Source: Macrostomum hystrix
Taxonomy: Eukaryota > Animalia > Platyhelminthes
Length of the DNA: 64,000 bases
Reading direction: 5' to 3'
Assembly: GCA_950097015.1 (NCBI GenBank)
Contig: CATNEN010000007.1
Coordinates: forward strand, 4,836,001-4,900,000
Of the stretch, positions 1 through 64,000 are shown piece after piece (the stretch's first letter is position 1; the number at the start of each line of letters is the position of its first letter). Both the position numbers and the translations under genes were made by a program. A model generated the notes under the pieces. The model saw nothing but the letters and a program-made list of their open reading frames with translations. It searched no databases and was not told where the DNA came from.

Positions 1-1497
1 AGCGTCTCCCGGATGTGATTGGTGAGCTGCTGGTTCAGGCAGCGCTGCAGGTAGGAGGTGCCCATCCGCTCGGCCATGTGCCGGTAGGCCGGGTGGGACA
101 GAAAGAACTTGCGCTCGGCCGCCATGGCTGCGCCGATGTCCTTCTTGCCTTCGATATCCTTCTGCGACCGATTCACGACGCCGATGTAGCCGCGGCGCAG
201 CGGCAGGAGGCGATTCTCCAGGATGTCGCGCGCGTCCGTGCCCTGGTCCATCAGGTCCAGCTTGGTGATCACGCCAATGGTGCGCGTACCGCTGGGGTCC
301 ACCTTGAGTGAGGGGGAAGAGGGTGGGATCCCGGGCTCAGGTGCTGTGAAATATTTGGGATATTCTGAAAGGGAATAGCAGAAAGCAGAGAGGATTGCTG
401 ATCTAATGGGAGTACCTGGGAAAACAGATCTCGCAGACTCACCTCCTTGGCAATCTTGAGAGCGTCGCTATTAGCCAAGTCGGAGTTGGCCGGACTCACA
501 GCCAGGATGAGGCAGTTGTCCTTGGAAACAAACTCCAAAATCATTGCTCTGATCTGCAGCTCGATGTCCTGCGGCTGGTCGCCCACGGCCACTTTCGTCA
601 GCCCCGGCAGGTCCACCAAAGTGAGGTTGAGCACATGGGGGCTGTACACCCGCAGCATGATGGGTATGTTGGAGATGCCTTTGTTCTTGCCTGTCAGGCG
701 ATCCGTTTCATTCTCGATTTCTTGGCGCACTTCGTCGAAGTTGGTGAACCTCTTGCCGCGCAGGTGACCGAACTCCGCGTACTCTGGAGCAAAGGAATTG
801 AGTCGACAGTTTTATTCAGGCAAATCTTGCAAGCAATTCTAAAGCAACTTGAAATTCACTTGACTTTACCTGTATGGAAGTTAATCAGCTGCAGCACTAA
901 TGGTCGCCTGGTTACTATTCCAGAGCCGCGTGGGAGGAAATCTCTAAATGAATAAGGAAATTTTATTGTTAACTTTTTGCTTGACAGCTAGTCGGCATCA
1001 ACATTGTTTATTCAACTTGACTAAGTTTAATCATGCCTAACTGCTCAAAGCTTTGATGGCTTGGGATGATTGTTGATAAAACACTTGTTGTTTATTTTTC
1101 ATTATCAAGCTTAGGTGAAGAATTTCGAAGAAACAAGCTTACAATGCACTACAAACATTTTCTGGATAAGAAGAATCCTTTAAAAGTTTCTCAAAGTTTC
1201 TATTCGAAATTAAGTTGAAAGTTGTACCTATCATTTGTTACCATGGTATAAAGTGCATTAACTGTATGAAACGTATGAATATAAAAGCGTAATTTGTAAT
1301 AATTATAATCACAATACTTACTTTCCAACAAAATTTTCCAAAACGCTACTTTTTCCTGCGCTTTGGCTTCCAACAACTGCAATTTGTGGCAAGTCAAACT
1401 TATGGGCTGTGCCCGATGAAGCGCAAGCTTCTTGAAGCTTATTCATAATAAGGATAAGCTGTTCCATGCCAGCGTTTCCTCCAGCTTTGTCTGCCAT
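1..1497 (-). CDS. DNM: Dynamin GTPase, 5' part (4 exons; continues beyond the left edge)
   Basis: Exons 1497-1322, 943-870, 783-443 and 302-<1 have GT/AG ends and consistent phase. Translation: [22 protein letters not shown]...[25 protein letters not shown]|[19 protein letters not shown]...[12 protein letters not shown]...[44 protein letters not shown]. This contains the G1, G2, G3 (DLPG) and G4 (TKLD) motifs of classical dynamin. Confidence 0.95.
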
Positions 1498-2448
1498 TTT
1501 ATTCTTCTTTGAGAAGTAAATTCACTTAAAATAAATGGTAGCTGTATATGAGCAATTACTTAGATTATTCAATGTCAATTGAAACTGGAGAGCTAAAAGA
1601 AAATTTATATAGCCATATACATAAAAATATTATAATTCGCTTTACAAAGCTTGCATTCTGTCGTTTATTTCGCTGCGCATGCTCGAAAGCAGACAACTGC
1701 ACAGTGCACACCAATCACAATGATTATTCAAGTGAGTTATAAATTAAAATCATAATATTTCAGTTAGCACAATCTTTTATAAAGTTCGATGTAGAGAAAA
1801 AAGCATTTTTATTTAAACAAAAATGTATTATAAATGTTTTTCTGTGCTGTAAATTTTACCTACTAATAGTTAGTAAGTAAAAATGTAAATCCTTTGTTTT
1901 GTTTACGTTTGGCGCGAAATTTTAAGTATGAAGAAGACTTGAATTTCTGCTTGAAATTGCTAACATCTAGCTAGCAAGCCTACTTTAAGAGCCTACTTTC
2001 CCTTCCCTTCTACTGCGTATTTTTTTTCTAAATATTTTGTGCGCATCAGTTCAATCCATCAGTAAATCTGCAAAAATCACTATTTTAAAGATCTTCCGAA
2101 GAAATAATCAGTAATTTATCTAAAAACTAATTAAGTCAAGCCCTAAATCAATACCAATTAATAATAGGCCCTAGTAAAATAAATGATACACATTTAGTAA
2201 AGAATGCAATAAGTTATAATATTTCATATAGGCCTAATTTTTGTAAACAGCGACGTGTATAAATGTCAACCATAAAGTGTATGATTTATATTTTTGTATA
2301 TTTCTTTAGTAGGCCTAGCCTAGGCCTAGTGCAATTCAAATGTTGATTGGCAGTTTGCTTAGCCTTGGCTTAACTAGGCCTAGACCCCTAGCTAGTTTCA
2401 TGTTATCTATATGATGTAGCATAGACGAGTACCAATCACTATAGACAA

Positions 2449-2880
2449 GTCACTTTGGTGACAGTCATTTTGGCGACAAGTCATTTCGGTGAATTGACTT
2501 TGGTGACAAGTTTTGATCACTAGGCGACAATTGATTACAGACAATAATTATACCCGACTTGATCATAAAACATAAATCATAAATCATTGGCTGGGGCAGA
2601 GTTGGCTGGGTTAAAATTCAATTAATAAACTTGGCAGGCCTCTCACTGTAGGTGGAGAAGAATGTGAATTAAGCTAGGGGCCTATGTATAAAACTTTCAA
2701 AATACTACTGACATTAATGTATTGTTATAAAACAAATTTCATACCCATTTTAAAGTACAACTATTGCCTGTAATTAAATGGTCAACAAGTGATCATTTTG
2801 TCACCTGAGTGATCAAAACTTGTCGCCAAAGTCAATTTGCCAAAATGACTTGTCACCAAAATGACTGTTGCTAAAGTGAT
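2449..2880. mobile_element. MITE-like/foldback element with about 82-bp terminal inverted repeats
   Basis: 2449-2530 (gtcactttggtgacagtcattttggcgacaag...aggcgacaa) is the imperfect reverse complement of 2798-2880. The arms are built from short ttt(t)gg(c/t)gacaag subrepeats. The spacer is non-coding. No clear TSD. Confidence 0.6.
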
Positions 2881-3088
2881 TTGTGGCCCAAGTGATCATA
2901 GGCCTAACCCACATAGATATATAGATTATTTATATCTCAATAATTTATTAAGTAACTTAATTAATTAACTTAATTAATTATTTATTAAGAACCTAAACTA
3001 AGTCCATACCCTTTGGCTAGATAGATACACCTACTAATTTGCATATGATTTGTAGTTGCAGCCTTGTAGGTAACATTTGCATACTAAA

Positions 3089-3370
3089 CATACATGCGCA
3101 ACACCCGGCCGACCCGGCCGAACCGGCCGGGTGAAACGAGGGCCAAGCAAGGTAAGTCGCAAAAACCAATCAACCAAGCGCAAAAAAAATCAAAGGGGGG
3201 ACCAAGGGACAAAAAAGGAAGGCGTGAAGAAAAGGAAAAAGGGGAGAGAAAAAGAGAGCAAATGAGAGCAAACTAAGTCGTAAATAGAGCAATGAAACGA
3301 ACTAAGTCGCAAATGAGAGCAAAAACTAAGTCGCACGGCCGGCTAAGATTTGGGAGGTTGCGCATGTATG
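3089..3370. mobile_element. Non-autonomous hAT-type DNA transposon (MITE), 282 bp
   Basis: Perfect 14-bp TIRs: catacatgcgcaac (3089-3102) and gttgcgcatgtatg (3357-3370). Exact 8-bp flanking direct repeat atactaaa (3081-3088 and 3371-3378). Subterminal repeats ccggccg and (c)taagtcgc. An 8-bp TSD is characteristic of hAT (also P) elements. Confidence 0.85.
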
Positions 3371-4219
3371 ATACTAAAGATTTGTTTAACTATAAATGCA
3401 TATAAAAATTTCTGATAGTTTTTTGCTAGCTAATGTGATTGTGAACTAGCTAATATAGCTATGTAGCCAATATTGACACAACTAGGCTCATGTGTTGCTA
3501 TATACTATTGTTTCTTTACTAGTAGGCCTAAATTTAGTAGATATTAAATATTTCTTAGATCTAGCTAAATTTTGTTAGAAAGCATGGTAAGTACATTTAT
3601 GATTTTTTGTGAAAATGACATAGTTCTAGACTTTACTCTTTTAAGGAATGATTTATGTTTTAGATAATATTTTATTGCTAGCTTATATGCTTTTGGCTAA
3701 TTATCTATAGCTATAGTAAATGTTTCATTTCCTTTATGCTTTGGCTTGTGCTTAAAGGAATTTAAAGGCACAAGCCTTAGAGACAATCTATGAACAAAAT
3801 GAATTAATGGTACCTTGATACATCAGTAGATATTGTATACCTTTAATTTGCTAATTAGTGTTTTTTGCTTTCCATCATTCATAAATTTTAGTTAAATTTA
3901 CTACCTATGCTATGCAGTTTAGATATAAAAGTGTTACTATAATTGTGAAGTATCAAGTAAAAAAATCATAAACCTGAATTGTAAAAAAATAAGTTGATAT
4001 GTTTTCTTCAGAAAATAATTAATGGTGTTAGTATTGAATGGGTTATATATGCTATACTCATAATTATATGACAATCATAATTATAATGTTTAAATCTGAT
4101 TAGCATATTAGTTTGCAACTCTATATTTTAGCACTTGGCCACCCAGCCCTGCACATCTTGCAACTTTCTATTAGATAGAAAAAGTGTGCAGACAGAAATC
4201 AATAGATTAGAACATAGCC

Positions 4220-7200
4220 ATGGCCGACCGCAAGGCGGAGCTCGAGCGAAAGAAGGCCCAGTTGGCCGCCATGCGAGAGAAGCGCCGAATGGAGGAGCAA
4301 AAGAAGCTAACCAGCGGAGATCCCTCCACGCCTAGTCCTGGCGAAGCTGGCACCCCGAGGGATCTGCGTTTGGAGGCCGAGGAGGTGCTCAAGGATTTCG
4401 GCATCATCCCTGAGCCGCCATCAGATGCTGCATCAGCAGGCGTTGTTGGCAGTGGAGGAGGTAAAGAAGACATCTGTACATGGGTGAATTGTGACTTAAT
4501 TAAATAGGATTTTATGCAGAGAAAGAAATACCCGAAGTTCTACTACGAGTAAGATAAAATTTAGTGTGTAGCAAAAAGACATTGTAAGAAAACAGGCAGA
4601 ATGAATAGGTTGTGGAATAACTGGGGCTGTTACGAAGGACAGTGGATCCCATTCTAAGAACTGTGCGGACAGCGGAATCCAATTCTAAAAACTGAATGGA
4701 CAATGAAACCCCATTCTATGAATTGTGCATAGAGTGGAATCTTATTCTAAGATCTGTGTGAATCCCATTCTAAGAACTGTGTGAATCCGATTCTAAGATC
4801 TGTGTGAATCCCATTCTAAGAACTGTGTGAATCCGATTCTAAGATCTGTGCGAATCCCATTCTAAGATCTGTGCGAATCCCATTCTAAGATCTGTGTGAA
4901 TCCCATTCTAAGATCTGTGTGAATCCCATTCTAAGATCTGTGTGAATCCCATTCTAAGAACTGTGTGAATCCGATTCTAAGATCTGTGCGAATCCCATTC
5001 TAAGATCTGTGCGAATCCCATTCTAAGATCTGTGTGAATCCCATTCTAAGAACTGTGTGAATCCGATTCTAAGATCTGTGTGAATCCCATTCTAAGATCT
5101 GTGCGAATCCCATTCTAAGATCTGTGCGAATCCCATTCTAAGATCTGTGTGAATCCCATTCTAAGATCTGTGCGAATCCCATTCTAAGATCTGTGTGAAT
5201 CCCATTCTAAGATCTGTGTGAATCCCATTCTAAGATCTGTGCGAATCCCATTCTAAGAACTGTGTGAATCCCATTCTAAGATCTGTGCGAATCCCATTCT
5301 AAGATCTGTGTGAATCCCATTCTAAGATCTGTGTGAATCCCATTCTAAGATCTGTGTGAATCCCATTCTAAGATCTGTGTGAATCCCATTCTAAGATCTG
5401 TGTGAATCCCATTCTAAGATCTGTGCGAATCCCATTCTAAGATCTGTGTGAATCCCATTCTAAGATCTGTGTGAATCCCATTCTAAGATCTGTGTGAATC
5501 CCATTCTAAGATCTGTGTGAATCCCATTCTAAGATCTGTGTGAATCCCATTCTAAGATCTGTGTGAATCCCATTCTAAGATCTGTGCGAATCCCATTCTA
5601 AGATCTGTGTGAATCCCATTCTAAGATCTGTGCGAATCCCATTCTAAGATCTGTGTGAATCCCATTCTAAGATCTGTGCGAATCCCATTCTAAGATCTGT
5701 GTGAATCCCATTCTAAGATCTGTGCGAATCCCATTCTATGTTCCACATAGTTCACGCATCCCATTTTTTGAATCCTGATCCCGCAGCCGGCGGTCCGGAT
5801 AGTCCACGATCCAGTCCAAAGCGCGGCGACTTTGGGGGATCCAAGAAGCTGACAGTGTCCCAGGTGACGCAGACTACTGTGGTTGCCAAGGAGACGGTCA
5901 ACTATTGCAAAGAGACGCAGACCATGAACCTGGAGCCGGAGAGGGACGGTGAGTAATGGAGCACTAGGGAATTATTTATCGTTGCTTCGGTTATTTCCCA
6001 CTCAAGCTCTAATTATATTCCATTTCGCTACTAGTATAGTTTGGTATTCGTGTTGATAGAAATGCGTAATATATTACTCGCAGTAGTTTTATTTTATGGA
6101 GTAAGGTATTTCTAAACTGGCACTTTCAGCATTAACTTTGAGTTCACTTGCTGTGTATCTGCCTAGTTGGATTAACAAAAAGTACTTTGTTTCATATTTC
6201 ATATTTTCTATTAAAGGTCAGGTCGAGCGTATAATAAAAATAATGACATACTAGTATTTGCTGTAATTAACATTTTTTATTTTTGGCAATAGGCATTACC
6301 AACAAGTTGATTCTCACGCAAACAATGATCTTTTTGCCCAATTTGCACAGGTCGGTTTTCGGAGTACTACGGTAAGGTCAAGTGTTAGTCAGTCTAATTG
6401 CATAACTGTTTTATCCAGATCAATCTGATCTTGTGCCTACCCATTTGTTTTGCTAAATACGAAATGCCGCATGGCTCTGATTGCTCTGTTTTCTGTTTAA
6501 TTCTAGCTGCCCTTTTCTTTAAATGTCGTCTGTTTTTAGAAATACTGAAGTATAAAGAAAATATAGTATTTCAATTTCAATTTCCAGTGCAGAAAAATTG
6601 TTTAATTAGATGCGATAAGATATTTAGTGTTCCAAAATTTGTCTGAAAATATGTGCGTTCTTGTTTCTATTAGATAATCTGTTGTTCCTATACTTTTCAT
6701 GGACTTTTTTGTTTCACAAGTCAGTTAAAGTACATAATTCTGTGTGTAGGCCACTGATAGCAGATAAGTGTATTAAAACAAAAATGAAATAAGTCTTTTA
6801 ATTAGTCAGATTTGCTTAAAACAGGCAATTACAGGAGGGAGATGTTGTTTTTTAGCTGGTCAGAATAGAGGATAATATTAAAAAAATAGGAGACGTACAG
6901 TTATTCTGTAATTTCTCATGGTAGAAGAGTGTTTTGGTAATTTTGATCGGCACTCTGATTGGTAAGGATAAAAGGGACATGTTGCTGTTATCTGATTGGT
7001 CAGGATAAAAGGGACATGTTGCTGTTCTCTGATTGGTCAGGATAAAAGGTACATGTTGCTATTCTCTGATTGGTCAAGATAAAATGGACATGCTTCCATT
7101 CTCTGATTGGTCAGGATAGAGGGGACATGTTGCTATTCTCTGATTGGTCAGAATAGAAGGGACATGTTGCTGTTCTCTGATTGGTCAGAATAGGTCACGT

Positions 7201-10200
7201 AGCCAGATGTTATAAGCTGCATTTGCTAGGCTGATTGCTAACGGGCCGGCTTGTCCCATCTGTCTCCCTACCAGTTCTAACCTACGACGAATCCGAGCGC
7301 GAAGGCGAAGGCGTAAACGCCGCCGCCGCCCTGGCCGACGCCCAGGAGCTGGTGGCCGCCGCTGGCGGCGTAGCCGACGGTGTTGGCTCGACTGTGGCCC
7401 CGGCCGAGCCGGAGAAGCCGCGCGAACTCTCTGACGAAGAGCGACAGCAGATTCTGCTCAGCGATTCGTTTGTGCGCTTCTTTGACAAGACCGCCAGGGT
7501 AATGGAGAGGGCCCTGGCCGAGGATGTGGACATCTTCATCGACTACTCAGGCGGCTCTGGAGATACTGAGCCGGGCGAGACGGCCAAACAACAGGTAAGA
7601 ACTGATTTAGCTATTGTGCTGCGCCTCCAAGGGCTGGGACAACTGTTCAGTCCATGGACTAGGGAGGCCCACCCACCCAGATATCTAGCTCAGAGCTCTA
7701 AGCCAGGGGTCGGCAAACTTACTAGCGTGCGGGCCAAATCCAAATCCAAATCCAAATCCCGTCTAGGGATTCCAAATCCCGTCTAGGGATTCCAAATCCC
7801 GTCTAGGGATTCCAAATCCCGTCTAGGGATTCCAAATCCCGTCTAGGGATTCCAAATCCCGTCTAGGGATTCCAAATCCCGTCTAGGGATTCCAAATCCC
7901 GTCTAGGGATTCCAAATCCCGTCTAGGGATTCCAAATCCCGTCTAGGGATTCCAAATCCCGTCTAGGGATTCCAAATCCCGTCTAGGGATTCCAAATCCC
8001 GTCTAGGGATTCCAAATCCCGTCTAGGGATTCCAAATCCCGTCTAGGGATTCCAAACCACCCCTGCTCTCCTCACACTCCTTTCGCTCCAGGTGAAGCAG
8101 CAGCGCGTATTTTACGACGATCGCTGGTCCCGCAACCGGTGCGTCACCGCCCTGGACTGGTCGCCGCACTTCCCGGAGCTCTGCCTGGCAGCCTACAATG
8201 CCAATGAAGACGCGCCGCACGAGCCAGACGGAGTCGCCTGTGTTTGGAATGTGAAATTCCGCAAGGACAGTCCCGAGTTCGTGTTCCACTGCCAGTCGTC
8301 GGTGACTTCGGCGTGCTTCGCTCGCTTCCACCGCAACCTGATTGTGGGCGGCACCTACTCCGGTCAGGTGGTCCTGTGGGATAACCGCACGCCGAGGCGC
8401 ACGCCTGTCCAGCGCAGTCCGCTGAGCTCGACGGCGCACACCCAGCCGGTGCTCAGTGTCTGCGTTCTGGGCAGCGAGAATGCTCACAATCTGGTGTCAG
8501 CTAGCAGCGACGGCCGCCTCTGCACCTGGAGCCTGGACATGCTGTCGCAGCCGCAGGAGTCGCTGGATCTGACCAGGCAGAATCGCCCGGTGCCCGCCAG
8601 CTGCCTGGACTTTGCCCCCAGCGACTCGAATCATTTTGTTGTTGGCAGCGAGGATTATTCGGTCTATACCGGCTGCCGGCACGGGGCCAAGGCTGGCATT
8701 ATCGACTCTCTGGATGGGCACCAGGTCAGTTCTTTGGGATGTTATCAAGAGCTTTTTCCGAATTGAATCTTTATTCCAATTTCCGCCTTTTAGGATTTTT
8801 AGAGTTTAGCAAAGTGTTTCAGCTTGCATTCCTAAGCTTGCTTGCATTTGCTGATATACTAGAAGCAATTTAGTCACAAACTGTTGATTAAAGAAATTCA
8901 AATTGTCTTTTCAAAAAATGTCGCAGCCAATCTTTGCCTGAGCGTAGAACAAATTCATGCTCCCTTCGCACTATGCACTTCGATTTGCATAGCTGCAATT
9001 TTTACAATAAGTGTTTGGAAACTTCGAGTGCAATGGTACATTCGATTGGTGGAAATGTGAAATGTGAAATGTGAAAATCATATTAAAATTAATTTATATC
9101 ATACCGTTTTGTTGAGATTCCTGTAAGGCTCCTGAGTTAAGGAGTCAGGTGAGACTGTGATCAAAGTCAGGTGAGGCTGTGATCCCAGTCAGGTGAGGCT
9201 GTGATCCCAGTCAGGTGAGACTGTGATCCCAGTCAGGTGAGGCTGTGATCCCAGTCAGGTGAGGCTGTGATCCCAGTCAGGTGAGACTGTGATCCCAGTC
9301 AGGTGAGACTGTGATCCCAGTCAGGTGAGACTGTGATCCCAGTCAGGTGAGACTGTGATCCCAGTCAGGTGAGACTGTGATCCCAGTCAGGTGAGACTGT
9401 TATCCCAGTCAGGTGAGGCTGTGATCCCAGTCAGGTGAGGCTGTGATCCCAGTAAGTTAAGGCTGTGATCCCAGTCAGGTGAGGCTGTGATCCCAGTCAG
9501 GTGAGACTGTGATCCCAGTCAGGTGAGACTGTGATCCCAGTCAGGTGAGACTGTGATCCCAGTCAGGTGAGGCTGTGATCCCAGTCAGGTGAGGCTGTGA
9601 TCCCAGTCAGGTGAGACTGTGATCCCAGTCAGGTGAGACTGTGATCCCAGTCAGGTGAGACTGTGATCCCAGTCAGGTGAGGCTGTGATCCCAATCAGGT
9701 GAGACTGTGATCCCAGTCAGGTGAGGCGGTGATCCCAGTCAGTTGAGACTGTGATCCCAGTCAGGTGAGGCTGTGATCCCAGTCAGGTGAGACTGTGATC
9801 CCAGTCAGGTGAGACTGTGATCCCAGTCAGGTGAGGCTGTGATCCCAGTCAGGTGAGACTGTGATCCCAGTCAGGTGAGACTGTGATCCCAGTCAGGTGA
9901 GACTGTGATCCCAGTCAGGTGAGACTGTGATCCCAGTCAGGTGAGACTGTGATCCCAGTCAGGTGAGACTGTGATCCCAGTCAGGTGAGACTGTGATCCC
10001 AGTCAGGTGAATTGGAAACCTATTTAGCTAAGTTTGGAATGCCAAAGCAACCATTTTCACCGCTTTCATTGCCTAAACTCCCCCGCTCGCAGGGTCCTGT
10101 CTCTGCCGTTGCCACTCACCGCGCCACTGGCCCGGTGGACTTCGGCCAGATTGTACTCACCGCCTCCTTCGATTGGACCGTTCGGCTCTGGTCTTTGCGC

Positions 10201-10587
10201 GACCTCGGCACCGTCCACGTCTTCGAAGAGACCTCCGACTACGTCATGGATCTGTGCTGGTCGCCGGTCAACCCGGCCCTGTTCTGCGCCGCCGACGCCC
10301 TGGGCCGGCTGGACTTCTGGCACCTGAATCTGGACACAGAGCAGGCAGCAGCCAGGGCCCAGTGCAACGCAGCCGTCAATCGGTGCCGCTTCAGCGACTC
10401 CGGTCTGCTTCTAGGCGCCGGCGACCACCTGGGCCGGCTGACTGTGTTCGAGCTGGCCGACAGTCTGGCCTCGCCCCGCCAGGAGGAATGGAAACTGCTG
10501 GGCCGAACGCTGCACGAGCTCAAACAGGCAACCGCCGAGCTGGCCGCCGCTGAGCAGGAGCCGCCTGGCGTGGGACCGATTCGCTGA
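4220..10587 (+). CDS. DYNC1I: Cytoplasmic dynein 1 intermediate chain (WD40), 5 exons, about 616 aa
   Basis: Exons 4220-4460, 5787-5948, 7275-7594, 8092-8724 and 10093-10587 total 1851 nt and are phase-consistent. N-terminal coiled coil [20 protein letters not shown]; [20 protein letters not shown] light-chain-binding segment; [31 protein letters not shown]; WD40 propeller ([42 protein letters not shown]). Confidence 0.95.
4737..5737. repeat. Minisatellite, 23-bp unit gaatcccattctaagatctgtgt, about 43 copies (dynein IC intron 1)
   Basis: Tandem array directly visible; variants gtgc/gtgt and aagaac/aagatc. Confidence 0.95.
6952..7192. repeat. Minisatellite, 37-bp unit ctctgattggtcaggataaaagggacatgttgctgtt, about 6 copies (dynein IC intron 2)
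   Basis: tctgattggt recurs at 37-bp spacing (for example 6991 and 7028). Confidence 0.9.
7749..8056. repeat. Minisatellite, 20-bp unit tccaaatcccgtctagggat, about 15 copies (dynein IC intron 3)
   Basis: Near-perfect tandem array preceded by (aaatcc)n. Confidence 0.95.
9143..10010. repeat. Minisatellite, 22-bp unit agtcaggtgagactgtgatccc, about 39 copies (dynein IC intron 4)
   Basis: Tandem array directly visible; gagac/gaggc variants. Confidence 0.95.
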
Positions 10588-10699
10588 GTTTAGCCGAGAC
10601 AACCTAACTGATAGTGCTAGAGCGGTTGCGGGTTATTTGTATGCTGTTGCCCTATTCAATTAAACTACCGACTGTTCTTGAAAGTTACCGGGCCTCCAG

Positions 10700-11060
10700 G
10701 CCATGTCAGTTTCCTGGAAATCTTCGGGTTATAACCGTCGGTTAAAGTGTCAGTTTCTTAGAAATATTCCAATTTCAAGTGTCGGCTGAAATTTCGGTTA
10801 TCTAGAAATTGTCGGGTTATACCTGTCTGTTATAGTGGCAGTTTCTTAGAAAAGCTGACTTTCTATGTTGTTAAAGTCAAATTTTCTTTGAAATTTGAAA
10901 TTTTCTCTTGTGTACCTAATGGATTCGTAGTTTATTAGAAGTCATCAAATTTGAAGTGTCGATTTCTTAGAAATTGTCTAGTTTTACCTGTAAGTGTAAT
11001 TGCCAGTTTCTTGGAAATCTGATTTGTTTTTTAAGGTGAAAGTTTCTTAGAAATCGGTGG
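10700..11060. repeat. Degenerate repeat with recurring gtttcttagaaat motif downstream of the dynein IC stop
   Basis: Six TTC-nnn-GAA-containing motifs in similar context. Confidence 0.55.
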
Positions 11061-12329
11061 GCTGTCGTTTCTCATTCTTTATTTGTCTCTTCCCTAAAAG
11101 TAAATGTTGCTGGGTAGACCCTTAACAATTCAGCATGCTCTCAATCAGCTACTTACAGTAGCGAGCACGCAATTTCGAGAACAATTCAAATTCTAGAATC
11201 TAGAATACGATTTCCATTTAAGAGTTTTTGCTTTTTAGAAATTGTGAGTCTGCTTGGTGATTATTTTTGCTTAGCTGAAGCTGTCTGCTTATGGTCAGGT
11301 GTTCCTCTGTCTATTCTATATAATTTGCTATTGTTCAAATGCACTACTGTCGAACAGCTTTGTGCATTAGTAGTCTAGTGCGTGCGTTCGCACTAGATAT
11401 TCTTACTTATTGTCTGGTGGACTGCAGCTCTTATGCAATCGTCACAGTTCGGATTGAATTTAATATAATAAATGTCGCTATATTGCCCATTGAATAATAT
11501 ATTACGAGTACACAATGCATATATAAACTGCCCATTCGTATTTATTTAGCGGCGCACACGTGCTATCACTCTTCCTTCTGTGTTCGGCTTTGCCTAGCTG
11601 ATCCTGCCCCTAGTTTGGGCCGTTTTAGTTCGTACTAATCCAGATGACACTGATTACATAATCAAATACACCGCCTAATTGAGAATATTCTCTGGCCCTG
11701 CGCGCCTGCTGCAAATCTCATTGTTGAAAGCTACTCAATTTGATTGCGCTACGCTTATATAGTATTCTTATCAAATCATTGTCTTTTCTGAGGAACCAGA
11801 AACTCAGGTGCACAACACGGAGCAGTGTATAACAGTTTCTAAGAAAAGTTTTGCTCTTTTAGTACTTTTAGTACGGATCTAGTAAAAATTTATCGGCTGG
11901 ATAATTATTGAAAATTGTGCCAATATAGTTAGTCTATGCTAAAACTTGTAGAAAAGAGGTATTATATCCTAGATACAGTAGAAAGACAACTGTAGATATG
12001 GCCACAACCATTGTATTCCCTATACGTTCACACCTGTCTATTTCTACCCCAGCCAATACTGGCAACTATTTGTTCAATACCAGCCGACCGAATCGAATAC
12101 AATTTGGTATCGACAAAATTCCTCCATTATCACCCTGAAGTTCGAAACGCAGACCTTCAAGTTTAGGAGTACTACTAGGCTCTGAGCAATGAGATACTGA
12201 CTCCCTTGGGCTCCCTCGAAGGTTGGGGTTCGATTCCCGACTCCACTGGAACAATTTAGGCTGTACATAGGCTGTGCGTAGCCTTCAGATTCCAATGCAC
12301 ATCAGGCACAATTGGGTCAGGTGTATTCA

Positions 12330-12715
12330 ATTATTATTATATATTATAATAATAATATAATAATAATTGCAGGACGGCTGCGTGCACCGCACACCATGTG
12401 GTGACAATAGACCCGCAGCCAGCGAGGAGGCAATTCTGCCCATTTCGCTGACTCCTGAGCACACACGCACACAGATACCGTATGCAGGCACACGCTCACA
12501 CAGGTGTGTACATCTGCCCTGACTTTCTCATTGTCAGGCAGTGCACACTATCACTGTGCCTTGGAGGTTGGCCCTCAAGGGCGTAAATTGCACGACAAGC
12601 AACCAAGCCTTCTCTCCGCGGCTGCGCCCCAAATAAATGTGGCCTCGCCGTGGAATCGAACTTAGGGACCTTGGTGCGAGAGGCAAACGCGTTAACCGCT
12701 CTGCCACCGACCCCC
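12330..12715 (-). mobile_element. tRNA-derived SINE, copy 1
   Basis: The minus strand starts ggggtcggtggcagagcggttaacgcg (A-box-like) ... aagttcgattcc (B-box). The about 350-bp body is shared with copies at 36591, 39938 and 55277. The tail is (ATT)n-rich. Confidence 0.85.
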
Positions 12716-13420
12716 TAATAGTAACTACTATTAATTACTTATATAATTAATCTAATTTCTTGAGAGCTTCGCAGAAAAAGGCGACAAAAAGTTTCTAGGT
12801 GATTTTGTGATGCAGCGGTCTCAAAGAAATATAATTATTTTTATATAATTGATCACACGATCACAGTTCCTTCGCGTGTATTTCAATCAGATCTAGTAAA
12901 TTTAGTGCGTTTGAAAATCAATCTGTGATCAAAAATAGATAGACAAGCAGATCTCTAGCTTCATTCATCAGGTTGGGCGCAATTAGCAAAACACCTTCTG
13001 ACCTGCTTCTCTGCTACAAAAATAATTCATTTCCTTTTAAGTAAAATAGTGTTAAAATACATAATAGTGCCGTCACCCATTGTACCGCTTAGATAGACTT
13101 TCAGCATCTCTTAGGTATGTCCGTCTGTTACTACCATATTTGATGGGGCAGAATAAAGCGCTGGCATGCTTCAGTGACAGTTTTGTTTTAGTGCTCAAAA
13201 TTCAAAAGTTTCAATTGGAGTTTTCGCTACAAATTTATCTATTAAACGCTAACAAACGCTAGATATTGCTTGTAAGTAGCATGTACTCGTACAGCATCGC
13301 CAGTGTTTTAGGATCCCCGCATCCGATATGGCAGTGGACAAAAGAGAATCAGTTAATAAAATAAACAATGAAAATGTCACTCCAAAAGTTCTTATCAAAA
13401 GTTCAGATCCGCTCCCAGCT

Positions 13421-13920
13421 TCAATGCTTCGGCCCGGCAGTGCACTTGCAGCCCTCGATGCCGTACAAGGTCAGCTGCATGCTGCCGCCGTCTGTGCAGG
13501 CCGCGGTGATGGCCGGCTTGGCTCGGTAGCCCGTCGGGTTGCAGCAGGAGCACTCGCCCATGACCTTGACGGCTCCCTGCGGTCACATTGCCGGCGGTTG
13601 GGGTGGGTGTACATTTAGAATAAACAGTGAGAATTTTCAAATGCTTCGTCTTGAGCGCCAACAATGGCTATGATAAGTATTCTCTCAAAAAGGTAAATTC
13701 AGGTAGTCGGAGGCTAATACAGGGAGACAGTAGCGACTCGAATTTTCTGATTTGGCCGAGAGGCGGCTCGGCGAGCTCACCTGCTCAGTGATGTGCACCG
13801 AGTTGCTGCCGGGGCAGGCGCCGACGCACCGGTCGATGTTGATCGGCGTCACGAATCGGCAGAACCGACCATCGGGCCGCTTGGCCTCCCGAAGCAGCGT
13901 GCTGCCCCGGGCGCAGGCCT
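13421..13920 (-). other. C-terminal cystine knot (CTCK) domain, split over the last two exons
   Basis: ACARG...[19 protein letters not shown]...EQ|[51 protein letters not shown]. This is the CxGxC, CxCC and CxC pattern of VWF/mucin/SSPO CK domains. Confidence 0.85.
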
Positions 13921-16900
13921 TCAGGCTAGCTCTGTAGCAGCAGCCGGCCGCGTCCAGGACCCGTCGAGCTTCCGAACCGGCGGCTCCGGCCAAGGCCTCG
14001 TCAGCCTGCGTGCATGGCGGCACCTCGGACAGTCGCAGTGGCTGGGAAGTCAGCTGGCCGTGCAGGCATTGGCGCTGGCTGCAGTTCGACCTGTCGACAT
14101 CCACCCTGCCGCTGGGCCAGACCTCGCCGTTCACTAGGCAGGTGAAGCAGTCCTGCAGGCTGACGCATTTGCCGCTAGCGTCACGCGCCATACCTGGCTT
14201 GCACTGGCAGCCGGGCCGGCAGTTCGACTGCGGCTGCGCAGCTTCCGGGTGCAGCAGCTGGGCGCAGGTGGTCTCGCAGCGGCCGGTGTCCACGTAGGCA
14301 TCGCTGGGACTGCAGCAGGCGCCCTCGTCACCGAAGCAGTCGGTGCCGCGGCTAGTCGGCCCGACGCACTCCGCACCGCCGTTGGCCGCCGGCGTGGCTA
14401 TCGACCTGAGCGTTAGCGTGGAACGCAGCTGGCATTCATGTTATTCGCTCCCACCTCTAGATCTGTCTCTCTCTTTTGTTTCACTGCCTATGTTGGGCTA
14501 GCTTAGAGGTGAAGTGTTACAGTTCAACTCATGCGATTCACATCTATATGCGCTTATGAAAACCAAAAAGTATTCAGTTTTTTCTCCTATGCGAAAATGC
14601 ATTTGCAAGAGCTCTAGGATTCGCTTAGAAACTCCTGTCGAATGACAGCCTTTTGGTCAAGTAATATAAAAGCTCTTGCACTGAGAGAAAGTGTTCCCGA
14701 CCCCTTTTCCGAACCTTTTCCACCCTTCTCCGACCTCCTTTTGCGCGAGTAACCATTAAACACTTGTGTTTGGGAAACACTTTCACTCGGTAATTTTATA
14801 GTGAGTCTTCATTTTTGTGATTGTTTGCTTTGAGACCGTCTAAATATAATCCGATTGAGAGCATAACATCTAAAGTGAGTGCAACATCAGGAAAAGATAG
14901 TCGATTTCCCACGCCTCCTTATTTCTTAGAAATAGCCGTTTGTAATTGGCCTTTCTGCTAAAGATAACAATTGAAGATAATAAGAATATTCATTAAGCTA
15001 GACATAAATAGAACAGAGGCGAATCGAAAATATTTCAAAGGCACAATGAGATTCAGTCTTCAGGGAAAACACATGCAGAACTCACCTGGTCCATGTCTGC
15101 TTGCCGGAGCCACAGGTGACGTTGCAGCCGCCCACTTTCTGCCATGCCGACCAGACGCAGTCCTGGGCGCAGCTCTTCTCCTCGCAGACAAACTGGCCGC
15201 TGACGCAGGTGCATTTGTTGCAGGCCTTGTTCACCACGGAGCCGGGCGGCATCAGCTGGCTGGAATTATCTGGGTGGGCGCAGCTGCACTCGGCGACGGC
15301 TACGCAGCTGTCAGCCTCGCGGACCTTGTCTCCCGAGCAGCCGCAGCCCTGGACGCAGCCGACGTCCTGGCACTGCTTGTTCGCGCGCACATCAGCGCAG
15401 GTCCGCCAGCACTTAGTGGCGCAGCTGATTAGAGTCTCCGGCCCGGTGCAGACTGTCTCGTTGCATGGCATCAACGTTGGCTCGAACTCGCGATCGCGGC
15501 AGGCCTGGCCACCGTTGGCCGCCGGCCGCAGCACCGGCCTCGTGCGCTGACGCTCCCCGACGCCGCAGCTGGGGTTGCAGGCCGAGCCGACGCAGTTCTT
15601 GACTCGCTCGCTCCAAGCCGACCACTGACCTACCAAACAGTCGACCTTGCACAGCTTGTTGCACGTGATAACCTCGTAGGTGCTCGGACAGGCCTTTCCA
15701 CCGTTAGCCGGTTGCTGGGTGACCTGCCGCAGCTGCAGCTGTCGGCCTGTGGCTGTCGGATTCGTTCCGTCGCACTCAGCGTAACAGGTGCCGTTAGTCC
15801 AGTCAGAGACCTGGCAGTCGACCGGGGGAGCGCAGTCCTGGCGGTTGCACGACTGCTGGTCCAAATCCGTGCGGCCGCTAGCGTCTGGAGCGCAGCTGCG
15901 TGTCTCGTTTGCGCAAAGACGGACGCAGGCGCGGCTCCTTCGTCTGAAGAAGGAAGAAAGAAAAGGCGTGGAATCTTGCAGCAATAAGGGTGCAAATCGT
16001 CACATTGAGGTCATTAAAGCTCGTGGGGCATCACTGTCTGAGTAAATTGAGTGAATTGTACACACGAACGAGGGTCTGACCTGGTGCCAGTGCCACAAGG
16101 TGCGCTGCAGGCGGAGAAGTCAGACCAATCAGACCACTGCGGTGGCGGATTCGATGCATCATCTGGCAGTTTGGGGACGCACTCGCGTCTACCAGTAAAG
16201 TAGCTGCAGTAGCAGATCTCGCATGTGTTGTCAGCTGGAATTGTCTCTCCTGGAGGCACCAGGTTGCCGAACTTGTCGGTGCAGCCAGGACAGCGGCCGG
16301 TGTTGCAAGGCTGCGACTCGGAGGCGTCGCCAAGGCAGGCTCTTCCAGTGCCGCGGCGAATAGTGGCTTGAGCACGAGTTCGCGTGCGAGAGCCGCCATC
16401 GCAGGCCTTGCTGCAGGGCTCCCAATCGCTCCAGGGTCCCCAGGTGCAATCGCAGTTTGCTGTCGGCACGCAGGTAGCGATGCCGTTGACGCAGCGTCCC
16501 TGCGAACAGAGACCGCAGCTGAGCGTCGTGAGGTCGCAGGTGCATTTGTCAGGAGTGACGCAAGTTCGTGCGCTCTCGTCGAACACGAGACCCTGAGCGC
16601 AGAAGCAACCCGTTGAGCAGGCAAGCTGATCCGAGCAAGTCTCGTTTGTCACGTGCCCGCAGGTATACGGACAGGAAGTGGTACTACATGGACGCATCAC
16701 CTTGCCTTCAGAGCAGACTGGCGAAGGGGTGGTTGCTCCGCATGGTTGAATATTGCACAGGGCTGTCTCAGTCGATGCGTCTTCTAATTGGCAGGCACCC
16801 TGAGGGGTTCTTGTGCGCCTCTTGACCCCGGTATTGCATGGCTGAGAGCACTCGGACCAAGCAGACCATTGGCTCCAGAGACAGGGGCAGGCCTGAGTGT

Positions 16901-19900
16901 TGCACAGCTCAAAGTCCTGGGTGGCAAAGTTGGCAAGTTTAGAAGGGAATCTATGTAAAGTAGTAAAAATATGTAAAATATGAGTGTCTTTCGAAGTATT
17001 GTACCTGGAAGTCCCGTGCGCGGCACTGTTCACCTCCAAAGCGAGCAGGAGACGCCACAGTGCGATTGCGATAGCGGACACCAGTGCCACAGGTCGACGA
17101 ACACGAGCCCCACGGCTGCCACTGGCCCCACTGGCAATCGTTCGAGCAATTAGATTTGCTGCAACGAAGCGCACCGTTGCTGCAGCTGCACTGACCACAG
17201 GCAATCCTTATTGTCACACCAGACTCTAACATGTCACCTTCATTTATTTTTTCGACAACAGAAGACAGTCCAGGTGTGCCGTCAAGCTCAACCCACACAA
17301 CGCCAGTGTAGGACTCGGAAAGCTGCAGCTCCCTGGACACATCGCTCATGGACACTAAGCACTCGCAATCGCCACGAGCCAAGCACGCCGGCGGAGTAGC
17401 TAAAATTTATAATATTTTTGCACGATTAATACTGAAATACACAGACAAGAGCGTTGACAATTAACGCTGTTTACTAACTTGGCTCCAACATGAGACAGGT
17501 AGGAGTGACCGAAATTCCAGGAGTTGAAGTCAACACTGCCGAAGTCGCAGTAGTCGTCGTTGGTGGCGTCGTTGTCGACGTCGATGTCGAAGAACTGGTT
17601 GGTGGTGAAGTTGTTGAAGTCGATGTCGTAGTGGTAGTTGGTGGTGTTGTTGTCGACGTCGATGTCGAAGTGGTCGTTGGTGGTGTTGTTGTCGATGTCG
17701 ATGTCGAAGTAGTAGTTGGTGGTGTCGTTGTCGACGTCGATGTCGAAGTAGTAGTTGGTGGTGTTGTTGTCGACGTCGATGTCGAAGTGGTCGTTGGTGG
17801 TGTAGTTGTCGACGTCGATGTCGAAGTAGTAGTTGGTGGTGTTGTTGTCGACGTCGATGTCGAAGTGGTAGTTGTTGGTGGCGTAGTAGTAGACGTTGAT
17901 GTGGAGGTTGACGTTGTAGACGTCGACGTGGTTGTTGTCGGTGGTGTTGTTGTGGTGCTGCTGGTTGTTGTAGACAATCTTGTGTAGCAACCAAGCATGC
18001 TGACCTGAATCGAAACAGGCAGATTGTTTGTATTTCTGTAGCTGATCTTAATTCTGATTCGGTTTGTTCGAATTCCGAGACCACCGATTGACGCACACTC
18101 CACAAAGTTGGCCATGCACACAGAAAGCTCGTCTGGGGTGCTCGCCGACTTCACCAGAGTGAATGTCGAGGTGACGCCAGACGACTCGAACAGTTCGATT
18201 GATGAAATCAGACCCGGAGTGATAGTAATGATGCTGAGCTTTCCGATTGTCGATTGACTTCCATCGTCGCCACTGACATTGAAATCGAAGGTGATGCTCT
18301 CATCCTTGCGCGTTGAAGATGGCGCGCGGTTCACATCTAAGCCGGAAGCTGAAGATGGTCGCAGTAGGCTCAAGTCGGAGACGGGAATGAGACCGACACC
18401 TTGAGTGGAAGAGCTGATTGAAATGTCATTCAGGCCGATCGGACCATTGCTAGCCATGCCATCCTCTTCAAGACAACGAGTCACAGTATTTGTGGTCTTT
18501 GCCAGAATGACTTCAGTTGTTGTCTGAGGCTGTGTTGTAGTCGAAGTCGAAGTCGAAGTAGTGGTCGTAGGTGGTGTTGTTGTCGACGTCGATGTCGAAG
18601 TGGTCGTTGGTGTTGTTGTCGACGTCGATGTTGAAGTCGTTGTAGGAGGTGTTGTTGTCGACGTCGATGTAGACGTGGTGGTAGGTGGTGTTGTCGTTGA
18701 CGTCGATGTTGATGATGTGGTCGTTGTTGGGGGTGTTGTTGTCGATGTCGATGTAGACGTGGTGGTAGGTGGTGTTGTAGTCGACGTCGATGTGGTCGTA
18801 GGTGGTGTTGTTGTCGACGTCGATGTCGAAGTGGTCGTTGGTGTTGTTGTCGACGTCGATGTTGAAGTCGTTGTAGGAGGTGTTGTTGTCGACGTCGATG
18901 TAGACGTGGTGGTAGGTGGTGTCGTTGACGTCGATGTTGATGATGTGGTCGTTGTTGGGGGTGTTGTTGTCGATGTCGTTGAGGTTGAAGTGGTAGTAGT
19001 CGGTGGTGTTGTTGTTGATGATGTGGTCGTTGTTGGTGGTGTTGTAGTTAACGTTGTGGACGTTGTTGACGTCGTTGGTGGCGTCGTTGTTGTCGACGTT
19101 GATGTTGAAGTGGTGGTTGTTGGTGTTGTCGTTGACGTCGATGTTGATGTTGTGGTCGTTGTTGGGGGTGTTGTTGTCGATGTCGATGTAGACGTGGTGG
19201 TAGGTGGTGTTGTAGTCGACGTCGATGTGGTCGTTGGTGGTGTTGTTGTAGTTGACGTTGTGGACGTTGTTGACGTCGTTGGTGGCGTCGTTGTTGTCGA
19301 CGTTGATGTTGAAGTGGTGGTTGTTGGTGTTGTCGTTGACGTCGATGTTGATGTTGTGGTCGTTGTTGGGGGTGTCGTTGTCGATGTCGATGTAGACGTG
19401 GTGGAAGGTGGTGTTGTAGTCGACGTCGATGTGGTCGTTGGTGGTTTTGTTGTCGAGGTCGTTGAGGTTGAAGTAGTAGTAGTCGGTGGTGTTGTTGTTG
19501 ATGTTGTGGTCGTTGTAGGAGGTGTTGTTGTCGACGTCGATGTTGATGTGGTCGTTGTTGGTGGTGTTGTAGTTGACGTTGAGGAAGTTGTTGACGTCGT
19601 TGGTGGCGTCGTCGTTGTCGACGTTGATGTCGTAGTGGTAGTTGGTGGTGTTGTTGTCGACGTCGATGTTGATGTTGTGGTCGTTGTTGGAGGTGTTGTT
19701 GTCGACGTCGATGTTGATGTTGTCGTTGTTGGTGGTGTTGTAGTTGACGTTGTGGACGTTGATGACGTCGTTGGTGGCGTCGTCGTTGTCGACGTTGATG
19801 TCGTAGTGGTAGTTGGTGGTGTTGTTGTCGACGTCGATGTCGAAGTGGTTGTTGTTGGTTGTGTTGTTGTCGTTGTTGACGTACTTGTTGTTGTCGATCT

Positions 19901-22900
19901 TTGCTTGAAGCAGCCGTAGATACCTATCTGGATGTCGACGCTGTTGTTGTCAGTGACGGATGTGTAGTAGATCTCGAAACGTAGCATTTTTGAAACAATG
20001 GACAGGGTGCTCAGGCAGCTCATTAGATCGAGCTTGCAATTTGTGAGGTTGCTTCCGGTGAAATAGTAAGTGTCCCAGTTTAGCTGCGCCAGATTCGGTT
20101 TGTTGTAGACGCGAACAGCTTTAATATCGGAGGTAGAAAATCGTAGCTCAATTCGTCCGATTTCGATTCCTGTACTGCTTTCAGCAGCTGGGTTGACCTC
20201 AATCAGAATATTCTCATTGGGACTGCTAAGCGACTTTGAGTTCGGAATGTTTAAGTTGAATGGAACTGGCGATGACAGACGCAGCTTTTGCAGGTCGCTT
20301 TGTGTGTAGCCAGTTTGTGTTGAACTGATTATCTGGATTTCTGTTGGAGTAACAATATCCGGATTGGAAAGGCCTTCCAGCTCAACGCAAGCCCGACGCG
20401 CAGTAGTTGTGGTCGGCAGAGTTGTTGTAGACGAAGTTGAAGTCGAAGTGGTCGTTGGTGGCGTTGAGGTCGACGTCGATGTCGAAGTGGTCGTTGGTGG
20501 TGTTGTTGTCGACGTCGATGTCGAAGTGGTCGTTGGTGGTGTTGTTGTCGATGTCGATGTCGAAGTAGTAGTTGGTGGTGTCGTTGTCGACGTCGATGTC
20601 GAAGTAGTAGTTGGTGGTGTCGTTGTCGACGTCGATGTCGAAGTGGTCGTTGGTGGTGTAGTTGTCGACGTCGATGTCGAAGTAGTAGTTGGTGGTGTTG
20701 TTGTCGACGTCGATGTCGAAGTGGTAGTTGTTGGTGGCGTAGTAGTAGACGTTGATGTGGAGGTTGACGTTGTAGACGTCGACGTGGTTGTTGTCGGTGG
20801 TGTTGTTGTGGTGCTGCTGGTTGTTGTAGACAATCTTGTGTAGCAACCAAGCATGCTGACCTGAATCGAAACAGGCAGATTGTTTGTATTTCTGTAGCTG
20901 ATCTTAATTCTGATTCGGTTTGTTCGAATTCCGAGACCACCGATTGACGCACACTCCACAAAGTTGGCCATGCACACAGAAAGCTCGTCTGGGGTGCTCG
21001 CCGACTTCACCAGAGTGAATGTCGAGGTGACGCCAGACGACTCGAACAGTTCGATTGATGAAATCAGACCCGGAGTGATAGTAATGATGCTGAGCTTTCC
21101 GATTGTCGATTGACTTCCATCGTCGCCACTGACATTGAAATCGAAGGTGATGCTCTCATCCTTGCGCGTTGAAGATGGCGCGCGGTTCACATCTAAGCCG
21201 GAAGCTGAAGATGGTCGCAGTAGGCTCAAGTCGGAGACGGGAATGAGACCGACACCTTGAGTGGAAGAGCTGATTGAAATGTCATTCAGGCCGATCGGAC
21301 CATTGCTAGCCATGCCATCCTCTTCAAGACAACGAGTCACAGTATTTGTGGTCTTTGCCAGAATGACTTCAGTTGTTGTCTGAGGCTGTGTTGTAGTCGA
21401 AGTCGAAGTCGAAGTAGTGGTCGTAGGTGGTGTTGTTGTCGACGTCGATGTCGAAGTGGTCGTTGGTGTTGTTGTCGACGTCGATGTTGAAGTCGTTGTA
21501 GGAGGTGTTGTTGTCGACGTCGATGTAGACGTGGTGGTAGGTGGTGTTGTCGTTGACGTCGATGTTGATGATGTGGTCGTTGTTGGGGGTGTTGTTGTCG
21601 ATGTCGATGTAGACGTGGTGGTAGGTGGTGTTGTAGTCGACGTCGATGTGGTCGTAGGTGGTGTTGTTGTCGACGTCGATGTCGAAGTGGTCGTTGGTGT
21701 TGTTGTCGACGTCGATGTTGAAGTCGTTGTAGGAGGTGTTGTTGTCGACGTCGATGTAGACGTGGTGGTAGGTGGTGTCGTTGACGTCGATGTTGATGAT
21801 GTGGTCGTTGTTGGGGGTGTTGTTGTCGATGTCGTTGAGGTTGAAGTGGTAGTAGTCGGTGGTGTTGTTGTTGATGATGTGGTCGTTGTTGGTGGTGTTG
21901 TAGTTAACGTTGTGGACGTTGTTGACGTCGTTGGTGGCGTCGTTGTTGTCGACGTTGATGTTGAAGTGGTGGTTGTTGGTGTTGTCGTTGACGTCGATGT
22001 TGATGTTGTGGTCGTTGTTGGGGGTGTTGTTGTCGATGTCGATGTAGACGTGGTGGTAGGTGGTGTTGTAGTCGACGTCGATGTGGTCGTTGGTGGTGTT
22101 GTTGTAGTTGACGTTGTGGACGTTGTTGACGTCGTTGGTGGCGTCGTTGTTGTCGACGTTGATGTTGAAGTGGTGGTTGTTGGTGTTGTCGTTGACGTCG
22201 ATGTTGATGTTGTGGTCGTTGTTGGGGGTGTCGTTGTCGATGTCGATGTAGACGTGGTGGAAGGTGGTGTTGTAGTCGACGTCGATGTGGTCGTTGGTGG
22301 TTTTGTTGTCGAGGTCGTTGAGGTTGAAGTAGTAGTAGTCGGTGGTGTTGTTGTTGATGTTGTGGTCGTTGTAGGAGGTGTTGTTGTCGACGTCGATGTT
22401 GATGTGGTCGTTGTTGGTGGTGTTGTAGTTGACGTTGAGGAAGTTGTTGACGTCGTTGGTGGCGTCGTCGTTGTCGACGTTGATGTCGTAGTGGTAGTTG
22501 GTGGTGTTGTTGTCGACGTCGATGTTGATGTTGTGGTCGTTGTTGGAGGTGTTGTTGTCGACGTCGATGTTGATGTTGTCGTTGTTGGTGGTGTTGTAGT
22601 TGACGTTGTGGACGTTGATGACGTCGTTGGTGGCGTCGTCGTTGTCGACGTTGATGTCGTAGTGGTAGTTGGTGGTGTTGTTGTCGACGTCGATGTCGAA
22701 GTGGTTGTTGTTGGTTGTGTTGTTGTCGTTGTTGACGTACTTGTTGTTGTCGATCTTTGCTTGAAGCAGCCGTAGATACCTATCTGGATGTCGACGCTGT
22801 TGTTGTCAGTGACGGATGTGTAGTAGATCTCGAAACGTAGCATTTTTGAAACAATGGACAGGGTGCTCAGGCAGCTCATTAGATCGAGCTTGCAATTTGT

Positions 22901-25900
22901 GAGGTTGCTTCCGGTGAAATAGTAAGTGTCCCAGTTTAGCTGCGCCAGATTCGGTTTGTTGTAGACGCGAACAGCTTTAATATCGGAGGTAGAAAATCGT
23001 AGCTCAATTCGTCCGATTTCGATTCCTGTACTGCTTTCAGCAGCTGGGTTGACCTCAATCAGAATATTCTCATTGGGACTGCTAAGCGACTTTGAGTTCG
23101 GAATGTTTAAGTTGAATGGAACTGGCGATGACAGACGCAGCTTTTGCAGGTCGCTTTGTGTGTAGCCAGTTTGTGTTGAACTGATTATCTGGATTTCTGT
23201 TGGAGTAACAATATCCGGATTGGAAAGGCCTTCCAGCTCAACGCAAGCCCGACGCGCAGTAGTTGTGGTCGGCAGAGTTGTTGTAGACGAAGTTGAAGTC
23301 GAAGTGGTCGTTGGTGGCGTTGAGGTCGACGTCGATGTCGAAGTGGTCGTTGGTGGTGTTGTTGTCGACGTCGATGTCGAAGTGGTCGTTGGTGGTGTTG
23401 TTGTCGATGTCGATGTCGAAGTAGTAGTTGGTGGTGTCGTTGTCGACGTCGATGTCGAAGTAGTAGTTGGTGGTGTCGTTGTCGACGTCGATGTCGAAGT
23501 GGTCGTTGGTGGTGTAGTTGTCGACGTCGATGTCGAAGTAGTAGTTGGTGGTGTTGTTGTCGACGTCGATGTCGAAGTGGTAGTTGTTGGTGGCGTAGTA
23601 GTAGACGTTGATGTGGAGGTTGACGTTGTAGACGTCGACGTGGTTGTTGTCGGTGGTGTTGTTGTGGTGCTGCTGGTTGTTGTAGACAATCTTGTGTAGC
23701 AACCAAGCATGCTGACCTGAATCGAAACAGGCAGATTGTTTGTATTTCTGTAGCTGATCTTAATTCTGATTCGGTTTGTTCGAATTCCGAGACCACCGAT
23801 TGACGCACACTCCACAAAGTTGGCCATGCACACAGAAAGCTCGTCTGGGGTGCTCGCCGACTTCACCAGAGTGAATGTCGAGGTGACGCCAGACGACTCG
23901 AACAGTTCGATTGATGAAATCAGACCCGGAGTGATAGTAATGATGCTGAGCTTTCCGATTGTCGATTGACTTCCATCGTCGCCACTGACATTGAAATCGA
24001 AGGTGATGCTCTCATCCTTGCGCGTTGAAGATGGCGCGCGGTTCACATCTAAGCCGGAAGCTGAAGATGGTCGCAGTAGGCTCAAGTCGGAGACGGGAAT
24101 GAGACCGACACCTTGAGTGGAAGAGCTGATTGAAATGTCATTCAGGCCGATCGGACCATTGCTAGCCATGCCATCCTCTTTAAGACAACGAGTCACAGTA
24201 TTTGTGGTCTTTGCCAGAATGACTTCAGTTGTTGTCTGAGGCTGTGTTGTAGTCGAAGTCGAAGTCGAAGTAGTGGTCGTAGGTGGTGTTGTTGTCGACG
24301 TCGATGTCGAAGTGGTCGTTGGTGTTGTTGTCGACGTCGATGTTGAAGTCGTTGTAGGAGGTGTTGTTGTCGACGTCGATGTAGAAGTGGTGGTAGGTGG
24401 TGTTGTCGTTGACGTCGATGTTGATGATGTGGTCGTTGTTGGGGGTGTTGTTGTCGATGTCGATGTAGACGTGGTGGTAGGTGGTGTTGTAGTCGACGTC
24501 GATGTGGTCGTTGGTGGTGTTGTTGTCGATGTCGTTGAGGTTGAAGTGGTAGTAGTCGGTGGTATTGTTGTTGATGATGTGGTCGTTGTTGGTGGTGTTG
24601 TAGTTGACGTTGTGGACGTTGTTGACGTCGTTGGTGGCGTCGTTGTTGTCGACGTTGATGTAGTAGTGGTAGTTGGTGGTGTTGTTGTCGACGTCGATGT
24701 CGATGTTGTGGTCGTTGTTGGTGGTGTTGTAGTTGACGTTGTGGACGTTGTTGACGTCGTTGGTGGCGTCGTTGTTGTCGACGTTGATGTAGTAGTGGTA
24801 GTTGGTGGTGTTGTTGTCGACGTCGATGTTGATGTTGTCGTTGTTGGTGGTGTTGTAGTTGATGTTGTGGAAGTTGATGGAGACATTGTTGTCGACGTCG
24901 ACGTCGAAGTTGTTGTGCTTGGTGGTGTTGTACTTGTATTTGACTCTGTGGTTTGTCGGCTGAAGCATCCAAAAATTGAGAACTTAAGTTTTAGATTAAG
25001 ATCCTTAAGATTCTGGAATTCAATGAACACCGAAAACGACACTGCTGAGAGGCCGCGCCCACTAATCGATGAACAGGCGATCATATTTTCTAAACATTGA
25101 AGCGTCTCAGCAGAACTGCTGGTCCTCTTAATTAGGATTAATTCCGCAGATGAATCAGCCTTTGCAAATAACTGAAGTGATGTAATTAGAACTGGAACAT
25201 TAGCAATGATTCGCAGAATACCTACTATTGAAGGGGACCCGTCTGTTGTGGAGACATCAAAATTAAACTGAATGTGCTCCGACTTTGGAGTAGCCGATGG
25301 AACTTTATTAACAACCAAGCCAGGCGAATTGGGGCGTAGTAGGTTGATATCGCTCTCAACAAACAATGCGCTTTCCGAAAAATTAGAAATGCTAACGTCC
25401 TTTGAAGAAATTATGCTTGAATCCGACATAAAATCTGTTTCATCACATCGGATAGATGTAGTTGTGGAAGTCATTGGCGTCGTCAAAGTGGTCGTGGTCG
25501 TTAGTGGTGTTGTCGTTGACGTCGATGTCGAAGAAGTAGTTGTTTGCGTTGCACTCGACGTCGAAATGGAAGTGGTCGTTGGTAGTGTAGTTGTAGAAGT
25601 CGATGTCGAAGTGGCTGTCGTTGACGGCGTTGAAGCCGACGTCGTTGAAGTTGATGTCGATGTTAACGTTGTAGACGTCGACGTAGTAGTGGTCGGCGAA
25701 GTTGTTGTAGACGTTGTAGTCGTTGTAGGAGGTGTTGTTGTCGACGTCGATGTAGAAGTGGTTGTTGTTGGTTGTGTTGTTGTCGACGTCGATGTTGATG
25801 TTGTCGTTGTTGGTGGTGTTGTAGTTGACGTTGTGGACGTTGCTGACGTCGTTGGTGGCGTCGTTGTTGTCGACGTCGATGTAGACGTGGTGGTAGGTGG

Positions 25901-28900
25901 TGTTGTTGTCGACGTCGATGTCGAAGTGGTCGTTGGTGTTGTTGTCGACGTCGATGTTGAAGTCGTTGTAGGAGGTGTTGTTGTCGACGTCGATGTAGAA
26001 GTGGTGGTAGGTGGTGTTGTCGTTGACGTCGATGTTGATGATGTGGTCGTTGTTGGGGGTGTTGTTGTCGATGTCGATGTAGACGTGGTGGTAGGTGGTG
26101 TTGTAGTCGACGTCGATGTGGTCGTTGGTGGTGTTGTTGTCGATGTCGTTGAGGTTGAAGTGGTAGTAGTCGGTGGTGTTGTTGTTGATGATGTGGTCGT
26201 TGTTGGTGGTGTTGTAGTTGACGTTGTGGACGTTGTTGACGTTGTTGGTGGCGTCGTCGTTGTCGACGTTGATGTTGTAGTGGTAGTTGGTGGTGTTGTT
26301 GTCGACGTCGATGTTGATGTTGTGGTCGTTGTTGGGGGTGTTGTTGTCGATGTCGATGTAGACGTGGTGGTAGGTGGTGTTGTAGTCGACGTCGATGTGG
26401 TCGTTGGTGGTGTTGTTGTCGAGGTCGTTGAGGTTGAAGTGGTAGTAGTCGGTGGTGTTGATGTTGATGTTGTGGTCGTTGTAGGAGGTGTTGTTGTCGA
26501 CGTCGATGTTGATGTTGTCGTTGTTGGTGGTGTTGTAGTTGACGTTGTGGACGTTGTTGACGTCGTTGGTGGCGTCGGCGTTGTCGACGTTGATGTCGTA
26601 GTGGTAGTTGGTGGTGTTGTTGTCGACGTCGATGTTGATGTTGTGGTCGTTGTTGGAGGTGTTGTTGTCGACGTCGATGTTGATGTTGTCGTTGTTGGTG
26701 GTGTTGTAGTTGACGTTGTGGACGTTGATGACGTCGTTGGTGGCGTCGTCGTTGTCGACGTTGATGTCGTAGTGGTAGTTGGTGGTGTTGTTGTCGACGT
26801 CGATGTCGAAGTGGTTGTTGTTGGTTGTGTTGTTGTCGTTGTTGACGTACTTGTTGTTGTCGATCTTTGCTTGAAGCAGCCGTAGATACCTATCTGGATG
26901 TCGACGCTGTTGTTGTCAGTGACGGATGTGTAGTAGATCTCGAAACGTAGCATTTTTGAAACAATGGACAGGGTGCTCAGGCAGCTCATTAGATCGAGCT
27001 TGCAATTTGTGAGGTTGCTTCCGGTGAAATAGTAAGTGTCCCAGTTTAGCTGCGCCAGATTCGGTTTGTTGTAGACGCGAACAGCTTTAATATCGGAGGT
27101 AGAAAATCGTAGCTCAATTCGTCCGATTTCGATTCCTGTACTGCTTTCAGCAGCTGGGTTGACTTCAATCAGAATATTCTCATTGGGACTGCTAAGCGAC
27201 TTTGAGTTCGGAATGTTTAAGTTGAATGGAACTGGCGATGACAGACGCAGCTTTTGCAGGTCGCTTTGTGTGTAGCCAGTTTGTGTTGAACTGATTATCT
27301 GGATTTCTGTTGGAGTAACAATATCCGGATTGGAAAGGCCTTCCAGCTCAACGCAAGCCCGACGCGCAGTAGTTGTGGTCGGCAGAGTTGTTGTAGACGA
27401 AGTTGAAGTCGAAGTGGTCGTTGGTGGCGTTGAGGTCGACGTCGATGTCGAAGTGGTCGTTGGTGGTGTTGTTGTCGACGTCGATGTCGAAGTGGTCGTT
27501 GGTGGTGTTGTTGTCGATGTCGATGTCGAAGTAGTAGTTGGTGGTGTCGTTGTCGACGTCGATGTCGAAGTAGTAGTTGGTGGTGTTGTTGTCGACGTCG
27601 ATGTCGAAGTGGTAGTTGTTGGTGGCGTAGTAGTAGACGTTGATGTGGAGGTTGACGTTGTAGACGTCGACGTGGTTGTTGTCGGTGGTGTTGTTGTGGT
27701 GCTGCTGGTTGTTGTAGACAATCTTGTGTAGCAACCAAGCATGCTGACCTGAATCGAAACAGGCAGATTGTTTGTATTTCTGTAGCTGATCTTAATTCTG
27801 ATTCGGTTTGTTCGAATTCCGAGACCACCGATTGACGCACACTCCACAAAGTTGGCCATGCACACAGAAAGCTCGTCTGGGGTGCTCGCCGACTTCACCA
27901 GAGTGAATGTCGAGGTGACGCCAGACGACTCGAACAGTTCGATTGATGAAATCAGACCCGGAGTGATAGTAATGATGCTGAGCTTTCCGATTGTCGATTG
28001 ACTTCCATCGTCGCCACTGACATTGAAATCGAAGGTGATGCTCTCATCCTTGCGCGTTGAAGATGGCGCGCGGTTCACATCTAAGCCGGAAGCTGAAGAT
28101 GGTCGCAGTAGGCTCAAGTCGGAGACGGGAATGAGACCGACACCTTGAGTGGAAGAGCTGATTGAAATGTCATTCAGGCCGATCGGACCATTGCTAGCCA
28201 TGCCATCCTCTTCAAGACAACGAGTCACAGTATTTGTGGTCTTTGCCAGAATGACTTCAGTTGTTGTCTGAGGCTGTGTTGTAGTCGAAGTCGAAGTCGA
28301 AGTAGTGGTCGTAGGTGGTGTTGTTGTCGACGTCGATGTCGAAGTGGTCGTTGGTGTTGTTGTCGACGTCGATGTTGAAGTCGTTGTAGGAGGTGTTGTT
28401 GTCGACGTCGATGTAGACGTGGTGGTAGGTGGTGTTGTCGTTGACGTCGATGTTGATGATGTGGTCGTTGTTGGGGGTGTTGTTGTCGATGTCGATGTAG
28501 ACGTGGTGGTAGGTGGTGTTGTAGTCGACGTCGATGTGGTCGTTGGTGGTGTTGTTGTCGATGTCGTTGAGGTTGAAGTGGTAGTAGTCGGTGGTGTTGT
28601 TGTTGATGATGTGGTCGTTGTTGGTGGTGTTGTAGTTGACGTTGTGGACGTTGTTGACGTCGTTGGTGGCGTCGTTGTTGTCGACGTCGATGTAGACGTG
28701 GTGGTAGGTGGTGTTGTCGTTGACGTCGATGTTGATGATGTGGTCGTTGTTGGGGGTGTTGTTGTCGATGTCGATGTAGACGTGGTGGTAGGTGGTGTTG
28801 TAGTCGACGTCGATGTGGTCGTTGGTGGTGTTGTTGTCGATGTCGTTGAGGTTGAAGTGGTAGTAGTCGGTGGTGTTGTTGTTGATGATGTGGTCGTTGT

Positions 28901-31900
28901 TGGTGGTGTTGTAGTTGACGTTGTGGACGTTGTTGACGTTTTTGGTGGCGTCGTCGTTGTCGACGTTGATGTTGTAGTGGTAGTTGGTGGTGTTGTTGTC
29001 GACGTCGATGTTGATGTTGTGGTCGTTGTTGGGGGTGTTGTTGTCGATGTCGATGTAGACGTGGTGGTAGGTGGTGTTGTAGTCGACGTCGATGTGGTCG
29101 TTGGTGGTGTTGTTGTCGAGGTCGTTGAGGTTGAAGTGGTAGTAGTCGGTGGTGTTGATGTTGATGTTGTGGTCGTTGTAGGAGGTGTTGTTGTCGACGT
29201 CGATGTTGATGTTGTCGTTGTTGGTGGTGTTGTAGTTGACGTTGTGGACGTTGTTGACGTCGTTGGTGGCGTCGGCGTTGTCGACGTTGATGTCGTAGTG
29301 GTAGTTGGTGGTGTTGTTGTCGACGTCGATGTTGATGTTGTGGTCGTTGTTGGAGGTGTTGTTGTCGACGTCGATGTTGATGTTGTCGTTGTTGGTGGTG
29401 TTGTAGTTGACGTTGTGGACGTTGATGACGTCGTTGGTGGCGTCGTCGTTGTCGACGTTGATGTCGTAGTGGTAGTTGGTGGTGTTGTTGTCGACGTCGA
29501 TGTCGAAGTGGTTGTTGTTGGTTGTGTTGTTGTCGTTGTTGACGTACTTGTTGTTGTCGATCTTTGCTTGAAGCAGCCGTAGATACCTATCTGGATGTCG
29601 ACGCTGTTGTTGTCAGTGACGGATGTGTAGTAGATCTCGAAACGTAGCATTTTTGAAACAATGGACAGGGTGCTCAGGCAGCTCATTAGATCGAGCTTGC
29701 AATTTGTGAGGTTGCTTCCGGTGAAATAGTAAGTGTCCCAGTTTAGCTGCGCCAGATTCGGTTTGTTGTAGACGCGAACAGCTTTAATATCGGAGGTAGA
29801 AAATCGTAGCTCAATTCGTCCGATTTCGATTCCTGTACTGCTTTCAGCAGCTGGGTTGACTTCAATCAGAATATTCTCATTGGGACTGCTAAGCGACTTT
29901 GAGTTCGGAATGTTTAAGTTGAATGGAACTGGCGATGACAGACGCAGCTTTTGCAGGTCGCTTTGTGTGTAGCCAGTTTGTGTTGAACTGATTATCTGGA
30001 TTTCTGTTGGAGTAACAATATCCGGATTGGAAAGGCCTTCCAGCTCAACGCAAGCCCGACGCGCAGTAGTTGTGGTCGGCAGAGTTGTTGTAGACGAAGT
30101 TGAAGTCGAAGTGGTCGTTGGTGGCGTTGAGGTCGACGTCGATGTCGAAGTGGTCGTTGGTGATGTTGTTGTCGACGTCGATGTCGAAGTGGTCGTTGGT
30201 GGTGTTGTTGTCGATGTCGATGTCGAAGTAGTAGTTGGTGGTGTCGTTGTCGACGTCGATGTCGAAGTAGTAGTTGATGGTGTTGTTGTCGACGTCGATG
30301 TCGAAGTGGTAGTTGTTGGTGGCGTAGTAGTAGACGTTGATGTGGAGGTTGACGTTGTAGACGTCGACGTGGTTGTTGTCGGTGGTGTTGTTGTGGTGCT
30401 GCTGGTTGTTGTAGACAATCTTGTGTAGCAACCAAGCATGCTGACCTGAATCGAAACAGGCAGATTGTTTGTATTTCTGTAGCTGATCTTAATTCTGATT
30501 CGGTTTGTTCGAATTCCGAGACCACCGATTGACGCACACTCCACAAAGTTGGCCATGCACACAGAAAGCTCGTCTGGGGTGCTCGCCGACTTCACCAGAG
30601 TGAATGTCGAGGTGACGCCAGACGACTCGAACAGTTCGATTGATGAAATCAGACCCGGAGTGATAGTAATGATGCTGAGCTTTCCGATTGTCGATTGACT
30701 TCCATCGTCGCCACTGACATTGAAATCGAAGGTGATGCTCTCATCCTTGCGCGTTGAAGATGGCGCGCGGTTCACATCTAAGCCGGAAGCTGAAGATGGT
30801 CGCAGTAGGCTCAAGTCGGAGACGGGAATGAGACCGACACCTTGAGTGGAAGAGCTGATTGAAATGTCATTCAGGCCGATCGGACCATTGCTAGCCATGC
30901 CATCCTCTTCAAGACAACGAGTCACAGTATTTGTGGTCTTTGCCAGAATGACTTCAGTTGTTGTCTGAGGCTGTGTTGTAGTCGAAGTCGAAGTCGAAGT
31001 AGTGGTCGTAGGTGGTGTTGTTGTCGACGTCGATGTCGAAGTGGTCGTTGGTGTTGTTGTCGACGTCGATGTTGAAGTCGTTGTAGGAGGTGTTGTTGTC
31101 GACGTCGATGTAGACGTGGTGGTAGGTGGTGTTGTCGTTGACGTCGATGTTGATGATGTGGTCGTTGTTGGGGGTGTTGTTGTCGATGTCGATGTAGACG
31201 TGGTGGTAGGTGGTGTTGTAGTCGACGTCGATGTGGTCGTTGGTGGTGTTGTTGTCGATGTCGTTGAGGTTGAAGTGGTAGTAGTCGGTGGTGTTGTTGT
31301 TGATGATGTGGTCGTTGTTGGTGGTGTTGTAGTTGACGTTGTGGACGTTGTTGACGTCGTTGGTGGCGTCGTTGTTGTCGACGTCGATGTAGACGTGGTG
31401 GTAGGTGGTGTTGTCGTTGACGTCGATGTTGATGATGTGGTCGTTGTTGGGGGTGTTGTTGTCGATGTCGATGTAGACGTGGTGGTAGGTGGTGTTGTAG
31501 TCGACGTCGATGTGGTCGTTGGTGGTGTTGTTGTCGAGGTCGTTGAGGTTGAAGTGGTAGTAGTCGGTGGTGTTGATGTTGATGTTGTGGTCGTTGTAGG
31601 AGGTGTTGTTGTCGACGTCGATGTTGATGTTGTCGTTGTTGGTGGTGTTGTAGTTGACGTTGTGGACGTTGTTGACGTCGTTGGTGGCGTCGTCGTTGTC
31701 GACGTTGATGTCGTAGTGGTAGTTGGTGGTGTTGTTGTCGACGTCGATGTTGATGTTGTGGTCGTTGTTGGAGGTGTTGTTGTCGACGTCGATGTTGATG
31801 TTGTCGTTGTTGGTGGTGTTGTAGTTGACGTTGTGGACGTTGATGACGTCGTTGGTGGCGTCGTCGTTGTCGACGTTGATGTCGTAGTGGTAGTTGGTGG

Positions 31901-34900
31901 TGTTGTTGTCGACGTCGATGTCGAAGTGGTTGTTGTTGGTTGTGTTGTTGTCGTTGTTGACGTACTTGTTGTTGTCGATCTTTGCTTGAAGCAGCCGTAG
32001 ATACCTATCTGGATGTCGACGCTGTTGTTGTCAGTGACGGATGTGTAGTAGATCTCGAAACGTAGCATTTTTGAAACAATGGACAGGGTGCTCAGGCAGC
32101 TCATTAGATCGAGCTTGCAATTTGTGAGGTTGCTTCCGGTGAAATAGTAAGTGTCCCAGTTTAGCTGCGCCAGATTCGGTTTGTTGTAGACGCGAACAGC
32201 TTTAATATCGGAGGTAGAAAATCGTAGCTCAATTCGTCCGATTTCGATTCCTGTACTGCTTTCAGCAGCTGGGTTGACCTCAATCAGAATATTCTCATTG
32301 GGACTGCTAAGCGACTTTGAGTTCGGAATGTTTAAGTTGAATGGAACTGGCGATGACAGACGCAGCTTTTGCAGGTCGCTTTGTGTGTAGCCAGTTTGTG
32401 TTGAACTGATTATCTGGATTTCTGTTGGAGTAACAATATCCGGATTGGAAAGGCCTTCCAGCTCAACGCAAGCCCGACGCGCAGTAGTTGTGGTCGGCAG
32501 AGTTGTTGTAGACGAAGTTGAAGTCGAAGTGGTCGTTGGTGGCGTTGAGGTCGACGTCGATGTTGAAGTTGTCGTTGAGGCGATCGTCGTTGATGGAGTA
32601 GTAGTTGATGTCGATGTCGAAGTTGTGGTTGTCGATGTTTTTGTTGTCCTTTGTTGGTAGCATCCGAGCATCTTGATTTTTATATGCTGAGGCATTATAT
32701 TTACAAATGTAATTTTTATTGATATTTTTGTTGCTCGAAGCCCAGACCCTGGAATCTTCGCACATTCAATCATATCGTTGAAGCAAGCGTTAATTTCTGA
32801 AGCCTCAGTTGCATTGACAATGAGATCTTCCGGTGACAAATTGTTGTAGTTTGCTCTTAGCTCTACTCCTCGGAGCAAAGATTTAGGTCCAACCTGAGCA
32901 ATTATTAGCGACCCTATTGTTGATGCACTCCCATCGTCTCCAGCCACAAAGAAATCGAATTGTACAGACTCTGTTGTTGGTGTATTGGAGTTTCCTGTGA
33001 TTTTAAAACCGACTCCCGCCGTGCTAAATCGTAGTAAATCTATGCTTCGATTCGAATAGGAGCTAACGCCAAGAGATGCAGCCCGCAGATTGATTTCATC
33101 GGAACTGATTATGTTTGAGTCAGCCATGCCGTCCTTGTCAATGCAGCGTGGTGCCGGCGTTTCAGTTTTTGCCTTGACAGCTTCTGTTGTCGAGTAGGCT
33201 GTTGTTGGTGGAAGAGTTGTCAGGAGCTTTTGAAAGCAGCCGTGAACGGAGAGTTTCACTGAAATAGTTGTTTCTTGGTTGAAGTTAAAAGTCAAGCGGA
33301 CTTCCTGCGCTGTCAGCGGGGTGGAGTTCTCTGGCAAAGCGCAGCGCAGCAAGTCAGGGAAGCAGCGACGCTCTGAAGTTGTCAAGTTTGCTAGCCTTGT
33401 GTAGTCCGTATCACTGAACCTCTTGTACTCAACAATTATAGATGTAGTTGGTATGAAAAAGTCCGTGGAAATCAAGGTGAGCTTCGTCAGCCTGGAGTTA
33501 ATTGGAGTGTTCTGTGTCAGTGAAATAGTTATAGTGGCACTTGCTCCAGTCGTGTTGAGAACAAAGCTCTCAGGGTACTCAGGTCTCAGTAGAGACTTGG
33601 GTTTCTTAGCAGACGAGGTCGGCTCGATTCTGATGTCCTCATCGCGAATGACCGTATTGGAGGCCATTCCATCCTGCTCGTCCGGTTCGCAAACCCTAGG
33701 GATGCTTGCGGTTGTTGTTGTTGTAGTCGTTGTTGCTGAAATCAAAGGTGAAAATTAGGAACGGAGTTGGTTTCGAAGTATTTGAATCACTTTTTTTTTA
33801 TTAAACAGCTTTATGACTTTTTAGAGAGTGACTTAATTGTGCCATTCTACAAGAAATGCAAACTAATGAAAGCAGCAAGACGAATTTTTCGGAAATTGAA
33901 CTCATTTTAACTATTTACATCGAATTCACATTTAACGAAACAATGATTCGAAAGTGAAATTTATAAATCGAGCAAAACAATATCTTATTGGCTAAGTTGT
34001 ACACTGAGATCTCACACAGTTACGATCAGATCAGATGTAATAGATTGGCTAACATGTAATTTCCACGTGATTTGAAGCTAAATCTTTGAATGGGTCAAAT
34101 CAAGGCATATGCCAGAGAGATGGTTCGCTGGAATGGGGCCATGCAAGTCTGCCCGTGAAACGATTCTACGAAATTCCCAGTAGCATCTTCCAAACACACA
34201 ATGTCTGCACAAAGCGTGCAACTCACTAAGACAGCTAGGAGACTCGTCCTCTCCGTTCCTGCATTCGACAATGCCGTCGCAACGGTGAGCGCAGATACTC
34301 ACTCCTGCGCTATTTAAGCACCGCACATTGTCCCCAGTGCAGGGGGTCGTTACAGTAGTGGCCGATGTCGTCGTTGGAGTTGTTGTCGTTATTGAGCTGG
34401 TCGTTGTCGTCGTTGGAACTGGAGTTGTAGAGAAAGTCGTGATTTCAGACGTCGTCGGAGAGGTTGTAGATGGCGTCGATGAAGTTGTCGGTGGTGTTGT
34501 TGTGGTGCTGCTGGTTGTTGTAGACAATCTTGTGTAGCAACCAAGCATGCTGACCTGAATCGAAACAGGCAGATTGTTTGTATTTCTGTAGCTGATCTTA
34601 ATTCTGATTCGGTTTGTTCGAATTCCGAGACCACCGATTGACGCACACTCCACAAAGTTGGCCATGCACACAGAAAGCTCGTCTGGGGTGCTCGCCGACT
34701 TCACCAGAGTGAATGTCGAGGTGACGCCAGACGACTCGAACAGTTCGATTGATGAAATCAGACCCGGAGTGATAGTAATGATGCTGAGCTTTCCGATTGT
34801 CGATTGACTTCCATCGTCGCCACTGACATTGAAATCGAAGGTGATGCTCTCATCCTTGCGCGTTGAAGATGGCGCGCGGTTCACATCTAAGCCGGAAGCT

Positions 34901-37900
34901 GAAGATGGTCGCAGTAGGCTCAAGTCGGAGACGGGAATGAGACCGACACCTTGAGTGGAAGAGCTGATTGAAATGTCATTCAGGCCGATCGGACCATTGC
35001 TAGCCATGCCATCCTCTTCAAGACAACGAGTCACAGTATTTGTGGTCTTTGCCAGAATGACTTCAGTTGTTGTCTGAGGCTGTGTTGTAGTCGAAGTCGA
35101 AGTCGAAGTAGTGGTCGTAGGTGGTGTTGTTGTCGACGTCGATGTCGAAGTGGTCGTTGGTGTTGTTGTCGACGTCGATGTTGAAGTCGTTGTAGGCGGT
35201 GTTGTTGTCGACGTCGATGTAGAAGTGGTGGTTGTTGGTGTTGTCGTTGACGTCGATGATGATGTGGTCGTTGTTGGGGGTGTTGTTGTCGATGTCGATG
35301 TAGACGTGGTGGTAGGTGGTGTTGTAGTCGACGTCGATGTGGTCGTTGGTGGTGTTGTTGTCGAGGTTGTTGAGGTTGAAGTGGTAGTAGTCGGTGGTGT
35401 TGTTGTTGATGATGTTGTCGTTGTTGGTGGTGTTGTAGTTGACGTTGTGGACGTTGTTGACGTCGTTGGTGGCGTCGTTGTTGTCGACGTTGATGTAGTA
35501 GTGGTAGTTGGTGGTGTTGTTGTCGACGTCGATGTTGATGTTGTGGTCGTTGTTGGTGGTGTTGTAGTTGACGTTGTGGACGTTGTTGACGTCGTTGTTG
35601 GCGTCGTTGACGTAGACGTTGATGTAGTAGTGGTAGTTAGTGGTGTTGTTGTCGACGTCGATGTTGATGTTGTGGTCGTTGTTGGTGGTGTTGTAGTTGA
35701 CGTTGTGGACGTTGTTGACGTCGTTGGTGGCGTCGTTGTTGTCGACGTTGATGTAGTAGTGGTAGTTGGTGGTGTCGTTGTCGACGTCGATGTCGATGTT
35801 GTGGTCGTTGTTGGGGGTGTTGTTGTCGATGTCGATGTAGACGTGGTGGAAGGTGGTGTTGTAGTCGACGTCGATGTGGTCGTTGGTTGTGTTGTTGTCG
35901 AGGTCGTTGAGGTTGAAGTGGTAGTCGTCGGTGGTGTTGTAGTCGACGTTGTGGATGTTGATGTTGTTGTAGGCGTTGTTGTTGTCGATGTTGTTGTGGT
36001 TGTTGTGGTTGTTGATGTTGTGCTACAAGACTGCTCATCTGTTCCATCCTAGGAATGTCATAAAAAGATTTGTTTTTTTTCGCTGTGAAATTCTTTTTAA
36101 TGCAAGGATCACCAGTGCTCTTATTTACTTACGCTGCAATCCGCTTTTCCATCACAAAGCTGGGTCACATTGATACATTTGCATTGGTCGCATATTAGTG
36201 TGTTGCGTTCCATACACAGGCATTCTGAAACGGGAATGGATCATAAATAGATAGACAAATTTTCTCAGTCAGAATTTTACTTGAAATTCTTTTGTTTGCT
36301 GCTGGCCTCTGATTGGATCAGCAACTTGGGTTGGTGCGAAATCCAATTAAGTTACTTACTGCAGCCTCTCTCGTCGCTGCCGTCGCCGCAGTCGTCGTGC
36401 CCGTCGCAATGGTTGGTTCGCGGGATGCACTTAGTCACGGTTGTGCCAGGTACGCCGCAGGTGAACTCCAAAACGGCGTCACACTCTAATTGGTTGGGTG
36501 AAAGAGAGATTAATTGATTGCTTGGTTATTTTTCTATTGATTGATTGATTCTGAGAGGCGCGCAGATGAACTTAATGAAAGTACTTTGCAGGGGTTCGGT
36601 GGCAGGTTAACGCGTTTGCCTCTGGCACCAATGTCCTTGAGGTCGATTCCGCGGCGATGCATTTATTTGGGGCGCAGCTGCTGAGAGAAGGCTTGTGGGC
36701 TTGTCGTACAATTTACGCCCTTGAGGGCTAACCCCCAAGGCACAGTAAAATTGTTCACTGCCTGACGTTAAGAAATTCAGGACAGATGTACACACCTGTG
36801 TGAGCGTGTGACTGCATACACAGAGTATCTGAGTGCGAGTGTGCTAAGGAGTCTAGGTGCGACTAAGTGCGAGTGCGCGAAATGGGCAGAATTGCCTCCT
36901 CGCTGGCTAGTGTCAACAAATAATGTGCTGGTGCTCACCGCCATCCTGTAGTTATTATTCTTATTAAGCACATCATGCACTGCAGTTCCAACTCTGAGGA
37001 ATAGCCTATCTTACTCTTGCAATTCTCCTCGTCTGTGGTGTCGGGTAGGCCGCAGTCGTAGACGCCATCGCATCGCTTCTGCTTCGGGAGGCACTTGCCG
37101 GTCTTGTTGCACTGGATCTCGGTCGGATTGCAACCTTTCCCGAATTCAGGTGAACTTTTTTCTTTAATTCAATTTAATTGCGCGTAAACCCCTTGCCAAT
37201 CCGAATCAACTAGCTGCAATTTCAAGCTTACTAACTCAATAATAAAAAATAATATTACTCTTCCATAAACAGTGAACCGAACTTCAACAAGCTTGTATGA
37301 TCAGATAGGCTCATAGAGCAATCACAATTCCTGCTAAATTCTAGCCTAGCAGTCTCCATACACAGTCTCGTCGCCTCACCGCATCCCATTTCGTCTGAGC
37401 CGTCCGTGCACTGAGGAATGCCGTCGCATTTCAGCGACATGGCGACGCACTGCTGGGTTGTGATGCAGCGGAAGAAAGATGGCGAGCAGGTCGTGTCTGC
37501 GGGTGGCGGACTTTATGTTTTACTCCTTGCCATCATCATTAATCAGCTTTTCCTGCAACTGCTAAGCCTTCCTGGGTTGTGGACTTATTAGTTATTTTGG
37601 TTTCAGATTGTTAGAACGAAACTCTATGTGCCAGACAATGGGCGGCGATGCTTTCCGGCAATATCCGATTGATGCACGCTGCGGCCATGCACCATACAAA
37701 TAACTCAACTATTACAAATCGGACAGGACACCTTACCGTTAGACAGGAACTGTTATATGAGACACCTAGCTGTTATATGAGACACCTAGCTGTTATATGA
37801 GACACCTAGCTGTTATATGAGACACCTAGCTGTTTATATGAGACACCTAGCTGTTATATCAGACACCTAGCTGTTATATGAGACACCTAGCTGTTATATG

Positions 37901-40900
37901 AGACACCTAGCTGTTATATGAGACACCTAGCTGTTATATGAGACACCTAGCTGTTTATATGAGACACCTAGCTGCTATATGAGACACCTAGCTGTTATAT
38001 GAGACACCTAGCTGTTATATGAGACACCTAGCTGTTTATATGAGACACCTAGCTGTTTATATGAGACACCTAGCTGTTATATCAGACACCTAGCTGTTAT
38101 ATGAGACACCTAGCTGTTATATGAGACACCTAGCTGTTATATGAGACACCTAGCTGTTATATGAGACACCTAGCTGTTATATGAGACACCTAGCTGTTTA
38201 TATGAGACACCTAGCTGTTATATGAGACACCTAGCTGTTATATGAGACACCTAGCTGTTATATGAGACACCTAGCTGTTAAACAGGACACAAATTTTTAT
38301 ACATTAAATGAAACCACGTTACAGTTAAAATCTGCACAATTTTTGTATATAATTTTCGTGTGCAAAAAACTATTTCAAAGTGGTTCAAGCGTTTCCGACA
38401 CTCACTGCAATTCTTCTCATCGTCACCGTAGAGGCAGTCCGCTGTGCCGTCGCAGAACTGGCTGTAGCTGACACACATGCCGGTGCCATTGCAGGCGTAC
38501 TGGTTCTCTGTGCAGGTGGGCCTGGTGGGGCGGCAGACGGAGCTGTCGCTTGTGCAGTTCATCACTCCGCCCTTGTTGCAGCTGCAGGTTGAGCAGCTTG
38601 TCGTGTTGTGAATGACGGAGCCCTTGGGGTACTGCTTGCCCTGGTAAAAGCAGGGGCAGTTGTCGCTGGGAATGCACTCGTTGTCATGCTCAACATAGCC
38701 ATTGGGACAGGCGCAGCCTTCAATGCACTGGCTATTGACGCAGTGCGGCTCCGGCTCCAGGCCGACATTGTGGCAGGTCTTGGCGCAGGGCGGCATGCAC
38801 GGCTGATAAACTCGGCCTCCCGTGCACATGATGGCTGGCGTAATGCAGTAATGGAATTACTATTAGTATTTTTTTGCCGTAGAAGTATAGCAGTATTAGT
38901 ATAGCAGTATTAGTATAGTAGTAGTATAGCAGTAGTAGTATAGCAGATGTATGAAAACGGGTGAGTGCCAGCTCTCGCACCAAGGTCCTCGAGCCTGAAT
39001 CCTCGGTGGAGGCCACATTTAATTGGAGTGAATCTGTGTTGAGAAAGCTTATGCCGAGTTATGTCGCTCCTAAGGGCTAACCCCAATGGTACGGTGAGAG
39101 TGACACTGCCTGTGTGCATATATGCGTGTTCATTCTCAGGGTTAGTAGCGGCCTCCCCAGTCCACAGACTTGGCAGCTGTACACAGCCGTTAGAAGCACC
39201 GCGCCACACTGCCGGTTGTGCCACTGGCTTTACATGTGGCTGTACGGGACAGCACGGGGGCAACTCATTGCAGCCACTCGGGGCCGCGCACTCACGGCAC
39301 TGGTCCTGGAAGCGCCACTGCACGGAGACGCCGCTCTCGGCGCAGGTGGTGGCGAAGGCGGCCAGCACGGTGCAGACGCACTCGCAGTCGCCGCCGGTAT
39401 CGCAGCCGCATGCGTCGTACATGCAGTTCTCGTAGAAGTTCTCGATGACATCCTGCTCCAGCACCTGCTGGCAGGCGCTGAAGACGCTGGTCTTGCTCTT
39501 GATGGCGCCGCAGACTGACTCAGCGTAGTCGCGCCTGCGGCTGTTGGCGGTGCACATCTCGATCCAGCTCTGCGGCGTCTTGGCTGCCGCGGTCTCCTCC
39601 GAAGCGCAGGAGTCCCCGCCGGTGCGGAAGTTGGACGCAAACTCGATGGGGTTGTTGATGGGCAGGTTCTGGATGGTGAAGTCGTTGTCGGCATTTCCGT
39701 CATAGTTGCCGCAGAGGCCGCTGACTTTGCCGTTGAAGTGCGGCTTGACGAATACGTAGACCCTGGTGGAGCGGTCCCACAGGATGCGCAGACCGATTTG
39801 GTCCGACACGAGCTGCGTGAACAGCGTGAACTTCTCCCTGCGGGCGGGGGTCATACAAGGTCACAACCTCTTAGATACTGGGTCGCAACCTGTTACATAC
39901 TGGGTCGCAATCTGTTAGATACAGGTTCTAACCTGTTAATAATAATAATAATAATTGCAGGAGGGCTGCGGGCAATTGCACATCATTTAGTGACGCTAGA
40001 CCCGCAGCCAGTGAGGAGGCAATTTTGCCCGTTTCGCTGACTCCTGAGCACACACGCACACAGATACTGTACCCAGGCACACGCTCACACAAGTGTGTAC
40101 ATCTGTCCTGACTTTCTCATCGTCAGGCAGTGTACATTGTCACAGTGCCTTGGAGGTTGGCCCTCAAGGGCGTAAATTTCATGACAAGCCCCCAAGCCTT
40201 CTCTCTGCGGCTGCGCCCCAAATGAATATGGCCTCGCCGTGGAATCGAACTTAGGGACCTTGGTGCGAGAGGCAAACACGTTAACCGCTCTGCCACAGAT
40301 CCCCGTCGCAACTTGTTAGATAGAGGGTCGCAACCTGTTAGATACAGGGTCGCAACCTGTTAGATGAGGGTCGCAACCTGTTAGATAGAGGGTCACAACC
40401 TGTTAGATGAGGGTCGCAACCTGTTAGACAGAGGGTCGCCTGTTAGACTCAGGACGGGTCTCACCTTTTCATGCCGTAGTTCATAGCCAGCGGCATCTGG
40501 TCGGGCTCTCGACCCCTGACCAGCACATAGACATCGGAGCCAACCTTGACCCGGACAAACTTGGTGCACGTGACCTGCTGGGAGCCGCAGGGAATGTTCT
40601 GAGCCGAAATCTCCACAGCCGGAAGGCCGAGGGCGGCGTTGGCGTCCGACTTCATGAGGATGTACTGGCAGCTGCCCTGGAAGGAGTAGGCTTTCCTGTC
40701 GAAGGTGCTGTAGTGAGGATCGCCGTAGGCCACGCAGACGGCTGCAAGTGATACAAAAATTGTGCGCAAATTGGAAAATAGGCAAATTTTCCGTACAATG
40801 GCCCTCAATATGAATTTTGTTAATTTGCGATTCAATACGGCACAAAATTTTTGCATCACCCACCCTCGCACTTGGTGACGTCCTCGGCTATTTTTGTCCA

Positions 40901-43900
40901 AGTGCGCGACACGCACTTGTAGGTCTTGCAGCCAATCTTCAGAATGTGACCGGGCAGGTACTCGGTGCCCAGGTAGGTGCACGGACAGTGTGGCTTCTCA
41001 ACGCATGAGCCCTGAAATATTTGATTAGTGCGAGAACAGATTGGTGAGACTGGTTCCGCTTACACCTGTTAGACTAGTTCAGCCTAACACCTGTTAGACT
41101 AGTTCAGCCTTACACCTGTTAGACTGGTTCAGCCTTACACCTGTTAGACTAGTTCAGCCTAACACCTGTTAGACTGGTTCAGCCTTACACCTGTTAGACT
41201 GGTTCAGACTAACACCTGTTAGACTGGTTCAGCCTAACACCTGTTAGACTGGTTCAGCCTTACACCTGTTAGACTGGTTCAGCCTTACACCTGTTAGACT
41301 GGTTCAGCCTTACACCTGTTAGACTGGTTCAGCCTAACACCTGTTAGACTAGTTCAGCCTTACACCTGTTAGACTGGTTCAGCCTTACACCTGTTAGACT
41401 AGTTCAGCCTACGCCTGTTCAATCAGCACAGCAAAGGAGTTCTCACGTCAGACTTCTTGACAAGGTCTCCGGGACAGCCACATCTTCCAGCTTCCGTGAG
41501 GTTGCTGCTGCACTTGTCATAATTGATGCACTTCTGACAGGCTGGCAGGGTTTCCAGGTACACCTGGTCCTTAGGGCAGACAACCTTGTCGGCGCAGGAG
41601 CTGTTGTCGCAGGCGAAGTCGCCATTGGCGCAGGTGCAGTTGGTGCACTGCCGGGTGATGACTGCGCCAGCGCGGTAGACCTTTCCGTCTCGGTTGTACC
41701 TGTCCTGGCAGGTGCACTCTGATTGGCGCACACAGGTGCCGTAGGCGTCGCGGTATTGGTTGTCGTACTGGCAGTCGCAGCCGGGGAAGCAGCCGAGCTC
41801 GCAGATGCTGGTGCTGCCCAGGTCGCTGCACGACGAGCGGCAGGTGCGGGCGCAAATAGTAAACGACCCGCCGCCGCTCATGCAGGACGGAGCTGAAGAG
41901 AAAACGAAACGATTTTGCACCTCCTGGACGTTTGTGGGTCATGAAACACTCACTGTTCCTGGGTCATGAAACACCCCTGTTCCTGGGTCATGAAACACCC
42001 CTGTTCCTGGGTCATGAGACACTCACTGTTCCTGGGTCATGAAATACCCCTGTTCCTGGATCATGAAACACTCACTGTCCCTGGGTCATGAAACACCCAC
42101 TGTTCCTGGGTCATGAAACACCCCTGTTCCTGGGTCATGAGACACTCACTGTTCCTGGGTCATGAAATACCCCTGTTCCTGGATCATGAAACACTCACTG
42201 TTCCTGGGTCTTGAAACACCCCTGTTCCTGGGTCATGTAACACTCACTGTTCCTGGGTCATGAGACACTCACTGTTCCTGGGTCATGAGACACTCACTGT
42301 TCCTGGGTCATGAGACACTCACTGTTCCTGGGTCATGACACACTCACTGTTCCTGGGTCATGAGACACTCACTGTTCCTGGGTCATAAAACACTCACTGT
42401 TCCTGGGTCATGACACACTCACTGTTCCTGGGTCATAAAACACTCACTGTTCCTGGGTCATGACACACTCACTGTTCCTGGGTCATGAAACACTCACTGT
42501 TCCTGGGTCATGAAACACTCACTGTTCCTGGGTCATGACACACTCACTGTTCCTGGGTCATGAGACACTCACTGTTCCTGGGTCATGAGACACTCACTGT
42601 TCCTGGGTCATGAGACACTCACTGTTCCTGGGTCATGAGACACTCACTGTTCCTGGGTCATGAGACACTCACTGTTCCTGTGTCATGAGACACTCACTGT
42701 TCCTGGGTCATGAGACACTCACTGTTCCTGGGTCATGAGACACTCACTGTTCCTGGGTCATGAGACACTCACTGTTCCTGGGTCATGAGACACTCACTGT
42801 TCCTGGGTCATGAGACACTCACTGTTCCTGGGTCATGAGACACTCACTGTTCCTGGGTCATGAGACACTCACTGTTCCTGGGTCATGAAACACTCACTGT
42901 CCCTGGGTCATGAAACACCCACTGTTCCTGGGTCATGAAACACCCCTGTTCCTGGGTCATGAGACACTCACTGTTCCTGGGTCATGAAATACCCCTGTTC
43001 CTGGATCATGAAACACTCACTGTTCCTGGGTCTTGAAACACCCCTGTTCCTGGGTCATGTAACACTCACTGTTCCTGGGTCATGAGACACTCACTGTTCC
43101 TGGGTCATGAGACACTCACTGTTCCTGGGTCATGAGACACTCACTGTTCCTGGGTCATGACACACTCACTGTTCCTGGGTCATGAGACACTCACTGTTCC
43201 TGGGTCATAAAACACTCACTGTTCCTGGGTCATGACACACTCACTGTTCCTGGGTCATAAAACACTCACTGTTCCTGGGTCATGACACACTCACTGTTCC
43301 TGGGTCATGAAACACTCACTGTTCCTGGGTCATGAAACACTCACTGTTCCTGGGTCATGACACACTCACTGTTCCTGGGTCATGAGACACTCACTGTTCC
43401 TGGGTCATGAGACACTCACTGTTCCTGGGTCATGAGACACTCACTGTTCCTGGGTCATGAGACACTCACTGTTCCTGTGTCATGAGACACTCACTGTTCC
43501 TGTGTCATGAGACACTCACTGTTCCTGGGTCATGAGACACTCACTGTTCCTGGGTCATGAGACACTCACTGTTCCTGGGTCATGAAACACCCACTGTTCC
43601 TGGGTCATGAGACACTCACTGTTCCTGGGTCATGAAACACCCACTGTTCCTGGGTCATGAAACACCCCTGTTCCTGGGTCATGAGACACTCACTGTTCCT
43701 GGGTCATGAAATACCCCTGTTCCTGGATCATGAAACACTCACTGTTCCTGGGTCATGAGACACTCACTGTTCCTGGGTCATGAAACACTCACTGTTCCTG
43801 GGTCATGAGACACTCACTGTTCCTGGGTCATGACACACTCACTATTTCTGGGTCATGAAACACTCACTGTTCCTGGGTCATGAAACACTCACTGTTCCTG

Positions 43901-46900
43901 GGTCATGAGACACTCACTGTTCCTGGGTCATGACACACTCACTATTTCTGGGTCATGAAACACTCACTGTTCCTGGGTCATGAAACACTCACTGTTCCTG
44001 GGTCATGAGACACTCACTGTTCCTGGGTCATGAAACACTCACTGTTCCTGGGTCATGAAACACTCACTGTTCCTGGGTCATGAAACACCCACTGTTCCTG
44101 GGTCATGAAACACCCCTGTTCCTGGGTCATGAGACACTCACTGTTCCTGGGTCATGAAACACTCACTGTCCCTGGGTCATGAAACACCCACTGTTCCTGG
44201 GTCATGAAACACCCCTGTTCCTGGGTCATGAGACACTCACTGTTCCTGGGTCATGAAACACTCACTGTTCCTGGGTCATGAAACACTCACTGTTCCTGGG
44301 TCATGAAACACTCACTGTTCCTGGGTCATGAGACACTCACTGTTCCTGGGTCATGAAACACTCACTGTTCCTGGGTCATGAAACACTCACTGTTCCTGGG
44401 TCATGAAACACTCACTGTCCCTGGGTCATGAAATACCCCTGTTCCTGGGTCATGAAACACTCACTGTTCCTGGGTCATGAAACACTCACTGTTCCTGGGT
44501 CATGAAACACTCACTGTTCCTGGGTCATGAAACACTCACTGTTCCTGGGTCATGAAACACTCACTGTCCCTGGGTCATGAAATACCCCTGTTCCTGGGTC
44601 ATGAAACACTCACTGTTCCTGGGTCATGAAACACTCACTGTTCCTGGGTCATGAAACACTCACTGTTCCTGGGTCATGAAACACTCACTGTTCCTGGGTC
44701 ATGAAACACTCACTGTTCCTGGGTCATGAAACACTCACTGTTCCTGGGTCATGACACACTCACTGTTCCTGGGTCATGAAACACTCACTGTTCCTGGGTC
44801 ATGAAACACTCACTGTTCCTGGGTCATGACACACTCACTGTTCCTGGGTCATGAGACACTCACTGTTCCTGGGTCATGAGACACTCACTGTTTCTGGGTC
44901 ATGACACACTCACTGTTCCTGGGTCATGAAACACTCACTGTTCCTGGGTCATGAAACACTCACTGTTCCTGGGTCATGAGACACTCACTGTTCCTGGGTC
45001 ATGAGACACTCACTGTTCCTGGGTCATGAGACACTCACTGTTCCTGGGTCATGAAACACTCACTGTTCCTGGGTCATGAAACACTCACTGTTCCTGGGTC
45101 ATGAAACACTCACTGTTCCTGGGTCATGAAACACTCACTGTTCCTGGGTCATGTAAGACCAGGGTGTTAAGACCTGAGCACTCACCGCACTTGGACAGTT
45201 TGCTGTCGGTGGAAAAGTCGATCTGGAAGCCGGCGGTCTTGCAGGCCCTGGCGGCGCTCATGGCAGCCGTGCAGTACAGCTCGCCGATGTTGGGAATGCC
45301 GCCGCTTGCTTTCTCCTTCTGGCAGAATCGGTAATAATAGCCCAGGATGTCGACCTTCTTGGAGTCGCGACAGGCCTTGAACGAGTCGCTGTTGAGCAGC
45401 ACCTGAGTACAATCGTCCACTCCGCTGAGCTGCAATAGGAAATAGGTGACGCCAGGGTTTGATTGCTGATTTCTGGGATTTTCTCAGCGAGTTGGGCCGC
45501 ATAAATGTGTGGCAAAGTGTGTGCTCGGGTGTCGCTCTATCCATCATCGATTTGTTTAACAGCAGAAACAAACACCCACTGCCTTCACGATAGCTCCCAA
45601 ACCAAATGACCGATTCTCGTGAAAGTCCACCATACAGATGACAATTTTCCGCCCTTTGCGATGAACCAACTTTCAAATCCGTCCCGGGCCAGCATCGTCG
45701 AGATAATCAGCGATTCTTGTCGAAGACTCCGATGACAAGGACAAGCAAAAATGTTGCTCCTATTGGTGGTTTTTGCCACCAGACACCCGACGTGAATCGT
45801 TGAATATCTCGACGATGCCGATGTTTTGTGATTCTGGACGTTGTTTCAGGTGGTGCTGTGTCAACATTGCCAGTCTGCGCTTTGGTGCTCAAATTGAATT
45901 TACCGGCGATTGTGACACACTTGACTCAATTAACTAGCGATCAACTCAAATGGCTGACTCAACATTTCTTGGAGAACAGTCTTGATGAGTCAGTTTCTAA
46001 ACAAACATGCGATGTCAGAAACAGAACAGAACTACACGTGACTGCTAAGCTAAAAGTGCATTTCGGTGCTTTAAGAAACTCTAAGTGTTTGCGTGCAAAT
46101 CGGAGAGTTTGAGTACGTGCTCATTGTTACGGGTACTGGATTTGAGCAGATCCCTAAAACAATTCTCCCAAAAGTCTAGCACGATTTACAATGATCGGAT
46201 TCTGCGTTGAATGGCGGAGGCGGAGGGATGGGGGGTGTCGGTGACTTTTTTGCACTTTATTTTAGTCGGCAACATTGGCAATCAAGCTCTCTAATAAATA
46301 AAAAAGCACCATTGATTAGAGCATTGGATAAAGCTTTGACTGTCGATGCGTGAATGAGTTGCCCGGAAGCTCACCTGAGACTGCAAGGCAAAGCAGAAAG
46401 ACGGCACAGTTCGCGTTAGCATAGTCTATTTCAGTACAGGAAATTCAGTGCGATTGAACCTTGGCTCCAATTGGGATTGGAACTGGGATTGGAACTGGGA
46501 TTGGAACTGGGATTGGAACTGGGATTGGAACTGGGATTGGAACTGGGATTGGAACTGGGATTGGAACTGGGATTGGAACTGGGATTTAACGAGGATTGGA
46601 ACTGGGACTTAACAAGGATTTAATTGATATGAAAAATGTATTCTAAACTCGGTTTTAACTGCGATGATAGAATCTGATTCTAACTGGGATTTTAGGTGGG
46701 ATTCTTATTGGGGATTTTAGGATTGAAATGGTATCTGGATTGAGTAAAAACACATTCTATTGTACTAATTTATAAAAGCAGAGAAACTTCAGAATTTCAG
46801 CCTCAGAGAAAAACTGAAAATCTCGACTTCAGAATTCCAAAAGCGCTTTCCCGAACCCTCAGACCGCAACTCACCGACTCGGTGGACGATCCCGGACTTG

Positions 46901-49900
46901 GCAGCTCGGCCGCAGTCTTGCTGCAGGAACCCGAGACAAAGGACTGCGCCACCTGCACGGGCGGGGCGATCATGTCCGAGCCCTTTGTGTGCAAGTCGTT
47001 CTCCGTTTTGCCGTCGAAGTTGCCGCACAGGCCTTGGATCTGCGGTCAGTGGGTGGGCGGGTCTTTTCACTCTTTCGATTCCGCTGTCTCCTCAGCCACC
47101 CCAGGTAATCCTTCAGTAGGCTACCGCTGTCTCCTCAGCCTCCCCTGATCCTTCAGTAGGCTACCGCTGTCTCCTCAGCCTCCCCTGATCCTTCAGTAGG
47201 CTTCCGCTGTCTCCTCAGCCTCCCCTGATCCTTCAGTAGGCTTCCGCTGTCTCCTCAGCCTCCCCTGATCCTTCAGTAGGCTTCCGCTGTCTCCTCAGCC
47301 TCCCCTGATCCTTCAGTAGGCTTCCGCTGTCTCCTCAGCCTCCCCTGATCCTTCAGGTCACTTTCGCTGTGTTTTCAGCCTCGCCAGCTAATCCTTCAGG
47401 TGGCTGGCCTTACCTGCTGGCTGAGCAGCTTGGAGCCCTTCAGCTCTACCGTCCGGAAGCCGTCGAAGTACACGGTGAGGTGGTTGCCGATCTGCACCAT
47501 GGCATAGAATGACGTCAGCTGTCGCACCAGAATCTGGTTGCGCACGTTCTCATAGGGCAGCGAGTTTGTGACGTCGATCCCGTCGACAATCACCGACGGT
47601 CGGGTGCCGGCCGCCAGTGTCACCGATTTCAGCTGGACTGTGACGCCGCGGTACTTGACAGTGATCATCTTCGGCAGGTTGACGAACTGCGCATTGGCTG
47701 TGACGGCCAGGAGGTACTCCGGACTGGGCTCCATGGTTACCTGAGAGAGAGTGGAAGGTGAGGCGTCTGGCTTGCCTGATTCCCCTGTTTGTCTCCGGAA
47801 TTGGATTCGAAAAAGGATTTGGGATGTGATTCGGAATGGGATTTGGAATGTGATTCGGAATGTGATTCGGAATAGAATTCTGAATGTGATTCGGAATGTG
47901 ATTCGGAATTTGATTCTAAATGTGATTCGAAATGGGATTCGGAATGTGATTCGGGATGTGATTCTGAATGTGATTCGGAATGGGATTCGGAATGGGATTC
48001 GGAATGTGATTCTGAATGTGATTCGGAATGGGATTCAGAATGTGATTCGGGATGCGATTCGGAATGGGATTTGGAATGTGATTCGGAATGTGATTCGGAA
48101 TGTGATTCGGAATAGGATTCGGGATGTGATTCGGAATAGGATTCAGAATGGGATTCAGAATGGGATTCGGAATGGGATTCGGAATGTGATTCGGAATGGG
48201 ATTCGGAATTCGAAATGAGAATTCGGACCAGGATTCTTGGAATCTGCGGAACTAACTTGAACTTGCAGGCGTGAGTCGTTGGCGGAAGCCACGGGCTGCA
48301 GCAGGGTGTAAGCGCAGCCCATCGGGTTGAAGTCCATGCGAGCTCCGTCGAAGGTGGCGATGTGGCTGCCGGTGATGGAGCACATCTTGGGGCAGTTGGG
48401 GTTGTAGGTGCACTGCCAGCGGCCGTTGGCGCAGTTGCTGCGGGGCGGCAACGAGGAGGGCTTCGGTGAGCGGCCAAAACTAACTCGAACCTCATCTAAA
48501 CAAAATCACAAAAGTTACCAGGTGCTGCAGTCCACCACCAGGTTACTGCCGGGCATGTACTCCACCGAGTTGTAGGTGCACGGGCACTCGTTAGGCCGGA
48601 TGCAGGTGGTCTTGTAGTGCACGTAGCCTGAGCCGCACTTGCACCTGGGGACCATGCTGCTCTCGCAGGAGGCCGACTTCAACTGGTCGTAGTTGGCGCA
48701 GGTTGTGGGACAGGCGCTGGCGCACTCGCTCCAGGTCATCAGTGCCGGGCAGCTCTGGGCTGCACGAGATTTGGAAGGCTTCGCATTGAATAACTTCATT
48801 GCTTCATTGAAGCAATTGAAGCATTGGAGGGATATTCATAACTTCATTGCACCTATGAGCTAGTTCATTAATACCAGTGAGCTTGGTCATGAACACAAAT
48901 AAGCTTGGTTATGAGCTATGAGCCTGGTCATGAACAACCATGATACTGGTCATGAGAAACTATGAGACTGGTTATGAGAAACTATGAGACTGGTTATGAG
49001 AAACTATGAGACTGGTTATGAGAAACTATGAGACTGGTCATGAGAAACTATGAGACTGGTCATGAGAAACTATGAGACTGGTCATGAGAAACTATGAGAC
49101 TGGTCATGAGCAGTTTTTGTCAGGAAGCCGAATCAATGAGCCAATTCCTCTAATTTTCCCACGATGCCCAAACCCTTATGAGCATTGTCATGAATTTCAT
49201 GAGCCAGGTCACTCACGGCACAAGGCGGTGCCGCGCCAGTCAATGCAGATGCCCTCCAGCGAGCACTGGTATGAGTAGGCGCTCAAGTGTGAGCACAGCA
49301 CCGAGGACTTGGCAGCTTCGCTACTCTCTCCTTTCTTGCGCAGGATGCACATGTCCTGGACGCAGCGCTTCACCACCTCGGTGGGGCTGAGCTTGCTGTG
49401 GCACTGGAAGAACACGTTGTTGATCGGGCGGCAGTCGCTCTCGGCGGCCGCCTGGTCGTCAGGGGTCTCGCAGTGGATGGGCACGTTGGCGATGTCTTGG
49501 CACTGCAATCGGGAGGGGTGGAATGTGAAGAGCTGAGCAATCTGTCACGCGGGCTTGGAAACCAAAGAGCAGGTTGAAGGACCTACCGAATCTGATTTCC
49601 ACTGGTTGCCAAACGCCGCAGGATTTGGCGCGGTGCCGAAATCGTTGCTTGAATCGCCGTCATAGTCGCCGCATAGGCCCTTGAGGCCCTGGTTCTTGTG
49701 CTGCGACCGGTCCACCGTCACGAACACGGAGTTGTCGTTGTCCCACTTCAGCCTGACGCCAATGCTGCGCACGGACAGGTAGACATTAACGCCCTTGCGC
49801 TCGACCTTGACGCCGTTCCATTCGTTGGGTTCCGTGTTCTCCTCCAAGGTCACGTTATAGGCCAGGGTGGTTGCGCCGGTGGTGCCAGACAGCCTCAGCA

Positions 49901-52101
49901 CTTGCACATTGTACCCAAGAGCCACGTACTGATTGATGTCATCGAAGCGCATTGTGATTTGCTGCAAAGTGTAGGGCGCGACGGTTTCCACTCAGTGTGA
50001 GTATGGAAAGCACAGGTAGATAACCTCAAAACTTAATTGAAAGATTCTGAGGCTGCAACTGAATAACTAAACAAGATTGAATCCTGCTTCGATACTATCT
50101 TCGGTTAATTCAATACTAGCTACGCTTGCTTCGATACTAGCTACGCTTCTTTCGATACTAGCTACGCTTCTTTCGATACTAGCTACGCTTTCTTCGATAC
50201 TAGCTACGCTTCCTTCGGTTCTAGCAATATATGTGATCCCAACCTTCTTGCAGGTCTCGAACTTGTCGCAGTTGAGCAATGTGATGGTGCTCCACCACTT
50301 CATGGTGGGGTTGGTGCTGCCCGCCAGCAGGTAGGTGCAGCGGCCCTGGTACTCGAAAGTGAGGCCGTCGAATGTGCGGTACGAGTTCGGGCCGTAGCTG
50401 ACGCAGGTATCGAACGGCACCACCTCCACTCCGGTGTTGTTCTTGGCTGAGTGAGGCGAATATTTTGTGTCAGCATTTTTATTTCAGCATATAATGGAAT
50501 ATAGCAGGCCTTTTTAACTGTTAAACAGGATTCTACGACACCTTAGACAAGTTGATCCACCTGTTAGACAGGCCCTGCACTCTAGCACCTGTTAGACAGG
50601 ACTCTACCACTTGTTTGACAGGACAGGACCAACTGTAAGAAAAGACCCTACCACCTGTTAGACAGACTCGACCTCCTGTTCGACAGTCCCATTCACCTGT
50701 TCTATAGGCCCTGTTAGACAGGATTCTACCAACCGTTAGACAGCACTCTACATGTTAGACAAACCCATTGCAAAGCTAACTAGATCAGTTAGCGCACATT
50801 GGGCCAAGGCAATAGCAATGTCACTCACACACGGAGCTGGTCTTGCAGCTCATGCAGCCCTTCTGATAGCCGAAGCTGCCGGTTCCGTCCGAGCAGCAGC
50901 GTCCGAAGGCCACGCGAGTCGAGCCGAAGCCGGACTTCTTTGTCCTGCAGGCGTCATCTGAGTAGCAGTACTGCTCGTTCGGGTTGTTCTTGATGGCTGC
51001 AGCAGCCGAGGGGTTGGTAGGAAAAGTCTTAGACATTTATGAACTACATTAAGAGCATGAGCAGTATTGAGACTTGAGAATCGGACTCACCGTTGAGATC
51101 TTCGTCGCAGTTGGTGCCCAGGTAGTTAGTGGCGCACTGACAGACATTGGGCTGAATGCACTTGCCACCATTCAGGCAGCCGCCCCGGTTCACGAAGCAG
51201 ACCACCGTCTGGCAGTTGTTGCCGTCGTAGCCTTCGCAGCACTGCGTCTTCTCGACGTTGGACAAGCTGAGGAGGGATAAGAAAAATTGGCCTCCTAATT
51301 ATTAATCAGTAGCTAAAACGAGCATATAAATAAGTTCTCATTTTTAAGTTGATGTCAGCATAGACAAATTATAAATTAGGCTACTGCAAGTAGTGCAAAC
51401 TTGCTAAAATGTTTACGAACCTATAGAACACGCAGTCCGGTGTGGCCTTGCTGTAGGCGAAGTCGCGAATGTAGGTCTGCAGAGACAGCTGGCGCTTCTC
51501 GTGAACCGTGCGATTCGCCAAGCCCACCGCGTCCGGCATGATGGGCACCGAGGTCTCGTCTATGGACAAGCCCTGCATGGTCATCTCCACCATGTTGCCG
51601 CAGGAGGAGTTCTTCTCCGTCCGGCGCTGGAAGGATGCGATGCACCAGCCCGAGCGGCCGGTGCTGGACGAGCGGGGAAGGGGCAACAACGGTTTTATAA
51701 TCGAATAAATCAGGGATCGGCAAAGGGTCAATGAGAGAATCCAAAAGAGATGACATATTTCAGAGACGAAACAAGGTAGAGATGAGACAGGGTAGAGTGG
51801 GTGTTGGCAGGGTCGAGGTGCCGGATAGAGGAGCTTCAAGGGACGCATTTGGTCTTTGAAAAAAACGGTTGCGTTGCATTTTCTACTCATGCAGCTGTGA
51901 GTTAAGTGGCTAGCACATCATTATCGATTGAATTTCTATCGCACCAATGCTCAGCACTCACATCGGTGTCTCCTTGATCTTGACATCGGCGGAAGTGCAA
52001 CTGCCACCGTCCAGAGTCAGTAGAAGCAGCAGCAGCAGAGGCAGCATCGGTGCCAGCAGCCGAGTTGTCGTCCACGTCAAGCGCGAACGGCTTTCAACCA
52101 T
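13421..52101 (-). CDS. Giant secreted SCO-spondin-like / mucin hybrid, 28 coding exons, about 8,660 aa
   Basis: Exons: 52101-51962, 51663-51421, 51266-51091, 50996-50829, 50446-50244, 49961-49587, 49502-49217, 48759-48519, 48437-48257, 47740-47414, 47039-46875, 45429-45186, 41892-41447, 41011-40864, 40741-40465, 39837-39296, 38834-38406, 37496-37380, 37134-37015, 36485-36360, 36224-36133, 36048-34227, 33735-17479, 17399-17005, 16916-16081, 15943-15086, 14405-13781, 13576-13421. All junctions are GT..AG with consistent phase; the sum is 25,995 nt. Start is ATG 52101 or the in-frame ATG 52047 ([20 protein letters not shown], signal peptide). Domain order: EMI (..CCEGY), EGF, 3x VWD-C8-TIL, LDLa x5, PTS/discoidin-like module/LDLa, PTS-module array, about 7 TSP1 with TIL/VWC-like, C-terminal cystine knot (RCVGAC...CSCCNP...C..G...I.GCKC). 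Confidence 0.9.
13921..17399 (-). other. TSP1 (about 7) / TIL / VWC-like C-terminal region
   Basis: [97 protein letters not shown] and [17 protein letters not shown], interspersed with TIL-type C..TC...C..GC.C patterns. Confidence 0.85.
17479..33735 (-). other. Giant 16,257-bp coding exon: Thr/Ser/Pro mucin tracts alternating with 13 discoidin-like modules
   Basis: Stop-free frame (5423-aa ORF) bounded by the acceptor gatttcag|CA at 33735 and the donor A|gttagt at 17479. Module order N to C: C(33691-33236), D(33145-32660), B(32470-31991), A(30916-30428), B(30052-29573), A(28219-27731), B(27355-26876), E(25447-24965), A(24187-23699), B(23245-22766), A(21331-20843), B(20389-19910), A(18475-17987). 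Confidence 0.9.
36591..36966 (+). mobile_element. tRNA-derived SINE, copy 2 (intron of the giant gene)
   Basis: ggggttcggtggcaggttaacgcg...gaggtcgattcc head; body homologous to copy 1; ttattattcttatta tail. Confidence 0.8.
37748..38280. repeat. Minisatellite, 20-bp unit tgttatatgagacacctagc, about 26 copies
   Basis: Tandem array directly visible in an intron. Confidence 0.95.
38970..39200 (+). mobile_element. Diverged SINE fragment (copy 5)
   Basis: ctctcgcaccaaggtcc...ggccacatttaattgg...agggctaaccccaatggtacggtg...cagctgtacaca aligns by eye with the SINE body (ctctcgcaccaaggtcc...ggccacatttatttgg...agggccaacctccaaggcacagtg...cagatgtacaca). Confidence 0.5.
39938..40304 (-). mobile_element. 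tRNA-derived SINE, copy 3, inserted in a gggtcgcaacctgttagata minisatellite
   Basis: (taa)n tail at 39938 and head ...aaccgctctgccacagatcccc at 40304. The same about 21-bp repeat lies on both sides (39870-39937 and 40305-40448). Confidence 0.85.
41062..41418. repeat. Minisatellite, 25-bp unit acacctgttagactggttcagcctt, about 14 copies
   Basis: Tandem array directly visible in an intron. Confidence 0.95.
41934..45152. repeat. Minisatellite, 25-bp unit gggtcatga(a/g)acactcactgttcct, about 128 copies, filling a 3.3-kb intron
   Basis: Tandem array directly visible, with 24-bp variants and a higher-order duplicated block (ccctgggtcatgaaacacccac at 42079 and 42901). Confidence 0.97.
46482..46586. 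repeat. 12-bp tandem repeat gggattggaact, about 9 copies
   Basis: Directly visible. Confidence 0.9.
47075..47396. repeat. Minisatellite, 40-bp unit tcccctgatccttcagtaggcttccgctgtctcctcagcc, about 7 copies
   Basis: Directly visible in an intron. Confidence 0.9.
47797..48212. repeat. 12-bp tandem repeat ggaatg(t/g)gattc, about 34 copies
   Basis: Directly visible. It lies between the donor at 48257 and the acceptor at 47740. Confidence 0.9.
48905..49110. repeat. Minisatellite, 22-bp unit tatgagactggt(t/c)atgagaaac
   Basis: Directly visible in an intron. Confidence 0.85.
50110..50222. repeat. 21-bp tandem repeat tcgatactagctacgcttctt, about 5 copies
   Basis: Directly visible in an intron. Confidence 0.85.
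50520..50760. repeat. Degenerate repeat with ccacctgttagaca core
   Basis: The core recurs about 8 times with variable spacers. Confidence 0.6.
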
Positions 52102-53051
52102 CGCTGAGTGTCTGCGAGTCTGTTGCTACTAAAAGAGAGTTGAATTGTTTTCCAAACAAGGCAAAGATTAGCTAGAGACAATGTTAGAGAGGAGCGGACC
52201 CTCTGCTAGGCAGGGAGGAATGGGGATAAGAAGTTTTGGGAGAGCTCCAGTCTTAGTCCAAGGGCGGAAGATTGCGAATTTAAATAAGCGGCCCGCTGAG
52301 CTGCGTGGGGGTGGCGACAATGGGCCAGCGATCCCACAGGCCACACCTGTTCCACCAGGGATTATCTGTCAAGTGGGTCCGTGCAGCTCGGGGGCCCTAA
52401 TCCCGGTGGCAGCAGACGGTGGAATCTTCAATGGCGATTGTGAAAAGTCAGCAGAAAATGTCTCAGTCTCAGGGCGTCAATTGGTCGCAAGTTGGGGGGA
52501 GGGGCTGCGAGTCACGAGGTGCGCGAGTGCTCGTTCGTCAAAAGAGTTGCAGACAAAGAAAAGATTTTTGAGCTAGCTGAGGAGATTAGTCAAACAAGTT
52601 GGCCGCGGATTAGGCATTGCTTGGGGAGCCAAAGTTAATTCATCATTGATTGCCAGTGAGTTGCAGAGATCAGCAAATCTGTGAGGCGCAATCTGTTACC
52701 GCGAATAATCAAATCAAAATTTCTGCTGATCTGGCTTTCTGCTGCTGCTGCTGCTTCAACAATGGTGTAGTTAATGAATTCGGCTCGTATTGTCTAATTA
52801 TAGCCAGGCGGGCAGTTGTGTAAGGTGCAAAATTGGCAGATCCGGTTAATGCGTCACAGCCACAATGGACTGATCTGCTCGGCCACATTGATTTACGAGT
52901 TTAACTAATAAAACGATTTTTTTACTAAATTTGTCTGTCAAAAGACACGAGGTACAAAGGAAGTCTATCAGGCACTTTTTAGAAGCATCATTTTTTAATC
53001 TAATGATTTTGATAAATAAATACAGAAATTTGCAAAGGTAGACAGAGCCAG

Positions 53052-53925
53052 CCAGTGACAGGCAAAACAGGCAGAAACAGGCAAAAACAGGCAGAAACAG
53101 GCAAAAACAGGCAGAAACAGACAAAGACGGCCAGAGATAGGCAGAGACAGACAGAGACAGGCAGAGACAGACAGAAACAGACAGAGACAGGCAGAGACAG
53201 ACAGAGACAGGAAGAGACAGCCAGAGATGGCCAGAGACAGACAGAGACAGAAAGAGACAGGCAAAGACAGACAGAGACAGCCAGAGACAGACAGAGACAG
53301 CCAGAGACAGCCAGAGACAGACAGAGACAGGCAGAGACAGACAGAAACAGGAAGAGACAGACAGAGACAGACTGAGATGGCCAGAGACAGACAGAGACAG
53401 GAAGAGACAGGCAAAGACAGACAGAGACAGCCAGAGACAGCCAGAGACAGACAGAGACAGCCAGAGACAGCCAGAGACAGACAGAGACAGCCAGAGACAG
53501 ACAGAGACAGCCAGAGACAGACAGAGACAGGCAGAGACAGCCAGAGATGGCCAGAGACAGACAGAGACAGACAGAAACAGGAAGAGAGACAGAGACAGAA
53601 AGAGACAGGCAAAGACAGACAGAGACAGGAAGAGACAGACAGAGACAGACAGAGACAGGCAGAGACAGACAGAGATAGGCAGAGACAGATATGCAGACGG
53701 AGACAAATAAAGACAGACAGAGAGTGACAGAGAAAGCAGAGACAGAGATAATGACAGACAGAGACAGACAGAGACAGACAGAGACAGGCAGAAACAGGCA
53801 GAGACAGACAGAGACAGGCAGAAACAGGCAGAGACAGGCGGAGAAAGGCGGAGACAGACAGAGACAGATAAAGACTGACAGAGAGGGGCAGAAACAGGCA
53901 GATACAGAGACAGACAGAGACAGGT
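53052..53925. repeat. Purine-rich gagacagaca/gagacagcca 10-bp-periodic satellite
   Basis: Directly visible, between the giant gene and the CXorf65-like gene. Confidence 0.92.
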
Positions 53926-54983
53926 GGAAAGTCGGATCGGTAGTGATCCAAGAGGTAATCATTTAGTTGTATTAACGAGTTGCACTCTGTCAGTGCATCG
54001 CGAAGCCCAACAACAGAGCCATAAATAGATCAAAGTCTAGCTCAGCCGGCCACTTGAGGACTGACAAAGAATCTCTTCTAACAAAAATTGATGACGAAAG
54101 AAAATGGGGATTTCGCTGGATTTGGAATTTGGGCAGATGAGCAGGAAAGAAAGGAGAGGAAATGACAGAATTCTTCCGTGCAGGGAAGAGCGGTAAAGTG
54201 GAGGCGGAAGGGGGAGGCGAGAATGCAGGGAGGGAATGCATTTGGTTTTGGCGGTCAGGAACAATGGCAACACGGGTGATTGCGTGGTGCCAGACAGAGC
54301 GGAGGAGATGGGAGGTAACGCGTTCATATTTTTGTGGATCTGAAATGCCAGGTAGGGTTAGAGCTGGAGTGTCGTCCATGGCAACGCGAAAGGCAGCCTC
54401 CGCCAACCCCCATGACTTCTAAGCGTCTCTCCGCTCCTTCATTTCTTCCCCAGCAGTGCTGGCGGCGTGGCGAAGGCTGCCTGAGGGGTGGGCGCGGGTC
54501 CGCTGAGTGCTCTGGCCGGGTTTATTACCGTGAGACCCGGCATCTGAGCGGGGTTGAGTCCGCTCTCTCCCAAGCCAGCAACAGGCGCTAAGCCAGCCCC
54601 ATCTGCTTAATTTGCCTTGCCGTGCACGCCAGGCCGGGCGCGGACCACCCACGCCAAGAGTTAGTTTCGCTGCAGAATCCACTTAGCGCCTCGTTTAATA
54701 AATTGTTAACAAGCGGCGGAGAGAACACTTAACTGGCTACTTTTCCGTGGCCGAGCACACAGGCTGGCGTGCCTGCCTACTCACGCTAATCTTATCTGTG
54801 CTGCAGATAGCCCAGCCAAGCACTACTGCAGGGGAATCATTAACCAGTTACCTGTGCAACTGTGCGGCTACTTATTCTCAGGACTGGCTTTTATACTGAG
54901 CTGAGCACAAGGCGAGTTGCATCCGTGTTCAGCCGGCTTAACCAGACAATTTCAATCTGAAAGACATTCAGCTCGGGTGAAGC

Positions 54984-56720
54984 ATGTTCATCGTGGTTAA
55001 GTACGGAGGTAAGATATCCGATGGCGGCCAATGGATCTAAATCAATCATTCTGCTCACGTTAATGCACGAACTGTTTTCAGACAACAAGCAGCAGCTCTT
55101 CAACCCGAAGTGTCTCGTGCCCGCCCTGCTGGCCAACATTCGGGAGCGGTGCGGCTGCTCCCCTGAAGGTGAGCGCCAGCAAGGATCGCTTGCAAAATTA
55201 GAGTGTCTACAGGGGAGACTGGGAGTCGCTGAAGCAGTTTTTTAGCCTGTTCGGTCGAATTGGAGTTTGTATCTTAATAATAATTATTATAATTGCAGCA
55301 GGGCTTCAGGCATTGGCACATCGTTTGGTGACACTAAACCTGCAGCCAGCGAGGAGGCAATTCTGCCCGTTTCGCTGACTCCTGAGCACACACTCACACA
55401 GATACTGTACGCAGGCATACGCTCACACAGGTGTGAACATCTGCCCTGACTTTCTCATCGTCAGGCAGTGTACACTTCACTGTGCCTTGGAAGTTGATCC
55501 TCAAGGTCGTAAATTGCACGACATGCCCCCAAACCTTCTCTCCGGTTTGGGCCTCGCCGTGGAATCGAGCTCGAGCAGAGGCAGGGTTTGTATCTTAGGC
55601 AGGCTGTGATAGGTACATAGGGATGTACGAGTAGCATCTTCATTGAAAGTTGCCTTTGATTCATAAAATGGCCGTCTTCGATAAATATTTTTGCTTGAAA
55701 AAAAGGCAGTGTCTTCTCATTTGGAGGCTCTGATTGTTTCTTGATGAGACTGCATGGCTGGCTGTGATTGGTTCGTAAAAAGACTACCTTTTCTTGGCTG
55801 GCGGTGATTGGCTCGTGAAGAGGCTGAATATTCTAGAGAGACTGTGATTGTGTGTTAAATGGGTTCTATTGTGCTGTGAATCAAAATCGTTGAAGATTGT
55901 TCTTGTGTGAAGCTGAAATTGTGTTGGTAGAAGTGCTGATTGGGGGGACGTTCCAATTAGTACCAATCAGTTAGGTACTGATCCAGCTGCTGGCCGATGG
56001 TTGTCCTTGTCTTCGGCACAATGCTGTGCATCCAGCCTAGCTTGTGTACTCTCTTCGCCTGCAGACATCCTGGATCTGTCCGATGAAGATGGAAACGTCA
56101 AGCGACTCGGAAAGCGACTCACAGAGGATCCGGAGAGCGTGTTCAGAGACCGAGAGAGCCTCATCCTGGTGAAAGAGATCAGTAAGAACCATTGTGTGAT
56201 TTTCTGATTGCTAGTGACACAAAGGCAAGAGTTCTATGCACAAAAATCTGCTTTTGTACACTGTCCCACTGCAACCGTTTCCACTAGAAGTCACTTCAAG
56301 CGAAGGGACAGAGGAGCGGCTGTACATGCCACTGCTTGACCAGTTGGAGGACGATGACCATTTCATCAGTGAGTGTTGAATTGTCCATGGACACTCGAGC
56401 AGGATGAAATGAATCTATTAATTTGACAGCAGTAAACTGCAGACCTTCCATACGTGCTCATGGACACAATGTACCATGCAGGCGAGTCCTCAAAAAACTG
56501 CATGCCAATTGCAGAGCGCCTGAATTCAAGCGGCCCAAAACGCGGCGCCGGCGGAAAGCGACTCTCGGCGGCGGGCGGCGTCAACGGCGGCGGTCTGAAG
56601 CCGTCGTCTTCGTCAAGCGACAAGGCAAACAATGGCTCGCTGTCGAGCCGGCGAATCTCAGTCAGCAGCCGGCCCAGCGTTGACAAAGGCGCCAGTCGTC
56701 GCAGCAGCCGCATCAAGTGA
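54984..56720 (+). CDS. CXorf65/C22orf15-like uncharacterised protein, 5 exons, about 171 aa
   Basis: Exons 54984-55008, 55082-55168, 56065-56181, 56288-56368 and 56515-56720 total 516 nt and are phase-consistent. Translation: MFIVVKYGDNKQQLFNPKCLVPALLANIRERCGCSPEDILDLSDEDGNVKRL...LILVKEIKVTSSEGTEERLYMPLLDQLEDDDHFIKRL plus a basic Ser/Gly tail. The MFI.vK.Gd..q.l.N..C....l...ir motif is recalled from this family. Confidence 0.75.
55277..55585 (-). mobile_element. tRNA-derived SINE, copy 4, 5'-truncated, with 12-bp TSD
   Basis: Body homologous to copy 1, ending near the B-box (ggaatcgag). Exact direct repeat gtttgtatctta at 55265-55276 and 55586-55597. Confidence 0.85.
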
Positions 56721-57959
56721 AGGAGGAGCCGATCAACTTAGCCGCTCCTTCACGCATTCCATTGTGGCGGGAATCGGCAGGGAATTTTCTTAGAAACTTT
56801 ATAAAACCCACAAGCAGAAAGTATTCGGAATAGACGAAGGGGCAATGCAGGCTTTTCTTGGAAACAGCAGCGGATGATGGCAAGATCGCATCAGATAGGA
56901 GAGCGAACCGCAGCCAATAGCAAGACTATGGAAAACCAAGTTTCTGTCTGTGTGAACGTCACGGAAACACTGCTGCAGTTGATTTCAAGGTCATGGAAAT
57001 CCCTATTTCAGTTGATGACAAGGTCATGGAAAAATAACTTCCTGAAGCCATAATTAACAAAGTAAGATTTTTTGGCTCTTTCAAATAAAAAAACACTTTG
57101 GGACGAATGCTTTTGATTGTGACCTTAATATTGAAAAAAAGTTTTGCTTGTACTTATAATGTCGAATTTGTTTGCCTTTCTGCTCACTTGCCATGACGCC
57201 GCTTTCCGGCTTGAACTATTTCAAATAACGATCGATAATTGCGCAAATTCAAAATTGAAAACTAATAACTTGTCTTGAAGAATCTTACATTATTCTCTAA
57301 TGTGTTGTGCATGAATGGGTTTTAATTGATGGGGCGACAATGTTGCCATGCAACTGAAGCTTGCAAAATAAAACCACTTGCGAAGGAAACTCATTTTAAA
57401 CTTGAAATCAACCAGTTAAACAATTGTTTATATATATATCTGTTTACTTTTTGCAGAAGTGGTCCAGTAACACAATTGCAGATTCTCAATATTTTTAGAA
57501 CAGTATATAAAGTGAACGGCCTATGGTTCTCATGTAAAAAGTGCACAACAAGCAATCAATTTTATAACAAATATAAAATGCTAACATCAAAAAGAAATTT
57601 TGATTTTCAAGGCAACAACAAATGAACAAATTGGTCCAAATTGGTCCAAATATAGTTTGATTGATATCAAATAATGATAACATTAGAAATCTGAAAATTG
57701 AGAAAATATATTGTAGATTAAGTTTGAATGCCTTCTGAATCTAGTGTACGACATGAAAAATACAGCAATTGATAGTCAATCTTGCTAGCCTTGAAAAACA
57801 TTCCAGTTTAACTCTAGAATATATATGAAAACATGCAATTCAATCACAGTAGATAGCTATTCAATGTCTGCAATGCTGCTTTCAAGAAGAAATTCTGGAC
57901 AGAGAACACAACCGACAGATCAATTAAGACTAACGCAGGTTACATCTACTGAAGAATCT

Positions 57960-60900
57960 TTAACTGCCGCCTTCGATGTCTGCGTCCGGCAGACGACTTT
58001 CACCGGGTCTTAAAAGCGTTGGCCTGCGTGGAAAAGGGTAGACTGGTGTTTATACTAATGTTGCTGCATTAAATCATGAGCTGACACACTCTGAGCCATC
58101 AACTCATGAGCTGACACACACTGAGCCATCAACTCATGAGCTGACACACACTGAGCCATCAACTCATCAGCTGACACACTCTGAGCCATCAACTCATGAG
58201 CTGACATACACTGAGCCATCAACTCATGAGCTGACACACACTGAGCCATCAACTCATCAGCTGACACACACTGAGCCATCAACTCATGAGCTGACACACA
58301 CTGAGCCATCAACTCATGAGCTGACACACTCTGAGCCATCAACTCATGAGCTGACATACACTGAGCCATCAACTCATGAGCTGACACACACTGAGCCATC
58401 AACTCATCAGCTGACACACACTGAGCCATCAACTCATGAGCTGACACACACTGAGCCATCAACTCATGAGCTGACACACTCTGAGCCATCAACTCATGAG
58501 CTGACACACACTGAGCCATCAACTCATGAGCTGACACACACTGAGCCATCAACTCATGAGCTGACACACACTGAGCCATCAACTCATGAGCTGACACACT
58601 CTGAGCCATCAACTCATGAGCTGACACACACTGAGCCATCAACTCATCAGCTGACACACACTGAACCATCAACTCATGAGCTGACTGACACATAATTTTG
58701 CCCGGCCTGTACTTTTTCCAACTGCAGTAAGTACTCGCACAGTATTTCACTGACCTCCAGCCTCACAAAGATGGTCAAACGGAAATTGCAGTTTTGAAAA
58801 TCAAAGCTGGGAAATAACAGCTGAGGGGTGAGCTGGCCCGACAGTACAATGGACAACGGATCGCACAATAGACTGAGCAAGTAAGGAGTGGGGATTCCGT
58901 GGGAATTCAGTGGGAAAGTCAGTTCTGATAGCCTGAATAGTGAATTCAAGTGACAAATTTTGATTGCCTATGTGCTGAGGATGGGCCCAGAAATAATTTG
59001 AGGATCCTTGATTCTCAAGATCCGAAACTGAGGATTGAGGAGACGCTAGATACATTACTGATGTAATATGGGCATCTGAGATTCAGTGGCGAGTCAACCT
59101 CCATTATCTGGGACTAATGGAACAATAGCGCAATCATCCTGAGGATCTGGGATAGTGGCAAAATCATCCTGAGGATCTGGGATTGTGGCAAAATCATCCT
59201 GAGGATCTGGGATTGTGGCACAATCATCTAGAGTATCAGGGATAGTGGCACAATCATCTAGAGTATCAGGGATAGTGGCAAAATCATCCTGAGGATCTGG
59301 GATTGTGGCACAATCATCTAGAGTATCTGGGATAGTGGCACAATCATCTAGAGTATCAGGGATAGTGGCACAATCATCTAGAGTATCAGGGATAGTGGCA
59401 CAATCATCTAGAGTATCTGGGATAGTGGCACAATCATCTAGAGAATCAGGGATAGTGGCACAATTATCTAGAGTATCAGGGATAGTGGCACAATCATCTA
59501 GAGAATCAGGGATAGTGGCACAATCATCTAGAGTATCAGGGATAGTGGCACAATTATCTAGAGTATCAGGGATAGTGGCACAATCATCTAGAGTATCAGG
59601 GATAGTGGCACAATCAACTAGAGTATCAGGGATAGTGGCACAATCATCTAGAGTATCAGGGATAGTGGCACAATCAACTAGAGTATCAGGGATAGTGGCA
59701 CAATCATCTAGAGTATCAGGGATAGTGGCACAATCATCTAGAGTATCAGGGATAGTGGCACAATTATCTAGAGTATCAGGGATAGTGGCACAATTATCTA
59801 GAGTATCAGGGATAGTGGCACAATCATCTAGAGTATCAGGGATAGTGGCACAATCATCTAGAGTATCAGGGATAGTGGCACAATCAACTAGAGTATCAGG
59901 GATAGTGGCACAATCATCTAGAGTATCAGGGATAGTGGCACAATCATCTAGAGTATCAGGGATAGTGGCACAATTATCTAGAGTATCAGGGATAGTGGCA
60001 CAATTATCTAGAGTATCAGGGATAGTGGCACAATTATCTAGAGTATCAGGGATAGTGGCACAATCATCTAGAGAATCAGGGATAGTGGCACAATCATCCT
60101 GAGGATCTGGGATAGTAGCAAAATCATTTTTGGGATCTGGGATAATGGCACAATAACCCAAAGAATCTGGTATTATGATACAGTCTCTCTGTGAACTTGG
60201 GTATTATCCGTCGCAGTAAAAATGTTAAAAAGGCCATGAAAGCCTACGCACCGGACACTGGCTGGGCTCAGCGGCGGTTCCCAAGACGGGGATCCGCGGC
60301 GCAGCTCCCAGTTAGTACCATCCGCGCACCTGCAGTGGCAAATAGGTAGTTTGTACCATAGAGTGCAAGGTAGAGTAAATTAATACCATTCCATGCTTGG
60401 TCGGCCTTACCAGGACTTGATTGGCAGAAGCCAGAGTTGCCATCGATCGCCAAAGACTTGGAAAAAGTTTCTCTTAGGCCCCAAATCGAAGGCGAACTCG
60501 TCCGGGCCGGACTCAAGGATCGGGGCGCGGGAGCTCTCCAGTGTGGTTCGATTGCGCAGTGTGAGGAAGGCGTGGTAGCCCGCCAGGAACAGCAGAGACA
60601 GGGAGAACAGCCACGCGGCGAAGAACACGAACAGCACGTGGAATCTGTACGCCTGCACATCCGACATGCCCGCCTGGTGGCGCCGACGAATGGATGAGAT
60701 TGCTTGAGACTCAGATGATATTACTTTGAGACTGGGATGAGATTGCATGAGATTCGGATGATATTAGTTTGAGACTGGGGTGATATTGCTTGAGACTCAG
60801 ATGAGATTGATTGAGACTGGGATGAGATTGCTTGAGACTGGGATGAGAATGCTTGAGACTGGGATGAGATTGCTAAAGACTGGGATGAGAATGCTTGAGA

Positions 60901-61917
60901 CTGATACTAGAATGCTTGAGACTTTGATAATATTGGTTGAGAAGTGCTTAGACTTTGCTGTTGGCTGAGACTTTTAGCAATAAAAAGCAATAGCAAAACA
61001 CTAATTGTCTTAATGTTCATTGTGACTACTAACTTACTTCTCATAAGTAGTGTAGTTAGCAAAATTATCAGAATTTTAGCATCCACACCAGCTAGCTCGT
61101 AGATCGCTAAAAATAGCAAAAGACTTGAAATTAAAAAGGCCAGGCAAAAGACTCACTGTCCAGAAAGCGGCAAAGTACTGGGCGGAGCTGCCGCCAACGT
61201 AGCAGCAGTACACGGCTCCGTACGTCAGAAACAGCAGAAAGAATTTGTAGTTGTGCAAGCCGACGCAGTTGTTAACCCATGGGCAGTGATGGTCCATCTT
61301 CAGAAGGCAACTATAAGGATGAGGATTCGAACTCGGGACTTTCAAGGGAAGCGAATGAAAGTCAAAAAGGGGAATACTAGAATAGCTAGTCATATTTGCT
61401 TCAACGAATATAAAGCTAACTAATTTCCCCTTTTCAAAGAGAAGACTGCTGCGTCGCCATTCAAAGCGGCTAAAAATAGAAACAGAAAATTAGAACGCGC
61501 AGCTGAAGGTCACGAAATAGTCAGGTAGAAAAAAATTTTTCTGGTGCCTCAAGACTCAGCAAACATCGTTAGTGAGACTCCCAATAACTCAAGTATAAGA
61601 AAGGCGACTCACACTCCACAGGTGGAGCAGTGGTGAGCTCTATCCGGCTTAATCAGCTGGCAGGTGTCACAAATGCGGACAAAACTGCCAACAACGGCTC
61701 CGCTGCTGCTGAAGCCGCTGCTGCCGCCGATGGCGACACCATTGCCCTCTCCACCAACGCCGCGGACGCCGCGGACGCCGCCTCCTCGAGTGAAGATGGG
61801 GAGCCGCCTCTGGCTAACCAAGGCCAGCAGATACTCGCGCCGTCGATCAGCCCATTCGGCATCGTGTCCGAGAGGTCCGGGTTCGATGCTGGCCATGTCT
61901 GGCGGCGTCAGCTTAAA
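57960..61917 (-). CDS. ZDHHC: DHHC palmitoyl acyltransferase (ZDHHC2/15/20-like), 3' part; 5' exons not identified
   Basis: Exons 61917-61613 (..[29 protein letters not shown]), 61310-61157 ([28 protein letters not shown]) and 60673-60411 ([14 protein letters not shown]...[18 protein letters not shown]) are secure. Exons 60329-60252 and 58023-57960 are tentative but phase-consistent and end in TAA. Confidence 0.88.
58073..58686. repeat. Minisatellite, 30-bp unit catgagctgacacacactgagccatcaact, about 20 copies
   Basis: Directly visible. Confidence 0.95.
59115..60160. repeat. Minisatellite, 30-bp unit gggatagtggcacaatcatctagagtatca, about 35 copies
   Basis: Directly visible. Confidence 0.95.
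60705..60925. repeat. 21-bp tandem repeat gagactgggatgagattgctt, about 10 copies
   Basis: Directly visible in a ZDHHC intron. Confidence 0.85.
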
Positions 61918-61935
61918 CTGACAGTGGAAAATAGC

Positions 61936-62137
61936 AGTCTCTACATCCGTCTGTCCATTGAGTCTCTACATCCGTCTGTCCATTGAGTCTCTACATCCGT
62001 CTGTCCATTGAGTCTCTACATCCGTCTGTCCATTGAGTCTCTACATCCGTCTGTCCATTGAGTCTCTACATCCGTCTGTCCATTGAGTCTCTACATCCGT
62101 CTGTCCATTGAGTCTCTACATCCGTCTGTCCATTGAG
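61936..62137. repeat. 25-bp tandem repeat agtctctacatccgtctgtccattg, about 8 copies
   Basis: Directly visible, just upstream of the ZDHHC acceptor at 61917. Confidence 0.92.
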
Positions 62138-64000
62138 TTCCTATCTGTCTATCATTTGAGTATCTCTCTGTCTATCTAGACAGAATAGGCGAGAGAGACA
62201 CTAGTCCATTCTGCACTTTTTGAAGGCCGCGAGACAGAAGGATTAGGTGTTAATGGATTAAGATTGAAGACAGGAAGTCCAGAACTAGCTGCTAGGCGGA
62301 GAGGTGGATGATGAAATTGGGTAAAAGACAAGAGAAGAACTAATTGCTGGTTTAGGGGTAGATATATTTTCTGGCTTTGAATTGCAGACAGATCCTTTTA
62401 TCCCCAACGGACGATGAAAAGCGATGTAAAGCTTCAGCTCAGAATGTCAGCATGGATTGCACACTAATTATAGGATGGTAAATGGTGCCCCTTAAGGAAA
62501 AAATTAAAGAATATTTGAAGGGCTCTGCACCTTTGAGCAGAGATTGTAGTTCAGTAATAACTATCACATTAACTCCCCTTTTGGTGAGTTATTGATTACC
62601 AGCACAATTCACCAAGGGCAAGCTACATATACTAGATAGTAGAAAGAGAAGAGGACATACAAGGAAAGAAGATCACAAAAATTTAATCCAAAGGGCTCCA
62701 ACAGAGCCTTAAGAATTTATTGAAATTTATATGACATTATCAATAACATGAACTGTTGTAGATATTGCAAATTACATTAGCTGGACAGATATATGTGGGT
62801 GGGTGTGGTTTTGATCCCAATCCATTAGCAGTTTATGCAAAATCATTATTACTAGTAGTAGCTAATCTATTCACCTAACTCATGAATATCATGAAGACAT
62901 TTATGTCTTTTTCATGTTCACAATGAAAGCTCAAATAATTACTCACGTCTAGTGGGACAAGTGCAGGCTTGGTAAATACTGTTTGAATGTAGGCCCATAA
63001 GAACATTCCAAGAAAAATGTGGTAGAAGACAATAAGTGCCACTGAAAATAAAATTTAAGGAATAATAAACATACATATGTTTATATAGCATTCAGTAGCA
63101 TACATATATGCTACCCTACACTACATGGCTATTGCACTTTCTTGTGTGTAAAAGCTAATAAAATCAAATCTGACTGAAGTATTTTAATACACTGAATTAT
63201 TTAATCCTAAATTTATACCCCAACTTTGGAAAAAAATTCATAGCCAAAACTAAATTATTTAGGCCTAGCAATAACCAAATAGCTCTTAACTTCACCATCT
63301 AACAAGTATGATTTTTGTTCTAGGCCTTTTCTCAAGTTACAATTTTGTTATTTATGATAATAGTATAACATTTAGAAATATTATGGGAGTAACATTTAAA
63401 AATATATATATATATAAATACATTATATATGTAATATATAAATACTTGCTAAATACATTAAATAAGTTATATATAAATCCTTGCATAATAGATAATATAC
63501 TTCGAATAGATATTTACATACTCAATTTCACTAACTTTTGCAGTGACTGGCTTTGGTAAAATATCTTTATACTACGAAAATATTTTTGCTCACCCTTTTC
63601 TCCAATGTTACTGCTTGGAATAGCATCTAAAATGAAAGGAAGAATATGTTCAAACAGACTACATTGCTACATAAACATGCATTTTATTATTTAAAGAAGG
63701 CAAGAAAACACTTACAGATGCACATTGCAACAACATAGGCATAATAAGACCAAGCTATAATCAGGAAAATAAACACAAGAGGTATTGCTCTTGATATGTT
63801 CATGCATAGAAGCAAACATTTATTCATTGCTTACTCACAAATGTAAAAAATCTATATTTTAATAAAGGGCTTACTTAACAAATACTGCTTTTATTAACTG
63901 ACTGTTTTGTTCAATGGGGATTAAAATAATAATGGCTAGTTACCGACCCGAACTAGCCTTCACTCTTAACCGTTTCTTAGAAAATCACTTCTTTTAATCG

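What the first reader, a model, noticed from the sequence alone, without database searches (positions are those of the whole stretch)
13421..52101. About 8,660-aa SCO-spondin-like protein with a gel-mucin core
Seen: a fully phase-consistent 28-exon model (SP-EMI-EGF-3x[VWD-C8-TIL]-LDLa x5-PTS-module-LDLa-[PTS/module]n-TSP1/TIL-CTCK), with roughly 3,000 residues of Thr/Ser/Pro. Established: EMI + 3 VWD + LDLa + FA58C + TSP1 + CTCK is the SCO-spondin (Reissner fibre) architecture, whereas VWD-C8-TIL + PTS + CTCK defines gel-forming mucins. Canonical SCO-spondin has no long PTS tracts, and gel mucins lack LDLa/TSP1 arrays. Inference: a hybrid polymer-forming glycoprotein, a candidate mucus, adhesive or fibre component, with lectin-like beads spaced along an O-glycan brush. 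It is conceptually similar to giant flatworm adhesive proteins, but I do not recognise these repeats.
Basis: partly seen in the sequence, partly recalled or inferred. Interest (0 to 1): 0.85.

Follow-up and report, generated by a model that had tools for sequence, protein, structure and literature searches.

The report
Flatworm SCO-spondin-type giant mucin gene
A real, expressed 28-exon flatworm (Macrostomum-type) gene encodes an 8,664-residue secreted protein of the SCO-spondin family whose middle has become a long mucin-like stretch carrying 14 discoidin-like domains; invertebrate proteins of this mixed type have been noted before, so it is a complete new example, not a new kind.

Summary
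On the minus strand, from ATG 52101 to stop 13421, I rebuilt a 28-exon, all GT-AG, phase-consistent model of 25,995 nt (8,664 aa). Spliced contigs in three runs from two studies confirm the last five introns and join the 16.3-kb Thr/Ser/Pro exon to the TSP1 and C-terminal exons. Pfam confirms 3x VWD-C8-TIL, LDLa, TSP1 and TIL, with EGF only weakly. EMI and CTCK are seen only as motifs.

The "unrecognised" repeats are 14 modules of five types. They have no Pfam hit but fold confidently as discoidin/FA58C-like beta-sandwiches (Z 10-12). They sit where vertebrate SCO-spondin carries its FA58C domain.

The closest protein is a fragmentary Macrostomum lignano model. A tree of the VWD2-VWD3 region places it in a spiralian clade that is sister to chordate SCO-spondin, apart from vertebrate gel mucins. 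The gene is not the adhesive Mlig-ap2.

Novelty is moderate. Lang et al. 2016 already noted invertebrate gel-forming mucins that resemble SCO-spondin. Limpet pedal mucus holds matching end fragments. Annelid and gastropod relatives also carry PTS tracts after the LDLa repeats. Another reader in this scan had flagged the same modules, and a probable second copy lies on another piece of this genome.

Function (mucus, glue or fibre) is inferred, not shown.

The parts
51962..52101 (-). Exon 1: ATG and signal-peptide-like N-terminus (basic stretch, then a Leu-rich core)
   Evidence: read from the sequence, no signal-peptide tool was run
51421..51663 (-). Exon 2: Cys-poor EMI-like region
   Evidence: No Pfam hit even at E<=10; splice choice and the spacing in paralog P0005
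51091..51266 (-). Exon 3: CC-x-GY-x-G-x-x-C motif (EMI end) and an EGF-like domain
   Evidence: EGF_2 E 8e-4, below its cut-off
50829..50996 (-). Exon 4: Cys-rich linker with no family
   Evidence: no hit
50244..50446 (-). Exon 5: VWD1, first part
   Evidence: PF00094 E 5e-8
49587..49961 (-). Exon 6: VWD1, last part
   Evidence: PF00094 E 5e-10
49217..49502 (-). Exon 7: C8-1
   Evidence: PF08742 E 2e-15
48519..48759 (-). Exon 8: TIL-1
   Evidence: PF01826 E 6e-9
48257..48437 (-). Exon 9: VWD2, start
   Evidence: PF00094 E 1e-4; P0001 alignment
47414..47740 (-). Exon 10: VWD2, middle
   Evidence: 90% identical to P0001
46875..47039 (-). Exon 11: VWD2, end (GLCGNFDG)
   Evidence: 88% identical to P0001
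45186..45429 (-). Exon 12: C8-2
   Evidence: PF08742 E 5e-4, below its cut-off; 96% identical to P0001
41447..41892 (-). Exon 13: TIL-2 and a following Cys-rich part
   Evidence: PF01826 E 1e-6
40864..41011 (-). Exon 14: Cys-rich link before VWD3
   Evidence: 90% identical to P0001
40465..40741 (-). Exon 15: VWD3, start
   Evidence: PF00094 E 1e-15
39296..39837 (-). Exon 16: VWD3 end and C8-3
   Evidence: PF00094 and PF08742
38406..38834 (-). Exon 17: TIL-3 and LDLa1
   Evidence: PF01826 and PF00057
37380..37496 (-). Exon 18: LDLa2
   Evidence: PF00057 E 4e-11
37015..37134 (-). Exon 19: LDLa3
   Evidence: PF00057 E 5e-8
36360..36485 (-). Exon 20: LDLa4
   Evidence: PF00057 E 2e-8
36133..36224 (-). 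Exon 21: first two thirds of LDLa5
   Evidence: matches P0001 across both junctions
34227..36048 (-). Exon 22: end of LDLa5, PTS tract (308 aa), module C (34531-35025), short PTS, LDLa6
   Evidence: One open frame
17479..33735 (-). Exon 23: giant 16,257-nt exon with modules A1, A2, then B/C/D modules alternating with 12 PTS tracts (13-aa unit, 39-bp period)
   Evidence: The 3' end is spliced to exon 24 in contigs of X1, X5 and X6
33230..33691 (-). Module A1 (single copy)
32654..33145 (-). Module A2 (single copy)
31985..32470 (-). Module B. Other copies: 29567-30052, 26870-27355, 22760-23245, 19904-20389
   Evidence: DNA copies 99.8-100% identical; AF2 pLDDT 84, discoidin-like fold Z 10-11.8
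30422..30916 (-). Module C. Other copies: 34531-35025, 27725-28219, 23693-24187, 20837-21331, 17981-18475
   Evidence: DNA copies 99.8-100% identical; AF2 pLDDT 86.7, discoidin-like fold Z 10-11.9
24959..25447 (-). Module D (single copy)
17005..17399 (-). Exon 24: VWC/FnI-like part and TSP1-1
   Evidence: PF00090 E 2e-11; both introns confirmed by contigs
16081..16916 (-). Exon 25: TSP1, TIL, TSP1, VWC-like, start of another TSP1
   Evidence: introns confirmed
15086..15943 (-). Exon 26: TSP1 repeats, TIL, start of another TSP1
   Evidence: introns confirmed
13781..14405 (-). Exon 27: TIL, VWC-like part, first half of the cystine-knot pattern (C-x-G-x-C)
   Evidence: PF01826; pattern read; introns confirmed
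13421..13576 (-). Exon 28: second half of the cystine-knot pattern (C-x-CC-x-P ... C-x-C) and the stop codon; contigs run on into the 3' UTR
   Evidence: no Pfam hit for the exon alone

Best explanation
This is the SCO-spondin-family gene of a Macrostomum-type flatworm, and its middle has turned into a gel-mucin core.

Shown here:
- One 28-exon gene, transcribed, with the giant Thr/Ser/Pro exon spliced to the TSP1 and C-terminal exons.
- Domain order: signal peptide, EMI-like region, EGF, 3x VWD-C8-TIL, five LDLa, PTS, discoidin-like module, LDLa, 13 more discoidin-like modules separated by PTS tracts, about 7 TSP1 with 3 TIL, then a cystine-knot-like end.
- Its closest relatives are SCO-spondins.

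Inferred from what is established for VWF, gel mucins and SCO-spondin:
- The protein is secreted.
- It pairs tail-to-tail through the cystine knot and joins head-to-head through the VWD assemblies, giving long disulfide-linked polymers.
- The roughly 3,300-residue PTS tracts are densely O-glycosylated and stiffen into a hydrated brush.
- The 14 discoidin-like domains act as spaced protein- or glycan-binding nodes that cross-link the strands, the role CysD domains play in MUC2/MUC5.

Most likely product: an extracellular mucus or thread material of epidermal or gland origin, used for gliding, protection or attachment. The near-identical 2.7-2.9-kb module-plus-PTS units show the core grew by very recent tandem duplication or is kept uniform by gene conversion.
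For: - Gene model.
- Spliced contigs, 0-2 mismatches, across five GT-AG introns from 17651 to below 13400, in X1, X5 and X6 (two studies).
- Domains.
- Exon 22 carries an LDLa end, PTS, module C and LDLa6 in one open frame, and it starts in mid-LDLa, so the PTS and modules belong to the LDLa-bearing protein.
- The giant exon has no start codon with a signal peptide of its own.
- Module fold: pLDDT 86.7 and 84.2; VIA-align Z 10-12, rmsd about 3 A over 124-138 of 165 residues, against neuropilin b1/b2, DDR1/2, factor VIII C1 and C2, retinoschisin, discoidin I/II and CBM32. Language-model neighbours include F5/8C clusters.
- All five module types keep a first and last Cys, as eukaryotic discoidin domains do.
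- Pigeon SCO-spondin has an LDLa cluster, then F5_F8_type_C, then more LDLa, the same position as the modules here.
- SCO-spondin hits score 580-720 bits at 94-100% coverage; gel mucins, otogelin and VWF score 300-460 bits at about 65-80% coverage; FCGBP-type hits reach 545 bits but cover as little as 36%.
- Tree: spiralian clade 99*, sister to chordate SCO-spondin 98*, joint clade 99*.
- Literature: SCO-spondin-like proteins in limpet pedal mucus with the same ends (VWD x3 + LDLa x5; TSP1 x4 + CTCK), PMC7333891. Invertebrate mucins similar to SCO-spondin, PMC4948705. Macrostomum makes Gal-beta1-3-GalNAc O-glycans on a secreted giant protein, PMC6410801.
Against: - No read evidence was obtained for the 22 upstream introns; the reads tool allowed one call. 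They rest on canonical sites and on M. lignano protein models, which are themselves predictions.
- The tree used the M. lignano ortholog (90-96% identical) as proxy, because exons were not joined.
- EMI and CTCK were not confirmed by any profile.
- The modules have no sequence-level match to FA58C: Pfam finds nothing at E<=10 and hhalign finds nothing. Common descent from the SCO-spondin FA58C domain is therefore an inference from fold and position.
- No CGLC-type vicinal cysteines precede the GLCG motifs of the three VWD domains (read). The meaning of this for multimerisation was not tested.
- Tissue, secretion, glycosylation and polymer state are all untested.
- The number of near-identical repeat units depends on the assembly.
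Confidence: 0.7

Rival explanations
1. It is a dedicated glue component of an adhesive or cement gland: a paralog-level relative of the Macrostomum adhesive Mlig-ap2, with the discoidin modules binding the substrate or a partner protein. It would not be general mucus.
For: Mlig-ap2 has the same overall layout (VWD, TIL and LDLa at the N-terminus, a huge repeat core, TSP1 at the C-terminus) and carries mucin-type O-glycan (PMC6410801). Macrostomum holds a second SCO-spondin-like gene about 51% identical in the N-terminal part (P0005/P0032). Discoidin and VWD domains recur in sea-star Sfp1 and other temporary adhesives, and SCO-spondin-like proteins occur in limpet adhesive mucus (PMC7333891).
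Against: It is not Mlig-ap2 itself. None of six tested Mlig-ap2 mass-spectrometry peptides occurs in the window, and the core here is PTS plus 162-165-aa modules, not the 255- and 221-aa repeats. The adhesive-organ studies I read name only ap1 and ap2. No tissue data were available.
Confidence: 0.18
2. It does the canonical SCO-spondin job: it forms an internal extracellular thread, like Reissner's fibre, made by a few neural or sensory-associated cells. The PTS tracts would be a lineage-specific elaboration.
For: Placement in the SCO-spondin clade and the shared VWD, LDLa, discoidin, TSP1/TIL and cystine-knot order.
Against: As far as I know, no Reissner-fibre-like structure is described in flatworms. 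The transcript contig has a mean word depth of 111 in a run whose contigs total only 47 Mb. That is hard to reconcile with a handful of cells, although depth is a poor measure. Only about 7 TSP1 repeats are present, against about 25 in vertebrates. The spiralian relative that has been localised, in limpet, is in the pedal sole (PMC7333891).
Confidence: 0.06
3. The model is partly an artefact. The number of repeat units may be inflated or collapsed by assembly of 99.9%-identical 2.9-kb units, or the main transcript may stop after exon 22, where intron retention gives a stop about 49 codons on. In that case the 8,664-aa product is not the main form.
For: Units are 99.9% identical and module copies 99.8-100% identical. 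Contigs break inside the PTS tracts and show back-joins there (tables 5 and 8). The exon 22 to exon 23 junction has no read support here.
Against: The frame stays open over 16.3 kb with no stop. The unique modules A1, A2 and D interrupt the repeats in a fixed order. The giant exon is transcribed and spliced at its 3' end and cannot be translated as a secreted protein without upstream exons. The M. lignano model also links LDLa5 to modules C and A1.
Confidence: 0.06

Closest known systems
SCO-spondin (SSPO), the Reissner-fibre glycoprotein of chordates, and its predicted spiralian orthologs
   Same: N-terminal Cys-rich/EGF part, 3x VWD-C8-TIL, an LDLa cluster, a discoidin-type domain set among the LDLa repeats, TSP1 alternating with TIL, and a cystine-knot-like end. 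It gives the best-scoring full-coverage homologs and shares a clade with this gene's ortholog.
   Different: This gene has about 3,300 residues of PTS; 14 highly diverged discoidin-like modules instead of the single F5_F8_type_C stretch Pfam finds in the vertebrate fragments checked; only about 7 TSP1 repeats; an EMI region that no profile recognises; and a 16.3-kb single exon.
Invertebrate SCO-spondin-like gel-forming mucins (Lang et al. 2016, PMC4948705), and the predicted proteins of Paralvinella (P0045) and Gigantopelta (P0122)
   Same: VWD-C8-TIL and LDLa, followed by a Cys-bounded beta-rich module ending in '..C-[YF]-E-P' and then PTS tracts, with LDLa repeats interspersed. They fall in the same spiralian clade.
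   Different: Those database entries are truncated predictions without the far end. Their modules show no detectable sequence similarity to the modules here. None shows a 14-module array.
Limpet pedal-mucus proteins P-vulgata_3 and P-vulgata_6 (Kang et al. 2020, PMC7333891)
   Same: P-vulgata_3 has VWD x3, C8, TIL and LDLa x5. P-vulgata_6 has TSP1 x4 and CTCK. These are the two ends of the architecture seen here, found in an external adhesive mucus and localised to the pedal sole.
   Different: They were reported as two separate partial proteins with no mucin core. That they are ends of one gene is my suggestion, not shown.
Vertebrate gel-forming mucins (MUC2, MUC5AC, MUC5B, MUC6, MUC19)
   Same: An N-terminal triple VWD-C8-TIL, a very long central PTS region broken by small Cys-containing globular domains, and a C-terminal cystine knot. 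The presumed polymer logic is the same.
   Different: A separate clade. They have CysD (WxxW) domains instead of discoidin-like modules, and no LDLa or TSP1. This gene has no fourth VWD.
Macrostomum lignano adhesion protein 2 (Mlig-ap2, 14,794 aa; Wunderer et al. 2019, PMC6410801)
   Same: Same genus-level lineage. VWD, TIL and LDLa at the N-terminus, a giant tandem-repeat core, TSP1 at the C-terminus, and mucin-type O-glycan.
   Different: Its core is 46 repeats of 255 or 221 aa with a basic pI, not PTS plus discoidin modules. Its peptides are absent from this window.
Insect hemolectin/hemocytin and sea-star Sfp1
   Same: VWD-C8-TIL units combined with F5/8 type C (discoidin) domains in secreted clot or glue proteins.
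   Different: Hemolectin has a 3+2 VWD layout with no LDLa/TSP1 arrays and at most a very small PTS region (PMC4948705). The firefly and bivalve mucin-like proteins form a different clade.

Membership tests
SCO-spondin (SSPO) | N-terminal EMI domain | tested here: inconclusive
   No Pfam hit for exon 2 or 3 at E<=10. Only the closing CC-x-GY-x-G-x-x-C motif is present, and the region has fewer Cys than paralog P0005. The domain spans two exons and the joined search was left out.
SCO-spondin (SSPO) | Three VWD-C8-TIL units | tested here: met
   PF00094, PF08742 and PF01826, three sets. C8-2 scores below its cut-off.
SCO-spondin (SSPO) | Cluster of LDL-receptor class A repeats after the third VWD unit | tested here: met
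   Four LDLa by Pfam. LDLa5 (exons 21/22) and LDLa6 (exon 22) by pattern and by match to P0001.
SCO-spondin (SSPO) | F5/8 type C (discoidin) domain within the LDLa region | tested here: inconclusive
   Fold and position agree. PF00754 and hhalign against a rotifer SCO-spondin FA58C give nothing.
SCO-spondin (SSPO) | TSP1 repeats alternating with TIL-type modules | tested here: met
   About 7 TSP1 and 3 TIL in exons 24-27. This is far fewer than in vertebrates.
SCO-spondin (SSPO) | C-terminal cystine knot (CTCK) | tested here: inconclusive
   The Cys pattern is present across exons 27/28. There is no Pfam hit exon by exon. The joined search was left out.
SCO-spondin (SSPO) | Groups with SCO-spondins in a tree of VWD proteins | tested here: met
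   By proxy, using the M. lignano ortholog P0001 (90-96% identical): SH-aLRT 99 for the joint clade with chordate SCO-spondin, quick IQ-TREE search. Ranking agrees.
SCO-spondin (SSPO) | Forms Reissner's fibre in the central canal | not testable with these tools
   No tissue or protein data.
Vertebrate-type gel-forming mucin | Triple N-terminal VWD-C8-TIL plus a long central PTS region | tested here: met
   3,321 residues lie in tracts that are at least 80% P/T/S.
Vertebrate-type gel-forming mucin | CysD (Mucin2_WxxW) domains inside the PTS region | tested here: not met
   No such Pfam hit. The interspersed modules are discoidin-like.
Vertebrate-type gel-forming mucin | Fourth VWD and VWC before the cystine knot, and membership of the mucin clade | tested here: not met
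   No VWD after the PTS region. The vertebrate mucin clade is separate at 100*.
Vertebrate-type gel-forming mucin | Dense O-glycosylation and gel formation | not testable with these tools
   Inferred from composition only.
Discoidin / F5_F8_type_C domain (for the 14 modules) | Match to the family profile PF00754 | tested here: not met
   No hit at E<=10 for any of the five types.
Discoidin / F5_F8_type_C domain (for the 14 modules) | Galactose-binding-domain-like beta-sandwich, with N- and C-terminal cysteines placed to close the domain | tested here: met
   Z 10-12, with top hits almost all discoidin, CBM32 or neuropilin-b; TM 0.6 in the Atlas. C1 and C163 are invariant. The disulfide itself was not checked.
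Mlig-ap2 adhesive protein | Core of 255- and 221-aa repeats and its known peptides | tested here: not met
   Peptides absent from all six frames. The core is different.
Hemolectin/hemocytin | 3+2 VWD layout around the F5_F8 domains | tested here: not met
   Only three VWD domains. The firefly and bivalve mucin-like clade is separate.

The most novel reading that the evidence does not exclude
The ancestral bilaterian SCO-spondin was an external thread- or gel-forming mucin with discoidin cross-linking nodes, and the flatworm and other spiralians still use it that way. Reissner's fibre would then be a chordate internalisation of a mucus thread. The Macrostomum-specific C-x6-C helix inserted in each discoidin module would be a new disulfide or metal cross-linking device, doing the job of CysD.
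Probability: 0.2. Interest if true: 0.7.

Novelty: new member of a known kind. Interest (0 to 1): 0.45.

Why it matters
This is a complete gene model, partly confirmed by transcripts, for a spiralian SCO-spondin-type mucin. Database entries for this group, including the M. lignano ortholog, are truncated because the repeat core does not assemble or gets mis-predicted.

It supports the idea that SCO-spondin and gel mucins share a polymer design, and that SCO-spondin's discoidin domain can be multiplied into a bead-on-brush array.

For flatworm biology, Macrostomum is a laboratory model with RNAi and in situ methods. The gene offers unique probe targets (modules A1, A2, D) and peptides to test whether this protein makes gliding mucus, glue or a fibre. 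It also suggests that the two SCO-spondin-like fragments in limpet mucus are ends of one such gene.

The kind itself has already been noted in the literature, so the surprise for a specialist is moderate.

Tried and rejected
- Word-based homolog search with the giant exon (modules A1/A2; length class 2,984-9,495 aa): no hit. No full-length relative of that size is in the collection.
- Profile of the five module types against 1.84 billion representatives: only two hits. One is the M. lignano fragment P0001. The other is a weak 189-aa protein (E 3e-4) from an unidentified eukaryotic metagenome contig that carries tandem module-plus-short-PTS exons.
- Pfam on the modules at E<=10: nothing.
- hhalign of the module profile against the rotifer SCO-spondin FA58C region and against the Gigantopelta and Paralvinella modules: probabilities below 1%.
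- Identity with Mlig-ap2: rejected.
- Look-up of the contig encoding P0001: not on record.
- Literature search for the M. lignano gene and protein identifiers: nothing.
- EMI by Pfam: nothing.
- Considered and rejected: a plus-strand reading of the repeat region. The 450-aa plus-strand ORFs are mirror frames of the repeats, and all five confirmed introns are GT-AG on the minus strand.

Full report
**What is in the sequence**

The window has ordinary composition except for 17-36 kb, where G strongly exceeds C on the plus strand. There the minus strand carries one open frame of more than 5,420 codons, at 33754-17477. Its product is 40% Thr, 19% Ser and 10% Pro. Non-repetitive Cys-containing segments of about 160 aa interrupt it.

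Upstream and downstream on the same strand lie short open pieces rich in cysteine. Pfam, run piece by piece and by reference, gives:
- an EGF-like match (below its cut-off);
- three sets of VWD, C8 and TIL;
- four clear LDLa repeats;
- after the giant frame, TSP1 (PF00090/PF19028) and three more TIL.

**Gene model**

I built the model from stop-free pieces, canonical GT/AG sites and frame arithmetic. Where available, I also used the alignment of a related protein.

The result is 28 exons from ATG 52101 to stop 13421-13423. Every intron is GT..AG, phases are consistent and there is no internal stop. The CDS is 25,995 nt, giving 8,664 aa and about 900 kDa of peptide with 327 Cys.

Exon 23 is 16,257 nt. 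Exon 22 (1,822 nt) holds the end of LDLa5, a 308-residue PTS tract, one module and a sixth LDLa, all in a single frame.

The exons were never joined into one sequence for any search or fold.

**Transcript evidence**

The run search found eight runs holding 11-74% of the sampled words of 13400-17500. I laid four of them on 13400-19399, which is 6,000 letters.

In X1, X5 and X6 (two studies), a single contig of 3.1-3.6 kb runs from 17632/17651 inside the giant exon to beyond 13400. It skips exactly five stretches whose ends read CT..AC on the plus strand, which is GT..AG on the minus strand. The introns these joints define, after shifting three of them by 1-2 bases to the canonical ends, are the same five introns as in my model.

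X5 and X6 match the window with 0-1 mismatches. So these runs contain spliced RNA, the giant PTS exon is transcribed, and it is joined to the TSP1 and C-terminal exons. A faint unspliced contig (depth 2.9 against 111) lies in intron 26.

It is supported in four ways:
- Exon 22 begins in the middle of an LDLa domain.
- The giant exon lacks a start codon with a signal peptide of its own.
- The junctions E11/E12 to E20/E21 reproduce the residue sequence of the M. lignano protein A0A1I8GJ02 (P0001) across each joint.
- The spacing of conserved cysteines around the first junctions matches the M. lignano paralog P0005.

**The modules**

There are 14 modules of 154-165 aa in five types: A1, A2, B x5, C x6 and D. 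Another reader of this scan counted the same. All types share a first Cys, an LR motif, a C-x6-C pair and a final G-C. They are only 23-38% identical to one another.

No sequence method links them to a known family:
- Pfam finds nothing, even at E<=10.
- A profile search of 1.84 billion representatives finds only the M. lignano fragment and one weak hit.

AlphaFold models of types C and B are confident, with pLDDT 86.7 and 84.2 and pTM 0.85 and 0.83. Foldseek and VIA-align return almost only galactose-binding-domain-like sandwiches: neuropilin b1/b2, DDR1/2, factor V/VIII C domains, retinoschisin, discoidin I/II and CBM32. Z is 10-12, with rmsd about 3 A over 124-138 residues. The ESM Atlas searches agree.

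The C-x6-C pair lies in a short helical insert (model residues 114-127) that I do not recall in canonical discoidin domains; I did not check this against the solved structures.

In a pigeon SCO-spondin fragment the order is LDLa cluster, then F5_F8_type_C, then more LDLa. The modules here sit at the same place. I therefore read them as a diverged and multiplied SCO-spondin discoidin domain. This rests on fold and position only, because hhalign against a rotifer SCO-spondin FA58C region found nothing.

**Repeat structure**

The PTS tracts are built from a 13-aa (39-bp) unit. Module-plus-PTS super-units of 2,856 bp are 99.9% identical, and module copies are 99.8-100% identical at the DNA level. 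This indicates very recent duplication or ongoing homogenisation. It also means the unit count depends on the assembly.

**Whose gene, and which family**

The only close relative in the protein collections is M. lignano "VWFD domain-containing protein" A0A1I8GJ02. It is a 1,680-aa prediction that is 90-96% identical in most of the VWD-LDLa exons and about 75% identical in the modules, and it reads the PTS region in a wrong frame. The window is therefore from a Macrostomum-type flatworm, either a close relative of M. lignano or a second copy in that lineage. Earlier follow-ups on this genome say the same.

I searched with the ortholog's VWD2-to-LDLa part:
- Proteins named SCO-spondin or SCO-spondin-like from rotifers, a mussel, flamingo and alligator, plus unnamed or differently named Pinctada, Dimorphilus and Branchiostoma proteins with the same domain set: 580-720 bits at 94-100% coverage.
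- Gel mucins, otogelin and VWF: 300-460 bits at about 65-80% coverage, with no LDLa.
- FCGBP-type hits: up to 545 bits, but covering as little as 36%.

I built a maximum-likelihood tree of the VWD2-VWD3 region (45 rows, 660 columns, LG+C20, quick search):
- The four Macrostomum sequences fall in a spiralian clade with molluscs, annelids and rotifers (SH-aLRT 99).
- That clade is sister to amphioxus plus vertebrate SCO-spondin (98).
- The joint clade has support 99.
- Vertebrate gel mucins (100) and a hemolectin-like invertebrate group (97) are separate.

Caveats: the search was quick, three rows have long branches, and the query row is the ortholog, not the window's own joined protein.

**Comparison with what is known**

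The gene is not the adhesive Mlig-ap2. That protein has 46 repeats of 255 or 221 aa, and its mass-spectrometry peptides are absent from all six frames of the window. Macrostomum does have a second SCO-spondin-like gene, P0005/P0032, which is 51% identical. I could not connect it to ap2.

The mixed architecture is not new as a kind:
- Lang et al. [quoted passage not shown]
- Kang et al. 2020 found two relevant proteins in limpet pedal mucus. One is a SCO-spondin-like protein with VWD x3 and LDLa x5, localised to the pedal sole. The other has TSP1 x4 and CTCK. These are the two ends of the present architecture.
- In my own hits, the Paralvinella and Gigantopelta relatives carry a Cys-bounded module followed by PTS tracts and further LDLa after the LDLa cluster.

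What is new here is the complete gene: the single 16-kb exon, the 14-module array of a strongly diverged discoidin type with a C-x6-C insert, and splice-level transcript support.

**How it most likely works**

Shown: the gene, its transcription, the 3' splicing, the domain order, the module fold and the family placement.

Inferred from established knowledge of VWF, gel mucins and SCO-spondin:
- Secretion through the signal peptide.
- Tail-to-tail dimers through the cystine knot, and head-to-head disulfide assembly through the VWD units.
- Dense O-GalNAc glycosylation of the PTS tracts. Macrostomum makes Gal-beta1-3-GalNAc on Mlig-ap2 (PMC6410801).
- Discoidin-like modules acting as spaced binding nodes that cross-link the strands.

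I commit to an external mucus or thread material as the most likely product (about 0.7 together with the identity claim). A gland-specific glue is about 0.18, a Reissner-type internal fibre about 0.06, and a partly artefactual model about 0.06.

**Surroundings**

The gene is bounded by unrelated genes. A WD40-repeat gene lies on the plus strand at about 8.1-10.6 kb. A dynamin-family fragment lies at 272-730 on the minus strand. Upstream of the ATG there is a 1.1-kb CT-rich low-complexity block. Several introns consist largely of minisatellites.

**Verdict**

Novelty is limited to a new, complete member of an already noted kind. Interest is 0.45.

Noticed in passing
window 41935-45153: Intron 12 (3.3 kb) is almost entirely a 25-bp minisatellite, 129 copies at 94% match. 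Further intronic minisatellites: 20 bp x26 at 37750-38280, 25 bp x15 at 41047-41419, 40 bp x7 at 47079-47356, 12 bp x33 at 47816-48209.
   Followed up: no
window 12330-12547, 39931-40139, 55290-55454: Three copies of a short dispersed repeat, seen as near-identical translated strings on the minus strand. One lies downstream of the gene, one in intron 15 and one upstream. Probably a small mobile element.
   Followed up: no
window 52846-53962: About 1.1 kb of strand-asymmetric, A-rich low-complexity repeat (AT skew +0.42 on the plus strand) lies 750 bp upstream of the ATG. It is open in all three minus frames as Cys/Leu/Ser strings.
   Followed up: no
window 8092-10584 (+) and 272-730 (-): Flanking genes unrelated to the finding: WD40-repeat exons on the plus strand, and a dynamin-family N-terminal GTPase fragment on the minus strand at the window edge.
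   Followed up: partly
window 58055-60161: Long ORFs on both strands with weak 'decapeptide repeat' and other low-complexity Pfam matches. Possibly another repetitive secreted-protein gene, or only a simple repeat.
   Followed up: no
L001 2531-4996 (ENA metagenome contig, 7 kb): An unidentified eukaryotic contig carries at least three tandem exon-like ORFs. Each has a short Thr/Pro linker plus a module weakly related to the modules here (E 3e-4), starting with the same C-x-x-D-[DM]-M pattern and ending in G-C, but without the C-x6-C pair. A reverse-transcriptase fragment lies next to them.
   Followed up: partly
proteins P0005 / P0032 (Macrostomum lignano): M. lignano has a second SCO-spondin-like gene, 51% identical over the VWD region and with a complete signal peptide and EMI-like start. 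It forms a Macrostomum-specific sister pair with the ortholog of this gene. Whether it is the N-terminus of Mlig-ap2 could not be settled.
   Followed up: partly
window 13831-19270: Runs labelled organism A and B (X1, X3) hold the same spliced transcript with about 1% differences, while organism C (X5, X6) is identical to the window (table 3). This suggests strain, allele or sibling-species variants.
   Followed up: no
window 14384-14674: Low-depth contigs (2.9 against 111) lie inside intron 26 in X5 and X6. This is a trace of unspliced RNA or of DNA in those runs (table 8).
   Followed up: no

What the first reader, a model, noticed from the sequence alone, without database searches (positions are those of the whole stretch)
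17987..35025. Repeated about 160-aa discoidin/FA58C-like module with a conserved C-x6-C insert: 14 copies, 5 subtypes
Seen: all five subtypes start with a C-rich cap (mostly C...(D/E)GM/L, F in subtype E) followed by ..I....I, and end with (I/L/V).(I/V/F)S/K/G(M/I/V).GC(Y/F). Each has an internal C-x6-C: CMANFVEC (A), CKLDLMSC (B), CFPDLLRC (C), CFNDMIEC (D), CLENMIAC (E). Subtype A has IRTNRIRI before the last strand. Established: FA58C domains begin C..PLGM.sG.I...qI.aSS and end ARYIRI...LRLELxGC with a terminal disulfide, and one FA58C followed by LDLa occurs in SCO-spondin, matching exon 22 here. The modules lack the usual Trp-rich FA58C motifs. Inference: a divergent, possibly unnamed discoidin-fold subfamily with an extra disulfide, expanded like the CysD domains of mucins and perhaps binding carbohydrate or surfaces.
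Basis: partly seen in the sequence, partly recalled or inferred. Interest (0 to 1): 0.82.

Follow-up and report, generated by a model that had tools for sequence, protein, structure and literature searches.

The report
Divergent discoidin beads in flatworm mucin
A Macrostomum flatworm gene of the SCO-spondin/mucin type carries 14 copies of a roughly 160-residue, four-cysteine module that no family database recognises; it is predicted with high confidence to fold like a discoidin (factor V/VIII C-type) domain, so it is a strongly diverged version of a known adhesion/lectin fold, not a new kind of domain.

Summary
On the minus strand, one stop-free 5,423-codon frame (17477-33745) and the exon upstream of it (34081-36048) encode 14 four-Cys modules of 153-164 aa (6 A, 5 B, and one each of C, D, E), set in Ser/Thr/Pro tracts that are 94.7% S/T/P. 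Only five sequences are distinct: A and B copies differ by 0-1 nt, and two 2,856-bp units are identical, so the copy number is unverified.

Pfam finds nothing for four subtypes at E<=10 (only a chance-level BACON match for C). A profile search of 1.84 billion proteins finds one Macrostomum lignano protein and one metagenome-derived animal contig. AlphaFold2 models of A and B are confident (pLDDT 89 and 87, pTM 0.86). Every top structural neighbour is a galactose-binding-domain-like jelly roll, and the terminal cysteines are in register with the FA58C disulfide.

The host gene is SCO-spondin-like. Its closest outside relatives, rotifer SCO-spondins, carry weak FA58C modules with Ser/Thr/Pro linkers at the same position. 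The C-x6-C pair is present or absent as a pair, as expected for a local disulfide.

Verdict: a diverged, unnamed discoidin subfamily used as folded beads in a mucin domain. Ligand binding is inferred, not shown.

The parts
17477..33745 (-). Giant mucin exon: a 5,423-codon open frame with no stop, holding 13 modules (order C D B A B A B E A B A B A) between PTS tracts
   Evidence: Linkers total 3,320 aa at 94.7% Ser/Thr/Pro.
34081..36048 (-). Upstream exon open frame: LDLa tail, about 330 aa PTS, module A, PTS, LDLa-like repeat
34534..35025 (-). Module A, copy 1 (164 aa), lying between LDLa repeats at the place where SCO-spondins carry FA58C
34231..34344 (-). LDLa-like six-Cys repeat after module A
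   Evidence: PF00057 at 18.9 bits, E 0.0017, profile positions 2-37 of 37, below the 24.1-bit cut-off
33233..33691 (-). Module C (153 aa)
   Evidence: 74% identical to the C-type module of P0001.
32657..33145 (-). Module D (163 aa)
31988..32470 (-). Module B, copy 1 (161 aa); sequence used for the second AF2 model
30425..30916 (-). Module A, copy 2; sequence used for the first AF2 model
29570..30052 (-). Module B, copy 2
27728..28219 (-). Module A, copy 3
26873..27355 (-). Module B, copy 3
24962..25447 (-). Module E (162 aa), the subtype closest to the L001 relatives
   Evidence: Smith-Waterman z 14.7 against the L001 module.
23696..24187 (-). Module A, copy 4 (one nt and one aa difference from the other A copies)
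22763..23245 (-). Module B, copy 4
20840..21331 (-). Module A, copy 5
19907..20389 (-). Module B, copy 5
17984..18475 (-). Module A, copy 6
38281..51265 (-). N-terminal scaffold exons: EGF-like, three VWD-C8-TIL units, LDLa
   Evidence: Pfam scans run exon by exon. 87-96% identical to M. lignano P0001.
13688..17382 (-). C-terminal scaffold exons: VWC-like, TSP1 repeats, TIL, Cys-rich end
   Evidence: Pfam scans run exon by exon

Best explanation
The modules are strongly diverged discoidin (F5/8 type C-like, galactose-binding-domain-like) jelly-roll domains. They most likely descend from the FA58C domain that SCO-spondin-type proteins carry next to their LDLa repeats. In this Macrostomum gene the domain was multiplied together with Ser/Thr/Pro-rich spacers. 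The protein is therefore predicted to be a secreted, end-linked polymer (three VWD-C8-TIL units at the N-terminus, TSP1/TIL and a Cys-rich C-terminus) whose long O-glycosylated centre is punctuated by 14 compact globular beads. Each bead would be closed by the canonical disulfide between its first and last Cys, and additionally stapled by a local C-x6-C disulfide across a short two-helix element. Shown here: the sequence anatomy, the absence of any family match, the near-absence of relatives, the predicted fold, the host-gene architecture and the rotifer intermediates. Inferred: the descent from FA58C, the two disulfides, and the function. For function I propose that the beads act as non-covalent binding or cross-linking nodes (for glycans, partner proteins or surfaces) within a mucus or adhesive polymer, by analogy with CysD domains of MUC2/MUC5, the six FA58C domains of sea-urchin Nectin, and the repeat core of the similarly built flatworm adhesive Mlig-ap2.
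For: Fold: AF2 model of A has pLDDT 89.3 and pTM 0.86; model of B has 86.8 and 0.86, with all five models >=81.8 and the same order of strands and helices. Foldseek top hits are the CASPR2 discoidin domain, neuropilin b1/b2, factor VIII C2, DDR2 and lactadherin C2 (E from 1.6e-4, TM about 0.5). In the Foldseek-independent search all 50 listed rows are galactose-binding-domain-like or closely similar jelly rolls, Z up to 11.7 over 125-137 residues, for both A and B. Model residues 1 to 164 (A) or 1 to 161 (B) align with the Cys-to-Cys spans of neuropilin-1 b2 (430..584), DDR1 (30..186) and factor VIII C2 (2173..2327). ESM-atlas shape neighbours and language-model neighbours are mostly PF00754/PF22633 clusters. 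Descent: the scaffold is SCO-spondin-like, and its nearest non-Macrostomum relatives are rotifer proteins named SCO-spondin (37-39% identity over 99% of the VWD3-LDLa region). After their LDLa cluster these carry four Cys-bounded modules with Ser/Thr/Pro linkers. Two of them weakly match PF00754 (25.8 bits, E 1.3e-5; 17.4 bits, E 0.005) and two are invisible to Pfam. hhalign of the Macrostomum profile against the rotifer FA58C-like module is end to end (1-163 to 1-141, 24% identity, P 0.0048) and aligns the invariant Arg and the terminal GC. Module A lies between LDLa repeats. Disulfides: each module has four Cys. The internal pair is present in all Macrostomum modules covering the region and replaced together (Q and D) in all three L001 modules, while the terminal pair is kept. 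Mucin context: linkers are 94.7% S/T/P. Functional analogies: Mlig-ap2 architecture and its surface-binding role (PMC6410801, PMC8621496); Nectin and recurrent FA58C in temporary adhesives (PMC10057474); F5_F8 domains beside PTS in protostome mucin-like proteins (PMC4948705).
Against: No sequence method links the modules to FA58C at a conventional threshold. Pfam shows no PF00754 match at E<=10, the PDB profile search finds nothing, and the hhalign P values are marginal after four comparisons. Structural Z scores for FA58C, CBM32, DOC and IFT25 are tied within 1, so the fold places the module in the superfamily, not specifically in FA58C. The FA58C Trp-containing core motifs are missing. Both models rest on shallow alignments (5 and 9 sequences). 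No coordinates were available, so Cys-Cys distances and the position of the C-x6-C relative to the ligand-binding end could not be checked.
Confidence: 0.7

Rival explanations
1. The modules have the galactose-binding-domain-like jelly-roll fold but do not descend from the SCO-spondin FA58C. They would be another branch of that superfamily recruited independently into the mucin region, or the fold similarity would be convergent.
For: The best structural scores are tied between IFT25, CBM32 and eukaryotic discoidin domains (Z 11.7 to about 10). There is no significant sequence match to PF00754. hhalign probabilities are low.
Against: The terminal Cys pair is in register with the FA58C disulfide, a feature of extracellular eukaryotic discoidin domains. 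The module sits between LDLa repeats exactly where SCO-spondins have FA58C. Rotifer relatives of the same scaffold show a graded series, from Pfam-detectable FA58C to undetectable modules, in the same array. The cap motif, the invariant Arg and the last strand align end to end with the rotifer FA58C-like module.
Confidence: 0.15
2. The beads do not bind ligands. They are inert, disulfide-locked spacers that break up the PTS domain, setting stiffness, packing in secretory granules or protease resistance. Their rapid divergence would then reflect weak constraint.
For: The modules are the fastest-evolving folded part (74-76% identity to P0001, against 87-96% for the scaffold exons). The aromatic residues typical of FA58C binding loops are missing. 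Conservation is no higher in predicted strands than in loops. No free Cys is available for covalent cross-links.
Against: Five subtypes as low as 23% identical keep a confidently predicted fold and the same invariant residues, so there is constraint. Relatives of this fold in comparable proteins (Nectin, hemolectin-type mucins) are treated as binding modules in the literature (PMC10057474, PMC4948705). Fast evolution is equally expected for a binding surface.
Confidence: 0.25
3. Part of the array is not real. The count of 14 is inflated, or deflated, by assembly of a near-perfect long tandem repeat, and the true gene has a different number of A and B modules.
For: A copies differ by 0-1 nt in 492 and B copies by 0-1 nt in 483. 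Two 2,856-bp units are 100% identical. The M. lignano gene model P0001 holds only one A-type and one C-type module.
Against: The other units differ in PTS length and sequence (85-93% identity with indels, A-to-A spacings of 2,697, 4,032 and 4,109 bp) and include a unique E module. That pattern is not what a simple collapse or duplication artefact gives. The frame stays open over 16.3 kb. Published Macrostomum adhesive genes do have dozens of near-identical repeats (PMC6410801).
Confidence: 0.25
4. The AlphaFold models are over-confident artefacts of a shallow alignment, and the module has another fold.
For: Only 5 and 9 sequences were in the alignments. Two of the five models for A scored only about 68 pLDDT.
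Against: Two targets only 25% identical gave the same topology with pTM 0.86. Three different structure libraries and a language-model search that uses no structure all point to the same superfamily. The sequence hallmarks at both termini fit that fold.
Confidence: 0.05

Closest known systems
F5/8 type C (FA58C, discoidin) domain, Pfam PF00754, clan galactose-binding-domain-like
   Same: About 150-160 aa. Predicted eight-stranded jelly roll. First and last Cys in register with the canonical terminal disulfide. N-terminal cap C-x(2-4)-(D/E)-G-(M/L) followed by I...DI.(I/V)SS. An invariant Arg, and a last strand ending in G-C.
   Different: No PF00754 match even at E<=10. Trp-containing core motifs are absent. 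There is an extra C-x6-C pair on a two-helix element between strands 5 and 6 of the model. Identity to solved discoidin domains is about 10-18%.
SCO-spondin (vertebrate SSPO and the rotifer proteins named SCO-spondin, P0008-P0014)
   Same: Three VWD-C8-TIL units, an LDLa cluster, a discoidin-type module next to LDLa, TSP1/TIL repeats and a Cys-rich C-terminus. The rotifer proteins already have four Cys-bounded modules with short Ser/Thr/Pro linkers.
   Different: Here the module is multiplied to 14 and separated by PTS tracts of up to 477 aa, so the protein is as much a gel-forming mucin as a spondin. Only a handful of TSP1 repeats are seen in the window. A CTCK domain was not confirmed by Pfam.
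CysD (Mucin2_WxxW) domains of MUC2, MUC5AC and MUC5B
   Same: Small disulfide-locked globular domains that interrupt the PTS region of a polymer-forming mucin (PMC4948705). The deployment is the same.
   Different: Unrelated fold and sequence: there is no WxxW, four rather than ten Cys, and no Pfam match.
[quoted passage not shown]
   Same: Same genus and the same plan: VWD/TIL/C8/LDLa at the N-terminal end, TIL/TSP1 at the C-terminal end, and a large repetitive, O-glycosylated centre (PMC6410801, PMC8621496).
   Different: Mlig-ap2 is described with two VWD domains and 46 tightly packed repeats of 255 and 221 aa. Here there are three VWD domains and 14 modules at irregular spacing. The repeat sequences are held only as figure images, so homology of the repeats could not be tested.
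Sea-urchin Nectin and insect/lophotrochozoan hemolectin-type mucin-like proteins
   Same: Tandem FA58C domains in secreted adhesive or clotting polymers. F5_F8 domains lie next to small PTS regions in VWD-C8-TIL proteins (PMC10057474, PMC4948705).
   Different: Those domains are ordinary Pfam-detectable FA58C, and they are not spread through a multi-kilobase PTS domain.

Membership tests
F5/8 type C (PF00754) | Scores at or above the Pfam gathering threshold (28.2 bits) | tested here: not met
   hmmscan at E<=10 gave no PF00754 hit for any of A-E. The profile of all five against PDB sequences gave no discoidin hit.
F5/8 type C (PF00754) | Beta-sandwich jelly roll of the galactose-binding-domain-like superfamily, about 150 aa | tested here: met
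   Tested on predicted models only. A: pLDDT 89.3; B: pLDDT 86.8. Z 10-11.7, rmsd about 3-3.7 A, 125-137 residues aligned to neuropilin b1/b2, DDR1/2, CASPR2, factor V/VIII C domains, discoidin I and CBM32.
F5/8 type C (PF00754) | Cys at the first and last positions of the domain, in register with the canonical terminal disulfide | tested here: met
   C1 and the terminal G-C are invariant in A-E. The model ends align with the Cys-to-Cys spans of neuropilin-1 b2, DDR1 and factor VIII C2. The residue numbers of those disulfides are from my own knowledge.
F5/8 type C (PF00754) | The terminal disulfide is actually formed (geometry or chemistry) | not testable with these tools
   Model coordinates are not returned. 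It is inferred from the covariation pattern of the other Cys pair.
F5/8 type C (PF00754) | Conserved Trp-containing core motifs (PROSITE FA58C_1-type signature, recalled from memory) | tested here: not met
   There is no Trp in A, C, D or E and one in B. The last strand keeps only x-G-C.
F5/8 type C (PF00754) | Detectable remote sequence homology to bona fide FA58C | tested here: inconclusive
   hhalign against the rotifer SCO-spondin FA58C-like module gave P 0.0048 end to end and P 0.016 for the N-terminal 41 columns with the broader profile. That rotifer module is itself sub-threshold for PF00754.
F5/8 type C (PF00754) | Ligand binding through loops ('spikes') at one end of the sandwich | not testable with these tools
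   No coordinates and no binding data.
SCO-spondin (host gene) | [quoted passage not shown] | tested here: met
   Pfam scans run exon by exon. P0001 maps to these exons at 87-96% identity.
SCO-spondin (host gene) | TSP1 repeats interspersed with TIL in the C-terminal part | tested here: met
   PF00090/PF19028 and PF01826 were found in exons 15085-17382. There are fewer repeats than in vertebrate SCO-spondin (the vertebrate number is from memory).
SCO-spondin (host gene) | C-terminal cystine knot | tested here: inconclusive
   The last Cys-rich exon (13688-14293) gave only a TIL match.
SCO-spondin (host gene) | Closest relatives are SCO-spondins | tested here: met
   The best non-Macrostomum hits are rotifer proteins that their sources name SCO-spondin, at 37-39% identity and 99% coverage.
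Gel-forming mucin | Long PTS domain in one large exon | tested here: met
   3,320 linker residues at 94.7% S/T/P within a 16.3-kb open frame. O-glycosylation itself was not tested.
Gel-forming mucin | CysD (Mucin2_WxxW) domains inside the PTS | tested here: not met
   No Pfam hit and no WxxW motif.
Mlig-ap2 adhesive protein | Two VWD domains and 21 x 255-aa plus 25 x 221-aa central repeats | tested here: not met
   The window has three VWD units and 14 irregularly spaced modules, against the description in PMC6410801. Homology of the repeat sequences could not be tested.

The most novel reading that the evidence does not exclude
The module defines an unnamed, lineage-restricted discoidin subfamily that is the working (surface-, glycan- or partner-binding) unit of a Macrostomum family of SCO-spondin-derived polymers. 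That family would include the adhesive Mlig-ap2, whose 'enigmatic' 255- and 221-aa repeats would then be the same kind of discoidin bead plus Thr-rich spacer. This would give the flatworm temporary-adhesion field a defined, foldable domain to express and test.
Probability: 0.2. Interest if true: 0.7.

Novelty: new variant of a known kind. Interest (0 to 1): 0.45.

Why it matters
The result shows how far a discoidin domain can drift and still keep its fold: no Pfam hit, and two hits among 1.84 billion protein representatives. It documents a route by which a single FA58C domain of a SCO-spondin-type protein was turned into the bead of a beads-on-a-string mucin, a role that an unrelated domain (CysD) fills in vertebrate mucins. 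It also gives the module a testable identity. Flatworm adhesive proteins with the same overall plan have large repeat cores whose function the field calls enigmatic. If those repeats are relatives of this module, a 160-residue recombinant domain becomes an obvious reagent for binding and adsorption studies. A profile built from these sequences would also improve annotation of spiralian mucin-like genes.

Tried and rejected
- Pfam on all five subtypes found nothing except a chance-level BACON match for C.
- A profile search of PDB sequences gave only a chance hit, a DIS3L exonuclease at E 1.6.
- CysD, SEA and other mucin-associated domains were rejected: there is no Pfam hit and the predicted fold differs.
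- Identity with Mlig-ap2 was rejected on the published architecture. Its repeat sequences exist only as figure images, and the module motifs do not occur in the held part of the mass-spectrometry tables, so relatedness of the repeats stays open.
- A plain HMM of the modules against the rotifer proteins was not significant (8 bits). hhalign against rotifer modules m1, m3 and m4 aligned only the last strand.
Organism confirmation from reads, expression, the splice junction at 33745/34081 and repeat copy number were therefore not checked, and read laying was not used.
- Notebook look-ups by place and by sequence returned nothing. Look-ups by word gave only unchecked first-reader titles.
- Exons were searched one by one by reference.
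- Model coordinates are not exposed, so Cys-Cys distances and the location of the C-x6-C relative to the binding end were not measured.

Full report
**Observation.** The region is dominated by one minus-strand open frame of 5,423 codons with no stop (17477-33745). A pattern search for a Cys, a C-x6-C pair and a terminal G-C-[YF] finds 13 modules in it. A fourteenth lies in the next exon upstream.

The order along the gene is A | C D B A B A B E A B A B A. Each module has exactly four Cys. The five subtypes are 23-38% identical to A. Invariant positions are the first Cys, a Leu-Arg pair, a Ser, the C-x6-C pair and the terminal Gly-Cys. All ten pairwise Smith-Waterman scores beat all 200 shuffles (z 4.4-43), so the family is real.

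- The 'C-rich cap' contains a single Cys.
- The six A copies differ by 0-1 nt in 492 and the five B copies by 0-1 nt in 483. Two B-PTS-A-PTS units (17984-20839 and 20840-23695) are identical over 2,856 bp. There are therefore five distinct sequences, and the A/B amplification is very recent, homogenised, or partly an assembly matter.
- The exon with the first A copy is longer than its first start codon suggests. Its open frame spans 34081-36048 and reads LDLa tail, about 330 aa PTS, module A, PTS, LDLa-like repeat.

The linkers total 3,320 aa and are 94.7% Ser/Thr/Pro.

**Host gene and organism.** Exons were scanned one at a time by reference; I built no joined protein model.
- Upstream exons encode an EGF-like segment, three VWD-C8-TIL units and LDLa. 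Downstream exons encode VWC-like, TSP1 and TIL repeats and a Cys-rich end.
- The exhaustive profile search identified a Macrostomum lignano protein (P0001, UniRef A0A1I8GJ02) with the same scaffold followed by an A-type and a C-type module.
- The window's scaffold exons are 87-96% identical to P0001, but the modules only 74-76%. The window is therefore a close paralogue or sister-species orthologue, and the modules are its fastest-evolving folded part.
- The nearest relatives outside Macrostomum are rotifer proteins that their sources name SCO-spondin (37-39% identity over 99% of the VWD3-LDLa region).

**What the module is.**
- Pfam gives no hit at E<=10 for A, B, D and E, and only a chance-level BACON match for C. 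A profile of the five subtypes finds nothing meaningful among PDB sequences.
- Against 1.84 billion representative proteins the profile finds only P0001 (E 9.7e-65) and a 189-aa protein from a metagenome assembly (P0002, E 5.3e-4).
- AlphaFold2 nevertheless folds module A with pLDDT 89.3 and pTM 0.86. Module B, only 25% identical, folds with pLDDT 86.8 and pTM 0.86 and the same succession of strands and two short helices.
- Foldseek against the PDB returns the discoidin domains of CASPR2, neuropilin-1/2, DDR2, factor VIII and lactadherin first.
- The Foldseek-independent search returns, for both models, 50 rows that are all galactose-binding-domain-like or closely similar jelly rolls: IFT25, CBM32, neuropilin b1/b2, DDR1/2, factor V/VIII C domains, discoidin I and APC10/DOC. 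Z reaches 11.7 over 125-137 residues.
- In the eukaryotic discoidin hits the model aligns from its first to its last residue with the Cys-to-Cys span. The first and last Cys of the module are therefore in register with the canonical FA58C disulfide.
- Atlas shape neighbours and language-model neighbours are again mostly PF00754/PF22633 clusters.

The fold assignment to this superfamily is well supported. The fold scores alone do not separate FA58C from CBM32, DOC or IFT25.

**Link to FA58C.**
- In rotifer SCO-spondin P0013 the LDLa cluster is followed by four Cys-bounded modules of 124-141 aa joined by Ser/Thr/Pro linkers.
- Scanned singly, two of them are weak PF00754 matches (25.8 bits, E 1.3e-5; 17.4 bits, E 0.005). 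The other two are invisible to Pfam. The same array thus shows a gradient from recognisable to unrecognisable discoidin domains.
- hhalign of the Macrostomum profile against the clearest rotifer FA58C-like module gives an end-to-end alignment (1-163 to 1-141, 24% identity, P 0.0048). It lines up the cap, the invariant Arg and the terminal Gly-Cys. With a broader profile only the N-terminal 41 columns align (P 0.016). These values are suggestive, not decisive.
- Position adds weight. The first module lies between LDLa repeats, and the repeat after it is a full-length but sub-threshold LDLa (18.9 bits). From established knowledge, that is where SCO-spondins carry FA58C.

**A second lineage and the extra disulfide.**
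- P0002 comes from a 7-kb contig (L001, GC 39%) that is evidently animal DNA. It has a reverse-transcriptase fragment, then at least four exon-like pieces in one frame, each a Ser/Thr/Pro linker plus a Cys-bounded module. A piece with PTS and an LDLa-like repeat follows, resembling the one after module A.
- These modules align end to end with the Macrostomum ones and are closest to subtype E (z 14.7).
- They keep the terminal Cys pair. At the C-x6-C positions they carry Gln and Asp, in a segment of the same length.
- The internal pair is therefore present or absent together, as expected if the two Cys bond to each other. That leaves the first and last Cys as the canonical pair.
- It also shows that the element is not an insert created with the disulfide. 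The disulfide was added to an existing two-helix segment (residues about 114-127 of A, modelled with block pLDDT of 93-95).

**Function (inferred).**
- Three VWD-C8-TIL units and a Cys-rich C-terminus are the hallmarks of end-linked secreted polymers. The PTS tracts predict dense O-glycosylation.
- The modules have an even number of Cys, a net acidic charge and one to three N-glycosylation sequons. I expect them to be closed globular beads, not covalent cross-linkers.
- By analogy with discoidin domains in general, I rate a binding or cross-linking role as most likely. The specific analogies are the six FA58C domains of the sea-urchin adhesive Nectin (PMC10057474), the F5_F8 domains beside PTS in protostome mucin-like proteins (PMC4948705), and CysD domains within vertebrate PTS regions. 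An inert-spacer role is the main rival.
- Macrostomum adhesive protein Mlig-ap2 has the same overall plan and a large repeat core thought to contact the substrate (PMC6410801, PMC8621496). Its described architecture differs (two VWD domains; 46 repeats of 255 or 221 aa), and its repeat sequences could not be compared.
- Unchecked first-reader notes from this scan mention other arrays of discoidin-like beads with Thr-rich spacers elsewhere in this genome. I treat these as leads only.

**Limits.**
Expression, splicing and repeat copy number were therefore not tested, and read laying was not used.
- Both structure predictions use shallow alignments.

**Verdict.** This is a strongly diverged, unnamed discoidin-type module with an added local disulfide, multiplied within the mucin domain of a SCO-spondin-like flatworm gene. 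It is a new variant of a known kind, of moderate interest. Its main potential value is as a defined domain for studying flatworm mucus and adhesive polymers.

Noticed in passing
window 17984-20839 and 20840-23695: Two B-PTS-A-PTS units are 100% identical over 2,856 bp, while the other units differ in PTS length and sequence. This could be a very recent duplication, homogenisation or an assembly artefact.
   Followed up: partly
L001 1-7020 (ENA ERZ25070786, ctg92785l): A contig from a 'metagenome' assembly that is evidently animal DNA. It has a reverse-transcriptase fragment (1269-2071) and then four or more exon-like pieces in one frame (2525-4993), each a Ser/Thr/Pro linker plus a module related to subtype E but lacking the internal Cys pair. 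A PTS plus LDLa-like piece follows (5315-5716). The organism is unknown.
   Followed up: partly
P0013 residues 1885-2562 (and orthologous parts of P0008-P0011, P0014): Rotifer SCO-spondins carry four different Cys-bounded modules of 124-141 aa with Ser/Thr/Pro linkers after the LDLa cluster. Only two weakly match PF00754. The other two are as invisible to Pfam as the Macrostomum modules.
   Followed up: partly
P0001 residues about 1373-1395, against window 33233-35025: The M. lignano gene model jumps from the middle of an A-type module to a C-type module and ends in out-of-frame-looking low-complexity sequence. It is probably a mis-spliced or truncated annotation of a repeat-rich gene.
   Followed up: no
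window 13688-51265, compared with P0001: The modules are 74-76% identical to the M. lignano protein, whereas the VWD/C8/TIL/LDLa exons are 87-96% identical. The beads evolve faster than the scaffold.
   Followed up: partly
window 52846-53962, 58055-58750, 59094-60161 and 47737-48495: Long simple-sequence or minisatellite arrays produce spurious ORFs: a CT-rich tract, two arrays with about 30-bp units, and an intronic array translating as SESH repeats.
   Followed up: no
window 269-730 (-), 7235-10587 (+), 60268-61896 (-): Neighbouring genes look like a dynamin-type GTPase, a WD-repeat dynein intermediate-chain-like gene and a zDHHC palmitoyltransferase. This was judged from the ORF translations only.
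   Followed up: no
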